A stretch of 64,000 nt of DNA from the NCBI RefSeq assembly GCF_018977255.1, contig NW_024704746.1, positions 27,094,001 through 27,158,000 of the forward strand. The letters run 5' to 3'. Under the pieces are notes generated by a model. It saw nothing but the letters and a program-made list of their open reading frames with translations. It did no database searches and was not told the origin of the DNA. The DNA comes from Callorhinchus milii (lineage: Eukaryota). Numbering within the stretch: position 1 is the stretch's first letter; the number at the start of each line of letters is the position of its first letter. Positions 1-64,000 of the stretch are shown here, piece by piece. Position numbers and translations under genes: made by a program.

Positions 1-390
1 GGAAAACTAAGATTTATAACAAATGAGTGGGGGTATATGTACATGAAGATATTTTATTTTTGATCTGCCAATTAGTGTCTGACACACAAGGCAACACAGC
101 ATTGTGCATCCAAACCAGGCTGAGAGTGCCACATAAATATAGCCACCCACGTATGGAAATTTCTCTGTGTCTCTTATGGAATCCACCTTCTCTTCCTTGG
201 GCGATAGCTCCTGCTTACTTAATTCTGGAGCGTATGAAATGTATGAGAGCTTTGTCACCATCCATCCTCCTGCCTACAGCTTGGACACACGCTCAGCAAA
301 ATACGAAGCCTCAGGCAGCTATTTAATTCCTAAATTTTAAAACAATGGTCTTACGTGCAACGCGTAAAACATTTTGGGGCTCTGCTTGGA

Positions 391-605
391 CAATAATAAC
401 CCTTAACAACCCTTGCATTTGATACAGCGCCGTATCACGTCTTCGAGACGTCTCAAAGCGCTTCACAGGATGCACCGTAAAGAGGATTCACTATATATTT
501 TGTGGGCGAAATGCGGCAGCCAATTGCGCACAGCAGCGTCCCACAAACAGTTGACGATTGAGTGACCAAATTGTTATTTTTCTTTTTTTTTAAAGGATTA
601 TTACC
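391..605 (-). mobile_element. 5'-truncated SINE
   Basis: ccttgcatttgatacagcgcc...gagacgtctcaaagcgcttcacag...gcagccaattgcgcacagcagcgtcccacaaacag family signature. Confidence 0.85.
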
Positions 606-2927
606 AAACCCTACAATGGCATTAGTATTATTCAGTGGAGTTTTCTGCACAATGCACAATACTTTAAGGGATTAATGTGTTTCAAGGCATACACGTGTTA
701 AGCAATGAAGCTGTCTTTTACTCATTAGTACTTTTCCTGCATTCTAGCAGTTAATCTGCTCTGACTAAAACCAAAGCTAATTCCGAAGATTTAAAATGTC
801 CTGAGTGAGACAACCAGAGCAATATCTGACGACAGACATGAAATTAAATCTGGAACTCAATTAAAAATTATGATTAAGAAACGAAGCCCTCGGTAGACTA
901 GATTAATACTGTTTCAATGCACCTCAGCAAATACTGTACCATAAAATCTCTCGCTTTCTTGGGCATTTCCTAGTTCTTGTTGGACAGTGCTGTGATATGA
1001 TGGACACTCCAGAAACTATAAGCTCAGAACAAAGGAATGAATTGAGGAGTGGCGGGAAGGGGTGAGGGGAGGAATTCTAGGTCAACATTCACTGGAAATT
1101 TGATGAGTCAAAATTGTAGAGTTTTTTCTGTTGCATCGTATTCCGTTTGATTCTTTGCCTCTGCTCCATCGGCAGCCCGGACATTGAATTGTGTCTTCAG
1201 CTTATTCCGAGTGCAACATAAGTCAAATATAAAAGCTGTGAGACAGTGTGAGGCTTTCGCAAATCCTTTTTGCACGCTTTTGATGGGGTTGGGGTGGGGG
1301 GTGGGGGAGAGGTTCATTCAGCGAGTAATCATTGTCTTCTCTGAACAGCAACGACAGCTTGAGTGATTGATTGTTCCGCGGTGACGAAGATCAGCCCCCA
1401 AAAACGAGCGTGTAAAATAAGCGAGTCGGTTCCTGGTGAAATAATTGAGGAGAAGAAATATGTGCCTCATATGTGTCGTCTTGCTTGCGACCTTATGGCA
1501 CTGCGTCCGTGCTTCGAGGCATTGTGTGAGGCAGGGAAGCTGGTGACTGTGCTGTTAAATCAGCCGATTTAAGCGGTCAGGGTTTACGACATCAATCTTC
1601 ACAGATTCTCTGTTTGGAGTTGATAATCGTACGGTGCACACATGTGTCAGCGAGTGCCGCGTGCATGTGTGGGAATAGCCGAGACGTGAACCCACTACAG
1701 AAACTCGGAGCTGGTTTGCACTACAGGCATCAATTTGCCATGCCTGTAATATCAGTTCAAGGTTAGATTTAAAGTTAACAAAATCTTCCGCCTCATTGAA
1801 ATCCTCTTTTCTTGTCGGTTTTCCAGCCATTTCAGCTGCATGAATGCAAGTTGTCGTTGTTGTCGTTGTTACAAAACAGCGATATGAGACCACAAAGGTG
1901 CATTTCGTATTTTTGTTAATAGGCATTATTATTAATATTATTATTAATATTAATACCACACATTCTCTCCCTGGAGGGATGCACTTCTGCAGAGTATCAG
2001 GGTCCGTTTTGATGTGAACCAATGCTTTGGGAACCCAAGAGTGTGCATTGAGACACCTCTGGAGTTTAACCAGTTAAAACTGCACAGCCGGCCATGGATA
2101 GCGGTATCTGGCAAGCTTCCTGCTGCTTCCAGGTCTTTGGCTTGCACGATTGAAAGGAACTGAGTGGGAAGAATCCTTGCTCCCAAGAAACTATCTATTC
2201 CTCCTGGCAGTTTCACACACAGCATACACAGTCATTACACTTTACAGTATATCCATTGAAGACGGGATGAGGCGCTATATCAAATGCAAGGATTATTTTT
2301 ATTATCCGTCATCAGCAGTGTCGTACAGTCCTGTTGTGGACCCAGGTACTGGTCTAACAAGACTGCCACAGATGATTTATTCAATTCCAACATTTTCTTG
2401 CCAAGCACATGATCTTGGAACCAGTTCTGTTCAGCTCCAAGGTGACTCCGCTTTAAGGGAGCTGTAGAATACTTTGAGACATTCCTCCCAGTGTGAAAGG
2501 TGCTACGTTAGTTGTTATTGTTGTACACACTGTATGAACGTTTAAAATGTGGGTCACTATTTAGCTCTCATGAACCTGATCTCCAACTGTTTGCGTTCTC
2601 TTCTTGACCAGCGGTCAACTGCTGTGGGCTGTACTCAACTATTGGCACAGATCAGGCTATTCCTCCTGATCTCTGAGGCTACATGTTACACTGAGGCAAA
2701 CTGTCTGCAATGAATAATAAAGTGATTATTCTTTCATTACCTCCTGAGAATTTAAAGTATAGATACATATTACATATCTACATATTTATGACTATACAGT
2801 ATATAGAACAGTAGATTGGAATAGGTATGTTATGCTTTTTTTTACAATAGGTTATGACTTAAATTATTCAAGTTTATTTTTGTTTATTACCTTTTATTGT
2901 TTCTTTATAGAAGGTAAACAAGCAACT

Positions 2928-3237
2928 CGTGGAGTCCTGTAGCTCAGTGGTTAGAGCACTCGCTTTGCAAGCGAGAGACCTGAGTTCAATTCCAGGCAGA
3001 GGGCGAAACCTTGGGCAAGTTTCCTTACTCCACACAGAGCCTAATAATAATCCCTCCAAAAACCAAAAACAATAATAAATTGGTCATTTTCAATCTACGA
3101 CTGTTTGTGGGACATTGCTGTGCGCAATTGGCTGCCGCGTTCGCCCACAAATATACAGTCAATTCACTTTACAGTGTGTTCTGTGAAGCGCTTTGGGATG
3201 TCCTCCCGACGTGAAAAGCGCTATATCAAATGCAAGG

Positions 3238-3277
<40 letters not shown>
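2928..3277 (+). mobile_element. Full-length tRNA-derived SINE (tRNA-Ala-like head, Deu-like 3' half, L2-type tail)
   Basis: A box TAGCTCAGTGG, anticodon-like loop TTTGCAA, B box GAGTTCAATTCC; body tgtttgtgggacattgctgtgcgcaattggctgcc; tail gtgaagcgctttggg...gcgctatatcaaatgcaagg(ATT)n. Confidence 0.88.
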
Positions 3278-3278
<1 letters not shown>

Positions 3279-3349
3279 AGAGAAAACAAATATCCCTTCA
3301 TATTAAAACCTCAATAGCTATCTCCTCCAAATTCAACATCTAGAGACAA

Positions 3350-3495
3350 CCGAGACTGTTTGTGCTCAATTTGCTGCCGTGTTTTGTCCATTAAATATAC
3401 AGTCAATTCACATTACAGTGTATTCTGTGAAACGCTTTGAAACATCTCGAAGATGTGATAAGGCACTGGATGAAATGCAAGGATACTATTATTAT
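3350..3495 (+). mobile_element. SINE 3' fragment
   Basis: Family body and tail signature. Confidence 0.75.
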
Positions 3496-4194
3496 CAAGT
3501 CTATCAGACTCTTTGAAAATGAAAACACAAACCCAAAGATACGCAATGGAACAGCAAAACGAACAGTACAGTTGTAAATTGAACATTTACTTCTGACCTT
3601 TCTAACAATACTACCTGGTTACGTTATTCTTTTCACCTTTAAGTGCCAATGATACCCGTTAGGAGATGGTACCTGAGAATCCAAGCTACAGAGCTGCCCT
3701 TAATATTGATTTCAGTCCATAAATGTCCAAACTGTTGCAGTGACAAGCAGCACGGAGATCTTAAACTGCAGACAGCGTGCTAAGCCACTGATCGAAAGTG
3801 AGGAAATAAAAAGGATGCATCCAACACCAAACAAATCAAAGTAATCCCATGTGAGAAATGCACTTTGGACCAGAGTTCAGATAAAGGGCATATCCCCTCG
3901 CTGTGTTTTAATGTGAGAAACGGGATGGAGAAAGTTAACTGCCACTCAGCCCAAAGATAGCTTGAAAGATGAAGTAATTGGGTTATTTAAGGCATGTAAA
4001 TGGTTTTGCTCCTGGAACACAACATACGAACATAAATCACTCCTCCCCACATGAAAGGCGCTATATCAAACGTAAGGATTATTGTTATTACAGTGAATCT
4101 CACATAAATTTGTCTTTCGTCGGTTACAGATGGTTCGGTAAACTGTTTTATATGGTAGAGGTGTATTGTGTACTTTTCACTATTTTGTCTGCCT

Positions 4195-4400
4195 CATAAT
4201 AATAACCCTTGCATTTGATATAGCGCCTGATCACATCTTCGAGACGTCTCAAAGCGCTACACAGAATAGCCTGTAAAGTGAATTGACTGTATATTTTGTG
4301 ACCGAAACGTGGCAGGCAATTTCGTACAACAGTGTCCCACAAACAGCCGTGGATTGAGTGTCCAAATTATTATTTGTTTATTTTGAAGGGATTATTATGT
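4195..4400 (-). mobile_element. 5'-truncated SINE
   Basis: Family body and tail signature. Confidence 0.8.
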
Positions 4401-4807
4401 ATTAAAAAGTATTATTATTATTATTATTATTATTAAGGACAAGCATGCTATTTAATAATTGACCCTAAATTGTTAATTAGCAATAAGATGCACAAAAAGG
4501 ACTCAGTTTTGAGAAGATAATGAACATTTCAACAGTGAGCTGAGTAATCTGATGGAAATAAGATAGATGGAGATTGGAGTGGAATCAATGATGCCACTAA
4601 TTGATTATCTGTCAGTCATCACATTTCATGGCTGTTTTCAATTGAAATCACATTTCATTCTGTTTCTTCATCAGCAAACACAATGATTCCAAAGATTTAT
4701 AGCAAATGCCCCACCTCCTTTACAGATGTATCCTGCACGGGAAATGGTTTAAAATTCTGTTCAATCCTATCTTATTTTCACAGCTGGAATATATTAGAAA
4801 ATCGTGA

Positions 4808-5130
4808 TAATAATAATAATCTTTGCATTTGATACAGCGCCTTATCACGTCTTGGAGTGGTCTCAAAGCGCTTCACAGAATAAACTGTAAAGTGAATTGA
4901 CCGTATAGTTTGTGGGCGAAACACGGCAGCCAATTGTGCGCAGGAGTGTCCCACAAACAGTCGTGGATTGAGTGATCCAATTTTTTTTCATATTGAAGAA
5001 ATTATTAACCCCGGAAAAGCGATCCGCCAATCGACTAATAACCAGGTTCCTACTCACTGCTTGGTAATCAGAGGCGCGTAGAGTAAGGAAACCTGTCCAA
5101 CGTTTCACCCTGTCGGGAATCAAACCCAGT
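4808..5130 (-). mobile_element. Near full-length SINE
   Basis: Tail, body, central motif and B-box remnant (gggaatcaaaccc on plus). Confidence 0.83.
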
Positions 5131-5186
5131 AATAATCTGGTCACTCAATCCATGACTGTTTGTGGGACGCTACTGTGTGCAATTGG

Positions 5187-5783
5187 CCATTCACGGCCTC
5201 GCTCCCTCCTACCTCTCTGACCTACTATCCCCCTACCTACCTGCCCATACCCTCCGTTCCTCTGGCTCCGGTCTGCTCCACGTGCCCCGCCCCAACCGCC
5301 CTACCATTGGTGGTCGGGCCTTCAGCCTCTCAGCCCCGAGGCTCTGGAACTCCATCCCCCAGTGCCTTCGCCGCCTCCTCCCTTTCCTTCTTCAAGGCCG
5401 GTCTCAAGGCCTTTCTCTTCGACCGTGTCTTCAGCTCCCCTCTCGACTCTCAACCCCCTCCTCGCTCCCTCCCTTCCCTCCCCTCACCCTGACCATTTCC
5501 CCCCTCCTCGCTCCCTCCCTTCCCTCCCCCTCACCATTTCCCCCCTCCTCGCTCCCTCCCTTCCCTCCCCTCACCCTGACCATTCCCCCCCTCCTCGCTC
5601 CCTCCCTTCCCTCCCCTCACCCTGACCATTTCCCCCCTCCTCGCCCCTCCCTTCCCTCCCCTCACCCTGACCATTTCCCCCAATGCTCGGGTCCTGACCC
5701 AACTGTCCAGCGCCTTGGGACGTCCTCCCGACGTGAAAGGCGCTTTATAAATGAAATCTTGTTGTTGTTGTTGTTGTTGTTGC
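5187..5783 (+). mobile_element. L2-clade LINE 3' end nested in a SINE (SINE halves ~5130-5186 and ~5784-5903)
   Basis: Encodes IHGLAPSYLSDLL...LRSS...GGRAFS..APRLWNSIP, the typical L2 ORF2 C-terminus; tail cagcgccttgggacgtcctcccgacgtgaaaggcgct+(TTG)n. The SINE sequence resumes directly after. Confidence 0.87.
5455..5682 (+). repeat. Pyrimidine-rich ~46-bp tandem repeat in the L2 3' UTR
   Basis: About five copies of ccccctcctcgctccctcccttccctcccctcaccctgaccatttc. Confidence 0.85.
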
Positions 5784-6319
5784 TACGTTTCACTCACAAA
5801 ATATACAGTCACCACACTTCACAGTATATCCTGTGAAGCGCTTTGAGACGTCTCGAAGAGGTGATGAGGCGCTATATTAAATGCGAGGATTATTATTATT
5901 ATAACCGAGTATGTTAGTTTAGTTGACAGCAGCTTTACTTTGACTGTTAATCATTCATGCATTAATTATCTCCCATTTTGCTTAGCAGATTGGGTTTAGC
6001 AGTGGGCGCAGATATCCAGGTATTTCTTGAGTCTTACCTCATTGAAGGGCGTTGGTTGTCCTATGACATACTGATTGAGATTCATGCAGCAAGGAGTCAT
6101 TGAGCTCTACTGGAGCTGTGCAGTTGCTGCATTGCAGTGACTTCCCAAGTTGAAGGCAAGTGAACGTCGCAGAAATGGCTTATTAATTAAGATTTCTATC
6201 ACCGTTTACATCAACATGCTCTCACAAACTTAACAGTGATATTCACTGCAGCAGAGTTTCTGAGAATGAATGTGTTCTATAAGGTGAAGGTGTGAATTAA
6301 AGAGGCAAAAAACTGAAAT

Positions 6320-6688
6320 AATATTAATAATAATCCTTGGATTTGATAAGGCGCCTTATCACGTGGTTCAGACGTCTCAAAGCGCTTCACAGGATACACT
6401 ATGAAGTGAATTGACTTTATATTTTGTGCGAGAAACGCGGCAGCCAATTGTGCTCAGTAGTGTCCCACAAACAGTCATGGATTGAGTGACCAAATTATGA
6501 TTAATGGATTATTAACCCCAGAAAGAAGTCTGCCAATGGACTAACAACCGGGTTCCTAGTTACTGCTAAATAAACAAAGGCGTGTGGAGTAAGGAAGCTT
6601 GTCTAAGGTTTCGCCCTGCCCGGGAATCAAACCCACGTCCTCTTGCTTGCGAGGCGAGTGCACTCACTAAATTGCTGCAGGACTCCAC
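6320..6688 (-). mobile_element. Full-length tRNA-derived SINE (major family)
   Basis: Reverse strand: gtggagtcctgcag head, B box, central gtaactaggaacccggttgttagtc motif, 3' half and (ATT)n tail. Confidence 0.85.
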
Positions 6689-7044
6689 AAATTTAGAGAT
6701 ATTCAGACTCAGACCTTAAAAGAGAGATTAAACTAACATGAATATTGCATTGCCATTTGGCTGTATTACTAAGGGAAATTAAAATATTGTTATGTGCTGC
6801 TCAAATTCACCAGAGGATCCAACTGTCTGCCAGAAATGCTTCAAATACTAGAAATTAAATTTCGCAAAATTGCAATGATTGCCCTGGGAAATGCTTCTTA
6901 AGAAATGAAAGTGCTCTCAACTTGCATTCATCTTTACCTTAAAGTAAATTGTAAACAGTAACTTAACCCCTGCACCGTTCGAATGAAAATACATTCAGAT
7001 AAAACATCTCTAAACGACAAATATTGCAGATCTCTTGAAGTTCT

Positions 7045-8365
7045 TCAATTCAACTTTCTTCAGTTGAACGTCAACAAGACCGAGGCTCTCCTGATTGGCT
7101 CCCGTCAGCGCTTCCTCACCTCAGGCGCTGACAGCATCACCATCCCTGGGGCTCACTCCCCCTCCCTGAGCCGGTCCCGAACCTTGGGGTCTGGTTTGAC
7201 CCTCAACTATCCTTTCTCCCCCACATCTGTGCCATGACCCGCTCTGCCTTCCCCACCTCCGCAACATGGCCCGACTCCACCACTGTCTCACACCGCAGCC
7301 CCCGAGACCCTCACACACACATTCATAGCATCCAGGCTCCACTGTGCAAACTCGCTGCTTGTCGGCCCCCAACTCCTCCCTCCACAGACTGCAGATCATC
7401 CCGAACTAACTCTGCAGCCCGTGTCCTCTCCCCCACCGGGCACCGTGACCCCATCACCCCCATCCTCTCCCACACCGGGCTCCGTGACCCCATCACCCCA
7501 TCCTCCCCCACCGGGCACCGTCACCCATCACCCCCATTCTCTCCCACACCGGGCTCCGTGACCCCATCACCCCCATCCTCTCCCACACCGGGCTCTGTGA
7601 CCCTATCCCCCATCCTCTCCCCACCGGGCACCGTGACCCATCACCCCCATCCTCTCCCACACCGGGCTCTGTGACCCTATCACCCCCATCCTCTCCCACC
7701 CGGCTCCGTGACCCATCACCCCCATCCTCTCCCCCACCGGGCTCCGTGACCCCATCACCCCATCCTCTCCCACACCGGGCTCCGTGACCCCATCACCCCC
7801 ATCCTCTCCCCACCGGGCACCGTGACCCTATCACCCCCATCCTCTCCCACACCGGGCTCCGTGATCCTATCACCCCCATCCTCTCCCACACCGGGCTCTG
7901 TGACCCTATCCCCCCACCCTCGTGACTTCACTGGCTTCCCATCACACAGAGGATACAGATCAAGATCCTGATCCTCATCTTCAAAGCCCTCCATGGTCTT
8001 GCTCCCCCCCCAACACCTCTCCGACCTCCTAAATCCCTACCACCCTGTTCGCTCCCTCTGCTCTGTGGGCTCCGGCCAGCTTCACATCCCCCGCCTCGCT
8101 CGCCCCACTATCAGTGGCCAGGCCTTCCGCCACTCTGCCCTCGCCCTCTGGAACTTCATCCCTGACCCTCCGTCTCGCCCCCTCCCTCGCCACATATCAA
8201 GACCCACCTCAAGACTCTCCTCTTCGACCGTGCTTTCGATCTCCCTGCTTCCCCCCACCCGCCCTCCCCCGCTCGGGTCTGTAACCCTATACGTCCAGCG
8301 CCTTGGGACGTCCTCCCAACGTGAAAGGCGCGATACACATGTCATTTTGTTGTTGCTGTTGTTAG
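7045..8365 (+). mobile_element. Degenerate L2 LINE 3' portion with internal minisatellite
   Basis: NFLQLNVNKTEALLIG, NSAARVL, LHWLP-like cttcactggcttccc and FKALHGLAP motifs; same L2 tail and (TTG)n. Confidence 0.87.
7425..7920 (+). repeat. GC-rich ~40-bp minisatellite
   Basis: About 12 copies of ccccatcctctcccacaccgggctccgtgaccccatcac. Confidence 0.92.
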
Positions 8366-8822
8366 TTTTGTACCTTTCCCAGTTTTAATGAACTTCCCGT
8401 TGAGACGGTGGATTGCACAATTTAGTTTGAGGAGATCCATTCCTCGTTTAAGCGATTCTTACTAAACTTTCTTTGCCGACACTGTCCCCTCCCTTCTGAA
8501 ACATCCTTGGTGAGTCATTCCTGACAGTAAAGGTGATTCATCATGTGATTTTATACATACGCAGTGGGTGCACATGTACACAACAAAATTACATTTGTAT
8601 AAATAGAAATAGAAATTTGTGTACAAAAAAATTAAACCTGACTTCCTGGTGTGTGTAAAGTTTTACAATGTTCTTTGACGTGAATTGCCGTACAACTGCA
8701 TCTAATTGACTGTCGTTGTTAACTGGGTGTTACGCTGAATTCTCTCCAAATTAGTTTTTTTCAGTTTTCGCCTGTTTGAAAAATTTTATTAGCTCATACA
8801 TCACGCAATATTTTGTGTTTCT

Positions 8823-8838
8823 GACGCCCTCTGCTGTT
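8823..8838 (-). promoter_or_regulatory. CTCF-like motif
   Basis: Reverse strand AACAGCAGAGGGCGTC resembles the CTCF core CCAGCAGAGGGCGC. Confidence 0.4.
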
Positions 8839-9097
8839 AAAATATTCAAGTGAATGCTTTTTTTTTAATCGCCCAGTGAGCGTCAACACTCAGCTGTGCA
8901 GCGCTGGGAGGATGCAGGTTTGAAACCCATCCGTTCTGTGCTGAGTTGATCTCAGACACGGCACCAAGATGGGCACTGCCTTTAGTCTCAGCATTGCTGG
9001 GATAGAGAGGAGAATCTCAATTAGGGTTCGTAAAAAGAAGCAAATAATTACCTTCGAGTCTCTTCCGGCAAAGAGGCAAGAATCCAGCTTGTGAAAT

Positions 9098-9280
9098 AAT
9101 ACTAATACTAATACTAATGATCCTTGCAGTTGATATAGCGCCTTATCACGTCTTCGAGACGTCTCAAAGCGCTTCACAGAATAAACGGTAAAGTGAATCG
9201 ACCGTATATTTTGTCGGCGAAACACGGCAGCCAATCGCGCACAGCAGCGTCCCCACAAACAGTCGTGGATTGAGTCCCGC
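9098..9280 (-). mobile_element. 5'-truncated SINE flanked by a 25-bp direct repeat
   Basis: Family signature; gaggca(a/g)gaatccagcttgtgaaat at 9073-9097 and 9292-9316. Confidence 0.83.
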
Positions 9281-9689
9281 AATTGTGTTCGGAGGCAGGA
9301 ATCCAGCTTGTGAAATGGGATATAGTAATAAGAAAATGATTGGAAGGAGTCGAAATATTTGTGTCAAAAAATATATAATTTGTTATTTGAATTTTATTAA
9401 ATACAACTGTATTATTGAAATATATAGTAAGCAATGATCTGAAATTCAAAAATACTCAATCACCCATGTTTATATAAAAATAAATAGCTATTCATCATTT
9501 TTTTAAACTTAAATAGATGCATTTAATACGTTCAGATAACTGTTGATACAATTCGTAATGGAGTCTGTGCTAAAATCTTGATGCAGGAATCTAGAAAGCA
9601 GCTGCTATAAACACAATCATTTTGGCCCTAACTCTGTTGCTTTAGTGTCAGAGATTTTCTTCTTCCGACTTCACTGATGTCCCTCGATG

Positions 9690-12461
9690 TTAACTCTCAT
9701 ATTCAATAGACTTTGCCAGTTCACTGGAATTCATTCTCTCTCCAAACCGCTCGTCGAACAGTTTATTCTGTCTTGTGCTGAAATGGTTCTTCCAGTCTCC
9801 AACAGTACCTAAAGAGAAGAGGCGCATGGATTAGACTGGGAAACAGTAATAATAATTGGATTTGATACAGCGCCTCATCACGTCCTTGAGACGTCTCAAA
9901 GCGCTTCACAAGACAACCCTGTAATGTGGATTGACTGGATATTTTCTGGACGAAAACACCTTTGTAACTTTTGAACACATGTGATTTGGGGATCTGCTCT
10001 GGGGAGGAAACTAAAAGAAGATGTTGCGGTGAGCCCTAAGGAGGGTATAAAGGGTTTCAATGAATTGAATCCAGGGAATCCGTGGAAACAGATTGACTAG
10101 CGTGCTGCCAGATACGCTGACTACAAGCAGATCAATTCAGCCTTCATCCCTTCAGGAAACTGGATGCAAGTCCTGCGAGGTGACAAACTTCTCTGTTGTG
10201 CCACTCAGTCGGCTCAATGTTACCCCAAATGCCCATCTAAACAGTTCTGATATTATTGCAAAGCTGTAGCCATGGCAACCCTCCATTATTATTGGCTAAA
10301 AATGAATTAAACCTCTAATTGTATTATCATAATAATTTTCGCATTTGACATAGCGCCTTATCAATCACTATTGAGTCTGATCACCCTATCAGTATCAAAT
10401 AAACTCAGAGGAGACGAACCTTTTCGGAATATCAGCCTCTTGTTGGATGTCAGAGCGCACACAGTGTTATTGGCATCGACCTTTTCCTTCTGCGCCTGTT
10501 CCTTCATCTCATTAAAGGACGATTTCCTGGTGATGTCGTCAATTTGCTCAGAAGTCAGGTTGACACCCAGGAAGGTGCTGATCTGCTCAACGCTCTCGGT
10601 CGGATCCTGGAGAGAGAATTCCAGAACAAAAGTTTAATTATAAAAAGGGAAATGAGAGAGTATACAGTGCCCTTCATGAAATAATAATCTCAACAAATGT
10701 GTGACTTTGTAACAAGAACATATGACAATTTGTGATTTATTCTACTTTAGACATTTCGCCAACAAAATACACAGTCAATCTTTTTCCTGTGAAGTGTTTT
10801 GAGACCTCTCAACGATGTGATAAGGTGCTATATCAAATCCAAGTAATATTATTATTATTATTATTATTATTTAATGTGTCATTTACATTGTGTTTAATTT
10901 CTGAATGTTTAATTCAGAAATTAAACACAAATTTTCAGCGAAACTGAAAAATAATTTTAGTGTTGCGGAATAATTATTTCAGTTCTTTCAGTTGTTGTCT
11001 GGCCGCGTGTATATAATAAGTGTGGTGCATTGTTACAGATCTCGTGCGAAACAAGTGCAGTATCTCACCTTCTTCATGGCTTCGTAGTACAGAATGAGAA
11101 CATTGTCATCATTTTTGCGCTCCTCCCAACTGTGAATGTGATCGCACCACGAGCCACAAACAACTGCAATAGAAAAGAACAAATGTTCAGCAATCAGTCA
11201 TCTGGAAATGAGATTGTATTTAATTTCTTGCCCTCCCTCTGTGCCTCCCCTTATCCATTGTCGTTAAATTCTGCCATTTTGATTTACGTGTCAAATTGAA
11301 CCGTATAAAGATTTTTCCTATTCTCACCGTCTCCGTTCAGGAACTTTTCCAAAAAGGTGGTCCATTTGTCAACGGTTGGCAGGTTGGGATTATCTTTGTA
11401 GTAGTGATACAAGGAAACAGCAGTGTCTTTAGGGTTTCTGATGATGTAGATCATCTATTGAGAAGAGAGAACACAACATGTTTAGCAAAGATCATACAAA
11501 GAGCACACAAGGTTTTATATTTAATTAATAATAATTAAATATAAAACATATATACAACAGATCCTTAGAAACAAACCGAGCATCCCAATTTACATTTTAT
11601 TAGCAAAGAACACAAGATACTGCATTATTCAAGACAATATATGAATATGTTACATATATTTTTTGCAGATGTTATGTGTAAATTATTTAAGTAAAAACAT
11701 AAGAATTTGCTAAACGAAAGAAGACCGAAGTCCACCCCGTTTGCCTTCCACCATCCTGGCAGCCACTTGCACATGTCATGTCCCAAACTATATACTGTAT
11801 CCCCGAGATATTATTTCTTAACAGAAACCTATCTCATTTGTTCTTGAAATAATGATCTACATTAAACATTTCAAATCGATGAAAAGCAATAGTTTTGATA
11901 CATTTGATTTGTTTATAAAGCAACTCTCTGAAGCATTGCAGAATACAGCGTCTCCTTTAATTGTACAATAAAATGCCAAGTGTCTGTACCTTGCATTTCT
12001 TGGTTTTGAGCTGCACTGGCAACATCTTGTAGTTCAGGTGTGTGGGGATCAGTCTCGGGGAAGGAAGATTTCTCAGGTCCTCGTATTTGGAAGGATCTCC
12101 AAACTCAATGGGAGAGGTCAGTGTCACTGTTCCACAGCCATTTGCACCTTGTTGAGTGCGGTACAGGTTTTTCAGGATCTCTGCCAGCCAGTGAGTCCCT
12201 GTGAGGGTTGAAGAGAGAAAGACAATGAGAGTGAGATATTGTCAAACTATTATCAATAGAAACACACCATCTTCCCTATCTCTGGAGATTTGATTTTATA
12301 TTTAATGTGTAAAACTTCTTACCTGACTTTGGGTAGGACACCAACAGCACATCATCCTCTCTGGCTTCAAAGGAGTCCAAGGTGTGTAAAAGCTCTTTTG
12401 ATGAGCGTGTAGAAAAGGGAATCCCGTTAAAGGTGTGGACGAGGGCTGACTGGGATGGCAT
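9690..12461 (-). CDS. Cytosolic sulfotransferase, SULT6B-like, copy A (291 aa, 6 coding exons)
   Basis: Exons 12461-12323, 12198-11990, 11454-11328, 11163-11069, 10606-10420, 9808-9690 (139/209/127/95/187/119 nt = 876 nt). All introns GT-AG and phase-consistent. Motifs: SYPKSGTHW (5'-PSB loop), PTHL (catalytic His), RNPKDTAVS (3'-PB), RKGTVGDWKNHF. LDSFEAREDD, EFGDPSKY and PSPRL resemble SULT6B proteins. Confidence 0.93.
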
Positions 12462-13089
12462 GTTGCAGTCGGATTCTCTCTCAGATCTGAGGCTGTGGAA
12501 ACGAGAAGAGACTCTGAATGATGAGAGGCTGGAGATCCTCCTGTATATATACATCCTCTCTGTCCTGTCGTAGTTACACCATTGACGCAGCTGTCAGTTA
12601 CAGGAAAATGATTTCACAATTGACCAACCCAAGATTGTTGTAATGGAATATTGAAAAACCACAATATTTATGTATTTTCTTAACCAGAAACGTATTACTG
12701 ATAACTAACTCGAATTGTATGGTTTGTGTGGCTGTTGTCTATTGATGCAATGTTTGGAGGGACTTCCAATATATGGACCTGTTCACTTTTTCAAATACCC
12801 TTTACGTCTTTAAATCATTCTTACATATTGCCTTTAATTGATTTTGCAATCATTGTGACTGGATGTCATCAATAATTGTACCTCTTTTGCAACTGTGCGC
12901 TGATGCATTGAAGATAAATAACACGGTTGCAAACAATGATGGTGATTGATTATTATGCAGCTTCGCTTCTCATAGAAATGTGAGTCAAACATCCTCCAGA
13001 CAAGCAATCACATAGATATAAGTTTATCGTGTTATAAGGGAACTAGAATACAGTACAACCCAATACATTCATGGTGTCCTGATTAAACA

Positions 13090-13225
13090 TCGAAACAGGA
13101 GGAGGCCATTCAGCCCCTCAAGCCTGTTCCGCCATTCTATAAGATCACGGCTGATCTGTACCTCAAGTTCAATTACCCTCCCTTGCCCCGTATCCCTTAA
13201 TACCCCGACCTCACAAATATAAACA
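13090..13225 (-). mobile_element. CR1-like LINE 3' end fragment
   Basis: ggaggaggccattcagcccctcaagcctgttccgccattc...gctgatctgtacctcaa. Related copies at ~15470-15615, ~23080-23165 (opposite strand) and ~59275-59480. Confidence 0.7.
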
Positions 13226-13574
13226 TCTTCAACGTCAGAGTCGGTTACTATAGGGTGAATAGTAGCAAAGTATTTTCACGCTGTTTGGTGAGGCAGTAAC
13301 CAATTGGTGCAAATTTTCAGATAATCACAAAAAAATTCAACGTGAGGTTCAGAAAACAAACAATTACACGGAGAGAGGATGGAAGGTGACATTCTCTGCC
13401 ATAAACTGTTGCTGAAGCAGAGGCTATAAATGGGAAGAGGAGGAATATTAAAGGATATTGTGAATGAGCGGGCAAACGGTATTAGATTGGCCAATGTGTA
13501 GAAACAGCTACGGCGTCAGCCATTGTGTGCTGCAACATCCTATGTTTCATTCAATTTATCTCACTGTACATTTA

Positions 13575-13853
13575 ATAATAATAATCCTTCCATTTTACAT
13601 AGAAACTGATCATGTCGTTGAGGCATCTCAAAGTGCTTCACAGAATACACTGTTAAGTGAACTGACTGCATATTTTTTTTAAGGGATTATTACCTCCAGA
13701 ACTGACTAACAACTTGGTTCCTACTTACTGCTGGTAAACAGAGACGTATGGAGTAAGGAAATTTGCCTAAGGTTTCACTCTGCCCGGGAATCAAACCCAG
13801 GTCCTCTCGCTTGTGAGGCGAGTGCTCTAACCAATATGCTGCAGGACACCACA
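13575..13853 (-). mobile_element. Internally deleted SINE with tRNA head
   Basis: Head, central motif and tail present; part of the 3' body missing. Confidence 0.8.
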
Positions 13854-14287
13854 TTTATGGTTTGAAAAGCCTTTCTTTCACAGGGGAAAGAAAAGCAAAG
13901 CTGTTATCTTTGTCAATCTTTACTCCTCAGCATTCATTAAAACTGATTGATTGATTTGGTGTTGTTTAGTAGAATCCACAGCCTTTACAAATGTTACTTA
14001 TCTGGTGGAAATGACAATGACGCGAAAATAAGATTTTTCCATCTTGTCATGTCATTACTAAACAGGAAAACATGATGCAGCACGATCGTGCGTCCAGAGA
14101 AATAACAGGAAGTTGCAAAAGAGTTATTGGGTGGCGAGATGGTAGGGCTTTCCTCTTTCTTTGAATTGATTTCTTCTTTCCTTAAATTCTTGAGATCATT
14201 GCTTTATAATTTGGAGTTGCGCAAAAACTTCCAGGAAGTTCTTAAATTGAGTTCATTTGAAAGCAGAGTTCCACAGAATGTACTGAA

Positions 14288-14735
14288 AACAACAACAACA
14301 ACAACAACAACAACAAGATTTCATTTCTAGAGCGCCTTTCACGTCAGGAGGACGTCCCAAGGCGCTGGACAGTTGGGTCAGGACCCGAGTAGGGGGGAAA
14401 TGGTCAGGGTGAGGGGAGGGAAGGGAGGGAGCGAGGAGGGGGTAGAGAGTCAAGAGCGGAGCTGAAGGTGCGGTCAAAGAGAAAGGTCTTGAGACCGGCC
14501 TTGAAGGAGGAAAGGGAGGAGGCGGCGAAGGCACTGGGGGATGGAGTTCCAGAGCCTCGGGGCTGAGAGGCTGAAGGCCACCGATGGTAGGGCGGTTGGG
14601 GCGGGGGATGTGGAGCAGACCGGAGCCGGAGGAACGGAGGGTACGGGCAGGTAGGTAGGGGGATAGTAGGTCAGAGAGGTAGGAGGGAGCGAGGCCGTGA
14701 ATGGCCTTGTAGGTGAGGATGAGGACCTTGAATTC
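14288..14735 (-). mobile_element. L2 LINE 3' end (same subfamily as 5187-5783)
   Basis: Reverse complement closely matches 5187-5783 (AFSLSAPRLWNSIPQCLRRLLP) with a single copy of the 46-bp unit; (CAA)n tail. Confidence 0.87.
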
Positions 14736-15814
14736 GACAGAAGTGAATTCTGTGATATTCTGTGATATTCAGAGAATTCTGCATCTTGTGGGCGACGCTT
14801 GATGTTCATTTCCTCATTCCTTGTGTAGGATTTGATATTCTAAAATTAAGATAAATGTAAATTAGTGTCAGTGCTAATTGTGTGGTACAGTATTTCTGAA
14901 AATAGATAACAGCAGATGCATCCACTATGCAATGGCACATCTCTCAGAACACTTGTTCCCAACTTTCTGAGTGCTTTATTTTATCTATGATGTATTGTTA
15001 ATATTTTTGGTATCAAAGTCCCCTGCGGATGTTATACTTTTTTTTCTTTATGAGTTCTTGTCTGGCCTTGGCAGTTGCACCCTTCCAAGCCCAGAAAATG
15101 TTATTTTCCAAATGAGATTGATACCTTGAGCTGAGCCAGAGATTTAAATCATGATCTGGCAATGAAGAAAACACAGAATTATAGAGTATTATAGTACAGA
15201 AGGAGGCCATTCGGCCCACTGTGCCTGTGCTGGCTCTTTAGAAGAGCTCCCCAATCACACAAGCGCATTGGGACGTCCTCCCGATGTGAAAGGCGCTGTA
15301 CACATGTCATTTGTTGTTGCTGATGCTGTGTTTCATTGTGTTCACTGTGGATGTGGTGAAGATTCACGGGAACTAAAGAACATGGGTAAAATGTGTGATA
15401 TAGTCTGTCAAAATCAATGGCTGTTTAAAGTCAAATTTATTATCACCAGACTGTGGGACATTGCTGTGCGTAGGAACATAGGAACAGGAGGAGGCCATTC
15501 AGCCCTTCAAGCCTGTTCAGCCATTTAATTAGATCATGGTTGATCTGTACCTCAACTAATCCTTTCAAATCCAATTTCACGCTTTCTCCCCATATCCCTT
15601 AATACCCTGACCTCCCATTACCCGTGCTCAGATCGTTAACTGCATTTTTCTAGACGTTTACAGTAACTACATTTACTTAACAATAAATTCTGTGAAGCGC
15701 TTTGAGACTCCTGAAGTTTGAATGACAGATTTTATTCTGTGGCGATGTCCAAATTGAGTTCACTTACACCACTGATTGTAGAGCAAAACCTCAGAGAAGC
15801 ACATCTAATACTTT

Positions 15815-16228
15815 GCAAACAACAACAACAAGGTCAACAACTTGCATTGACACAGCGCCCCTCACGTACAGTAGCGTCTGAGAGCGCTTGACAGTGGCGG
15901 AGCACGACCCTGAGCTAGAGGGAGCGGGGAGGCGAGGGTAGGCTCGGCCAAAGAGGAAGATCTTCAGGCGCGATTTGAAGGTGGAGGGGGGGAGGAGTGG
16001 GGGCAAAGCACAGGTGTAGAGGAGGAGTGTTCCAGAGTTTCGGGTCGCAGTGGCTAAAAATGCGGCCACTGATGGTGGAATGGAGGGCACCAGGGACCAG
16101 ACGAGCGGAGGCAGAGGGTAGCGGAGTGGGGGTGGGGGGGGGGGTAAGCAGGTCGGAGAGATAGGGAGGTGCCAGGGCATGAAGGGATTTGAAAACGAGT
16201 GAGAGGATCTTGAAATCAGCCGTAAGTA
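15815..16228 (-). mobile_element. L2 LINE 3' end (second subfamily)
   Basis: ORF track: FKILSLVFKSLHALAPPYLSDLL...PKLWNT; TFKSRLKIFLF; (CAA)n tail. Confidence 0.83.
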
Positions 16229-16504
16229 AAGCCGATAGCAGGAGTTTGAAAATGACCATTGGTAAACTTCTCTATTGCTTTTCGTTTCTTTATTCAGGAA
16301 ATAAGTAACAATCACAAAACTATGAAGTATCAAAAAAAATTGTTCAATGTGTGACTGCAAATGAAAAATCTAAGTACATAATAAATCTGAATTTAATACA
16401 CTATTAAATTGCGATACAATTTCTTTTCATTTCCTGAGTTCATACCATGAACTGAATGTGGTATTTCTGGGATACATCAATGTAAACATCTCAAAAAACA
16501 CATT

Positions 16505-16660
16505 TGATCATTCAATCCACGACTGTTTGTGGGACAGTGCTGTGTTTTACCCACAAATGTACAGTCAATTCACTTTACAGTACATTCTGTGAAGCGCTGT
16601 GAGACGTTTAAACGACGTGATAAGGCGCTATTTCGAATGTAAGGATTATTTTTATTATTA
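16505..16660 (+). mobile_element. SINE 3' fragment
   Basis: Family body and tail signature. Confidence 0.78.
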
Positions 16661-16723
16661 AACATAGCAAACAGAAGTTTTCACCATGTTTCTCAAACTC
16701 TACTTTGACACTGTCCTTTGATG

Positions 16724-18881
16724 TTAACTTTCATATTCAATAGACTTTGCCAAATCACTCAAATTCATTCTCACTCCAAAATGCTCATCGAATAGCTTAT
16801 TCTGTCTTGTGCTGAAATGGTTCTTCCAATCTCCAACAGTACCTAAAAATAGAAGACAAATGATTAGACAATGAAGACCATGTGTGTAACACGTGAAAAT
16901 TCAATTAAAAAGTGGTGTTGAATGTTCTGTGGTCAAAGTAATAATAATAATAATCCTTGCATTTGATATAGCGCCTAATAGTGTTTTGGGGACATCTCAA
17001 ATTAATGACCACCCACTGGTATTACTATTGTTATATTAAATTATATTATGATGTTATATAATATATTGTTATACTGCACTGTTATTATTTCCATTATTGA
17101 GATGGAAATAACTCTATAACTATTTATTAGGGAGACATTTCCATCCGGTCTAGACGTTTTTGGCTGAGGAGCTTCACTATGGTTCGATGTCACAAACTAT
17201 ATTTACCTTTTCGGAATATCAGCCTCTTGTTGGATGTCAGAGCGCACACAGTGTTATTGGCATCGACCTTTTCCTTCTGCGCCTGTTCCTTCATCTCATT
17301 AAAGGACGATTTCCTGGTGATGTCGCCAATTTGCTCAGAAGTCAGGTTGACACCCAGGAAGGTGCTGATCTGCTCAACGCACTCGGTCGGATCCTGGAGA
17401 AATAATCACAAGGAAAAAAAGCTTATTATGAAAAAGGCGAAGGGTTTGTTCATGTAGAATTCTGTGTGTGTGTGAGTTGAGTGTGAGTGTGATTAAAAGT
17501 ATTGCGCTGTGAGATGCCGTCGTCTGAATCGCAATTCTCTTGAATTGTGGATGGATTCTTCCCTCAATAAATATCTACCGGTATTTGTAACTTCTTCCAC
17601 ATGTAATTGTGAAGTAACTTGTTCATTCCTACTCCGAAACATGATCATAACATTCTTATTATTATCAATTTGGATGTGAGATACTTAGACAAAGTGTAAA
17701 TGTGGTATAATTTCATATCTGGCAACACATTTTCTACAGTATCTCACCTTCTTCATGGCTTCGTAGTACAGAATGAGAACATTGTCATCATTTTTGTGCT
17801 CCTCCCAACTGTGAATGTGATCGCACCACGAGCCACAAACAACTGCAATAGAAAAATAGAATAAGTGTTAAGTAAACAGTTAATTGGAAGTGTGATTATA
17901 TTCGCGGTAGTTTCTCTTCATTGGCAAACTGAATGAGTTGGTCAGTTGATTGATATTAAAGTTAAGTACCAATATTTGTCTGTAATAATATTTCATTTAA
18001 GGGCAGTGTTAAAATCTTTTGTGGAATCTGCAACCTGAATGTTTTTGACATTGTAAATCTCACCGTCTCCGTTCAGGAACATTTCCAAAAAGGTGGTCCA
18101 TTTGTCAACGGTTGGCAGGTTGGGATTGTCTTTGTAGTAGTGATACAAGGAAACAGCGGTGTCTTTAGGGTTTCTGATGATATAGATCATCTGTGAGAAG
18201 AGAGAACACAACATGTTTAGCAAAGATCATACAAAGAGCACACAAGGTTTTATATTTAATTAATAATAACAATATTCATTACATTTGATACTTGGCTTTA
18301 TCATGCCGATGGGAATATGTTGTAAAGTGGATTGACTGTATATTTTGTGGGCAGAATAGGCACTGTTCTTAATGTAAGGATTATTGTGATATTTATCAAG
18401 TGTCTGTACCTTGCATTTCTTGGTTTTGAGCTGCACTGGCAACATCTTGTAGTTCAGGTGTGTGGGGATCAGTCTCGGGGAAGGAAGATTTCTCAGGTCC
18501 TCGTATTTGGAAGGATCTCCAAACTCAATGGGAGAGGTCAGTGTCACTGTTCCACAGCCATTTGCACCTTGTTGAGTGCGGTACAGGTTTTTCAGGATCT
18601 CTGCCAGCCAGTGAGTCCCTGTGAGGGTTGAAGAGAGAAAGACAATGAGAGTGAGATATTGTCAAACTATTATCAATAGAAACACAACATCTTCCCTATC
18701 TCTGGAGATTTGATTTTATATTTAATGTGTAAAACTTCTTACCTGACTTTGGGTAGGACACCAACAGCACATCATCCTCTCTGGCTTCAAAGGAGTCCAA
18801 GGTGTGTAAAAGCTCTTTTGATGAGCGTGTAGAAAAGGGAATCCCGTTAAAGGTGTGGACGAGGGCTGACTGGGATGGCAT
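16724..18881 (-). CDS. Cytosolic sulfotransferase, SULT6B-like, copy B (291 aa)
   Basis: Exons 18881-18743, 18618-18410, 18190-18064, 17842-17748, 17393-17207, 16842-16724. Same sizes and motifs as copy A; no stop or frameshift seen. Most divergent last exon (DEHFGVRMNLSDLAKSIEYES*). Confidence 0.93.
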
Positions 18882-19156
18882 GTTGCAGTCGGATTCTCTC
18901 TCAGATCTGAGGCTGTGGAAACGAGAAGAGACTCTGAATGATGAGAGGCTGGAGATCCTCCTGTATATATACATCCTCTCTGTCCTGTCGTAGTTACACC
19001 ATTGACGCAAACTTCAGTAACGGAAAATGATTTCACAATTGACCAACGCAAGATTGTTGTAATGGAATATTGAAACACCGTAAAATAAACTTTACAGATT
19101 TTTTAACTGACCTCACATATTAAAAGTTCTATTTAAACAAGTGAGAAATACTGCAA

Positions 19157-19359
19157 ATGTAGGTTTAAGTGGTTTTGTAGATATAGATTTACTGATATTC
19201 TGAAAATTCACATGGGTCGAGATCAGTAGAGTTGTTATTTCCACATATTGTAGACCAATGGAAAGCATTGCAAAATACAAATAACTCTACTGATCTCGAT
19301 CCATGTGAGTTTTCAGAATCTCAATAAATCGATATCTACAAAAACAATTAAATCTACAT
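19157..19359. repeat. Imperfect ~80-bp inverted repeat (hairpin, MITE-like)
   Basis: 19157-19240 (atgtaggtttaagtggttttgtagatatagatttactgatattctgaaaattcacatgggtcgagatcagtagagtt) is the reverse complement, with mismatches, of 19279-19359; loop ~38 nt. Confidence 0.85.
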
Positions 19360-19784
19360 GTCATTAGAATATTATATTATAATATATATAAAATAACATA
19401 ATAGGAATTATACAGTTATATATAATTATATATATATTATATATAATATAAATTATACAGTACATTCTGTGAAGCGCTTTGATATAAATGCAAGGATTAT
19501 TCTTATTATTTCACCAGATCCATCTTTGACAGAGCATTTTCTTCCTCACACCTGAGGTTGCTTTGGTTTTCCATCCTTATCAGGAACACTTGTGAGTGCT
19601 AATAATCCAATCTGACACCAAGCTTCCCCTGAACTCAGATGAATTTAGTTTCACTCTGCCAAAGGAATGATGGGGAAAGGAGGGTGCAACATATTTTGAA
19701 ATGTTCCAGCCATAGTAACTGATATTCTGAAAAAATAATAGGAAGCACTTCTCTGTTTTAGAAAACAATGTTCTCCAGATACTG

Positions 19785-19962
19785 TAATAAAAATAATAAT
19801 CCTTGCATTTAATGTCGCCCCTTATCACGTCATCGAAACGGTCTCAAAGCGCTTCACAAAATATACTGCAAAGTGACTTAACTGTATATTTTGTGGGCAA
19901 AACACTGTCAGCCGATTGGACACAGCAGCGTCCTCACGAACAGTTGTGGATTGAGTGACCAT
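19785..19962 (-). mobile_element. 5'-truncated SINE
   Basis: Family body and tail signature. Confidence 0.8.
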
Positions 19963-20144
19963 GACTAATATGTGCGTGTACTTGTGAAAGAGTGAATTCT
20001 CCCCATTATGCAAGGTTAATGGGCAATCAACTATTCTATTATAATGCCAACCAACATGACTAATAAGTGTGGCGTCTCACAAGCTTCTCATAAACAACTG
20101 ATTAGTCAGATCAAAACTGATAGAACTGGTTCATTTCAATGCAA

Positions 20145-20575
20145 CACCACCAACAAATTACATTGCGCAGCACCTTTCATGTCCGGAGGACGTCCCAATG
20201 TGCTGGATAGTCAGGGATTTGGACCTGAGCTGGGAGATGGGACCAGGAGGGGTGGAGGGCAGGGAAGGTGGGGATAGGTGGGTGGCTGAAGGCGCGGTCA
20301 AAGAGGAGGGTCTTGAGATGGGACTTGAACAAGGCAAGGGATGGAGCGAGGCGACGATATTATGTCAACAACAACAACTTGCACTTATCTAGCACCCTCC
20401 ACGAAGGGTAGCGTTTCAGAGTGCTTAACAGTGGCGGAGCCTGACTCCGAGCCAGGGGGAGGTGGTCGTAAACACGGTCGAAGAGGAAAGTTTTCAGGCA
20501 GGACTTAAAAGAGGGGAGAGAGGGGGCAAGGTGGAAGGATTGAGGGAGAGTGTTCCAGAGTTTTAGGCCATCCAT
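20145..20575 (-). mobile_element. Two adjacent L2 3'-end fragments
   Basis: KLWNTLPQS...SLPSFKSCLKTFLFD in the ORF track; two L2-type tails at ~20145-20210 and ~20365-20430. Confidence 0.75.
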
Positions 20576-20785
20576 CCGGTATACCTGACCCAGTATATTT
20601 TCAGAGAGAGAGAGAGCCTTAAAGAGACTTTTGGATGCTCGAAGACTATTTTTTTTTGCCAGCCGGGTGTCTGCTACATATGGAAACCCATCACCGTTGC
20701 TTAAGAGTCTCCAACCAAGCTGAGAATTCCACGCATCCCATCTACACCATGGAAATCCCAGAGAGAGATTGTTGGAATGGAATGC

Positions 20786-20817
<32 letters not shown>

Positions 20818-21354
20818 GGAGAGATGCATCCTGCTTACCTAATTACGGAAAGGATTAGGCGCAGGTTGGCAAGAGCCAAGGCTTGGAGCAAGTCCCTACT
20901 TAATGCACAAAGACAGAACAACAAAAGATAAAGATATTTCTTTACTCAAAGATTACTGGAAAACGATGGTTGAGACTAGGACTTGGACTTGTTTAATGCT
21001 GTTAAATTGGGTATTGTGTAAAGATGAGATGAAATTGACTTACTTCGTCATCCCAATCAATCTTGTGATCCATCATCTTGTGAAATTTTCAATTTCTCTT
21101 CCTTCAATTTTGACTCTTTCTTCTCTGGTAATCCCCAATTGTCACTTTTCAATCGTTACTTACTTTCTTATATTACAGAAATCACAATGATGTTCTGGAA
21201 ATATGACTTTGCCTATTTTAACTGGAAATTGTGACACTGATCAGTCAGAACAGACAGGAAGTTAAGAAAGCTTCAAGGGAATGACTTGATAACCCCAAAT
21301 TTTGTGGAAGGTTATATAGCGTGGAAACAGGCCGTTGAGATAAACTAGTCTACG

Positions 21355-21610
21355 TTCAGGGCGAAACATTGGGCAAGTTTCCTTCCTCCACACTCCTCTG
21401 TTTACCCAGCAGTAAGTAGGAACCCGGTTGTTAATAATAATTTGGTCACTCAATCCACAGCTTTTTGTGAAAACACTGCTGTGTGAAATTAGGGACTGTG
21501 TTTCGCCCACAAAATATAGTCAATTCACTTTACAGTATACTCTGTGAAGCACTTTGAAACATCTCAACAAGGTGATAAGACACTACATCAAATGCAAGGA
21601 TTATTATATG
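21355..21610 (+). mobile_element. SINE lacking the tRNA head
   Basis: cctctgtttacccagcagtaagtaggaacccggttgtt central motif, body and tail. Confidence 0.82.
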
Positions 21611-21639
21611 ATGTTTATACTCTACATGAGTAGAGTATA

Positions 21640-21980
21640 AACCACCCCTCCCCTCTACCGCTCCCCTCTATTGCTTTCGTCCTCATGTAGACATCACATT
21701 TCCTCTTAAATGTGTCATTGCTTTCTAGTTCAACCACAGCTTCCATCCGTCAGTTCCACCATCTCACCACCCTCTGTGCAAGAAGTTCCTCTTAAACACC
21801 TGTGAGATCTGCTGCTAATTTATCTTTATGTCCCTTTATTTCAGACTCAGCCACACAGCCTGTTAACGCTCACGTAATTTAATTATTTCATGATCTTAAA
21901 CATCTCCATCAGGTCCCTTCTCAATCATCTCTTTTCCAGAGAGGAAAACTTCACCCTGTCCAGTCTTTCCGGGTAGCTAT
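21640..21980 (-). mobile_element. Degenerate CR1-like ORF2 3' fragment
   Basis: ttcctcttaaatg...gttccaccatctcaccaccctctgtg...tcaggtccctt...cttttccagagag...tccagtctttcc pattern of reversed CR1 ORF2 C-termini. Confidence 0.6.
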
Positions 21981-22645
21981 GTGATGTCTGACAATTGTTT
22001 CCATTGTAAAACATATCTTGTTCTTGTGACACACATTCTTGTGAAATATAATGCCTGATTATAGAATATGAGTGCTCGTCGGACATCAATATCAATGGCA
22101 AGCTATGTGGTTTTAGCTGGTTAGACTCTAGCAGTGCCACGCTCTGGGTGGAAGGGAGAGAGGAGGATTGATTTCCACGGCAGTCTTCGGGAATTATTGG
22201 AAATAATGTTTCATAACTCAATCAATATGACAAGTTACAAAACTTATAGTAGAATTATAAGTATACCGCACTTATATTAGAATTTTGAACATTACAGGAA
22301 AAAGTCAATGAGTATATTGGTTTCACTTTTTTATTGAAGTGCAGTGAGAAGAAACAAACCACAAAGCTGTTCAATAATAAAAATAAATATTCAGATAAAT
22401 TAACAACAATCAAAAATATTCATTGATCTAATCCTTGGGTTATGTGGGTAATAAGTTTTATATATAAAGAATACAATTCAACACATCATAAATATTACAC
22501 GCAGCACTGAGTACACTAAGCTCATTGCCTCATGAACCTTATGCTGCAGTTTAAGTAAGAAATTCCTGCAATAAATTATTACAAATACAAATATTGTTTG
22601 AATCCTAAGCACGAGATTTTCTACTTCAAAAAACATCCTTCAATG

Positions 22646-25181
22646 TTAACTCTCGTATATAATAGACTTTGCCAGTTCACTGGAATTCATTCTCTCTCCA
22701 AACCGCTCATCAAATAGCTTATTCTGTCTTGTGCTGAAATGGTTCTTCCAATCTCCAACAGTACCTAAAGGTTAGAAGGGCAAATAGATTAGTTTGGAAC
22801 ATGTCTAACAGTCGAATAAATAGTGCGGAACATGGCAGTCATTTATCAAATATATACATATATATGGTGTCCAACACATAACACAATGTTTAATAAGAAA
22901 ATTAAATATGTCAACCATCCCCCTACGTATATTCCGTTATGACTGGTTCTCAAAGGATCAGCAGCAGCAACGCTTAAAGTCAAAATAACTCGAGCAAGTT
23001 GTACTCTCCTCAACCTGAGAGGACCAGGAAATCTAACAGAGACTTCAGTCAACACAGAGACATTCTTAATTAGTAAAAGGGGAACTGAGGTTGAGGTACA
23101 GATCCGCCATAATTTATAGAATAGTGGAACAGGCTCTTGGGGCTGAATGGCCTACTCCGGCTCTATAAGAATCGTCCCATTTTACCCAATTAGCTCTGAA
23201 TTTACCTAAATCTGCTGTGACTGTAGCGAATTGTGATCATTAATACAATCTCACTATTTCAGCTCAATCCTGTCACCAAATAAACTCAGAGGAGACGAAC
23301 CTTTTCGGAATATCAGCCTCTTGTTGGATGTCAGAGCACACACAGTGTTATTGGCATCGACTTTTTCCTTCTGCGCCTGTTCCTTCATCTCATTAAAGGA
23401 CGATTTCCTGGTGATGTCGCCAATTTGCTCAGAAGTCAGGTTGACACCCAGGAAGGTGCTGATCTGCTCAACGCACTCGGTCGGATCCTGGAGAAACAAT
23501 CACAAGAAGAAAAGCTTGTTATAAAAAGGGAGATAAAACTATCATTAATTTAAATATGAATATTTTCCTCATGGCCCAGTAACAGATACTGTTCAATGAG
23601 GATGAGAATCTCTTTTGCCAGTTTAGTAACTTACAAGAAATGTGTGTATATGAGGAATAGGATTTTCCTGCTTTAGGACAACGGCACATTGTGAATGATG
23701 GGACCCAAAGTGCTGTGGAGTTGAGTGAAATCCTCCTGAATTGTTGGTCAATTCTTCCCCAATAAATATTTGCTGGTATTTGTAACCTGTTCCTCATATA
23801 GTGAATGAATTGGTGCCCTGTGGATTCTGATGACTAGATATATATGTAATTGCAGAGATATTACAAGGGTTCTTACTTGTTTAGACCCAATTTGGATGTA
23901 AGATGTGACATAGAATAAAGCAGAACCTTTGTGCACGACCTTACCTTTTTCATGTCCTCGTAATATAGAATGAGAACATTGTCATCATTTTTGTGCTCTT
24001 CCCAACTGACAATATGATCGCACCACGAGCCACAAACAACTGCAATAGAAAAGAATAATTGTTTAGCAATTTGTAGATCTAGAAATCTAGATTTTATTTC
24101 CAGGAAATTTTTATTTATTCACAAATTGAGAGAATGGGTCAGAATTTTAACATTAAATTTAGTGACAATAACTACTACTACTAATAACGATAGTAACAAT
24201 AACTACTACTACTAATAATAATAATATTAGCAATCACTAACTGTGACATAATCTCACCTTCTCCTCTCAGGAACATTTCTAAAAAAGTGGTCCATTTGTC
24301 AACGGTTGGCAGGTTGGGATTATCTTTGTAGTAGTGATACAAGGAAACAGCAGTGTCTTTAGGGTTTCTGATGATGTAGATCATCTGTGAGAAGAGAGAA
24401 CACAACATGTTCAGCAAAGATCACACAAACAGCACTAAATATCAGTGCTCAAAGAGCACAATAATAATCAAAATATTGTTCACTGAATGCACATAAATTA
24501 TGAAACAAAACAGATATGTGTAAGTGTAAGGTTAAGTAGGTAACACATTTTAGGCTTAATTATGAATTATTAACAATTTTATGGAAATGTAAGATTATGA
24601 GTATTTTGATAAATTTTAAGTCTTTATGAAACATTAACATTGTAATATGTTGCATGAAAACCATTTCTCTAATGTAAGGATTATTGTGATATTTATCAAG
24701 TGTCTGTACCTTGCATTTCTTGGTTTTGAGCTGCACTGGCAACATCTTGTAGTTCAGGTGTGTGGGGATCAGTCTCGGGGAAGGAAGATTTCTCAGGTCC
24801 TCGTATTTGGAAGGATCTCCAAACTCAATGGGAGAGGTCAGTGTCACTGTTCCACAGCCATTTGCACCTTGTTGAGTGCGGTACAGGTTTTTCAGGATCT
24901 CTGCCAGCCAGTGAGTCCCTGTGAGGGTTGAAGAGAGAAAGACAATGAGAGTGAGATATTGTCAAACTATTATCAATAGAAACACACCATCTTCCCTATC
25001 TCTGGAGATTTGATTTTATATTTAATGTGTAAAACTTCTTACCTGACTTTGGGTAGGACACCAACAGCACATCATCCTCTCTGGCTTCAAAGGAGTCCAA
25101 GGTGTGTAAAAGCTCTTTTGATGAGCGTGTAGAAAAGGGAATCCCGTTAAAGGTGTGGACGAGGGCTGACTGGGATGGCAT
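22646..25181 (-). CDS. Cytosolic sulfotransferase, SULT6B-like, copy C (291 aa)
   Basis: Exons 25181-25043, 24918-24710, 24384-24258, 24039-23945, 23487-23301, 22764-22646. Intact splice sites and motifs; minus-strand AATAAA near 22330-22335. Confidence 0.93.
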
Positions 25182-26646
25182 GTTGCAGTCGGATTCTCTC
25201 TCAGATCTGAGGCTGTGGAAACGAGAAGAGACTCTGAATGATGAGAGGCTGGAGATCCTCCTGTATATATACATCCTCTCTGTCCTGTCGTAGTTACACC
25301 ATTGACGCAACCTTCAGTACCGGAAAATGATTTCACAATTGACCAACGCAAATAAGATTGTCGTCACGGAATACTACAACAACATTCTCATTATTGTTTT
25401 TCCTCAGCCCAAGATTTACTTTTCTGATATTTTAACAAACTTCCCAATTTAACAATCCAATCAGGAACTCGTGTCAATTAGCATTAATAATAAACATTGC
25501 ATTTGATATAGAGTCGCATCACATCTTTGAGACATTTCACGGAATATACTGAGAGTATATATTTTTTGTGGGCGAAACACTTTACGTTTTGCACTGCACA
25601 GGAATCAAACCCAGGTCCTCTCGCTTGCAAGGCGAGTCCTCAAGCAATTGCTACAGGATCCCACATCTTAATCATTCCCAATATGTGACAAAGTGTTGTT
25701 TGAGGGGTTCTTCCACAGAATTGTTTACTGATACTCTGAGAATTCACAAAGCGTGAGAACAGTAGCTGTGTCTGTTTTGCAATACTTTCCGTTGCTTTTT
25801 ATTATGTAGAAATAGGGACTTGTTATTGGAAATAGATCAGCCTTTGGAATAGGGAAGTAATTTGTTGTTGTGATATAATATTCTTCACTATTTCTGTTAT
25901 CACCATCAATTCACTGCCCTTAGTCACTACACACTTCTGTGTGCTGATGATCAGCTCTGATCAGATCTTCCTCTACACAAGCCTCATTGGGCCCAAAGAG
26001 TTATTGCTGGACATGGAGGAGACCAATAACAGAAGCATTTCCAGGACAAATATTATTTAAGGGAATTGAATTGAAGATGAAGGGAATTGGAAATAGCGAA
26101 GAATATTATAGTACCACAACACATTGCACTTGTATAGCATCTTTCACATATAAAGGACGTCCCAAGGCGCTGGACAGTCAGGGATTTGGACCCAGTGCTG
26201 CGAGTTGGCATTGGGGGAGGGTGGAGGGCAAGGAGGGTGGGGGTAGGAGGGTGACCGATGGTGCGGTCGAACAGGAGGGTCTTGAGACGGGCCTTGAAGG
26301 AGGCAACTGTTGACCAACACGGTCTTTAGGACCTTTCTATAGCAGCCTGTCTAACATAGTGACAGCTGTAATTAATGCTGGTCTTAAACCCATTTAAAAC
26401 AATAGAATTCATAAGGTAAAGTGATGCTAATCTACAGATAACCTGTTAATAGGACCCAATGAAGGATTTTATCCTAATAATATACATGTTTTAAGGCTGG
26501 TAAAATGTCCTACAGAATTTTGTTAAGCCGTGGATTGCTGTATTAAACTCCTAATTCAGTCAATAACTTTACAAATGTTTGGGAGGAATTTCTCCTCCAA
26601 ATAGCCCCAAAGCCAAACAGACAGACTTTACTTCTCTGTCCCAACT

Positions 26647-26959
26647 TTTCACGGAATATACTGAGAGTATATATTTTATGTGGGCGAAACACTTTACGTT
26701 TTGCACTGCACAAATATCAAACCCAGGTCCTCTCGCTTGCAAGGCGAGTCCTCAAGCAATTGCTACAGGATCCCACATCTTAATCATTCCCAATATGTGA
26801 CAAAATGTTGTTTGAGGGGTTCTTCCACAGAATTGTTTACTGATACTCTGAGAATTCACAAAGCGTGAGAACAGTAGCTGTGTCTGTTTTGCAATACTTT
26901 CCGTTGCTCTTTATTATGTAGAAATAGTGACTTGTTATTAGAAATAGATCAGCCTTTGG
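26647..26959 (+). repeat. Direct duplicate of 25535-25847 forming the palindrome spacer
   Basis: Starts tttcacggaatatactgagagtatat and ends gaaatagatcagcctttgg in both places. ORF track shows near-identical 62-aa ORFs at 25568, 26680 and (reverse) 27843. Confidence 0.92.
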
Positions 26960-28254
26960 GACAGAGAAGTAAAGTCTGTCTGTCTGGCTTTGGGGCTATT
27001 TGGAGGAGAAGTTCCTCCCAAACATTTGTAAAGTTATTGACTGAATTAGGAGTTTAATACAGCAATCCACGGCTTAACAAAATTCTGTAGGACATTTTAC
27101 CAGCCTTAAAACATGTATATTATTAGGATAAAATCCTTCATTGGGTCCTATTAACAGTTTAGCTGTAGATTAGCATCACTTTACCTTATGAATTCTATTG
27201 TTTTAAATGGGTTTAAGACCAGCATTAATTACAGCTGTCACTATGTTAGACAGGCTGCTATAGAAAGGTCCTAAAGACTGTGTTGGTCAACAGTTGCCTC
27301 CTTCAAGGCCCGTCTCAAGACCCTCCTGTTCGACCGCACATTCGGTCACCCTCCTACCCCCACCCTCCTTGCCCTCCACCCACCCCGATCCCAACTCCCA
27401 GCACTGGGTCCAAATCCCTGACTGTCCAGCGCCTTGGGACGTCCTTTATATGTGAAAGATGCTATACAAGTGCAATGTGTTGTGGTACTATAATATTCTT
27501 CGCTATTTCCAATCCCCTTCACCTTCAATTCAATTCCCTTAAATAATATTTGTCCTGGAAATGCTTCTGTTATTGGTCTCCTCCATGTCCAGCAATAACT
27601 CTTTGGGCCCAATGAGGCTTGTGTAGAGGAAGATCTGATCAGAGCTGATCATCAGCACCCAGAACTGTGTAGTGACTAAGGGAAGTGAATTGATGGTGAT
27701 AACAGAAATAGTGAAGAATATTATATCACAACAACACATTACTTCCCTATTCCAAAGGCTGATCTATTTCCAATAACAAGTCACTATTTCTACATAATAA
27801 AGAGCAACGGAAAGTATTGCAAAACAGACACAGCTACTGTTCTCACGCTTTGTGAATTCTCAGAGTATCAGTAAACAATTCTGTGGAAGAACCCCTCAAA
27901 CAACACTTTGTCACATATTGGGAATGATTAAGATGTGGGATCCTGTAGCAATTGCTTGAGGACTCGCCTTGCAAGCGAGAGGACCTGGGTTTGATTCCTG
28001 TGCAGTGCAAAACGTAAAGTGTTTCGCCCACAAAAAATATATACTCTCAGTATATTCCGTGAAATGTCTCAAAGATGTGATGCGACTCTATATCAAATGC
28101 AATGTTTATTATTAATGACAATTGACACGAGTTCCTGATTGGATTGTTAAATTGGGAAGTTTGTTAAAATATCAGAAAAGTAAATCTTGGGCTAAGGAAA
28201 AACAATAATGAGAATGTTGTTGTAGTATTCCGTGACGACAATCTTATTTGCGTT

Positions 28255-28340
28255 GGTCAATTGTGAAATCATTTTGCGTTACTGAAGGTTGCGTCAATGG
28301 TGTAACTACGACAGGATAGAGAGGATGTATATATACAGGA
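28255..28340 (+). promoter_or_regulatory. SULT proximal promoter with TATA box (copy D; equivalents at ~12540-12630, ~18960-19050, ~25260-25350 on minus)
   Basis: TATATATA at 28328-28335, ~85 nt before the ATG; upstream TTGCGTCAAT (TGACGCAA on the other strand) and TTGGTCAA. The block is conserved in all four copies. Confidence 0.65.
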
Positions 28341-28417
28341 GGATCTCCAGCCTCTCATCATTCAGACTCTCTTCTCGTTTCCACAGCCTCAGATCTGAGA
28401 GAGAATCCGACTGCAAC

Positions 28418-31136
28418 ATGCCATCCCAGTCAGCCCTCGTCCACACCTTTAACGGGATTCCCTTTTCTACACGCTCATCAAAAGAGCTTTTACACACCTT
28501 GGACTCCTTTGAAGCCAGAGAGGATGATGTGCTGTTGGTGTCCTACCCAAAGTCAGGTAAGAAGTTTTACACATTAAATATAAAATCAAATCTCCAGAGA
28601 TAGGGAAGATGGTGTGTTTCTATTGATAATAGTTTGACAATATCTCACTCTCATCGTCTTTCTCTCTTCAACCCTCACAGGGACTCACTGGTTGGCAGAG
28701 ATCCTGAAAAACCTGTACCGCACTCAACAAGGTGCAAATGGCTGTGGAACAGTGACACTGACCTCTCCCATTGAGTTTGGAGATCCTTCCAAATACGAGG
28801 ACCTGAGAAATCTTCCTTCCCCGAGACTGATCCCCACACACCTGAACTACAAGATGTTGCCAGTGCAGCTCAAAACCAAGAAATGCAAGGTACAGACACT
28901 TGGCATTTTATTATAATTCAAAAAGAAAGTGTTTACTCAACGATTCTCTCTTGTTTTATAAACAGACTACGGTAAATGAGTCCAAAACCTTACATTGTCT
29001 GTTTAAGTTAATGAGAAATAATAATAATAATAATAATCCTGGCATTCAATATACTGCCTGATCATCTCATTGAGGCGTTTGAATACATTGCGCAGGAGTT
29101 TACTGTGAAATATTGTGACTGTGTATTTTTGTAGGTAACCTCTAATGTTATCGTAATAAAACCAGTACTCTGCAATAAAGTACTGTATTATAGGCATATA
29201 GTAATAACAGGTATTAGTTAGAACAAAATATTATTTCTGGTTTATTGATATGTAAATACTTGAAATCATTAAGCACCCCGTGTTTCCTTATGAAGCTAAT
29301 TTGATTTCAAAATTAAATGAATGAATGTTTCTAAACATGTTGTGTTCTCTCTTCTCACAGATGATCTACATCATCAGAAACCCTAAAGACACTGCTGTTT
29401 CCTTGTATCACTACTACAAAGATAATCCCAACCTGCCAACCGTTGACAAATGGACCACCTTTTTGGAAATGTTCCTTAGAGGAGAAGGTGAGATTATGTC
29501 ACAGTTAGTGATTGCTAATATTATTATTAGTAGTAGTTATTGTTACTATCGTTATTATTAGTAGTAGTTATTGTCACTAAATTTAATGTTAAAATTCTGA
29601 CCCATTCTCTCAATTTGTGAATAAATAAAAAATTCCTGGAAATAAAATCTAGATTTCTAGATCTACAAATTGCTCAACAATTATTCTTTTCTATTGCAGT
29701 TGTTTGTGGCTCGTGGTGCGATCACATTGTCAGTTGGGAGGAGCACAAAAATGATGACAATGTTCTCATTCTGTACTACGAAACCATGAAGAAGGTGAGA
29801 TACTGCACCAAGTTACCCACCAGATCTGTAACAAACTGCTCTGTGTTTCTCTTGGAGATAAGAATAACGGATGGAACCACATTACACGCTGCAACAACTT
29901 GCATTTATTTAGTGCCCTCATGCAGGGTGGCATTCCAGAGCACTTAATGCTTAGATTGAATTGAAATATGATCAGAGAGCTACAAATGACATTTATATCC
30001 ATTGAGGTTCCTCATTTCAATGGTTAAATTTATTGTTCATAAACAGTTGTTTCCCTCTGAAAGATACTGAAAACTTATAATAATCCTCACATTTGATATA
30101 GCGCTTTGAATGTCTCGACGTCTCAAAGTGCTTCACAGAATATACTGCAACATGAATTGACTGTATATTTGTGGGTGAAAGTATTATTATGTATGAATAA
30201 TAAGTTGATTCAGCAGCTTATCACATCATTGAACTGTCTCAAATTACTTCATGAGATCTACTGGAAAGTGTAGTGACTGTATTGTGTAGAACATTATTGC
30301 TTTCACACATACTAATGAATTTTTCTTCTCTGAATATTTTATCAGGATCCGACCGAGTGCGTTGAGCAGATCAGCACCTTCCTGGGTGTCAACCTGACTT
30401 CTGAGCAAATTGACGACATCACCAGGAAATCGTCCTTTAATGAGATGAAGGAACAGGCGCAGAAGGAAAAGGTCGATGCCAATAACACTGTGTGCGCTCT
30501 GACATCCAACAAGAGGCTGATATTCCGAAAAGGTTCGTCTCTGAATTGACGTCAATAGGTGTCGTTAGCTTTTGATTTACAATAATACTGACATCACTAT
30601 ATGTTGTGGCGGCAGCAAAGGGCTCAGAGAGGTCCGTTAGGTAACATGCGGACAGCACGAATACTGTTAGTAATCAGTGTGTGTTCCAACCCTGAACAGC
30701 CTTCAGTTGCTATTTGTCCTTTTCACCACCTGTGGCCCTACTTTACATGTTAATTTAGATTGGGATTCAATTGCAAATTAAAGTCAGAGGAAGGAATTCT
30801 CCGACTCAAAGCACTTCACAGAATATACTGTAAAGTGTAGTGACTGTGCATTTTGAGGGCAATTTCCACTGTGAGTAATAACAGCACTTAAAGGGAAACC
30901 ACTGAACATAGTTTAGCATCACCCAGAGCAGTTACAATCACATTATGTGTCTCTAAACTCTTGTTTGTGTTAATTACATATATTTCCCAGTCTAATCCAT
31001 GCGCCTCTTCTCTTTAGGTACTGTTGGAGACTGGAAGAACCATTTCAGCACAAGACAGAATAAACTGTTCGACGAGCGATTTGGAGAGAGAATGAATTCC
31101 AGTGAACTGGCAAAGTCTATTGAATATGAGAGTTAA
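28418..31136 (+). CDS. Cytosolic sulfotransferase, SULT6B-like, copy D (inverted; 291 aa)
   Basis: Exons 28418-28556, 28681-28889, 29361-29487, 29700-29794, 30346-30532, 31018-31136. Translates MPSQSALVHTFNGIPF...SYPKSGTHW...RNPKDTAVS...RKGTVGDWKNHF...KSIEYES*. Confidence 0.94.
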
Positions 31137-31285
31137 CATCGAGGGACATCAGTGAAGTCGGAAGAAGAAAATCTCTTGACACTAAATCAACAGAGTTAGG
31201 GAGAAAATATTGTAATGGCTATATTTATAATCATGTATAGAAATCTTTCTCTTATATTATTATATTGATAAATGTGTAAATAGCT

Positions 31286-31291
31286 TTTATT
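31286..31291 (-). terminator. Candidate polyadenylation signal of RECQL
   Basis: First minus-strand AATAAA (TTTATT on plus) found downstream of the stop at 31797. Confidence 0.5.
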
Positions 31292-31397
31292 TATAACAAG
31301 ATATTTTACAACTTTTTTTGGTCAGCAGGTAATTATTTGCTTATACAGTATTTGGAAATGACCTGTGCATTTTTTGTTTATCATATCAACTCAAACT

Positions 31398-31403
31398 AAT
31401 AAA
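31398..31403 (+). terminator. Candidate polyadenylation signal of SULT copy D
   Basis: First AATAAA after the stop codon at 31136. Confidence 0.55.
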
Positions 31404-31796
31404 AAAGTAAAAAAATGTATTGACTTGCTGATAACTTTCAACTTCATGGCACACATGTGTAAATCACGGGCTTTGAATGCCCACCCACATAATACTACTA
31501 CTAATAATAATAGCATTTGATATCTGTGCATAATTGGCTGCCGTGTTTCACCCACAAAATATACAGTCAATTAACTGTACAGTATATGCTGTGAAGCGCT
31601 TTGAGACGTCTCGATGACGTGATAAGGCACTATATCAAATGCAAGGATTATTATTATTTAAACAATGTCCAGATCTGACCCTATGGCAAAGACGCATATA
31701 AAGAAGCATTGGCTTGATACCACAGCATTTCCATCCCTCTAATGGTAGTAACAGAATAGGATTGTTCCTCTGGATGAATCAGTGCAATGTAATAGG

Positions 31797-40744
<8,948 letters not shown>

Positions 40745-41049
40745 TTCTGAAACAAAATATCTATAAAGCTAATATTTGGACACCTTCAAAGACCTGTAAA
40801 ACAGATGTAGAGAAATGCAGTTCAACTCTTAATCATGATATTCTTTACTTTCTTCAAAAAGAACATTAACATTTGTAAAAAGCGCTTAAAATGGTCCTTA
40901 AAATTTCAGCACTAATTTCAATTTGACCATTCATTTCTGGTAACACAAATTGAAAGGTATTGAGCTAAAGTTAGCTCCGCATCCAATTTCAAATCAACGT
41001 TGTGTTGAAAATTGACATCATGTAAGTGGGATTACAAGGAATCTGTGAG

Positions 41050-41660
41050 AAAAGGCCAACAGGTTTCTCAATTTTATAGAGTCAACGAGTGCAAAAGGAA
41101 GTGGCGATGCATCTGTTGGTTGTACCGCAGCTGGAATATCGGCGGCAGTTTGGGCTCCACATTATGGAATGGGTATTGGAGAGGGTGCGACACAAGGCTG
41201 GCAATCATAATGGATAACAATAATAAACAGAAAGAGAATAGAGGGTGGAATGTGTGGGATGGTGGCTCATGTGGAGTACAAACTCAGGGACGTGCTAGCA
41301 GGACCCAATTTATTTTATTTCGTGTGCGAGATTAGGCCCTACTGCAGTGCCGGTCACAGCCAACAGAGGGGAGAAACCATAGCTGTTGCCAGAAGCTCAA
41401 TCCTCATTTGATTATAGCGTCTTATCGCGTCATTGAGACGTCTCAAAGTGCTTCACAGGATATGTTGTAAAGTGGAGTGACTGTATTTTCATAACTATGC
41501 GGAGAGGTTAGAGAGGTCACAATTCAATTAATCGAGTTGGAAAAGTAGAAATGGCTGAGAAGTGATGTGCATGTTATTTCCTTTACGGAGTGTTACAAGA
41601 ACGTGGAAACCACTACCAGAATTTATGGCTGATGTACAAAGCATCAAAGCGTTTCAAAAC
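41050..41660 (+). mobile_element. Highly degraded CR1 ORF2 remnant, interrupted
   Basis: aaggccaacagg (KANR), cagctggaatat...cagtttgggctccacattat (LEY..QFWAPHY-like), ttggagagggtgc (LERV) and tatgcggagaggtta (Y.ERL). Confidence 0.55.
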
Positions 41661-41859
41661 TAAATGATGCCGACATGAGGGAGGAAGAGAATAGAGGGCG
41701 GAACGGGTGACTCATATGGAGTACAAACTCCGGCGCATGCGAGCGGGACCCAATTTTTTTTTATTTGGTGAGCGAGACTAGGTCTACTGCAGTGCCGATC
41801 ACAGCCAACAGAGGGGAGAAACCACAGCTGTTGCCAGAAGCTCAACCCTCATTCTTTTT

Positions 41860-44250
41860 TGGTCAGTCTGAGACGTGCGGAAAGCCGTCACCGTACTTAA
41901 GAGCATCCGAACCAAACCGAGAATTCCAGATATACTTGGGAGGGCTTTGGCTGCGGCGTCACCAGGAGCTGAGGGGGAGGATTCCCTGCCCCCAGTGACC
42001 GGTCGGCCCTTCCAGGTCCTGCCGATGAGCCGGGCCGGGCCCTGGGACACTGCGGCCCCTCCCGGCTCAAAAACCATGGACTAGAGACCGCCACAAGGGC
42101 GGGCGGGGGGGCCCGACCAGTCCAGCTCCCAAGGAGACCCCGCTTCCGTGTGTACTACACGCCCGCCCCGATAAAGGCGCATCCCGCCAATCGTGGCCGG
42201 GCGCGGGTTTACGCCAACCCGGAACGCGGGCGGGAACCACTATTTTCAGCGCCTCGGGACGCACGTGCTCCTGGGCCTGAAAGGCAACTGCACAAAGGTA
42301 ACACGTGGTGGCGGCGGCGGCGGTGGTGGTGGTGGGGATCTAACCCCACGCTCCAGCCCGTCTCCCCCACTTTATGGGGGGGGGGGGGGAAGAAGACAAA
42401 CAGACAGACATTTTCCACTGGTTGGACCAACTGGCAAAGCAGATGGAGGGTGACTGACTGACTGACCTGGAGGAGGAGATCGTGGTGCCACCACCACCAA
42501 CAGCAGCTTCTTTCTTTCTGTCTCTCTCTCTCTCACTCTGTTTCTCTTTCACTTTCAGCTGGTCAAGGACTTCCTGCTTCTCTCAACCAATCAGCGCTCG
42601 GGACGCTCGCCATTGGCTAGCATTCGACCAATAGCAGCAGCTCGTCCCCCCTTCCCCCCCACACACTCAACGTATAAACTGGACGCTCGCCATTGGTTAA
42701 CATCCGACCAATGGCAGCAACTCGACTCCACCCCCCCCCACCCCCGCCCCGCCCACCAGCCAATCACGTGTCGCAGGCTGACATTCTCTCCCCGCCCCCC
42801 CCCCCCGACTGACGTCACTGGCCTCGCGCCTGTAATAACGGTCGTTATTCAGGCGGCCATAACGGTTCCCAATGGCCGCCCTGAATGAAAAAAACCATTC
42901 AACGTCAAATCAACCCTCCCCCACCCCTCCCCCCCACCCCCACACCTCCACCCCCGCCCCGCGAGGCCGCTTCTCACACATGATATGATGACACCGACAT
43001 CACGTGGGTTTGCATCGGGCTCCGCTTTCGCCGCTCACCTGCGTTCGCGGCGGTCGAAGCGACACCGCGAGGACCTCACTCCGCAATCCGCCAGGGGCGG
43101 CGACAGGGGGCGGGTCTGTCCCGCCTGTCAGTCAGCGGTTGCCAGGGGCGGGGCGAGATCGCGGTCCGTCAGTCACTCAGTCAGTCAGTGGTTGCCAGGG
43201 GCGGGGCGTGACTCGCCTGTCAGTCAACGGTTGCCAGGGGGCGGGGTCGCTGTCAATCACGCAGTAAGCTGCAGTGTGATTGGGTCGGGGGTGGGGCCGT
43301 CAGGTGACCGCGCCCTCGCGTGGGAGGGGGGAGGGGGCGGGGCGGGGGCCCGCATCCGGCGCGTGTTTCCGGAAGACGTGGCGGCTGATGTGGAGGCGGT
43401 GGGCGGGAGCTGCTGCTGCTGCTGCGCTGCGGGGCCGCCAACATGATCTCCTTAACGGATTCGCAAAGTAAGCGACGTCTCTCGGGGGGGGGGGGAGTGA
43501 CCGGGGAGGGAGGGAGGGAGGGGTCAGGGCAAGTCCCGGACCACCAGCCGCTGGGCTGAGCCGCGGCCTCTGACCGGTTTCCAAGGCGACCGGCCCGGCC
43601 CGGCCTGGAGTCGAGGCCTACACGGCTGTGACCGGCATCAACGGCCCAGGCAGCGGGTCCGGTCAGCGGTTGAGGTGGTCAGGGAGGGAGGGAGGGAGGG
43701 AGGGGCTGAGGCTGTGTGAGCCACTGACTGACCGGTCCGGCCACTAACTCTTGTGTGGCCGCTCTCAGAGAGAGAGAGGGAGAGATTATCCCCAACAACA
43801 ACAACAACTTGTATTTGTGTGGCGCCCTCCACCCCGGGCGGCGTCTCGGAGCGCTCAGCAATGGCGGAGCCCGAGGTGGCGGTGGGGGGGAAGATGACCG
43901 ACCCCAGTCGGGTAGATCCCATCCCAATAATAATAATAATTTGGTCGCTTCGATCCACCACTGTTTGTGGGGCGCTGCCGTGCCCAATTGGCTGCCCCGT
44001 CTCAACCCACAAAGCACACGGGCGCTACACTTTACAGTGTATCCCGTCAGGCGCTTTGAGACGTCTCGAAGACGGGATACGGCCCAGGATCAGATGCGAG
44101 GATTATTATCATTATTAACGATCCATCTCCGGGATTTTCCGCGTGTGGTCGGGATGCATAGTTTGGAGCACAGCTTGGTTCGGAGACCCTTCAGCGGGGT
44201 GATGGGTTCTCCCCCCCCACGGCACGTGCTTCGGAGACTCCAAACCAAAC
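41860..44250. promoter_or_regulatory. CpG island / bidirectional promoter of RECQL and GOLT1B
   Basis: Abrupt GC- and CpG-rich stretch between divergent genes. Multiple CCAAT boxes (42587-42765), GC boxes (GGGGCGGGG), palindromic CRE TGACGTCA at 42810-42817, CACGTG E-boxes, ETS-like CCGGAAG near 43369. Confidence 0.88.
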
Positions 44251-47200
44251 TGGGAATTCCTTGAATCCCTCCCCATCAAAAACGAAACCATGAGAGCTGT
44301 GAGGAGAGTTCACACTCTGAATGAAGTGGTACAGCTGCTCCAATGCTCCCAATTTCTCCCCATTTAGGCTGATGGGGATTGTGTTTAAGCTGTTGCGCTG
44401 CTTTTGCATTTTGTAGGTTGCACAGAAATATATAATACACTACAAAAATGTCAATTGCATTTCGCCCACAAAATATACAGTCAATTCACTTTACAATATA
44501 TCCTGTGAAGTGCTTTGAGACGCCTCAAAGACGTGATAAGGCGCTGTATCAAATGCAAGAATTATTGTTATTATATGCACTTTTATTGTTTAATGGATGT
44601 GGAGTCCTGCAGCTCAGTGGTTAGAGCACTCGCTTTGCAAGTGAGAGACCTGAGTTCAATTCCAGGCAGAGGGCGAAACCTTGGGCAAGTTTCCTTACTC
44701 CACACAGAGCCTAATAATAATCCCTCCAAAACAATAATAAATTGGTCATTTTCAATCCATGACTGTTTGTGGGACATTGCTGTGCGCAATTGGCTGCCTC
44801 GTTCGCCCACAAATATACAGTTAATTCACTTTACAGTGTGTTCTGTGAAGCGCTTTGGGACGTCCTCCCGACTTGAAAAGCGCTATATCAAATGCAAGGA
44901 TTATTATTATTATTAATAATAAATATTATTTTACTATCATTACAAGCCTGAAAACGGCAGTTGTGTTTTAGTGGCTGGGTCTGAAGTTTGAACAATGAAC
45001 AACAACTTTATATAGTACTCCTCAAGCAGTCCCAGAGTGCTTGTAAATAAATGCCATTTACTGCAATAATTCTTTCCTCGATTGCCTCTTTTAACCAAAG
45101 GAACTTATTCCACTTTTCAATTTACCAACGCTGTGTCCTCGGGGCAGTCACTATATTCACTGATCTCCCGAGACAGTCCTGTTGTTCACTCTCATTCCAC
45201 ACAGTTGCCTCTCTCTAGTTTGTAAGTTGCTCTTTCCTTTCTTTGGCCATTTCTGATCACTTTACATAAATACTCGCCTTTCTGTGCCTTCCACCTCAGC
45301 ACCATCCTCCTGTGTATTGCACTGTTTGAAAAAAAACTGATAAAACACGAGTTCCCCTTGTTCGAAAAATAATTTCATCAAAGTTGATTGTTTTCGATCA
45401 AGACGCTCTTTTACATAAAACTACGTAAACTCCCTCTTATTGCATATGTTCATAGGTAGCTAAGCATTCTCTTCATCGTGTATCAACATGACTCCTCAGT
45501 GGTAGCCTCTGAATCGGAAGGTTGGAGGTTCAAACCCCACATCAGGACTTGGAATCGTGTACTCTAAACTGATACTCCAATATGGTGGCAGAGTCCTGCA
45601 TTGTTGGAAATGCCGTCCTGTGGATGAGACGTTAAAGCGTCGTCCTATCTGCCTGTTAATGGCATCATTCGAAATAAGAGAAGCGAATTTCTCCCAGTGT
45701 CCTGGCCAACAAGTCACCCCAAAAAATTGGTCACTCCCTCTCCATAGCTGTTTGTGCGCAATTGGCTGCTGCATTTCGCCTACAAGATATACAGCCAAAC
45801 ACTTCATATCCTGTGAAGTGGTATGAGACGTCTCATCGATGTGACAAGGTGCTATATCAAATGCAAGGATTATTATAAGAAGCATATGTTGTAATATTTT
45901 ACTGTGCCTCGATCCATCTTAGGAACCTATACTTTCAGGGATGACCTTAATGGCCCTTTTGATATCGGCTTTGTCTCTAACTAATCCTCAAAGCATTGCT
46001 TTAATTCCTAATGATTTCCCTTAAAAAAACAAAGTGTAACGTATTTTGTTTGTAATTAAATGTTTAATTTTACTTTATATATTAGACTTAACGATTTATC
46101 CATAAGATTCCTCATATTTATATTTAAATCATCAAATGCAACTCTAATGAATAACAGAACATACGATGTGAAGAACATGAAAGGCTGATCTCTACCCATT
46201 ATTGTGTCTCATTAGTCATTCCAAATCAGAAAGGACCTTTAAAGGTATGAGACATTACAAAAAATGTTAATTATATGCACCGATTAACTGAAATGACAAT
46301 GACAACATTATTTTTGAGAAAAATGAATTCCTGGTTATCCTGTAAATCTTTTGAATCTTTGAACCTCAAGACCAATTAGCCCATATAGGTTCAGTGATTG
46401 CCAAAATAACAAACAGTATACACCTGTGAAATTAGGTCAAGCTGCACCTCGGCAGCAACATGCAACTCAGGTTGTATCTTCAGCCCATCCATATTGAATG
46501 TCAGAAGTTTGACAGATCTGGCCCTCACGTTAGAACCTAATTGTGTATTCAATAGATTTCAATTGAGTTGAGTTGATACCCTGGTAATAATAATAATAAT
46601 CCTTGCATTTCATATAAGTGTCTTATCACATTGTTGAGATGGCTCAACGCTCTTCACAGAATATATTGTAAAGTAATATTTCTTAAGGATCTTAAACAAA
46701 GTAGTATTTTTAAGAAAAAACACACAAATTCATAGTGCCCAATGTTTTTACCACATAAATCAGGTCAAAAAAATGATCAAGGACTGTTTAAGGAACAACT
46801 AGAAAGGTAGGGAGTTCTTTAATAAAATTCAGATCAATTTAAAAATACGCTGACTGGCTGGCAGTTTTCTGTCAAGTTGTCTCTTAACTCCCATACTTGC
46901 CTTTTTCTTTCTACAGTGTACATTTTTTAACTCGTTGGACTCTGATGTAAATATAATAGGTTATTGATAACATAAGTTTGAAGTATTCTAAATGTGGTAT
47001 CAAGCTATACTTTCGGGATGGAGGGGAGAGAGGCTGTTCAACAATGATAATACTAATAATCCTTGCATTTGATATAGCGCCTTATCAAGCCTTCAAGACG
47101 TCTCAAAGTGTTTCACAGAATATACTGTAAAGTGAATTGACTGTATGTTTTGAGAGCGAAACGTGGCGGCCAATTGCGCACAGCAGCGTCCCACAAACCG

Positions 47201-50200
47201 TCATGGAATGAGTGATCAAATAATTCAGATTTTAGTTATTTTATATATTTTTAAAGATGATGAGCTCTGGGTCGGCCAGTACATTTCAGAGGTGAATATG
47301 AGTGGTGAAGTCCGCGTGTAATCTCCTGTTTTTGCATTTCCTTTACAGAAATTGGAATGGGACTAACAGGCTTTGGCGTGTTTTTCCTGTTCTTTGGCAT
47401 GGTCCTGTTTTTTGACAAAGCACTCCTTGCAATAGGAAATGTAAGTTTGTCTTTGTAAACATCTTGTGGGATTATCTCGTGTGAACTCATTGTGATGACC
47501 ATACGGTTTGATATACAGAAGCACTCAAATGCATTTATCATGTCCTTGTTTAAGAAAACGGAAGAGATCAACATTACCTTTAAGGCTTAGGCTTTTACAC
47601 TCGTGTCTTATTTTGTTATTTATAAAACATCTTTAGACTTTTGAAACACTGATTCTCTTGAGGGGTCACTGTGTAGCGTAATTACTGGATTTTAGAAGGG
47701 AACAATTCAAAATGATTTTGATCTGAGCTTTAATGTATAACTTGTGGCAAGATTCAAAGGATTGATTGTGTAATAGTACAAAACAGTGTCAAAACTGATT
47801 CACATAGTGCAGCTTCAACTAAGCGCCCTCGCAACGATATAAAATTAACCTGCGTTTCATTCTAGTCATTGATCACTTCAACAAATTTTCTCAGTCATTC
47901 GGTTTGATTTTATTCCTATTGCCTTGAAAAATTAGGGCAGTTGGTGCTTAGTTTCAGTATTATTTCACGCTTTATATATTCACATATCAGCTGTGGCTGC
48001 CAATCCAAAAATGTGCAGGTCAAGTGTCTGTGTGTGAGTCAGGGAGATTTTTTGCTCTCGCCCTCAAATTCCTTTGCCCCTGAAGTTGCTGATTCATGCA
48101 AAGTTTCTATTCCACAGGCACCAGTCTAGTGATTCCTTCTGCAAAACAGCTATTGTTTATGTGTAAGCCTATACAACTGGATAGCAATCCGTAGTATTTA
48201 TTTTCTCCTCCTTCTCCTCGCCGCCCCCTCCCACCGCCCCCAATTCATGAACAGCAAGAGTTAAGAGACGTTTTGCATACTTTGTGTGCACTGGAGATTG
48301 AGCTGATTAAAATAGGCCTCATTAGATGATTGCCTTAAGAGTTCCCAGGAATGGTGGTTGCCTGTAGATATCTTTATGGAATATTCCCTTGACCTAATTA
48401 TATACATCACTTAAAAAAAACTGGAATTTCCACACGTTCCAAACTCCCGAAACTGTTGTTGCTATTTTTGTCCTGTTCATTTTGTTGTTGGAAACTATTG
48501 TACATCTTACTTTATGAAATTAGATTTGAAATTTTAAAAAAAAAGTCAGCTAATTCAATAGTTTAAGTCCGTGTGCGAATCATGTTACCATAAAGGAAAG
48601 TTCCCAAATAAGCGCTGTTTAGTTACTTAAAGCTTTCTTGTAGGATTGGAATTCCCAACATTAATGACTGTTTTGGGTAAACCCACTTTGAAATGTGTTG
48701 AGATAATCCAATATGTTGATGTCCGGATCCAGGTGCTGAAGGAATGTGTTCTGTTTATTAACACATTTGTCTACAAAATACACAGTCACTGCACTTTACA
48801 GTAAATTCTGTGAAGTTCTTTGAGAGATCCTCCTGATGTGAAAGGCATTATATCAAATGTTGACTGAAATAGCACACTGCAACCTTGTTTATTTAAAAAT
48901 ATGGTATTTAAGTGCAAAATAATTTTAAAATAACATTTCAGATGGTTACATTAGGTAGATGATTACCTCAGGGTTCCCAAGATTATTATTTGCATTTTTA
49001 AGTTGAATTTAAGGTGTGTTTATTATCCACCATGCCCTTGCTTTTCATTTGTTTCAGACAGACTAATTATAACTAGCGTGTTTTCTCTCTCTCTCTGCAG
49101 ATTTTATTTGTGACAGGCTTGTCCTTTGTCATTGGATTAGAAAGGACGATCAGATTCTTCTTCCAGAAGCACAAAATGAAAGCCACAGGATTCTTTTTGG
49201 GTGGTATATTTGTGGTGCTGCTTGGTTGGCCTGTGGTGGGGATGGTTCTTGAAATCTATGGATTCTTCCTTTTATTCAGGTAGAAACTCTATAAAAGATT
49301 ATCGATTGTTTCAATATTCCTTTCTCTTTTTCCTCGCACTCCATGAAAAGTAAGATGTAAACTTTACCTTCAATGTGAGGCAATGCAAAATACAAACATT
49401 TCGCCCACAAAATACAGTCAATTTATTTTACAGTGTATTCTGTGACGCGCTTTGAGACGTCTCGAAGACGTAATAAGGCGCTATATCAAATGCAAGAATT
49501 ATTATTATTTTCATTCTTATGATAGAACATTTCAAGTTTAAAGTTTACTTTGATTACACCGGATTATGGAGGAACAATTCAGTGGGTGGAATTAATAAAT
49601 TAGCAGATTGTCAGGGCTAACTTTTGTAATATTTTGGGGATATTCAAAAAGCTAAACCTCAAACTTCACATCTTTCCAAAACAATTGGTGATTCACTTGT
49701 GAGACATTGCTGTGTGGAATTGGCTTCAGCATCCCCCCCAATAAATGAATAGTCACTACACTTTACAGTAAAACCCTGGGAAATGCTTTGAGATGTTTTG
49801 ATGACATGTTTAGTATCAAATGCAAGGATTATTATCATTTATTATTATTTCAAACAGATTTTTGTAAAAGCTTCACTTTTTTTCTTGCTTCTTGACAGGG
49901 GGTTCTTCCCAGTTGTTATTGGCTTTATTAGACGAGTGCCTATATTAGGCTCCATTCTGAATTTACCTGGATTAAGCTCAGTAAGTATACAAATATTCTT
50001 ATATGTATAAAAATCCTACCTGCGTCTGCAAAGCCTCTTTGTAATTTGTACTTCAAGTTTGTGCCTGCAAGTGAGGAACAAGGTGTAATTTGAATTATTT
50101 AGTGCACATTACAATTACAGCTTAATTGGAATTGACTAAAGTAGCATACGGCATTGTTTAGCGAAGATAAAAGGCTGCTAAATTTTAAAGGGATTTTTTT

Positions 50201-53200
50201 TAAAAAGGATTGCTATTCCTAAATCTACATTACATAGAGTTAATGAAGTCTGTTACGTAATTGGTGGTTCTACTGAACTCCAGAATTATAAGAGCAAAGT
50301 TTGATCACCATAAAATCCTGTGTCAGTTGACAAATGTATTATATGGTGTAGTATTAAGATCTGTGTTTTGCTCAGTTGAGACAGTTCTTGAAGGCATTAC
50401 AATTGGCTCAGTTGCCTTGGTTTATTAGCCAGGAGATAAAACAAAGTGGTGGTTCTGTTACTTATCAGTACTGGATTTTGCCGACTGAAAGTGTGAGTAG
50501 GATTAGCTACAGTGCCTCTGACACCCAGAACTTTGGCAAGGTAGTGAAATGCTGCTGGAGCTTATAGAAATATACCCAGCATGAATTGCCACATTCAGGA
50601 GAAAAAGGTAGGAAAGAGAGAAATGTTTCCTTACTCCACATGCATGACAATAATGCCTCAAGAAAAAAAGCAATAAACACTAAATCCACGACTGTTTGTG
50701 GCACATTGCTGTGCACAATTGGCTGCCGCGTTTCGCCCACAAATATACAGTCGGTTCACTTTACAGTGTATTCTGTGAAGTGCTTTGAGATGTCTCGAAG
50801 ACGTGAAAAGTGCTATATCAAATGCAAGGATTATGTTATTAAATGTGGCTGGAAGGAAACCTTCATTTCTTTTTTTTATTAAGCTTTTTCTCTTTCATCC
50901 ATTTTGTCATCTTTGTGCAGAGTTACTTTTCAAATAAGTTATTTTACAAACTTGAAAGAAACATGAAGGCAAAATATGAATGAAAAATGTTGGAATCGCC
51001 AAAGGGTCTCAATTAATACGAAATCCGGAAAGGAAAGACAGATTTTAGGTTCTGATGACTGGTCCTGTTTGACACTTTAATCTATGACTTTTTTCAGATA
51101 CTAATTGACCTGGTATGAATTTCCAGTGTTTTCTCTTTCATTTCAGATTACCAGCATCTGTTGATTCACATATTATTGCTAGGGTGAAGTGCTTATCCTT
51201 GGTAGTGCCCTAATATCTTTGCTAAGAAGTGGTTGCATTTTCACACAAGCTCATTTGCTCCATTATTTAGAGAAGAAGTGAAATTGTTTAGCTTGTGGTG
51301 GGTCACATTACTTGTACAGTAGTTGCTTCGCTTTGTCTTGAGCTTTGGTACTTCTAGATTTACTTTTCTATATACTGATTTCAGTGGAATCAGCTATATT
51401 TTACAATTCAGTACATGTGTAATGTGGTGAAGTGGCAAGTTTGTTGCATCAATTCAAAACACTCGTTTGCAATTTTATGTTTGCATTTCAGTTTTAAAGC
51501 ACGGGAGCTTCAACATTCCTTTAAACGATTGAGATCACTTAAAGCCACGATATAGTTTGCTAGCATTTCATTATGTTGGGTGTGGAACAGTGGCAAGGGT
51601 TTATTTCTGCAAATGCCTACTTTATAAGTACCTGATCTCAATTGTGTCCTCGACAGGCGCCAGAGGAGGGTGTGTTTCCCCACAGAATCACTTTAGTGAA
51701 ACTTGTAAGCCTGTAATTTCCCTTCAACTGTATGTGGCATAGCTGGAATTCAGTGAGCAATGAAGCCATCCTGTGTGACATGTAGAAAGCACATACTTTG
51801 TTTAGCAATTGAGTCTGTATTTGTGTCAAAGAGACAACAATGTGATCTCAACAATTGAAAGGTTTGAAAGTTACCGTTTAAAGTTCTACAGAACAAAGTA
51901 GACAACAGTGAGATTTAAAAGCTCACAGGGTTTGGTGATGAGATTCCTGTCTTTAAAACAGCGTCTTGTATGTCTAATCAAACTTGTTTTTGTTTAAAAC
52001 ACTGGAATGATCTCTACCGTTGGCATTACAGAAACTTGACAGAAAGCAGAAGATGGAAAGAGATGGACATAAGGTGGCATAATATTTTTTTTACAAAGAT
52101 AGACCTCTTAAGATAGACAAAGGAATGGCCATATTGGTAAGGGAAGATGTAACCAATATAAATCCAGTAGTTAGGTACAATAACAAGAGGGGAGAAGGCA
52201 GAAACACGAACTGAGGTCAACAAAATAATCATTCCTGTCTACTGATTGGTAGCTTGATAGTGCATAGATGTTTTACCAGGTGAGACTACAGAGGATTGTA
52301 ATGTGATAATGGGACAGTTGAATCCCAATGGCAGTAGGACATGAGGGACAATTAGAAGGGAAAAGTGCAAGTACTGTTTCATAGAGGTGATGGACGATTG
52401 CTTTCCAGTGCAACATGTGAAGCCAAGAATTAGGTGTATATAGTGAATGATATAGTGAATCCACCAAGACTGGTTGGTAGGTCAGTGGGTTAATGAGGAA
52501 GAAGATCGGGTTGGTTTCAGGTGATCGTTGTACAGGTTGGTTTGCTGTAATTGAGATCAAAGTAGAAAATAATAATTATTATTAATAGTGCAGCAATGCA
52601 AGGTGTAAGAGAAGCAAACAGTGAAGCTGTGAGAAATGCTGGAAGTCAATCTGGGAACGAAAATAAAACAAAGTTCTAAAGGGTTAGTGTACAAAAACAA
52701 CAGATCGGGGGAAGGTAGATATGTAGATACTGAAAAAAGGATAAGTGGAGCATCGTTCCAAAAAAAGCTGCCTCGTGCGAATTACACTGACTGGAATGTA
52801 GGAATGAGCACATCTAAGGTTTCCAATGGTTGAACTACGTGCTCATTTCATCAAATTAATTGTGTGAGGGGGAAGTGAGAATGCTTCTCTTACTGCGCTG
52901 AACCAGGCTGAAACAGGATAGAAAGCCAAACATGGGAAGGTCAGAGTGCCAATGTGAAATAGAATTGACGTGATGAGCTGTAAGAGCACATTTCACAAAT
53001 ACGATGGAGTTGTTCGATTTCTTGGTTTCCTGATGTAGAGTCGAACAGAATAAGGTTAGAGGTGATGCCTTCAGTTATACTTCCACTTGTTTTTACGCAT
53101 CCCATTTCAACTATGTGTTATATTCTTTTCAAACTTAGATTTCAAAGCATTTTCCTGTGGCATGCCCTGTAGGAAGAGTTATGTGAGTGGTCCTTATTTC

Positions 53201-55133
53201 TGGTTGCATTTAATTGGATTTTGAGTTCAAGTATGTTAAGTGGGAAACTCTTGTAATACAGTGCGTTAGCTATGAAAGATACCGTATGAAAGCTAGCCTC
53301 GTGCCTTCTGGATTGTAGCAGATCAGTTCAGTCGTTGTCCATTTCTTAGTGAGCTTTAAAGTGATTTTTTTGTACTAATGTTAACCCCCTTTATGATATT
53401 CAGCATTTTACAGTTTATGCATTCTCGTTCGTATAAAGGAAGTATAAAGCTGGGCAATGATTCTGAATGGAAATTCAGTAACAATACTGAGGGTTGTTCT
53501 AGTGAGTCTTAAATGGGTTTTAATGATATCAAACACAAAAGTGACGAATGTATCAGTAACTCCAAAAATCCTTATACGTTTCTAAATGACGTATCTGATT
53601 CAGAAAACAAATGCAATGTTTGATCCAATTAATCGAATTACTGGACAGTTGAAATTGAATCGGATTGAGTTGGCAAGAATTTCTCACTTGCAAGTTAAAC
53701 TGATTTTCCAAACTATTATTCTCTACCATTCGGTGTTGCTAATCCATGTTAATCTTGCATATTAGACACTGTGTGGGGCAGAAAACCCTCCTCAGGTATA
53801 AATGTTTGTCTCATGGCATTCAAATTTGAATCCCTGAGGCACGCCACTTTAAATTGTGGCTATTCGGTCTGTGTATCCTGTGCACTTTTACTTTCCTCAA
53901 ATATGCCTGCATGGAAATGTTTACCTCGTTCTTTGAATAACAGATTTGCTGGTGCTGTTTGTTAATATATGTTCCATTAAATATCTTTAAAGCTGACGAT
54001 ATCATAAAGGAGGCTGAGCATGAAGTACGTACCTTGTTATATTATTTTCTACATAACCTGGAAGGATGGGTTGAATCCATGAGTCTGTTTACCTCTCTTA
54101 AAACATCTAGATGTGTCGTAAAGCGGTTTTAATTAAAATGCAAGAAGGCTAGACAGTAATAAGAGAAGGGGTATTATTTTTTAATTGCTTTTTGTTAACT
54201 TTGCTACCACAACCCATTGCAAAATTGATTTTCAGTATAAAAATCGAAGTTCATTCAAAGAGTGTGTGAGTTGAGATCTGAACTGTGTTTCTTTAACCTA
54301 CAGTTTGCTTTACAACTTTGGCATTAGAGTTTAACTGAAATGTTTCTGATTCTTATTGTATAGTTCACATATACATACAGTATTTTGAAAGTTGAAAACG
54401 AATTTCACACTCAACTAGTGCGGTTTATTGAATTCCAACAACACAGAGTGGTGAGAGTGTATTTGTAGCCATTATCCTGCACCACATATCTCCATCTCTG
54501 CTATGTCGTGAAGCTGTGAATAAAGGCCTGGAAATTCCCAACAGGAAGTTCTAATTTGTCATCTCGTTCAAGGACATTTTCATGTTTTTAATACAGTAAT
54601 CGGTATTGACCGAGACCTGGAACCAGGTCAGGCAGGTGGGGAATAGTACCAAAAGATCCAGCTCAGTGAAAATAAGTATAAATGGGGAGCTTCAAAATGA
54701 ACGTCAATTGATAAGGATTCAAATTGGATAGGACACCATGTTCAAGATTCATTTCATCACAAGGAAGCTGTAAGGTTATGAAGACATAAAATTACTGTGA
54801 CGTTCTTTAATATATGTGTTTGTGTTTATATTATATATTATATATTTGTGTGTGTGAACTCTGTCACTACATAAGTGCATGGAGAGAGAGAGCGAGAGTG
54901 CTCCATTCAAGGTGGGTTAGTCATGCTAAGTCTCGAAGTACGTGAGGTGCTGTGAGTTTTGCATGGCAATCTTTACCTTCACTGGTTAAAACAGGAACTT
55001 TGAATATCACTGATGTCCGAGTTTAACAGACTATTTGTTGGCGAATAGTTTTCAACTATTTTGATGTTAATTGAGATTTCCTTCTCTTTTGCAGCTTGCA
55101 GATAAAGTGGGAGAAAGCAACAGCATGGTATAA
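43443..55133 (+). CDS. GOLT1B: Vesicle transport protein GOT1B (138 aa, 5 coding exons)
   Basis: Exons 43443-43467, 47349-47440, 49101-49279, 49899-49980, 55095-55133 (417 nt). Translates [39 protein letters not shown]...[17 protein letters not shown]...[15 protein letters not shown]...[10 protein letters not shown]. Head-to-head with RECQL as in mammals. Confidence 0.97.
44598..44915 (+). mobile_element. Full-length SINE, same subfamily as 2928-3277
   Basis: Head nearly identical to 2928-3060, with the same internal deletion and the same gggacgtcctcccgac tail. Confidence 0.88.
45490..45880 (+). mobile_element. Older DeuSINE-type element (SacSINE1/AmnSINE-like)
   Basis: tRNA-like head with B box ggttcaaaccc; Deu-domain-like tgccgtcctgtggatgagacgttaaa...attcgaa...ttctcccagtgtcctggccaaca; same 3' half and tail as the major SINE. 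Confidence 0.68.
47045..47225 (-). mobile_element. 5'-truncated SINE in GOLT1B intron 1
   Basis: Family body and tail signature. Confidence 0.82.
50620..50840 (+). mobile_element. SINE, degraded 5' part, GOLT1B intron 4
   Basis: Family body and tail signature. Confidence 0.8.
52270..53050 (-). mobile_element. Possible decayed Penelope-like element remnant
   Basis: Reverse strand ctctacatcaggaaaccaag near 53020-53040 resembles a frameshifted GIY-YIG LYIGETK segment; aaatgctggaa...aaataaaac at ~52634-52670 resembles shark Penelope-type terminal repeats. Recognition from memory only. Confidence 0.35.
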
Positions 55134-57060
55134 CACAGACAAATGGTGGACAACAGCTGCAGGAATACTGTATCATATTTATAAGGTTCATTTCAGGCAA
55201 ACCTTTCAAAAAATTCTATTTTACCAAGTTATCTATGTAGGAACAAATGAAACTGGGTGGCATTCTTTATATTAAAATATTTTTGTTGTAAGGCTACTGT
55301 TAGTGATACGTGTTTTGCCTGTAACAGAAAAGAGACAGTCATGTATAATTCCATGTTTTTTGACTCTGACCCTTTTTCAAAAATAAACTTCCCTATATAG
55401 GATGCTCGCTACTACAGTTCCTCCCAACAGGGAGGGCAGGATGATATGTCTATGGACCTCTCTTTAACCACCATTACTCCTAATCCATGAACAGCAGGAA
55501 TGGGGTAGAACTCCAATTGGATAAGATGGACCATGTAAGTTCTACTACCCTTGCAGTGGAGCATCTTGTTAACAAGTGACCCAGTTGAAAAGTCACAAAA
55601 CTCACTTAGCAAAATGTGAATTTCAAGCTGGTTGAGTTTTAAGACCAATTTTCTTCTGAGACGGAGCACATTGTAATATGTTTTGCTCCGTACGCTGGAC
55701 AGCCACTCCAAATCGTTCAATAAATCGTAGTGAGTTTGTAACCTTCAACCTTGGGACTGCATTGCCATTTTCTGTCGGAAGTCAAGTCATCAGCAGCTTG
55801 AGCAATCCGACCATTATTGAGTTAACAAATGTGGATTTGGCTCATTTTTTCTTAAGTTTCATACTTTTTTTTAAAACAAAACTAGTTTTATCTAGTTTAT
55901 AGGCGTGATCACCTTAGCCCAACCTTGCAGAAGTTTTTGAGCATAGTAAATGCCTGTTGTGTTATTGTGCCTGAACTTTACTTTCCTATGTGGAAGGCCA
56001 AGGTAATGAGATTTTATCTTTGTGAACTGCCTTATTGGGCACACAATTCCTACAGACACCTCTGACATTATGTACCTTTAACAGACGTTGATCGGACATT
56101 AAGATTTTTTTTAAAAAAAGAAAATAATTAGTTTCTCAAACACGTGAAATCTCTTTTTTGGTGTTTACAGTGCTTTTGTAAATGTACATTTCAAAACAAA
56201 ATGGTTTGCACTGAATTTTTTGAATTAAATATTCCCTCAATGCGGTGAGAATTGTTACTATAGTTTGATGAAACTGGTTGTCAGTATGACTTCTCTTCAA
56301 GCGCAGTGTGGGTAAAGCATCACATTAGTCTGTCACTGAGAACAAATCAACTATTGCAGCCAAAACCCAAATAACAGTAGCTATTGACTTCCAGCGGCAT
56401 TGGTGCTCTATTTAAAAAAAATAAGCATAATTAGTTTCTATTATAGCAGTTGACCTTTCATGATCTTTTACGAGCTCGAAGAATGATGTGATAACGCTTA
56501 AAAAGGTTCTGTTACATTATGCTGAATTCATTGTCAATACACAGTAGGTTCAGAAAGCAGATGACTTCTACTTAAACCCTGTTGTTGAAAAGCACTTAGC
56601 TGCTTGTTTAATCTTTATGGTCTAAAATACTATTTCATTGAAGTGCATGGTTTCGTCACAAAGTTGCTGTGTACAAGGCGGTGGTTCAGTTGATGTCGGA
56701 CACCATTGAAGACAGGAGGTAATTGAGCCATGAATATATTCAGAGAGAGGGTGTACTCTGAAAAATGATTCAGAACTTTTTAAATCTTTGTAACAATTAG
56801 CAGCAGTCAATGTCATAAGGCTGTTTTTTTGCACCCAAACAATACTGTACGTGTCAGTATTTATTTCTGTGACACCGTAGAGGGATATTTACAGTGTATC
56901 AGGCACATCTCCTAAGATTTCAAATTTTTGTATTCTGCCTCCCAACAGCAAACGGAGGAGTCAATGCATTGTGCATCATTTTGTGAATATATATATATAT
57001 ATTATATATATGTATATCCAGAACATGGGCATCTGTCACATTTGTAGACTAAAGAAAGCA

Positions 57061-57066
57061 AATAAA
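57061..57066 (+). terminator. Candidate distal polyadenylation signal of GOLT1B (proximal alternative at 55382-55387)
   Basis: AATAAA at the end of a ~1.9-kb repeat-free AT-rich stretch after the stop, immediately before repeats resume. Confidence 0.5.
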
Positions 57067-57119
57067 AATTGATAAGATAAAAACATTGTCAAAGGCTTAT
57101 CTTGAATTTGTATTTGTAG

Positions 57120-57560
57120 AAGCTTCAGTAGATATGTTTACCGATAGACCAGTCACTGGGGCAGGGACTCTTCCTAGTTGGTTCCTGTTAACCCTGCAAG
57201 TCAAAGCCCTAACGGGTAGGGTTGTCTTAGCTGGACAAGCAGTGGGAAACCTTGCCAGACAACGCTCTCAATGGCAAGCTGTGTGGGTTTAGCTGGTTTG
57301 ACTCCGGCAGTTACCCCAACACACACTCTGGGCTCTCCCCAAACCTTGGCTCTTGCCAACCTGCGCCTCATACTCTCCAGAATTGGGTAAACAGGATGTG
57401 TCCCTCCAGGGAGAGAGAGCGAGAGAGAGAGCGCATTCAATTCCAACAATCTATCTCTGGGATTTCCGTGTGTAGGTGGGCTGCGTGGATTTCTCAGTTT
57501 GGTCTGGATAGTTTTAAGTACGGTGATGGGTTTCCACGTGAGATTCCAAAAAAAGGTTTT
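57120..57560 (-). repeat. Longest copy of an unclassified dispersed repeat
   Basis: Shares long segments with ~1960-2190, ~20640-20900, ~22090-22150 and ~41875-42005 (e.g. ggaaacccatcaccgt, ggcgcaggttggcaagagccaagg, tcaatggcaagct, tccctgccccagtgac). Confidence 0.75.
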
Positions 57561-58616
57561 TAAAAGATAGACATGGGTTAAAACATGTTCCGGGATGGCA
57601 AAGACGAGTACAACCTTGATCCAATTATTAACGTATTGAAGAAATTATTTTATACCCATTAATAAATTACATGTTGATTCAGCCTCAATAGCAAAGAACT
57701 TTCCCTTCCCAGCTCTGCAGTAGAAACTCCCGTCTCTGTACAAGGGCTGAAACAGCAAATATGCAACACATTCACAATAATATAACACAAACGTTAAATA
57801 ACAAATGAATGTTCACTGACTCCTTAATGTTAAAAATGGACCCGACCCAAATTATGCAGAATATTGGATGTCCCGATGTTTGTATCCAAAGACCGGAATC
57901 GATAAGCGCAATTACATTTTGGCTCTGCAGTGTATTTATGAAAATGTTTCAATTTGAACTGGAATATCAGCATGGATCCCCTCACTGATTAACATTCCAG
58001 CATTAAATGCTGTAGCATGAATCCTCACACAGGTGCATGTAATCTTAGTGTACATTATGTAGAAAAAAACACCTGAATGTTTCACACCATTGATAACTTG
58101 AGCGCAAAGACAGAACTTCTTAAGCGCCATATGAGTCATGACAATATGCGTTGTGCCATATGTTTAACCTTATAGTTCGGACACAAAACCTTCTATAATT
58201 GCATATCTTTGCAAAATCATCAGCATTGCTCAGGAAAACTAGAATCAGCTCATGGTTTGACAGATATCTGTCTTTTGAAGATAATATAATTAAGATGACC
58301 TTTCAGGATCCCTAAAGAGTTTTAATATTGACGCACTTTCAGAACTTGACAGTTTAGCAAAGTTACTGTTTACTGATATTTCTCCCGGAAATAAGATAAA
58401 GGGAGACAACTTGACAACTTTCTGTGAAATCAGAAACACACCAGCAATACTTTTAATAAATATCTACGTTGACTTCAAATATCTATTGAATCATTGGGAA
58501 GCTTTTAAGCACTACTTGTCTAGTGGGAACCTTACTGGAAACTAGACAAATAAGATAAATAAAATTCAAGAAGACATAGTTCTCTCAGCGATGATGGAGC
58601 TACATATACAGACCTG

Positions 58617-58780
58617 CAATCCACGACTGTTTGTGGGACGCTGCTGTGCGCAATTGGCTGCCGTGTTTCGCTCACAATACATAACAGTCAATTCACTTTA
58701 CAGTAATCTGTGAAGCGCTTTGAGACATCTTCAAGACGTGATAAGACGTTATATCAAATGCAAGAATTATATATATTTTA
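58617..58780 (+). mobile_element. 5'-truncated SINE flanked by a 20-bp direct repeat
   Basis: Family signature; atggagctacatatacagac at 58594-58613 and 58793-58812. Confidence 0.83.
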
Positions 58781-59974
58781 CTGCGGTGAATAATGGAGCT
58801 ACATATACAGACGATTTTTATTTAACAAGTAAGTGAAGGAAATGGTTTGGAGAGGCACTTGTTAACTTCAATTCCTACTTTGGGAGATTTCCTGTGAGGC
58901 AGCCAAATCCTCTGAGAGGGTTTTATTCTCTCATATAACATGTTATAAATTTTAATGGTGGCATTCAATTCTGTAACATTAATGCCATAATTGTTTGAAA
59001 TGGCATTTTAGGTATAGGGCACTGTCCATACTCCTTGTGTTAGATGTTACATCCAGCTGCTTGACCCTCCTATTGATTAGATGTCCAATGATGAATGAAA
59101 AGAGTTGAAATTGTTTTGAGAAATACCAAATCTTTCCCCAACGTGTAATCCAAATAGTTCATGACGTCAGCGTGAACGTGAGAACAAAGGTAACAGAAGC
59201 TGTTAATTAAACGCAGATCTCAATCGATGGTTTGCATTTTACTGTTATTTTCAATCCACATTACAGCATCATGGGGACAGGAGGAGGCCATTCAGCCCGT
59301 TCCGCCATTCTATAAGATCAGAGCTGATCTGTACCTCAACTCCAGTTACCCACCCTTGACCCCTATCCTTTGATACCTTGACCTAACAAAAACCTATCCA
59401 CTTCAGTCTTGAACACGTGAATGGATCCACAGCCTTTTGTGGGAGAGAGTTCCAGATTTCTAACACCCTTTGCGTGAAAAGCACCCATCCCATATACTGA
59501 TCAACCAGCCACGGTTTTCTAGCTCTTCATTGGCCACTTTTATTTGTCCCCCTGAACCCTTAGGATGATTCACTCCGGTTCGCCGAAGAAATCTGTATCT
59601 GAACATCATTTTTTTATTATCATTTTACCATTTTTTCAAATTATTGATTTGTCACATCCTGTCCTGTCTCCCATTTGCCGGTTTCCCTGTCACCTCTCGT
59701 CCTTCACTGAGTGTTTTCTCAATAAAATAAAACTGGATAGAGATTGATTTATACTTTATTATCGTTGCCTTGTCACTTGACTGAAATAAAAGCTCTTCAA
59801 GATCATCCAATCTGAACGGTCACTTTGTCGCAAATGGCCATCCTTGTTACATCCTGGCACAGTTATAATAATGTATTTAGAAAAGTACACTTGATACGGT
59901 AAAAGATTTAAAGTTGGCACTGTAAAATTTCAATTGTGTTTTGCTAATGATGCGTTTTTGCAATAATTGGGTCA

Positions 59975-60260
59975 CCCTCTGTTTACCGCAGTAAGTAGGA
60001 ACCCGGTTGTTAGTCGATTGTCGGATCGCTTTACCGGGGGTAATAATCCCTTCAAATAAAGAAATAAATATAGAAATAAAATAATAATAATTTGGTCACT
60101 CAGTCCACGACTGTTTGCGGGGACGACGCTGTGCGCAATTGGCTGTCGCGTTTCACCCACAAGTTACACAGTCACTACACCTTACAGTATATTCTGTGAA
60201 GCTCTTTGAGACGTCTCGAAAACGTAATATCAAATGCAAGGGTTATTATTATTATTATTG
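59975..60260 (+). mobile_element. SINE lacking the tRNA head, upstream of SPX
   Basis: Central motif, body and (ATT)n tail. Confidence 0.83.
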
Positions 60261-60953
60261 TGACTGTATCAGGTAAATATTCCTACAGTACTGCCTCCGT
60301 TGTGTGAATAATGTTTGTTCTGCTGTATCATGTTGTTTTACTAATGCAAACAAAAATAAATAGTGTTGCGGTAACTAAATGGCCTTATTGTCGAGATTTC
60401 AATCAACGGTACCTTTCCATCCACAGTACAATGTGAGCCCCCATCCTATTACTGATGATGATGATGATGATAATAATAATAATTCTTGCATTTGATATAG
60501 CGCCTTATCTATTCAGCTCACATAAAAACGCCACTCGCGTTACTGTAACACTGAACTTTTCGTTGAACGCAGACAGGAATTTATTCCCTCAGCCTCCGTC
60601 TCACGTTGCTGCGATCGATTTTGAAACGAGGCCCCGACGTCGTGCAAATGATGTGTAAGAGAGGCTCAGACATTGATGCTGACAGCTTAAGCGAGTGGTC
60701 GGGTTAATGGGACGGGGATGTCTGTGGTTACTCGCTAGCTGGGAGCTGGAGTCTTCTCCTGAAGCCCTCTGTGGTTTCGCCTCCATCTGCTGCACTGACT
60801 GACATGTGGCCCCTTTAGGATCAGGCAGACAACCAGAGGGACCACTCAAAGAGCATTTAAAGAGTGCAATTGCTAAGAGCAGGAGCTTACCCCAAGTCAC
60901 GCAGACACTTCACTTGCTACCAACTCTACAGGTGGAGGTTCACGAAGGGAGAC

Positions 60954-63576
60954 ATGAAGGTGGGTGAGGTCTTATTTGCTGTTTGTGGATGGTTTGCATC
61001 AGATTGAATTGGCTTAGATAGATTCTGAGGCAAACAGGCTGACTGACTGAATATATTACTGCACTGGTTGGTTAGACATTGTGTGTGTTCAGGAGCTGAG
61101 TGAGTTAAGACTATCCCTGATGTGTAGTCCTGCTGTGAGCAAGTTGGCAAGGTTTTTATTTGAGGGGAAAAGCAACACTGTGAATGTTTAAAGTGACTTT
61201 TCTAGTGCTATATAGAGCTCTTTTGTGAAGTGAAGTGCTACGCACAGTAGAGTAGAATTTCAAACAAACAGAAGGAGATGAAGGGAGGCTGAAGAGGTAG
61301 GTACACGATTTTAAACTGGATTAAGGAATACAATATGTGCAGGATGTGTGGGAAGTGTTTCAGGTTTGAAGAGAAAGCTGGAGAACAGAACCTACTAAAT
61401 AATCTGCCTGGCTATTTGCTGAATTTCCTTCTCTCTCTCTCTGTCTCTCTCTTTCTCCCGCTGGGCAGGGCTGGGTGTCTCTCACAGTTTACGCTCTCCT
61501 GCTTCTGCTGATGCTTTCATTCTTCGTAGAATCTCGACACCTTCCCCAGGTACAGAGCTAAACCGTGTGTGTGTGTGTGTGCGGTGTCTGCGGGACGCTA
61601 CCCTGCATGAAGGGCGCTATATAAATGCAAGTTGTTGGTGCGTGTGTGTGTATGTGAGTCTCTCTCCCCGCTTGTATCCCAGTGACAGGGCGGTGTGTTG
61701 TGTTTGTACAGGACCAGGTTCAGAGACGGAATTGGACACCTCAGGCTATGTTATATTTGAAAGGCGCACGTAAGTTCGAGAGAGCTATTCCAGCACCTTC
61801 TATTGACTGACTCTCTTCACATTAACTGCCTTCCTGGGTGCTTCAGGCTTCATAACACCATTAGCTGTGTTTTATCTACCATATATATACACAGTGAATA
61901 TATACACAGATTATATACTTTTTCAATGATTCAAATAGTCGCATTTTACTTTACTTGCTTTATTATTATTCATTATTAATTAACTATTTATAATTAATCG
62001 TTTGTTATTATTACTGATTATTATCAGTATTAAGTATAGATCCACAAATGAAAGTCAACCTTTGCTTAAAAAGTAAGATATCTCGCATTCACTCATCTCA
62101 ATACTGTACTAAGTTTCTGAATGGGCCAGGCTAATAGCAAAGTGGATTTCACCTTCAAACATTTTCAAGTTGTCCCATAGAATCATTTGGTCGCTCGAAT
62201 ACTGTATCCTTCTCTGAACTCAACTCTCCTCATGTCTCCTTACAGAGGGACGTCGATTGATCGCCGAGAACGGAAAAGCTGGAGCCCTTTATGAAACCTT
62301 AGGTCTTGGTAACAGACAAGCTTGTATTTAATAATAATAATAATAATAATCCTTTCATTTGATATAACGCCTTATCACGTCTTTGAGACGATTCAAAGTA
62401 TTTCACAGCATATACTGTAAAGTGAATTGACTGTATTTTGCACTTTTGCTCAATGCTTAAGATTTTGGTTTCTGGGTCAATAAGTGTTTTAATTTTTGCA
62501 TTTGTGACACTAACAATTTCATCTTTATTAGAAACTAGAAGTGAAAACTCTAACCCCTTAACCCTTTCACAAGCAACTGCTATGGTGATGAATTTGATCG
62601 GACAGGCACAAGATAAGTATGTTTGGCAACTTTCTTGCAGGTTCAAGTATTACTGTACGAGTCGGAGATACGGATAAGTTACCAACATAGAAAGTTTCTA
62701 TTAATTATGCTGGGAGTTCGATTACTATGAACCGTTAATACACTTGTGACAGGTTAGTTAGTTTACAATTTGGACACAAATTGAGCACTGAGTAAAACTG
62801 TGTTTGCCACAGAAGTGATGGCATTTCTCAAATGGCTCCTGTTGATTTTTTTCCCCCCCAAACCAACCCAGATTGCTGAAGAGATGATCTGAATCCTAGG
62901 CTATGCAGGCTAGGATCTGATATTCTTCATAATAATACCAATAATAATCCTTGCATCTGCTGTGCGCAATCAGTCTCCACGTTGCGTCCACAAAATATAC
63001 AGTCAATTCACTTTACAGTATATCCTGTGAAGCGCTTTGAGTCGTCTCGAAGACGTGATAAGGCGCTATGTCAAATGCAAGGATTATTTTTATTATTATA
63101 TAGCGCCTTATCATGTCTTCGAGACGTCTCAAAGCATTTCACAGGATACACTGTAAAGTGAATTGGTTATATATTTTGTGGGCGAAAGAGTAAAGAGGGA
63201 AGATTTTTTTTACTATGTTTGCTTGGGAATCCTGCAGGTTTCTGAAATGCAATTATTTTTGTAATTGTAGGTTTTCCTTATTTGATTAAGTTTTGCGACA
63301 CTTTAAAACAATCGTGTGAGGTTGTCCCCTTCTCCTGAAGAGAGTAACCTATTATGCTGGTGTCTTATGCAGAGAGTATTTGAAGTTTATTTGGAAGTGT
63401 GTGTTGTGGGGAATGGGAAATGTGGAAGAGATCAGAGACCAAACCCATCAATAGAGATATTCCTTTGGAGTTTAGTCTTATATTTGTCTTTTATTAAAAT
63501 TACAGATGAGAAAGAGGAAGGTGAACAGCGGGGACTCTGGCAAGACAGCCCAAAGTGGAGAAAGCCAGTCATCTGA
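60954..63576 (+). CDS. SPX: Spexin precursor (neuropeptide Q), ~119 aa, 6 coding exons
   Basis: Exons 60954-60959 (MK), 61469-61549 (signal peptide GWVSLTVYALLLLLMLSFFVES), 61712-61769, 62246-62308, 62532-62612, 63506-63576. Contains RR-NWTPQAMLYLKGAQ-GRR, the mature spexin with dibasic and amidation sites. Downstream of GOLT1B as in mammals. Intron 5 donor is irregular (see findings). Confidence 0.95.
62940..63190. mobile_element. Tail-to-tail SINE fragments in SPX intron 5
   Basis: Plus-strand body and tail at ~62957-63098 inserted into a minus-strand tail (62940-62956 plus 63099-63187). Confidence 0.78.
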
Positions 63577-64000
63577 ATTGGTGGATTTTAAAGACCTATT
63601 TTTAATCCGTTGAGATGTGTGCTAATCTCTACCAAAATGGCTACTTACCACAGCTGTATCCTTGCGGCATCAATCATGTTCTACATGGTAAATAAATTTC
63701 GTAACCCATTTGGCGAATGTAGAATGGTATTGTTGAATTAAAAAGTCGTTCAGCATCCAAAAGCTTTTTTCTAAAACAAATTGCTCAACGTAACCGGTTT
63801 TCAGAGTTGCATTTTAGCTCTATTTTCTCCAATTTTTTTTAAAAAAAGGACACTTAATACTAGAATGATAAACTTTGATTCGGTTCTCCGTGTGAGTTTT
63901 CTAGTACCATTTCAATTCAACTACATTTTTGTTCAAAACCACGGATGTGTATAACAAAAATCTGAAAATACCCACACAGACGGCCACTTTACTAGCATAG

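Follow-up and report, generated by a model that had tools for sequence, protein, structure and literature searches.

We found that the window, the whole 64,000-nucleotide stretch of Callorhinchus milii DNA that was analysed, holds four intact six-exon cytosolic sulfotransferase genes, which are probably an old tandem cluster of functional SULT7-family genes patched by short, exon-centred interlocus (non-allelic) gene conversion. The pattern is the ordinary sign of copy-to-copy gene conversion, a known process, and calls for no new shuffling mechanism.

Gene structure, identity and neighbourhood

Genes A, B and C lie on the minus strand and gene D is inverted (Table 1). Exon lengths are 139, 209, 127, 95, 187 and 119 nt in all four copies, the introns are all canonical GT-AG, and tblastn with each exon separately found no fifth copy or fragment in the window. 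Spliced contigs from two RNA-like runs skip D introns of 124, 471, 212 and 551 bases exactly, with GT..AG ends, and a D intron of 485 bases is skipped exactly in X5 only (spliced contig, RNA-like run). The splicing and the local junctions are borne out by contigs of other samples, which cannot phase entire genes; the DNA contigs among them are at most 484 nt long, and long-range linkage is that of the assembly itself.

Judged from sequence similarity, genes A to D belong to the SULT7 family and are SULT7A1-like. With gene A exons as queries, the best PDB match for all six was 5x2b, mouse SULT7A1, and exons 2–6 of gene A match Pfam PF00685. Approximately 158 of 288 residues of the mouse protein (PDB 5X2B) are identical to the genes here, or ~55% (counted by hand from the match lines). 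A subfamily usually asks for 60% identity, above this value. Database entries for mouse SULT7A1 carry the names Sult6b2 or SULT6B1-like. The value does exceed the family line, quoted at 45% in the accessible part of PMC10939482 (PNAS Nexus 2024), where His51, His94 and Cys234 of SULT7A1 are described as essential for C-sulfonation and as lacking in other SULTs. All three align to identical residues in the genes here and are invariant across the four copies. The proteins are of similar length (291 aa here, 290 aa in mouse SULT7A1), although there are four copies here and one SULT7A1, and sulfotransferase activity is predicted for genes A to D.

A further likeness to SULT7A1 is that the cluster adjoins RECQL, whose exons have their best PDB matches in ATP-dependent DNA helicase Q1 (E about 1e-26). 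Human RECQL lies at 12p12.1. A human SULT7A1 pseudogene is also placed at 12p12.1, in the portion of PMC10939482 available.

Table 1. Window coordinates of the genes, shared tracts and neighbouring gene
Feature	Position	Strand	Details
Gene A, CDS start to stop	9690..12461	-	exon map, GT-AG, in-frame translations
Gene A exons	12461-12323, 12198-11990, 11454-11328, 11163-11069, 10606-10420, 9808-9690	-	
Gene B	16724..18881	-	
Gene B exons	18881-18743, 18618-18410, 18190-18064, 17842-17748, 17393-17207, 16842-16724	-	
Gene C	22646..25181	-	
Gene C exons	25181-25043, 24918-24710, 24384-24258, 24039-23945, 23487-23301, 22764-22646	-	
Gene D, inverted relative to A–C	28418..31136	+	exon map and spliced contigs
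Gene D exons	28418-28556, 28681-28889, 29361-29487, 29700-29794, 30346-30532, 31018-31136	+	
5′ block of A	11977..12632	-	~170 bp upstream, exon 1, intron 1, exon 2, 13 bp of intron 2
5′ block counterparts	B 18397-19051, C 24697-25351, D 28248-28902		
C–D head-to-head inverted repeat	24697..28902	.	arms 24697-26644 and 28902-26956
B–C common intron-2 donor flank	B 18366..18409, C 24665-24709	-	44/45; A and D have a different 23-bp flank
A–B tract, intron-2 acceptor flank and exon 3	A 11322..11534, B 18058-18269	-	97.2% over 213 bp
C–D tract, exon 3, intron 3 and exon 4	C 23927..24421, D 29325-29812	- (C)	94.3% overall
C-only patch, exon 4	23948..24014	-	7 C-unique substitutions, 6 synonymous differences from each other copy; then a different donor flank
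Switch point in D exon 4	29730..29740	+	upstream like C, downstream like A and B
A–D tract, exon 5	A 10411..10609, D 30343-30541	- (A)	99.5% over 199 bp; flanking intron interiors unalignable
A–D tract, exon 6	A 9613..9843, D 30983-31213	- (A)	includes intron-5 acceptor flank (35 bp) and ~77 bp past the stop
RECQL (RECQ1 helicase) exons	33226..39434	-	ORFs; PDB matches; tail to tail with gene D

Homogenised and diverged parts of the genes

The sequence-only reading had described near-identical exons, mostly unalignable intron interiors and a closest partner that changes along the gene, and this description holds. Exons are 96.5–98.6% identical among the four copies, with differences unevenly spread over the exons in all six pairs (p<0.01; Monte-Carlo, p from below 1e-5 to 0.007). 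The 5′ block of ~660 bp, intron 1 included, is 98.3–99.4% identical in all six pairs; A, B and C differ at a single site over ~600 bp of its core, and intron 1 is identical at 122–124 of 124 positions in all pairs. C and D have 1.3 kb of upstream sequence in common as a palindrome, with arms 98.5% identical over 1948 bp and a spacer of ~311 bp. A 329-bp element of the arms recurs for the third time as this spacer (25532-25860, 26644-26972, 28064-27736). The likeness of the arms ends 13 bp inside intron 2, and the 3′ parts of C and D differ.

Synonymous divergence ranges from ~0 in exons 1–2 to 0.3–0.5 in exon 6 and in exon 4 of C. Only 0–1 of about 82 synonymous sites differ in exons 1–2, whose 116 codons give an identical protein in all four genes. 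For exon 6 the count is 5–7 of 21 sites (24% upwards) but only 1 between A and D, and for exon 4 it is 6 of 15 (40%) between C and the others, whereas A, B and D differ from each other at 0 of 15; B has seven B-only substitutions in exon 6. The proteins are, as had been claimed, combinations of a few variants, with 13 variable positions in about 291 (K/M, N/R, D/E, H/V, R/H, A/D/T, S/C and D/G, and in exon 6 four B-only residues and one C-only residue), and dN/dS is below 1 in all pairs and above 1 in none.

Intron flanks, measured by anchored extension outward from each exon edge, reproduced the partnerships listed in the sequence-only reading. At the intron-2 donor, A equals D (23/23) and B equals C (44/45), with 13/13 in the remaining pairs, and at the intron-2 acceptor the A–B identity, put at ~60 bp, was 78/80 (76/76 contiguous). 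Intron 3 as a whole pairs C with D (209/212), while B is alignable to these two at only 86/119. The exon map gives one form of the exon-4 donor common to A, B and D and another in C. At the intron-4 acceptor, B is nearest to C (39/44), though A–B (35/45) and A–C (36/45) are close behind and D is the odd one out; at the intron-5 donor, A equals C (24/24), with 9 bp in D and 2 bp in B; and exon 6 with its flanks pairs A with D (97.4% over 232).

High-identity tracts stop 2–80 bp beyond the exons. For introns 2, 4 and 5, interiors (85 bp trimmed off each end) had no similarity, defined as z<2 against shuffles, in 16 of 18 pairwise comparisons, the exceptions being intron 4 of B and C (69/86) and a SINE-related A–D patch (38/47). 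In the 3′ half, A and D are alike only in exons 5 and 6 and at most 77 bp of flank, with the +91 to +395 downstream stretch at noise level, and a SINE lies ~390–440 bp beyond the stop of each, the two SINEs having one orientation and being 87% alike. The introns carry independent SINE insertions, with high-copy stretches at 30045-30189 and 30770-30914 in D and repeat matches besides, and the A–B and B–C intergenic regions have only repeat-family matches in common.

Tree switching and its explanation

That no single tree fits the four genes, another claim of the sequence-only reading, is supported by the segment trees. The grouping of A with B and of C with D (AB/CD) is found in the 5′ flank and again between the intron-2 acceptor and mid exon 4, and AD/BC holds at the intron-2 donor flank and from mid exon 4 through intron 4. 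By AU test, segment S4 favours AB/CD, with the two alternatives rejected (p<1e-5), and S5 favours AD/BC and likewise rejects both others (p about 2e-4), with much of the S5 signal coming from MAFFT-aligned intron 4, SINE copies included; S4 and S5 reject each other's tree. S3 was marginal (0.048), S6 not significant (0.07), and S1, S2 and S7 uninformative by AU, S7 being exon 6 with flanks, where likelihood favours no tree. Among 1227 ungapped four-way columns, 57 are variable, and informative sites number 4 for AB/CD, 6 for AD/BC and 0 for AC/BD, 4 of these 10 being two dinucleotides; across the full MAFFT alignment they number 70/25/63 and are strongly clustered along the sequence. Maximum chi-square over 12 child/parent triplets gave five at p<0.01 and seven not significant at 0.01, with three passing Bonferroni correction (D from A/C, 0.002; C from A/B, 0.0016; A from B/D, 0.0036). 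Upstream of the exon-4 switch, D resembles C (a common GT dinucleotide at 29729-29730, and intron 3), and the D from A/C breakpoint falls at alignment column 1873, slightly downstream in exon 4. No contig of another sample bridges this switch with 31 letters each side.

Under gene conversion, the duplications would be old, with a background neutral divergence of roughly 0.2–0.5, and the introns would have been remodelled by indels and SINE insertions. Because conversion requires similarity between donor and acceptor, and purifying selection would preserve that similarity in exons alone, tracts would have both ends inside an exon or at most 80 bp beyond it. Each exon would be homogenised separately, by whichever copy last donated, and the outcome would therefore be an exon-by-exon mosaic with escaped islands (exon 6 of B, exon 6 of C and the 3′ part of C exon 4), while the arms of the 4.2-kb head-to-head C–D palindrome would be kept at 98.5% identity. 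Both the age of the cluster and non-allelic conversion had been proposed earlier, and both are supported: unconverted patches are 20–40% diverged (B versus C and D in intron 3, B–C intron 4, synonymous sites of exon 6 and C exon 4) beside a very young 5′ block (at least 98.3% in every pair), a contrast that such conversion yields. C and D differ at 3 sites in the 212-bp intron 3 and at 8 in the adjoining 95-bp exon 4, a difference that a tract boundary can give and exon selection cannot. The near-identical 5′ block of this single assembly suggests that conversion may be continuing.

The two alternating groupings can also be obtained from one reciprocal exchange and a few later events. If the ancestor was a palindrome of two genes (A B / B′ A′), a single crossover in exon 4 or just past it, between B and its inverted paralogue A′, would flip the intervening segment. 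The four genes would then be oriented minus, minus, minus, plus, with C and D head to head across the former centre of the palindrome, and the grouping would be AB/CD upstream and AD/BC downstream of the crossover. Gene order and orientation fit, as do the presence of AB/CD in the 5′ flank and between the intron-2 acceptor and mid exon 4 and of AD/BC after that, the upstream palindrome of C and D, the similar SINEs past the stops of A and D, and the remaining similarity of intron 4 in B and C. We nevertheless consider this history unlikely. Introns would travel with exons, yet the 3′ likeness of A and D is confined to exons and short flanks, with intron 4 and 5 interiors and the downstream stretch at noise, and the intergenic regions share only repeats. 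Wherever a single crossover is placed, the AD/BC signal at the intron-2 donor falls on its wrong side, the 3′ exons of A–D (99% alike) and B–C (90–97%) would have very different ages, and B has the A/D form, not the C form, of the 3′ part of exon 4 and its donor flank; this history would thus still have to include several later conversions. The sequence-only reading had suggested that inversion crossovers swap 3′ gene halves and so give a combinatorial enzyme repertoire. Such crossovers are geometrically possible, but the idea is unsupported, given also the identical protein of exons 1–2, the 13 variable residues and the absence of any pair with dN/dS above 1.

That the mosaic junctions are mis-joins through near-identical exons is very improbable. 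The 5′ block could mislead a short-read assembler, and contigs of other samples collapse over exons and leave whole genes unphased, but the window contains no N, the 4.2-kb palindrome is resolved in it despite 98.5% identity, and the switches lie at many places beyond the long identical block, including inside an exon and in flanks tens of bases away. Every exon–intron boundary of D is also covered, with few differences, by X1 and X2 contigs from two other samples (for example over D 29743-30106, 30151-30372, 30512-30831 and 30833-31061). We give still less credence to histories free of conversion, whether recent duplicates with fast intron turnover or old duplicates under purifying selection alone. 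The independent SINE insertions and the dN/dS values are in their favour, but selection does not hold synonymous sites or intron 1 at the identity seen around exons 1–2, while the same pairs differ at 24–40% of synonymous sites in other exons, which is incompatible with a recent origin, as are the conflicting trees. Least probable of all is programmed or somatic recombination that builds different exon combinations in each cell or individual. RNA-like contigs of two other samples do have combinations unlike the reference: X9 has D-only letters in exons 2 and 3, an exon 5 equal to D and 7 differences in exon 4, and X5 has a non-D letter at 28692 with a D-only letter at 29477. However, de Bruijn contigs can pass from one paralogue to another through any shared run of more than 31 letters, the contigs come from other individuals, and there may be more paralogues beyond the window. 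None of the best-supported joints listed changes strand (171 further joints lie beyond these).

Comparison with known duplicated genes

Palindromes on the human Y chromosome, for example, are kept near identical over kilobases by arm-to-arm conversion. The C–D arms are likewise inverted and near identical over kilobases, but they are far shorter and the 3′ gene parts differ. The human SULT1A low-copy-repeat family, as the available part of its description has it (PMC555591), also consists of cytosolic sulfotransferases in duplicated blocks whose paralogue history is hard to read; it is another SULT family, with large segmental duplications, whereas the units here are genes of 2–3 kb. In the GOT1 paralogues of Tigriopus californicus, conversion gave a mosaic of high and low divergence and new protein combinations (PMC3728101, from the portion accessible), in gene pairs compared across populations rather than four genes in a single assembly. 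The HMA4 tandem paralogues of Arabidopsis halleri have been modelled, with divergence-dependent conversion and exon constraint producing an exon/intron mosaic; in the part of that source available (bioRxiv 10.1101/2025.10.29.685298), conversion rates vary within genes, and exons are alike, synonymous sites included, while long introns have diverged, as here. HMA4 is a plant metal pump in three direct, recently duplicated copies under selection for copy number (same source, same part), whereas the cluster here comprises four animal genes, one of them inverted, with a much older background divergence and intron interiors that are completely unalignable.

Gene models and family assignment

Self-comparison of 8-33 kb, together with per-exon tblastn across the whole window, identified exactly four complete copies of one SULT7A1-like sulfotransferase gene, A, B, C and the inverted D, and the per-exon tblastn of the whole window returned no further gene fragments. 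All four comprise six coding exons (139, 209, 127, 95, 187 and 119 nt) in open frame, separated by canonical GT-AG introns and ending in the same stop, and the window contains no N. Part of the stretch is present in 16 of the 24 listed sequencing runs of other samples (four studies), and four runs contain at least half of its words; none of these runs is recorded as RNA, and all names are coded. Contigs from four of the coded runs, X1 and X2 (DNA-like) and X5 and X9 (RNA only by guess), were compared with 27000-31330 only. Spliced contigs of X5 and X9 leave out exactly the predicted gene D introns of 124, 471, 212 and 551 bases, and an X5 contig skips the 485-base gene D intron, in each case with GT..AG ends. 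This exact skipping of introns supports both the gene model and transcription of the gene family.

Genes, repeats and neighbouring features, in window positions unless stated relative to the ATG
Feature	Position	Strand	Basis or remark
Gene A	9690-12461	minus	exon map
Gene B	16724-18881	minus	exon map
Gene C	22646-25181	minus	exon map
Gene D	28418-31136	plus	exon map
Upstream repeat copies, gene A	-2067..-1841 and -1215..-1112		relative to ATG
Upstream repeat copies, gene B	-1473..-1261 and -1011..-907		relative to ATG
Upstream repeat copies, gene C	-1125..-932 and -400..-305		relative to ATG
Downstream SINE copy, gene A	9115-9284		
Downstream SINE copy, gene D	31524-31658		
GC-rich repeat family	5160-5840, 7230-8390, 14250-14810, 15790-16360		
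High-depth stretches	27290-27579, 27870-28159, 30045-30189, 30770-30914		summed contig depth
C-D palindrome arms	24697-26644 and 28902-26956		
Palindrome spacer	26644-26972		
329-bp element, arm copies	25532-25860 and 27736-28064		
TATA-like run, gene D	28326-28336		
RECQ1 helicase exons	33226-39434	minus	
GC-rich stretch	42001-44000		GC 0.65
Presumed GOLT1B-like ORF	49110-49283	plus	

All family searches were run on separate exons. Scanned in this way, five of the six exon peptides match PF00685 (Sulfotransfer_1) at E<=0.1: exons 2-5 each exceed the 22-bit cut-off alone (33.3, 36.8, 33.4 and 33.9 bits), exon 6 scores 19.8 bits, and the exon 1 peptide has no PF00685 match. Along the profile the five matches fall in colinear order, at positions 15-92, 93-133, 136-166, 167-216 and 228-253. 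Cytosolic sulfotransferases carry the PAPS motifs PKSGT.W (5'-PSB) and RKG..GDWKN (3'-PB/P-loop), plus a catalytic His. In all four copies, exon 1 ends in PKS and exon 2 starts with THW, IPTHLNY lies within exon 2, and exon 5 ends in FRK with exon 6 starting with TVGDWKNHF; the Gly codons split by the exon joins are predicted. The PAPS-binding loops of sulfotransferases are named in PMC10939482. By domain profile, PAPS-binding motifs and catalytic His, the four copies belong to the cytosolic sulfotransferases.

The top solved-structure match for all six exons is 5x2b, the structure of mouse SULT7A1, whose gene is annotated as Sult6b2 or SULT6B1-like (PMC10939482). Identity to 5x2b for exons 1-6 is 28/46, 36/69, 32/42, 21/31, 26/62 and 15/38, which when counted by hand over the six exon alignments sums to ~158/288 (~55%) and, set against the family rule of >=45% amino-acid identity quoted in PMC10939482, places the copies in SULT7. 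In the account of this enzyme in PMC10939482, His51, His94 and Cys234 are essential residues of SULT7A1, and other SULTs lack His51 and Cys234, with one exception. THW of the copies pairs with 5x2b chain positions 43-45 (+7, giving residues 50-52), the His of PTHLNY with chain 87 (residue 94) and the Cys of TVCALTS with chain 227 (residue 234), such that the equivalents of all three residues are identical and invariant across the copies. The four genes thus encode SULT7-family enzymes, an assignment at family level at ~55% identity, with a predicted intact C-sulfonation triad. A protein atlas search with exon 2 returned only 'sulfotransferase, chordates'. A link between the variable residues that close exon 3 and residue 146 of SULT1A3, its substrate-determining residue, was considered and rejected, as those variable residues align to SULT1A3 positions 160-166.

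RECQ1 helicase exons adjoin gene D, tail to tail, and human RECQL is presumably located at 12p12.1. The human SULT7A1 pseudogene sits at 12p12.1 (PMC10939482). Taken together, the domain, the structure matches and the key residues point to a local expansion of the SULT7 locus. Between the RECQ1 exons and an ORF that we take to be GOLT1B-like, there is a GC-rich stretch that looks like a bidirectional CpG-island promoter. A TATA-like run lies ~85-95 bp 5' of the ATG of gene D, has counterparts in A, B and C, and falls within a block identical across all four genes; the copies probably have one promoter type in common.

A mosaic of exons, flanks and introns

The sequence-only reading had listed exon and flank likenesses in which the closest partner changes along the gene, and with extension anchored at each exon boundary all of these are present. 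At the intron-2 donor flank, A matches D at 23/23 and B matches C at 44/45, with the remaining pairs stopping at 13, while at the intron-2 acceptor flank A and B agree at 78/80. C and D share the whole of intron 3 (209/212), to which intron 3 of B, overlooked in the earlier reading, can still be aligned (86/119). A and D agree at 34/40 at the exon-4 donor flank, A and C at 24/24 at the intron-5 donor flank, and A and D again around exon 6 (35/35 at the intron-5 acceptor and 73/78 in the 3' flank). Intron interiors, with 85 bp removed at both ends, are as unalignable as had been stated: for introns 2, 4 and 5, 16 of the 18 pairs compared are no better than shuffles, the two exceptions being B-C intron 4 (69/86) and a patch within SINE copies of A and D. 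At the 5' end, all six pairs share 98.3-99.4% identity over a block of ~660 bp that runs from 170 bp upstream through exon 1, intron 1 and exon 2 to 13 bp into intron 2; in its core, a single site separates A, B and C, and D differs at 4-5 sites. Comparisons of upstream and downstream intergenic sequence gave only repeat-family matches, save for 170-250 bp of proximal promoter and, in A and D, 77 bp following the stop.

Exon differences are unevenly distributed over the six exons in every pair. Exons 1-2 show 0-1 synonymous differences over about 82 sites and exon 5 shows 0-2 over 40 sites, and exon 6 reaches 5-7 of 21 sites for all pairs but A and D (1/21); in exon 4, C differs from each other copy at 6/15 sites and A, B and D mutually at 0/15. 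The high values are in line with the residual intron similarity of 72-82%, and together these indicate that the cluster is old and that most of its exons have been rejuvenated. Between C and D, intron 3 carries 3 differences in 212 bp and the neighbouring exon 4 carries 8 in 95 bp, the reverse of what selection on exons would leave; this marks a tract boundary within exon 4. This boundary falls at ~29730-29740 in D, which is like C upstream and like A and B downstream.

Repeat copies related to the high-depth ones precede A, B and C, with order and orientation conserved among the three genes; this colinear pair is suggestive of old homology and not decisive. Summed contig depth is very high in all four runs over four stretches, which marks high-copy repeats (SINE-like and GC-rich element), the depth figures not being a measure of copy number. 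The SINE copies downstream of A and D have the same orientation and lie ~390-440 bp past the stop; at 87% they are the most similar of the SINE pairs listed, with unalignable sequence between stop and SINE. The GC-rich repeat family around 4-8 kb, which shows strong negative GC skew and contains long pseudo-ORFs rich in proline and serine, is probably a transposable element.

Incompatible histories and their explanation

Four copies allow three unrooted groupings, AB|CD, AD|BC and AC|BD. The 1227 four-way ungapped columns include 57 variable ones, with 4, 6 and 0 informative sites for these groupings, respectively; the four AB|CD sites are two dinucleotides, and a fifth AB|CD site falls on the penultimate base of exon 3. 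Across the whole alignment, the counts are 70, 63 and 25, and the AB|CD and AD|BC sites are each restricted to different alignment stretches. In likelihood tests on fixed segments, the segment from the intron-2 acceptor to mid exon 4 (S4) favours AB|CD and rejects both other groupings (AU p<1e-5), and the adjoining segment from mid exon 4 through intron 4 (S5) favours AD|BC and rejects both others (p about 2e-4), so no single tree fits, as the sequence-only reading had held. The intron-2 donor flank leans towards AD|BC (0.048), as does exon 5 with its flanks (0.07, not significant), and the 5' flank, the 5' core and exon 6 with its flanks give no resolved grouping in these tests. Maximum chi-square analysis of 12 triplets gave five at p<0.01, three of which pass Bonferroni correction, and seven that are not significant at 0.01. 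Copy-specific substitutions are strong-to-weak in 25 cases vs weak-to-strong in 11, a direction that is that of ordinary AT-biased mutation, and the count says nothing on biased conversion.

The most economical reading of the mosaic is repeated short-tract interlocus gene conversion. Neutral divergence, at synonymous sites and in introns, differs sharply between segments of one pair, as a conversion mosaic predicts. Conversion would depend on similar partner sequences, and purifying selection would maintain the similarity of exons; tracts would thus extend no more than a few tens of bases beyond an exon, each exon coming to resemble the last donor copy. The pattern and its statistics are observations on these four genes, and the order, direction and timing of single events are what we infer from them.

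The earlier proposal had gone further, to inversion shuffling of 3' gene halves and a combinatorial enzyme repertoire. C and D form a head-to-head palindrome of 4.2 kb with arms that are 98.5% identical; its spacer is a third copy (96-97%) of a 329-bp arm element, oriented as the left-arm copy. The geometry works, in that a crossover between inverted copies would exchange gene parts, and, starting from an ancestral A B | B' A' palindrome, a single B-D crossover would account for the present orientations (minus, minus, minus, plus) as well as for AB|CD before and AD|BC after exon 4. However, introns 4 and 5 of A and D are unalignable save for the SINE-related patch, which is not what exchange of a whole 3' part with its introns would leave, and the 3'-half likeness of A and D is confined to exons and <=77 bp of flank. 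The intron-2 donor flank shows the 3' grouping, AD|BC, on the 5' side, the 3' exons are very unequally diverged in A-D and B-C, and B has the A/D form of the 3' part of exon 4. Several conversions would be required in any case, and we therefore regard exchange of 3' gene parts by a B-D inversion as improbable. It is equally doubtful that at least one real 3'-half exchange between inverted paralogues shaped the cluster, with exon combinations that may still vary between individuals. The repertoire is likewise small: 13 residues vary, none in the first 116 codons and all within the C-terminal 175 residues. dN/dS is 0.07-0.26 in five pairs and 0.81 in A and D (12 differences only), with no significant excess of amino-acid change in any pair. 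Conversion in an old cluster is thus the part of the original interpretation that stands, without inversion shuffling or a large repertoire.

Contigs from the other samples bear on whether the junctions are assembly chimeras. Those of X1 and X2 cover every gene D exon-intron boundary with few differences; they are <=484 nt and collapsed over shared exons, and none bridges the mid-exon-4 switch of D with 31 letters on both sides. Other individuals thus do have these local junctions, but the long-range linkage of the gene halves comes from the assembly. Paralogue-type letters occur at the D-only sites 28367, 28655, 28692 and 29477, and since contigs of other copies map to the same place, they cannot be read as alleles. 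A 795-nt X9 contig carries D-only letters at both 28692 and 29477, is identical to D in exon 5 and shows seven exon-4 differences from D (against D, exon 4 has 8 differing sites in C, 4 in A and 3 in B), hinting at a C-like exon 4 joined to D-type exons 2, 3 and 5 and so at varying exon combinations. An X5 contig lacks the D letter at 28692 and carries the D-only letter at 29477, and both C-state and D-state letters occur in an X2 contig over 29355-29772. Such combinations in X9, X5 and X2 may reflect contigs wrongly joined through shared stretches, allelic variation or additional paralogues.

Significance and comparison with known systems

SULT7A1, characterised in 2024, is described in PMC10939482 as the first enzyme for which sulfonation of carbon was demonstrated. 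A four-gene cluster with all three special catalytic residues intact shows that the family is able to expand. Three papers in the library searched mention SULT7A1, none of them on SULT7 clusters going by title and abstract, and the supplementary orthologue list of PMC10939482 may show multi-copy species; a search for gene conversion with SULT found none on conversion in the SULT7 family. In practical terms, trees of these genes will mislead unless made segment by segment, and short-read and transcript assemblies will mix the four copies.

For recombination biology, this is a clean but ordinary case of exon-limited interlocus conversion. A model of this feedback between conversion and constraint in tandem paralogues, and of the mosaic that it produces in divergence at nonsynonymous sites, synonymous sites and introns, is given in bioRxiv 10.1101/2025.10.29.685298; copepod GOT1 is a described case of mosaic paralogues, with novel protein combinations (PMC3728101). 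The cluster of genes A to D resembles known concerted evolution, in which interlocus conversion proceeds with escaped islands.

What the first reader, a model, noticed from the sequence alone, without database searches (positions are those of the whole stretch)
24697..28902. 4.2-kb palindrome carrying two divergent SULT promoters and first two exons
Seen: ~1.95-kb arms are reverse complements with only scattered substitutions (e.g. cagtaccggaaaat vs cagtaacgcaaaat; GTC vs CTC upstream of the ATG). Even the SINE and L2 fragments are mirrored. Homology breaks 13 bp into intron 2 and resumes across exon 3-intron 3 (~24040-24411 vs ~29335-29699). Established: long palindromes with short spacers can form cruciforms, are unstable and undergo arm-to-arm conversion. 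Inference: C and D share a fully symmetric regulatory region and may be co-expressed; the spacer may flip.
Basis: partly seen in the sequence, partly recalled or inferred. Interest (0 to 1): 0.72.

Follow-up and report, generated by a model that had tools for sequence, protein, structure and literature searches.

The report
Mirrored enzyme genes at inversion ends
Two sulfotransferase genes sit back to back on mirror-image DNA in a cartilaginous fish, and a matching mirrored set lies about 215,000 letters away at the far end of a gene block whose order is reversed relative to birds and mammals, so the palindrome is likely a by-product of that inversion and of copying among eight gene copies rather than a special regulatory device.

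Summary
The palindrome is real: 1.95-kb arms, 29 differences in 1948 columns; both spacer junctions recur letter for letter in contigs of 2 of 4 runs laid. The 311-bp 'spacer' is a third copy of an arm segment. A second cluster of four SULT6B-like genes, with its own head-to-head palindrome, lies ~215 kb away. The two clusters bracket a RECQL-to-CMAS block that is reversed against the tetrapod order. D equals F (0/876 coding differences) and C matches G/H, in inverted orientation. The inner arm segments of C and D are the most divergent of four copies and group with copies in the other cluster (AU p=0.02 against local sisters), so C/D-specific arm-to-arm conversion is not supported. Exons 1-3 are homogenised across all eight genes. 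Best reading: an inversion with inverted duplications at both ends, later enlarged by a template switch that turned an older 0.78-kb spacer into arm sequence. Cruciform extrusion is unlikely with this spacer; co-expression is untested. New member of a known kind.

The parts
24697..26644 (.). Left arm = X (24697-25531: start of intron 2, exon 2, intron 1, exon 1 and promoter of gene C) + Y (25532-25860) + Z (25861-26644)
26956..28902 (.). Right arm = reverse complement of Z, Y, X; carries promoter and exons 1-2 of gene D
26645..26955 (+). Spacer: third copy of Y, with the three distal marker bases of the Y copies that face the end of Z in F and H
   Evidence: columns 314, 316 shared with F and H; 319 with H
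26640..26650 (.). Junction J1: end of Z joined to start of Y with 2 extra letters (or 1-2 nt microhomology); found nowhere else in 356 kb
   Evidence: contigs in X1 and X3
25861..26644 (.). Z: the older single spacer (still single between G and H); closest to the copy beside F (9 differences), farthest from the Z in D's arm (16)
26956..27736 (.). Inverted Z in D's arm; closest to the Z between G and H (7 differences)
25601..25665 (-). tRNA-like SINE head fragment in Y (79% to the full SINE inserted upstream of G); mirrored near 27934-27998, third copy in the spacer
   Evidence: very high summed depth
26113..26306 (.). High-copy LINE-like fragment in Z (L2 by recalled label); mirrored near 27294-27486
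22646..25181 (-). Gene C, SULT6B1-like, 6 coding exons, 291 aa, intact
   Evidence: identical to P0021
28418..31136 (+). Gene D, SULT6B1-like, 6 coding exons, 291 aa, intact; coding sequence identical to gene F in the second cluster
   Evidence: identical to P0016
23927..24417 (-). Exon 3-intron 3-exon 4 homology island with 29328-29812
9690..12461 (-). Gene A, SULT6B1-like, intact; shares exons 1-2, intron 1 and ~190 bp upstream with C and D at about 98%
16724..18881 (-). Gene B, SULT6B1-like, intact; same shared 5' tract
31137..31658 (+). 3' flank of D: near-identity to F ends near 31310, weak similarity ends at 31658; inferred left edge of the reversed block
32540..39479 (-). RecQ-type helicase exons (RECQL by neighbourhood), 3' end facing D; first gene of the reversed block
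   Evidence: DEAD and Helicase_C hits; 3' exons read
49077..49280 (+). Got1 exon (GOLT1B by neighbourhood)

Best explanation
The palindrome is one end of a pair of mirrored sulfotransferase cassettes that bracket a ~215-kb gene block reversed relative to birds and mammals, and it likely arose as a by-product of that inversion plus a later template switch. Steps: (1) inferred: a tandem SULT6B-like array between ST8SIA1 and CMAS held an older head-to-head pair (arms X+Y, 1.16 kb; spacer Z, 0.78 kb); that layout is still seen at G/H (shown). (2) Inferred: an inversion of the RECQL-CMAS block left inverted duplicates of this pair at both ends; D=F and C~H, and each homology stops where RECQL-side or PYROXD1-side sequence begins (shown). 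(3) Inferred: a replication template switch at J1 joined the end of one Z to the start of a Y on the opposite strand and returned through arm homology, which doubled Z, made it arm sequence and left a Y as the new spacer; the second Z likely came from the other cluster, because the Z copies group across clusters (shown). (4) Shown as a pattern, inferred as a process: ectopic gene conversion among all eight paralogues keeps exons 1-3 nearly identical. The enzymes are predicted to be PAPS-dependent cytosolic sulfotransferases, and the likely net effect is gene dosage; C and D would be transcribed from near-identical but separate promoters.
For: Layout: C/D = X Y Z Y Z' Y' X'; G/H = X Y Z Y' X'; F = X Y Z' Y' x'. 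Order on the + strand: sialyltransferase(+), SULT A-B-C-D+, RecQ(-), Got1(+), glycogen synthase(-), LDH(-), ABC transporter(-), Kir channel(-), CMP-sialic acid synthetase(+), SULT E-F-G-H+, Pyr_redox(-), IAPP-family(-), two OATP genes(-). [quoted passage not shown] D vs F: 0 of 876 coding bases differ, 14 of 1473 from exon 4 to the 3' flank. C vs G/H 3' part: 19, 6 and 5 private sites in 1648 columns. Z: 6 of 8 informative columns group C+F against D+GH, 1 groups C+D, 1 groups C+GH; AU test p=0.021 for the local-sister tree. J1 has 2 extra letters, J2 a 5-nt shared word, as expected of template switching or end joining. Conversion: among codons for the same residue E and D differ at 4 of 157 in exons 1-3 but 24 of 71 in exons 5-6 (Fisher p=2e-10), although E's intron 1 and promoter do not align; F carries the 223-nt intron 2 of G/H, not D's 471-nt intron. 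The exon 1-2 contig has about 5-7 times the depth of single-copy contigs in X1-X3 (52 vs 7.6-8.2; 48.9 vs 5.1-9.2; 71.1 vs 10.1-15.2), roughly the 7 copies that share intron 1; the tool warns that depth is not copy number.
Against: No cartilaginous-fish outgroup locus could be read, so polarity rests on tetrapod order and on the young duplicates. The block's orientation in this assembly depends on crossing 1.2-2.4 kb repeats of 98-99% identity and was not checked with long reads. Some sites favour local copying: 1 Z column and 2 neighbouring promoter columns unite C+D, 1 Y column unites F+H. The 6 supporting Z columns include an adjacent pair and a pair 4 bp apart, so there may be about 4 independent events, and the AU test assumes independent sites. 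Gene G and junction J2 need at least one further event, so the order of events is not unique. Gene names in the block come from Pfam domains plus neighbourhood, not from orthology trees; the CMAS-ST8SIA1 adjacency in tetrapods is recalled.
Confidence: 0.6

Rival explanations
1. Local fold-back: the polymerase copied through Y', folded back to the end of Z with Y as the loop, copied Z backwards and rejoined through the old arm; the cross-cluster grouping of Z came later by conversion. The inversion is a separate, earlier event at the same cassette.
For: The geometry X Y Z [Y] Z' Y' X' is exactly a fold-back with a 311-nt loop; the spacer has the marker bases of the old right-arm Y; 2 promoter columns and 1 Z column unite C+D; conversion between the clusters is evident elsewhere.
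Against: C and D carry the most divergent Z pair (16 of 782) and 6 of 8 informative columns group them with different partners; tree rejected at AU p=0.021; needs a reciprocal exchange or two conversions.
Confidence: 0.22
2. The palindrome and both clusters are real, but the assembler reversed the 215-kb block by mis-joining through the near-identical D/F or promoter repeats; the true order is tetrapod-like with a SULT pair inserted between RECQL and PYROXD1.
For: Inverted repeats at both ends reach 98-99% with perfect runs of 452 and 478 bp; contigs from short reads cannot span them.
Against: The repeats are at most about 4.6 kb, the copies differ at about 1% of sites and by indels, the 356 kb have no gap runs (3 single N), and J1, which joins Z lineages of the two ends, recurs in 2 of 4 runs.
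Confidence: 0.12
3. One reading: a selected, self-maintaining regulatory palindrome in which arm-to-arm conversion keeps two promoters identical for co-expression.
For: Both genes are intact and share promoter, exon 1, intron 1 and exon 2 at 99% while introns 2, 4 and 5 do not align; a record closest to C (P0019, 2 differences) has an accession type that I recall as cDNA-based.
Against: The same 5' homogenisation covers A and B, which lie in direct orientation, and E-H 215 kb away; D has 7 private sites and only 2 of 38 variable columns are C+D-specific; the mirrored region includes transposon debris and is not more conserved than other young copies.
Confidence: 0.08

Closest known systems
Inversions with inverted duplications at both breakpoints (staggered-break model; Ranz et al. 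2007, PMC1885836, abstract and passages read)
   Same: Reversed gene block; non-repetitive, protein-coding sequence duplicated in inverted orientation at the two ends; duplicates end at the block's edges.
   Different: Here the duplicated unit is itself a head-to-head gene pair, all copies stay intact, and two further junctions and an extra gene (G) were added; described in Drosophila, where most duplicates decay.
DUP-TRP/INV-DUP, inverted-repeat-mediated template switching (PMC11293582, abstract and Introduction read)
   Same: A pair of inverted repeats; one junction hidden in repeat homology, the other with microhomology or a few extra letters; inverted gain of the enclosed segment.
   Different: Kilobase scale, germline evolutionary product in at least two animals; gain is Z 1 to 2 and Y 2 to 3 rather than a duplication-triplication-duplication ladder; the gained segment is not the sister of the local template.
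Gene-bearing palindromes kept alike by arm-to-arm conversion (primate X/Y palindromes; recalled, no paper read)
   Same: Two intact genes on inverted arms.
   Different: Arms 1.95 kb at 98.5%, no more alike than distant paralogues; conversion runs among eight copies in both orientations.
Vertebrate SULT6B1-like cytosolic sulfotransferases (P0002, P0016-P0021 named so by their sources for Callorhinchus milii; relatives in shark, sturgeon, bowfin)
   Same: 291 aa, PF00685, the usual PAPS-binding motifs; six distinct protein records match A, B, C, D/F, E and G/H exactly.
   Different: Eight intact copies in two clusters; the genes are annotated, but I found no paper on the arrangement (searches; listings only).

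Membership tests
Cytosolic SULT6B1-like sulfotransferase | Sulfotransfer_1 domain and closest named relatives | tested here: met
   PF00685 precomputed on all 15 of 15 hits, most named 6B1-like; A-H equal named records
Cytosolic SULT6B1-like sulfotransferase | PAPS-binding and catalytic motifs (motif identities recalled) | tested here: met
   four motifs at residues 43, 98, 122, 251 in 8 of 8 genes
Cytosolic SULT6B1-like sulfotransferase | Sulfonation activity and substrate | not testable with these tools
   needs assay
Inversion with inverted duplications at both breakpoints | Gene order reversed against outgroups | tested here: met
   against PMC6971405 and the list in PMC6691340; tetrapods only
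Inversion with inverted duplications at both breakpoints | Non-repetitive sequence duplicated in inverted orientation at both ends | tested here: met
   D/F and C/H
Inversion with inverted duplications at both breakpoints | Orientation confirmed by spanning molecules | not testable with these tools
   only short-read contigs were laid
Inversion with inverted duplications at both breakpoints | Single event with two junctions | tested here: not met
   J1, J2 and gene G need further steps; so a complex descendant of this kind, not a pure case
DUP-TRP/INV-DUP | Pre-existing inverted repeat pair | tested here: met
   X+Y arms with single Z at G/H
DUP-TRP/INV-DUP | One homologous and one microhomology/end-joining junction | tested here: inconclusive
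   J1 fits the second type; a homologous junction is invisible
DUP-TRP/INV-DUP | Inverted segment copied from the local template | tested here: not met
   Z tree; works like it, not filed as a member
Palindrome kept by arm-to-arm conversion | Arms more alike than other paralogues | tested here: not met
   2 of 38 columns C+D-specific; Z pair most divergent
Cruciform-extruding palindrome | Very short spacer, perfect centre | tested here: not met
   spacer 311 bp; spacer dependence in PMC10164571

The most novel reading that the evidence does not exclude
The 215-kb block that holds the K-ATP channel pair, LDHB, GYS2, RECQL and CMAS still flips in living animals through the SULT palindromes at its ends, and each flip or collapse (for example loss of one Z between the two direct Y copies) swaps promoters and 5' halves against the divergent 3' halves, so the locus works as a recombinational shuffler of sulfotransferase dose and specificity. 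Hints: F is a chimera (G/H-type intron 2, D-type 3' half); the J1 contig is listed in X1 and X3 but not X2; X1 and X3 carry a three-base variant tract in their main Z contig that none of the four assembled copies has.
Probability: 0.12. Interest if true: 0.7.

Novelty: new member of a known kind. Interest (0 to 1): 0.38.

Why it matters
It turns a lone palindrome into a dated, readable record of how a young (about 1-1.5% divergence) inversion, gene duplication and ectopic conversion acted together in a cartilaginous-fish genome, with both ends, the older layout and the junctions preserved. It predicts a testable inversion and copy-number polymorphism around ABCC9/KCNJ8, LDHB and GYS2, and warns that short-read mapping or expression calls for these SULT genes cannot be assigned to one copy. 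The mechanisms themselves are known.

Tried and rejected
First lay of four runs on 21500-32000 was swamped by SINE matches; its joint table was uninformative. X2 and X5 list no J1 contig; contigs show presence only, so this is no evidence of absence. J2 and the block's orientation were not tested against reads (both lays used). One search translated exon 2 in the wrong phase and was ignored. Gene order was mapped from 148 and 150 ORFs chosen by a crude codon score out of 7112; most gave no hit, and SPX/KISS2 were not found, which says nothing about them. No unique homology was seen between the D-RECQL and H-PYROXD1 intervals, only dispersed repeats, so a duplication of that breakpoint's own sequence is not shown. 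Rejected: unique spacer; haplotype false duplication of cluster 1 as cluster 2 (different neighbours, gene E only there); MITE or LTR reading of Y-Z-Y (Z and the main part of Y occur only at the SULT clusters); purifying selection alone for the 5' identity (synonymous sites). Paper searches for this locus in a cartilaginous fish gave nothing on the arrangement; PMC7044129 (passages) and PMC4287802 (passages; gene table not strictly in order) added little; PMC4015844 (passages) confirms GOLT1B-GYS2-LDHB-KCNJ8-ABCC9-CMAS as common neighbours in sauropsids, coelacanth and gar. No supplements were read; synteny figures or tables there could bear on the gene-order claim.
Full report
1. Observation. 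Self-comparison of the window shows an inverted repeat at 24697-26644 and 26956-28902: 1948 columns, 98.5%, 3379 bits, against at most 36 bits in 5 of 5 shuffles. Each arm holds the promoter, exon 1, intron 1, exon 2 and 13 nt of intron 2 of an intact 291-aa gene, C (minus) and D (plus). Sources name identical proteins sulfotransferase 6B1-like of Callorhinchus milii. A SINE head and a LINE-like fragment are mirrored.

2. The spacer is not unique. It is a third copy of arm segment Y (25532-25860), so the layout is X Y Z Y Z' Y' X' (a prime marks the reverse complement). The joint between Z and the spacer (J1, 26644/26647, two extra letters) is found nowhere else in 356 kb. Contigs without mismatch cover J1 and the other spacer joint in 2 of 4 runs laid, X1 and X3, which are different samples of one study; X2 and the 15-Mb run X5 list none. 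The J1 contig has 30 letters on each side of the two junction letters, one short of the tool's bridging rule, which is the size a junction contig takes at word length 31. A fold-back artefact of the assembly is therefore unlikely.

3. A second cluster. The arms recur about 215 kb away on the same contig; exon 1-2 DNA matches eight genes, all on C5. I read 356 kb. The second cluster (G000:C5:27323.7-27346.8 kb; L003-L005) holds E(-), F(-), G(-), H(+), all intact. G and H form a palindrome with 4.6-kb arms and the simpler centre X Y Z Y' X', with a SINE inserted in G's promoter; F is preceded by X Y Z' Y' and 200 bp of X', then a second new joint J2 (L004:7574-7585, 5-nt shared word). D and F have identical coding sequences (0 of 876) and 14 differences in 1473 downstream columns; C, G and H share their 3' halves (19, 6, 5 private sites in 1648). 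D and F, and C and H, are inverted relative to each other.

4. The clusters bracket a reversed block. Domain hits give: sialyltransferase(+), cluster 1, RecQ(-), Got1(+), glycogen synthase(-), LDH(-), Kir(-), ABC transporter(-), CMP-sialic acid synthetase(+), cluster 2, Pyr_redox(-), IAPP family(-), two OATPs(-). Gene names follow from domains and neighbourhood. [quoted passage not shown] Here CMAS, not RECQL, faces PYROXD1, so RECQL-CMAS is reversed, with a SULT cassette at each edge. That CMAS neighbours ST8SIA1, with a SULT6B pseudogene between them in human, is recalled and was not confirmed by a call. Inverted gene duplicates at both ends of an inversion are the signature described for 17 of 29 Drosophila inversions (PMC1885836, abstract and passages).

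5. The arms are not sisters. In the 1164-column X+Y unit of C, D, F, G, H only 2 of 38 variable columns are exclusive to C+D; D has 7 private sites. In Z (782 columns, four copies) C and D differ most (16), C-F by 9 and D-G/H by 7; 6 of 8 informative columns group C+F against D+GH, and the local-sister tree is rejected at AU p=0.021. The caveat is that clustered sites reduce this to about four independent events, and three or four sites elsewhere point to local copying. The second Z therefore most likely came from the other end of the block, either because J1 is itself an inversion junction or because it was a templated insertion; a local fold-back with later exchange remains possible. The two-junction logic (one in repeat homology, one by microhomology or end joining) is that of DUP-TRP/INV-DUP (PMC11293582, abstract and Introduction), but the case fails the local-template feature and is not filed there.

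6. Conversion is array-wide. Residues 1-143 are identical in 8 of 8 proteins. E matches D at 157 of the first 158 residues but at 71 of the last 101, the same count as D against the shark relative P0009 (71 of 101). Synonymous differences are 4 of 157 codons in exons 1-3 and 24 of 71 in exons 5-6 (p=2e-10), while E's promoter and intron 1 do not align. A and B, in direct orientation, share the same 5' tract, and F carries G/H's intron 2. Palindromic geometry is thus not needed for the 5' identity.

7. How it works. Shown: geometry, junctions, copy relationships, gene order, intact frames. Inferred: tandem array, older head-to-head pair, inversion with duplicated ends, template switch at J1, repeated conversion. 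Functionally the likely outcome is higher dose of a nearly invariant enzyme plus one divergent member. Cruciform extrusion is unlikely: a 100-bp spacer already lowers recombination 300-fold against 12 bp in yeast, though long-spaced repeats still pair in single-stranded DNA (PMC10164571, passages). The direct Y copies (96.4%) offer a route to collapse back to the simple layout with Z reversed (inference). Expression was not tested; two protein records close to C and to G/H (2 differences each) have accession types that I recall as cDNA-based.

8. Novelty and verdict. The genes are annotated; five searches of the held library (listings only) showed no paper on the arrangement, and the scan had no note on this locus. 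Every ingredient is a known process, so this is a new member of a known kind, interest 0.38. The boldest open reading, a block that still flips and reshuffles SULT halves, has probability about 0.12 and can be settled with long reads.

Noticed in passing
G000:C5:27230045-27231266 (L018) vs 27235855-27237084: A second, 97%-identical direct copy of the Kir-channel coding exon lies 6 kb downstream of the intact single-exon 410-aa frame; it is broken by two frame changes. The intact frame has no intron; KCNJ8-like by recalled N-terminus.
   Followed up: partly
window 26517-26529: X1 and X3 carry three linked base changes in their main Z contig (depth about 3-5 times single copy) that none of the four assembled Z copies has, and X2 lacks them: possibly a tract spread among paralogues in some haplotypes; contig simplification may exaggerate it.
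   Followed up: no
L005:2106-2430: Young full-length tRNA-derived SINE (about 325 bp, target duplication of about 11 bp, TAT tail) inserted about 210 bp upstream of G's start codon; 93-98% copies at window 2929-3260 and 44597-44920. It may uncouple G from the shared upstream unit.
   Followed up: partly
window 42001-44000: GC 65% island between the divergent RecQ and Got1 genes, a likely shared promoter.
   Followed up: no
window 19157-19359 and 62982-63187: Two ~205-bp self-complementary elements (78% and 83%), MITE-like.
   Followed up: no
window 7424-7921: Tandem repeat array of about 500 bp.
   Followed up: no
L003:3731-8110 (gene E): Gene E has its own promoter and introns and a C-terminal third as divergent as a shark relative, yet exons 1-3 overwritten by the A-H type: a natural chimera that may differ in substrate.
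   Followed up: yes
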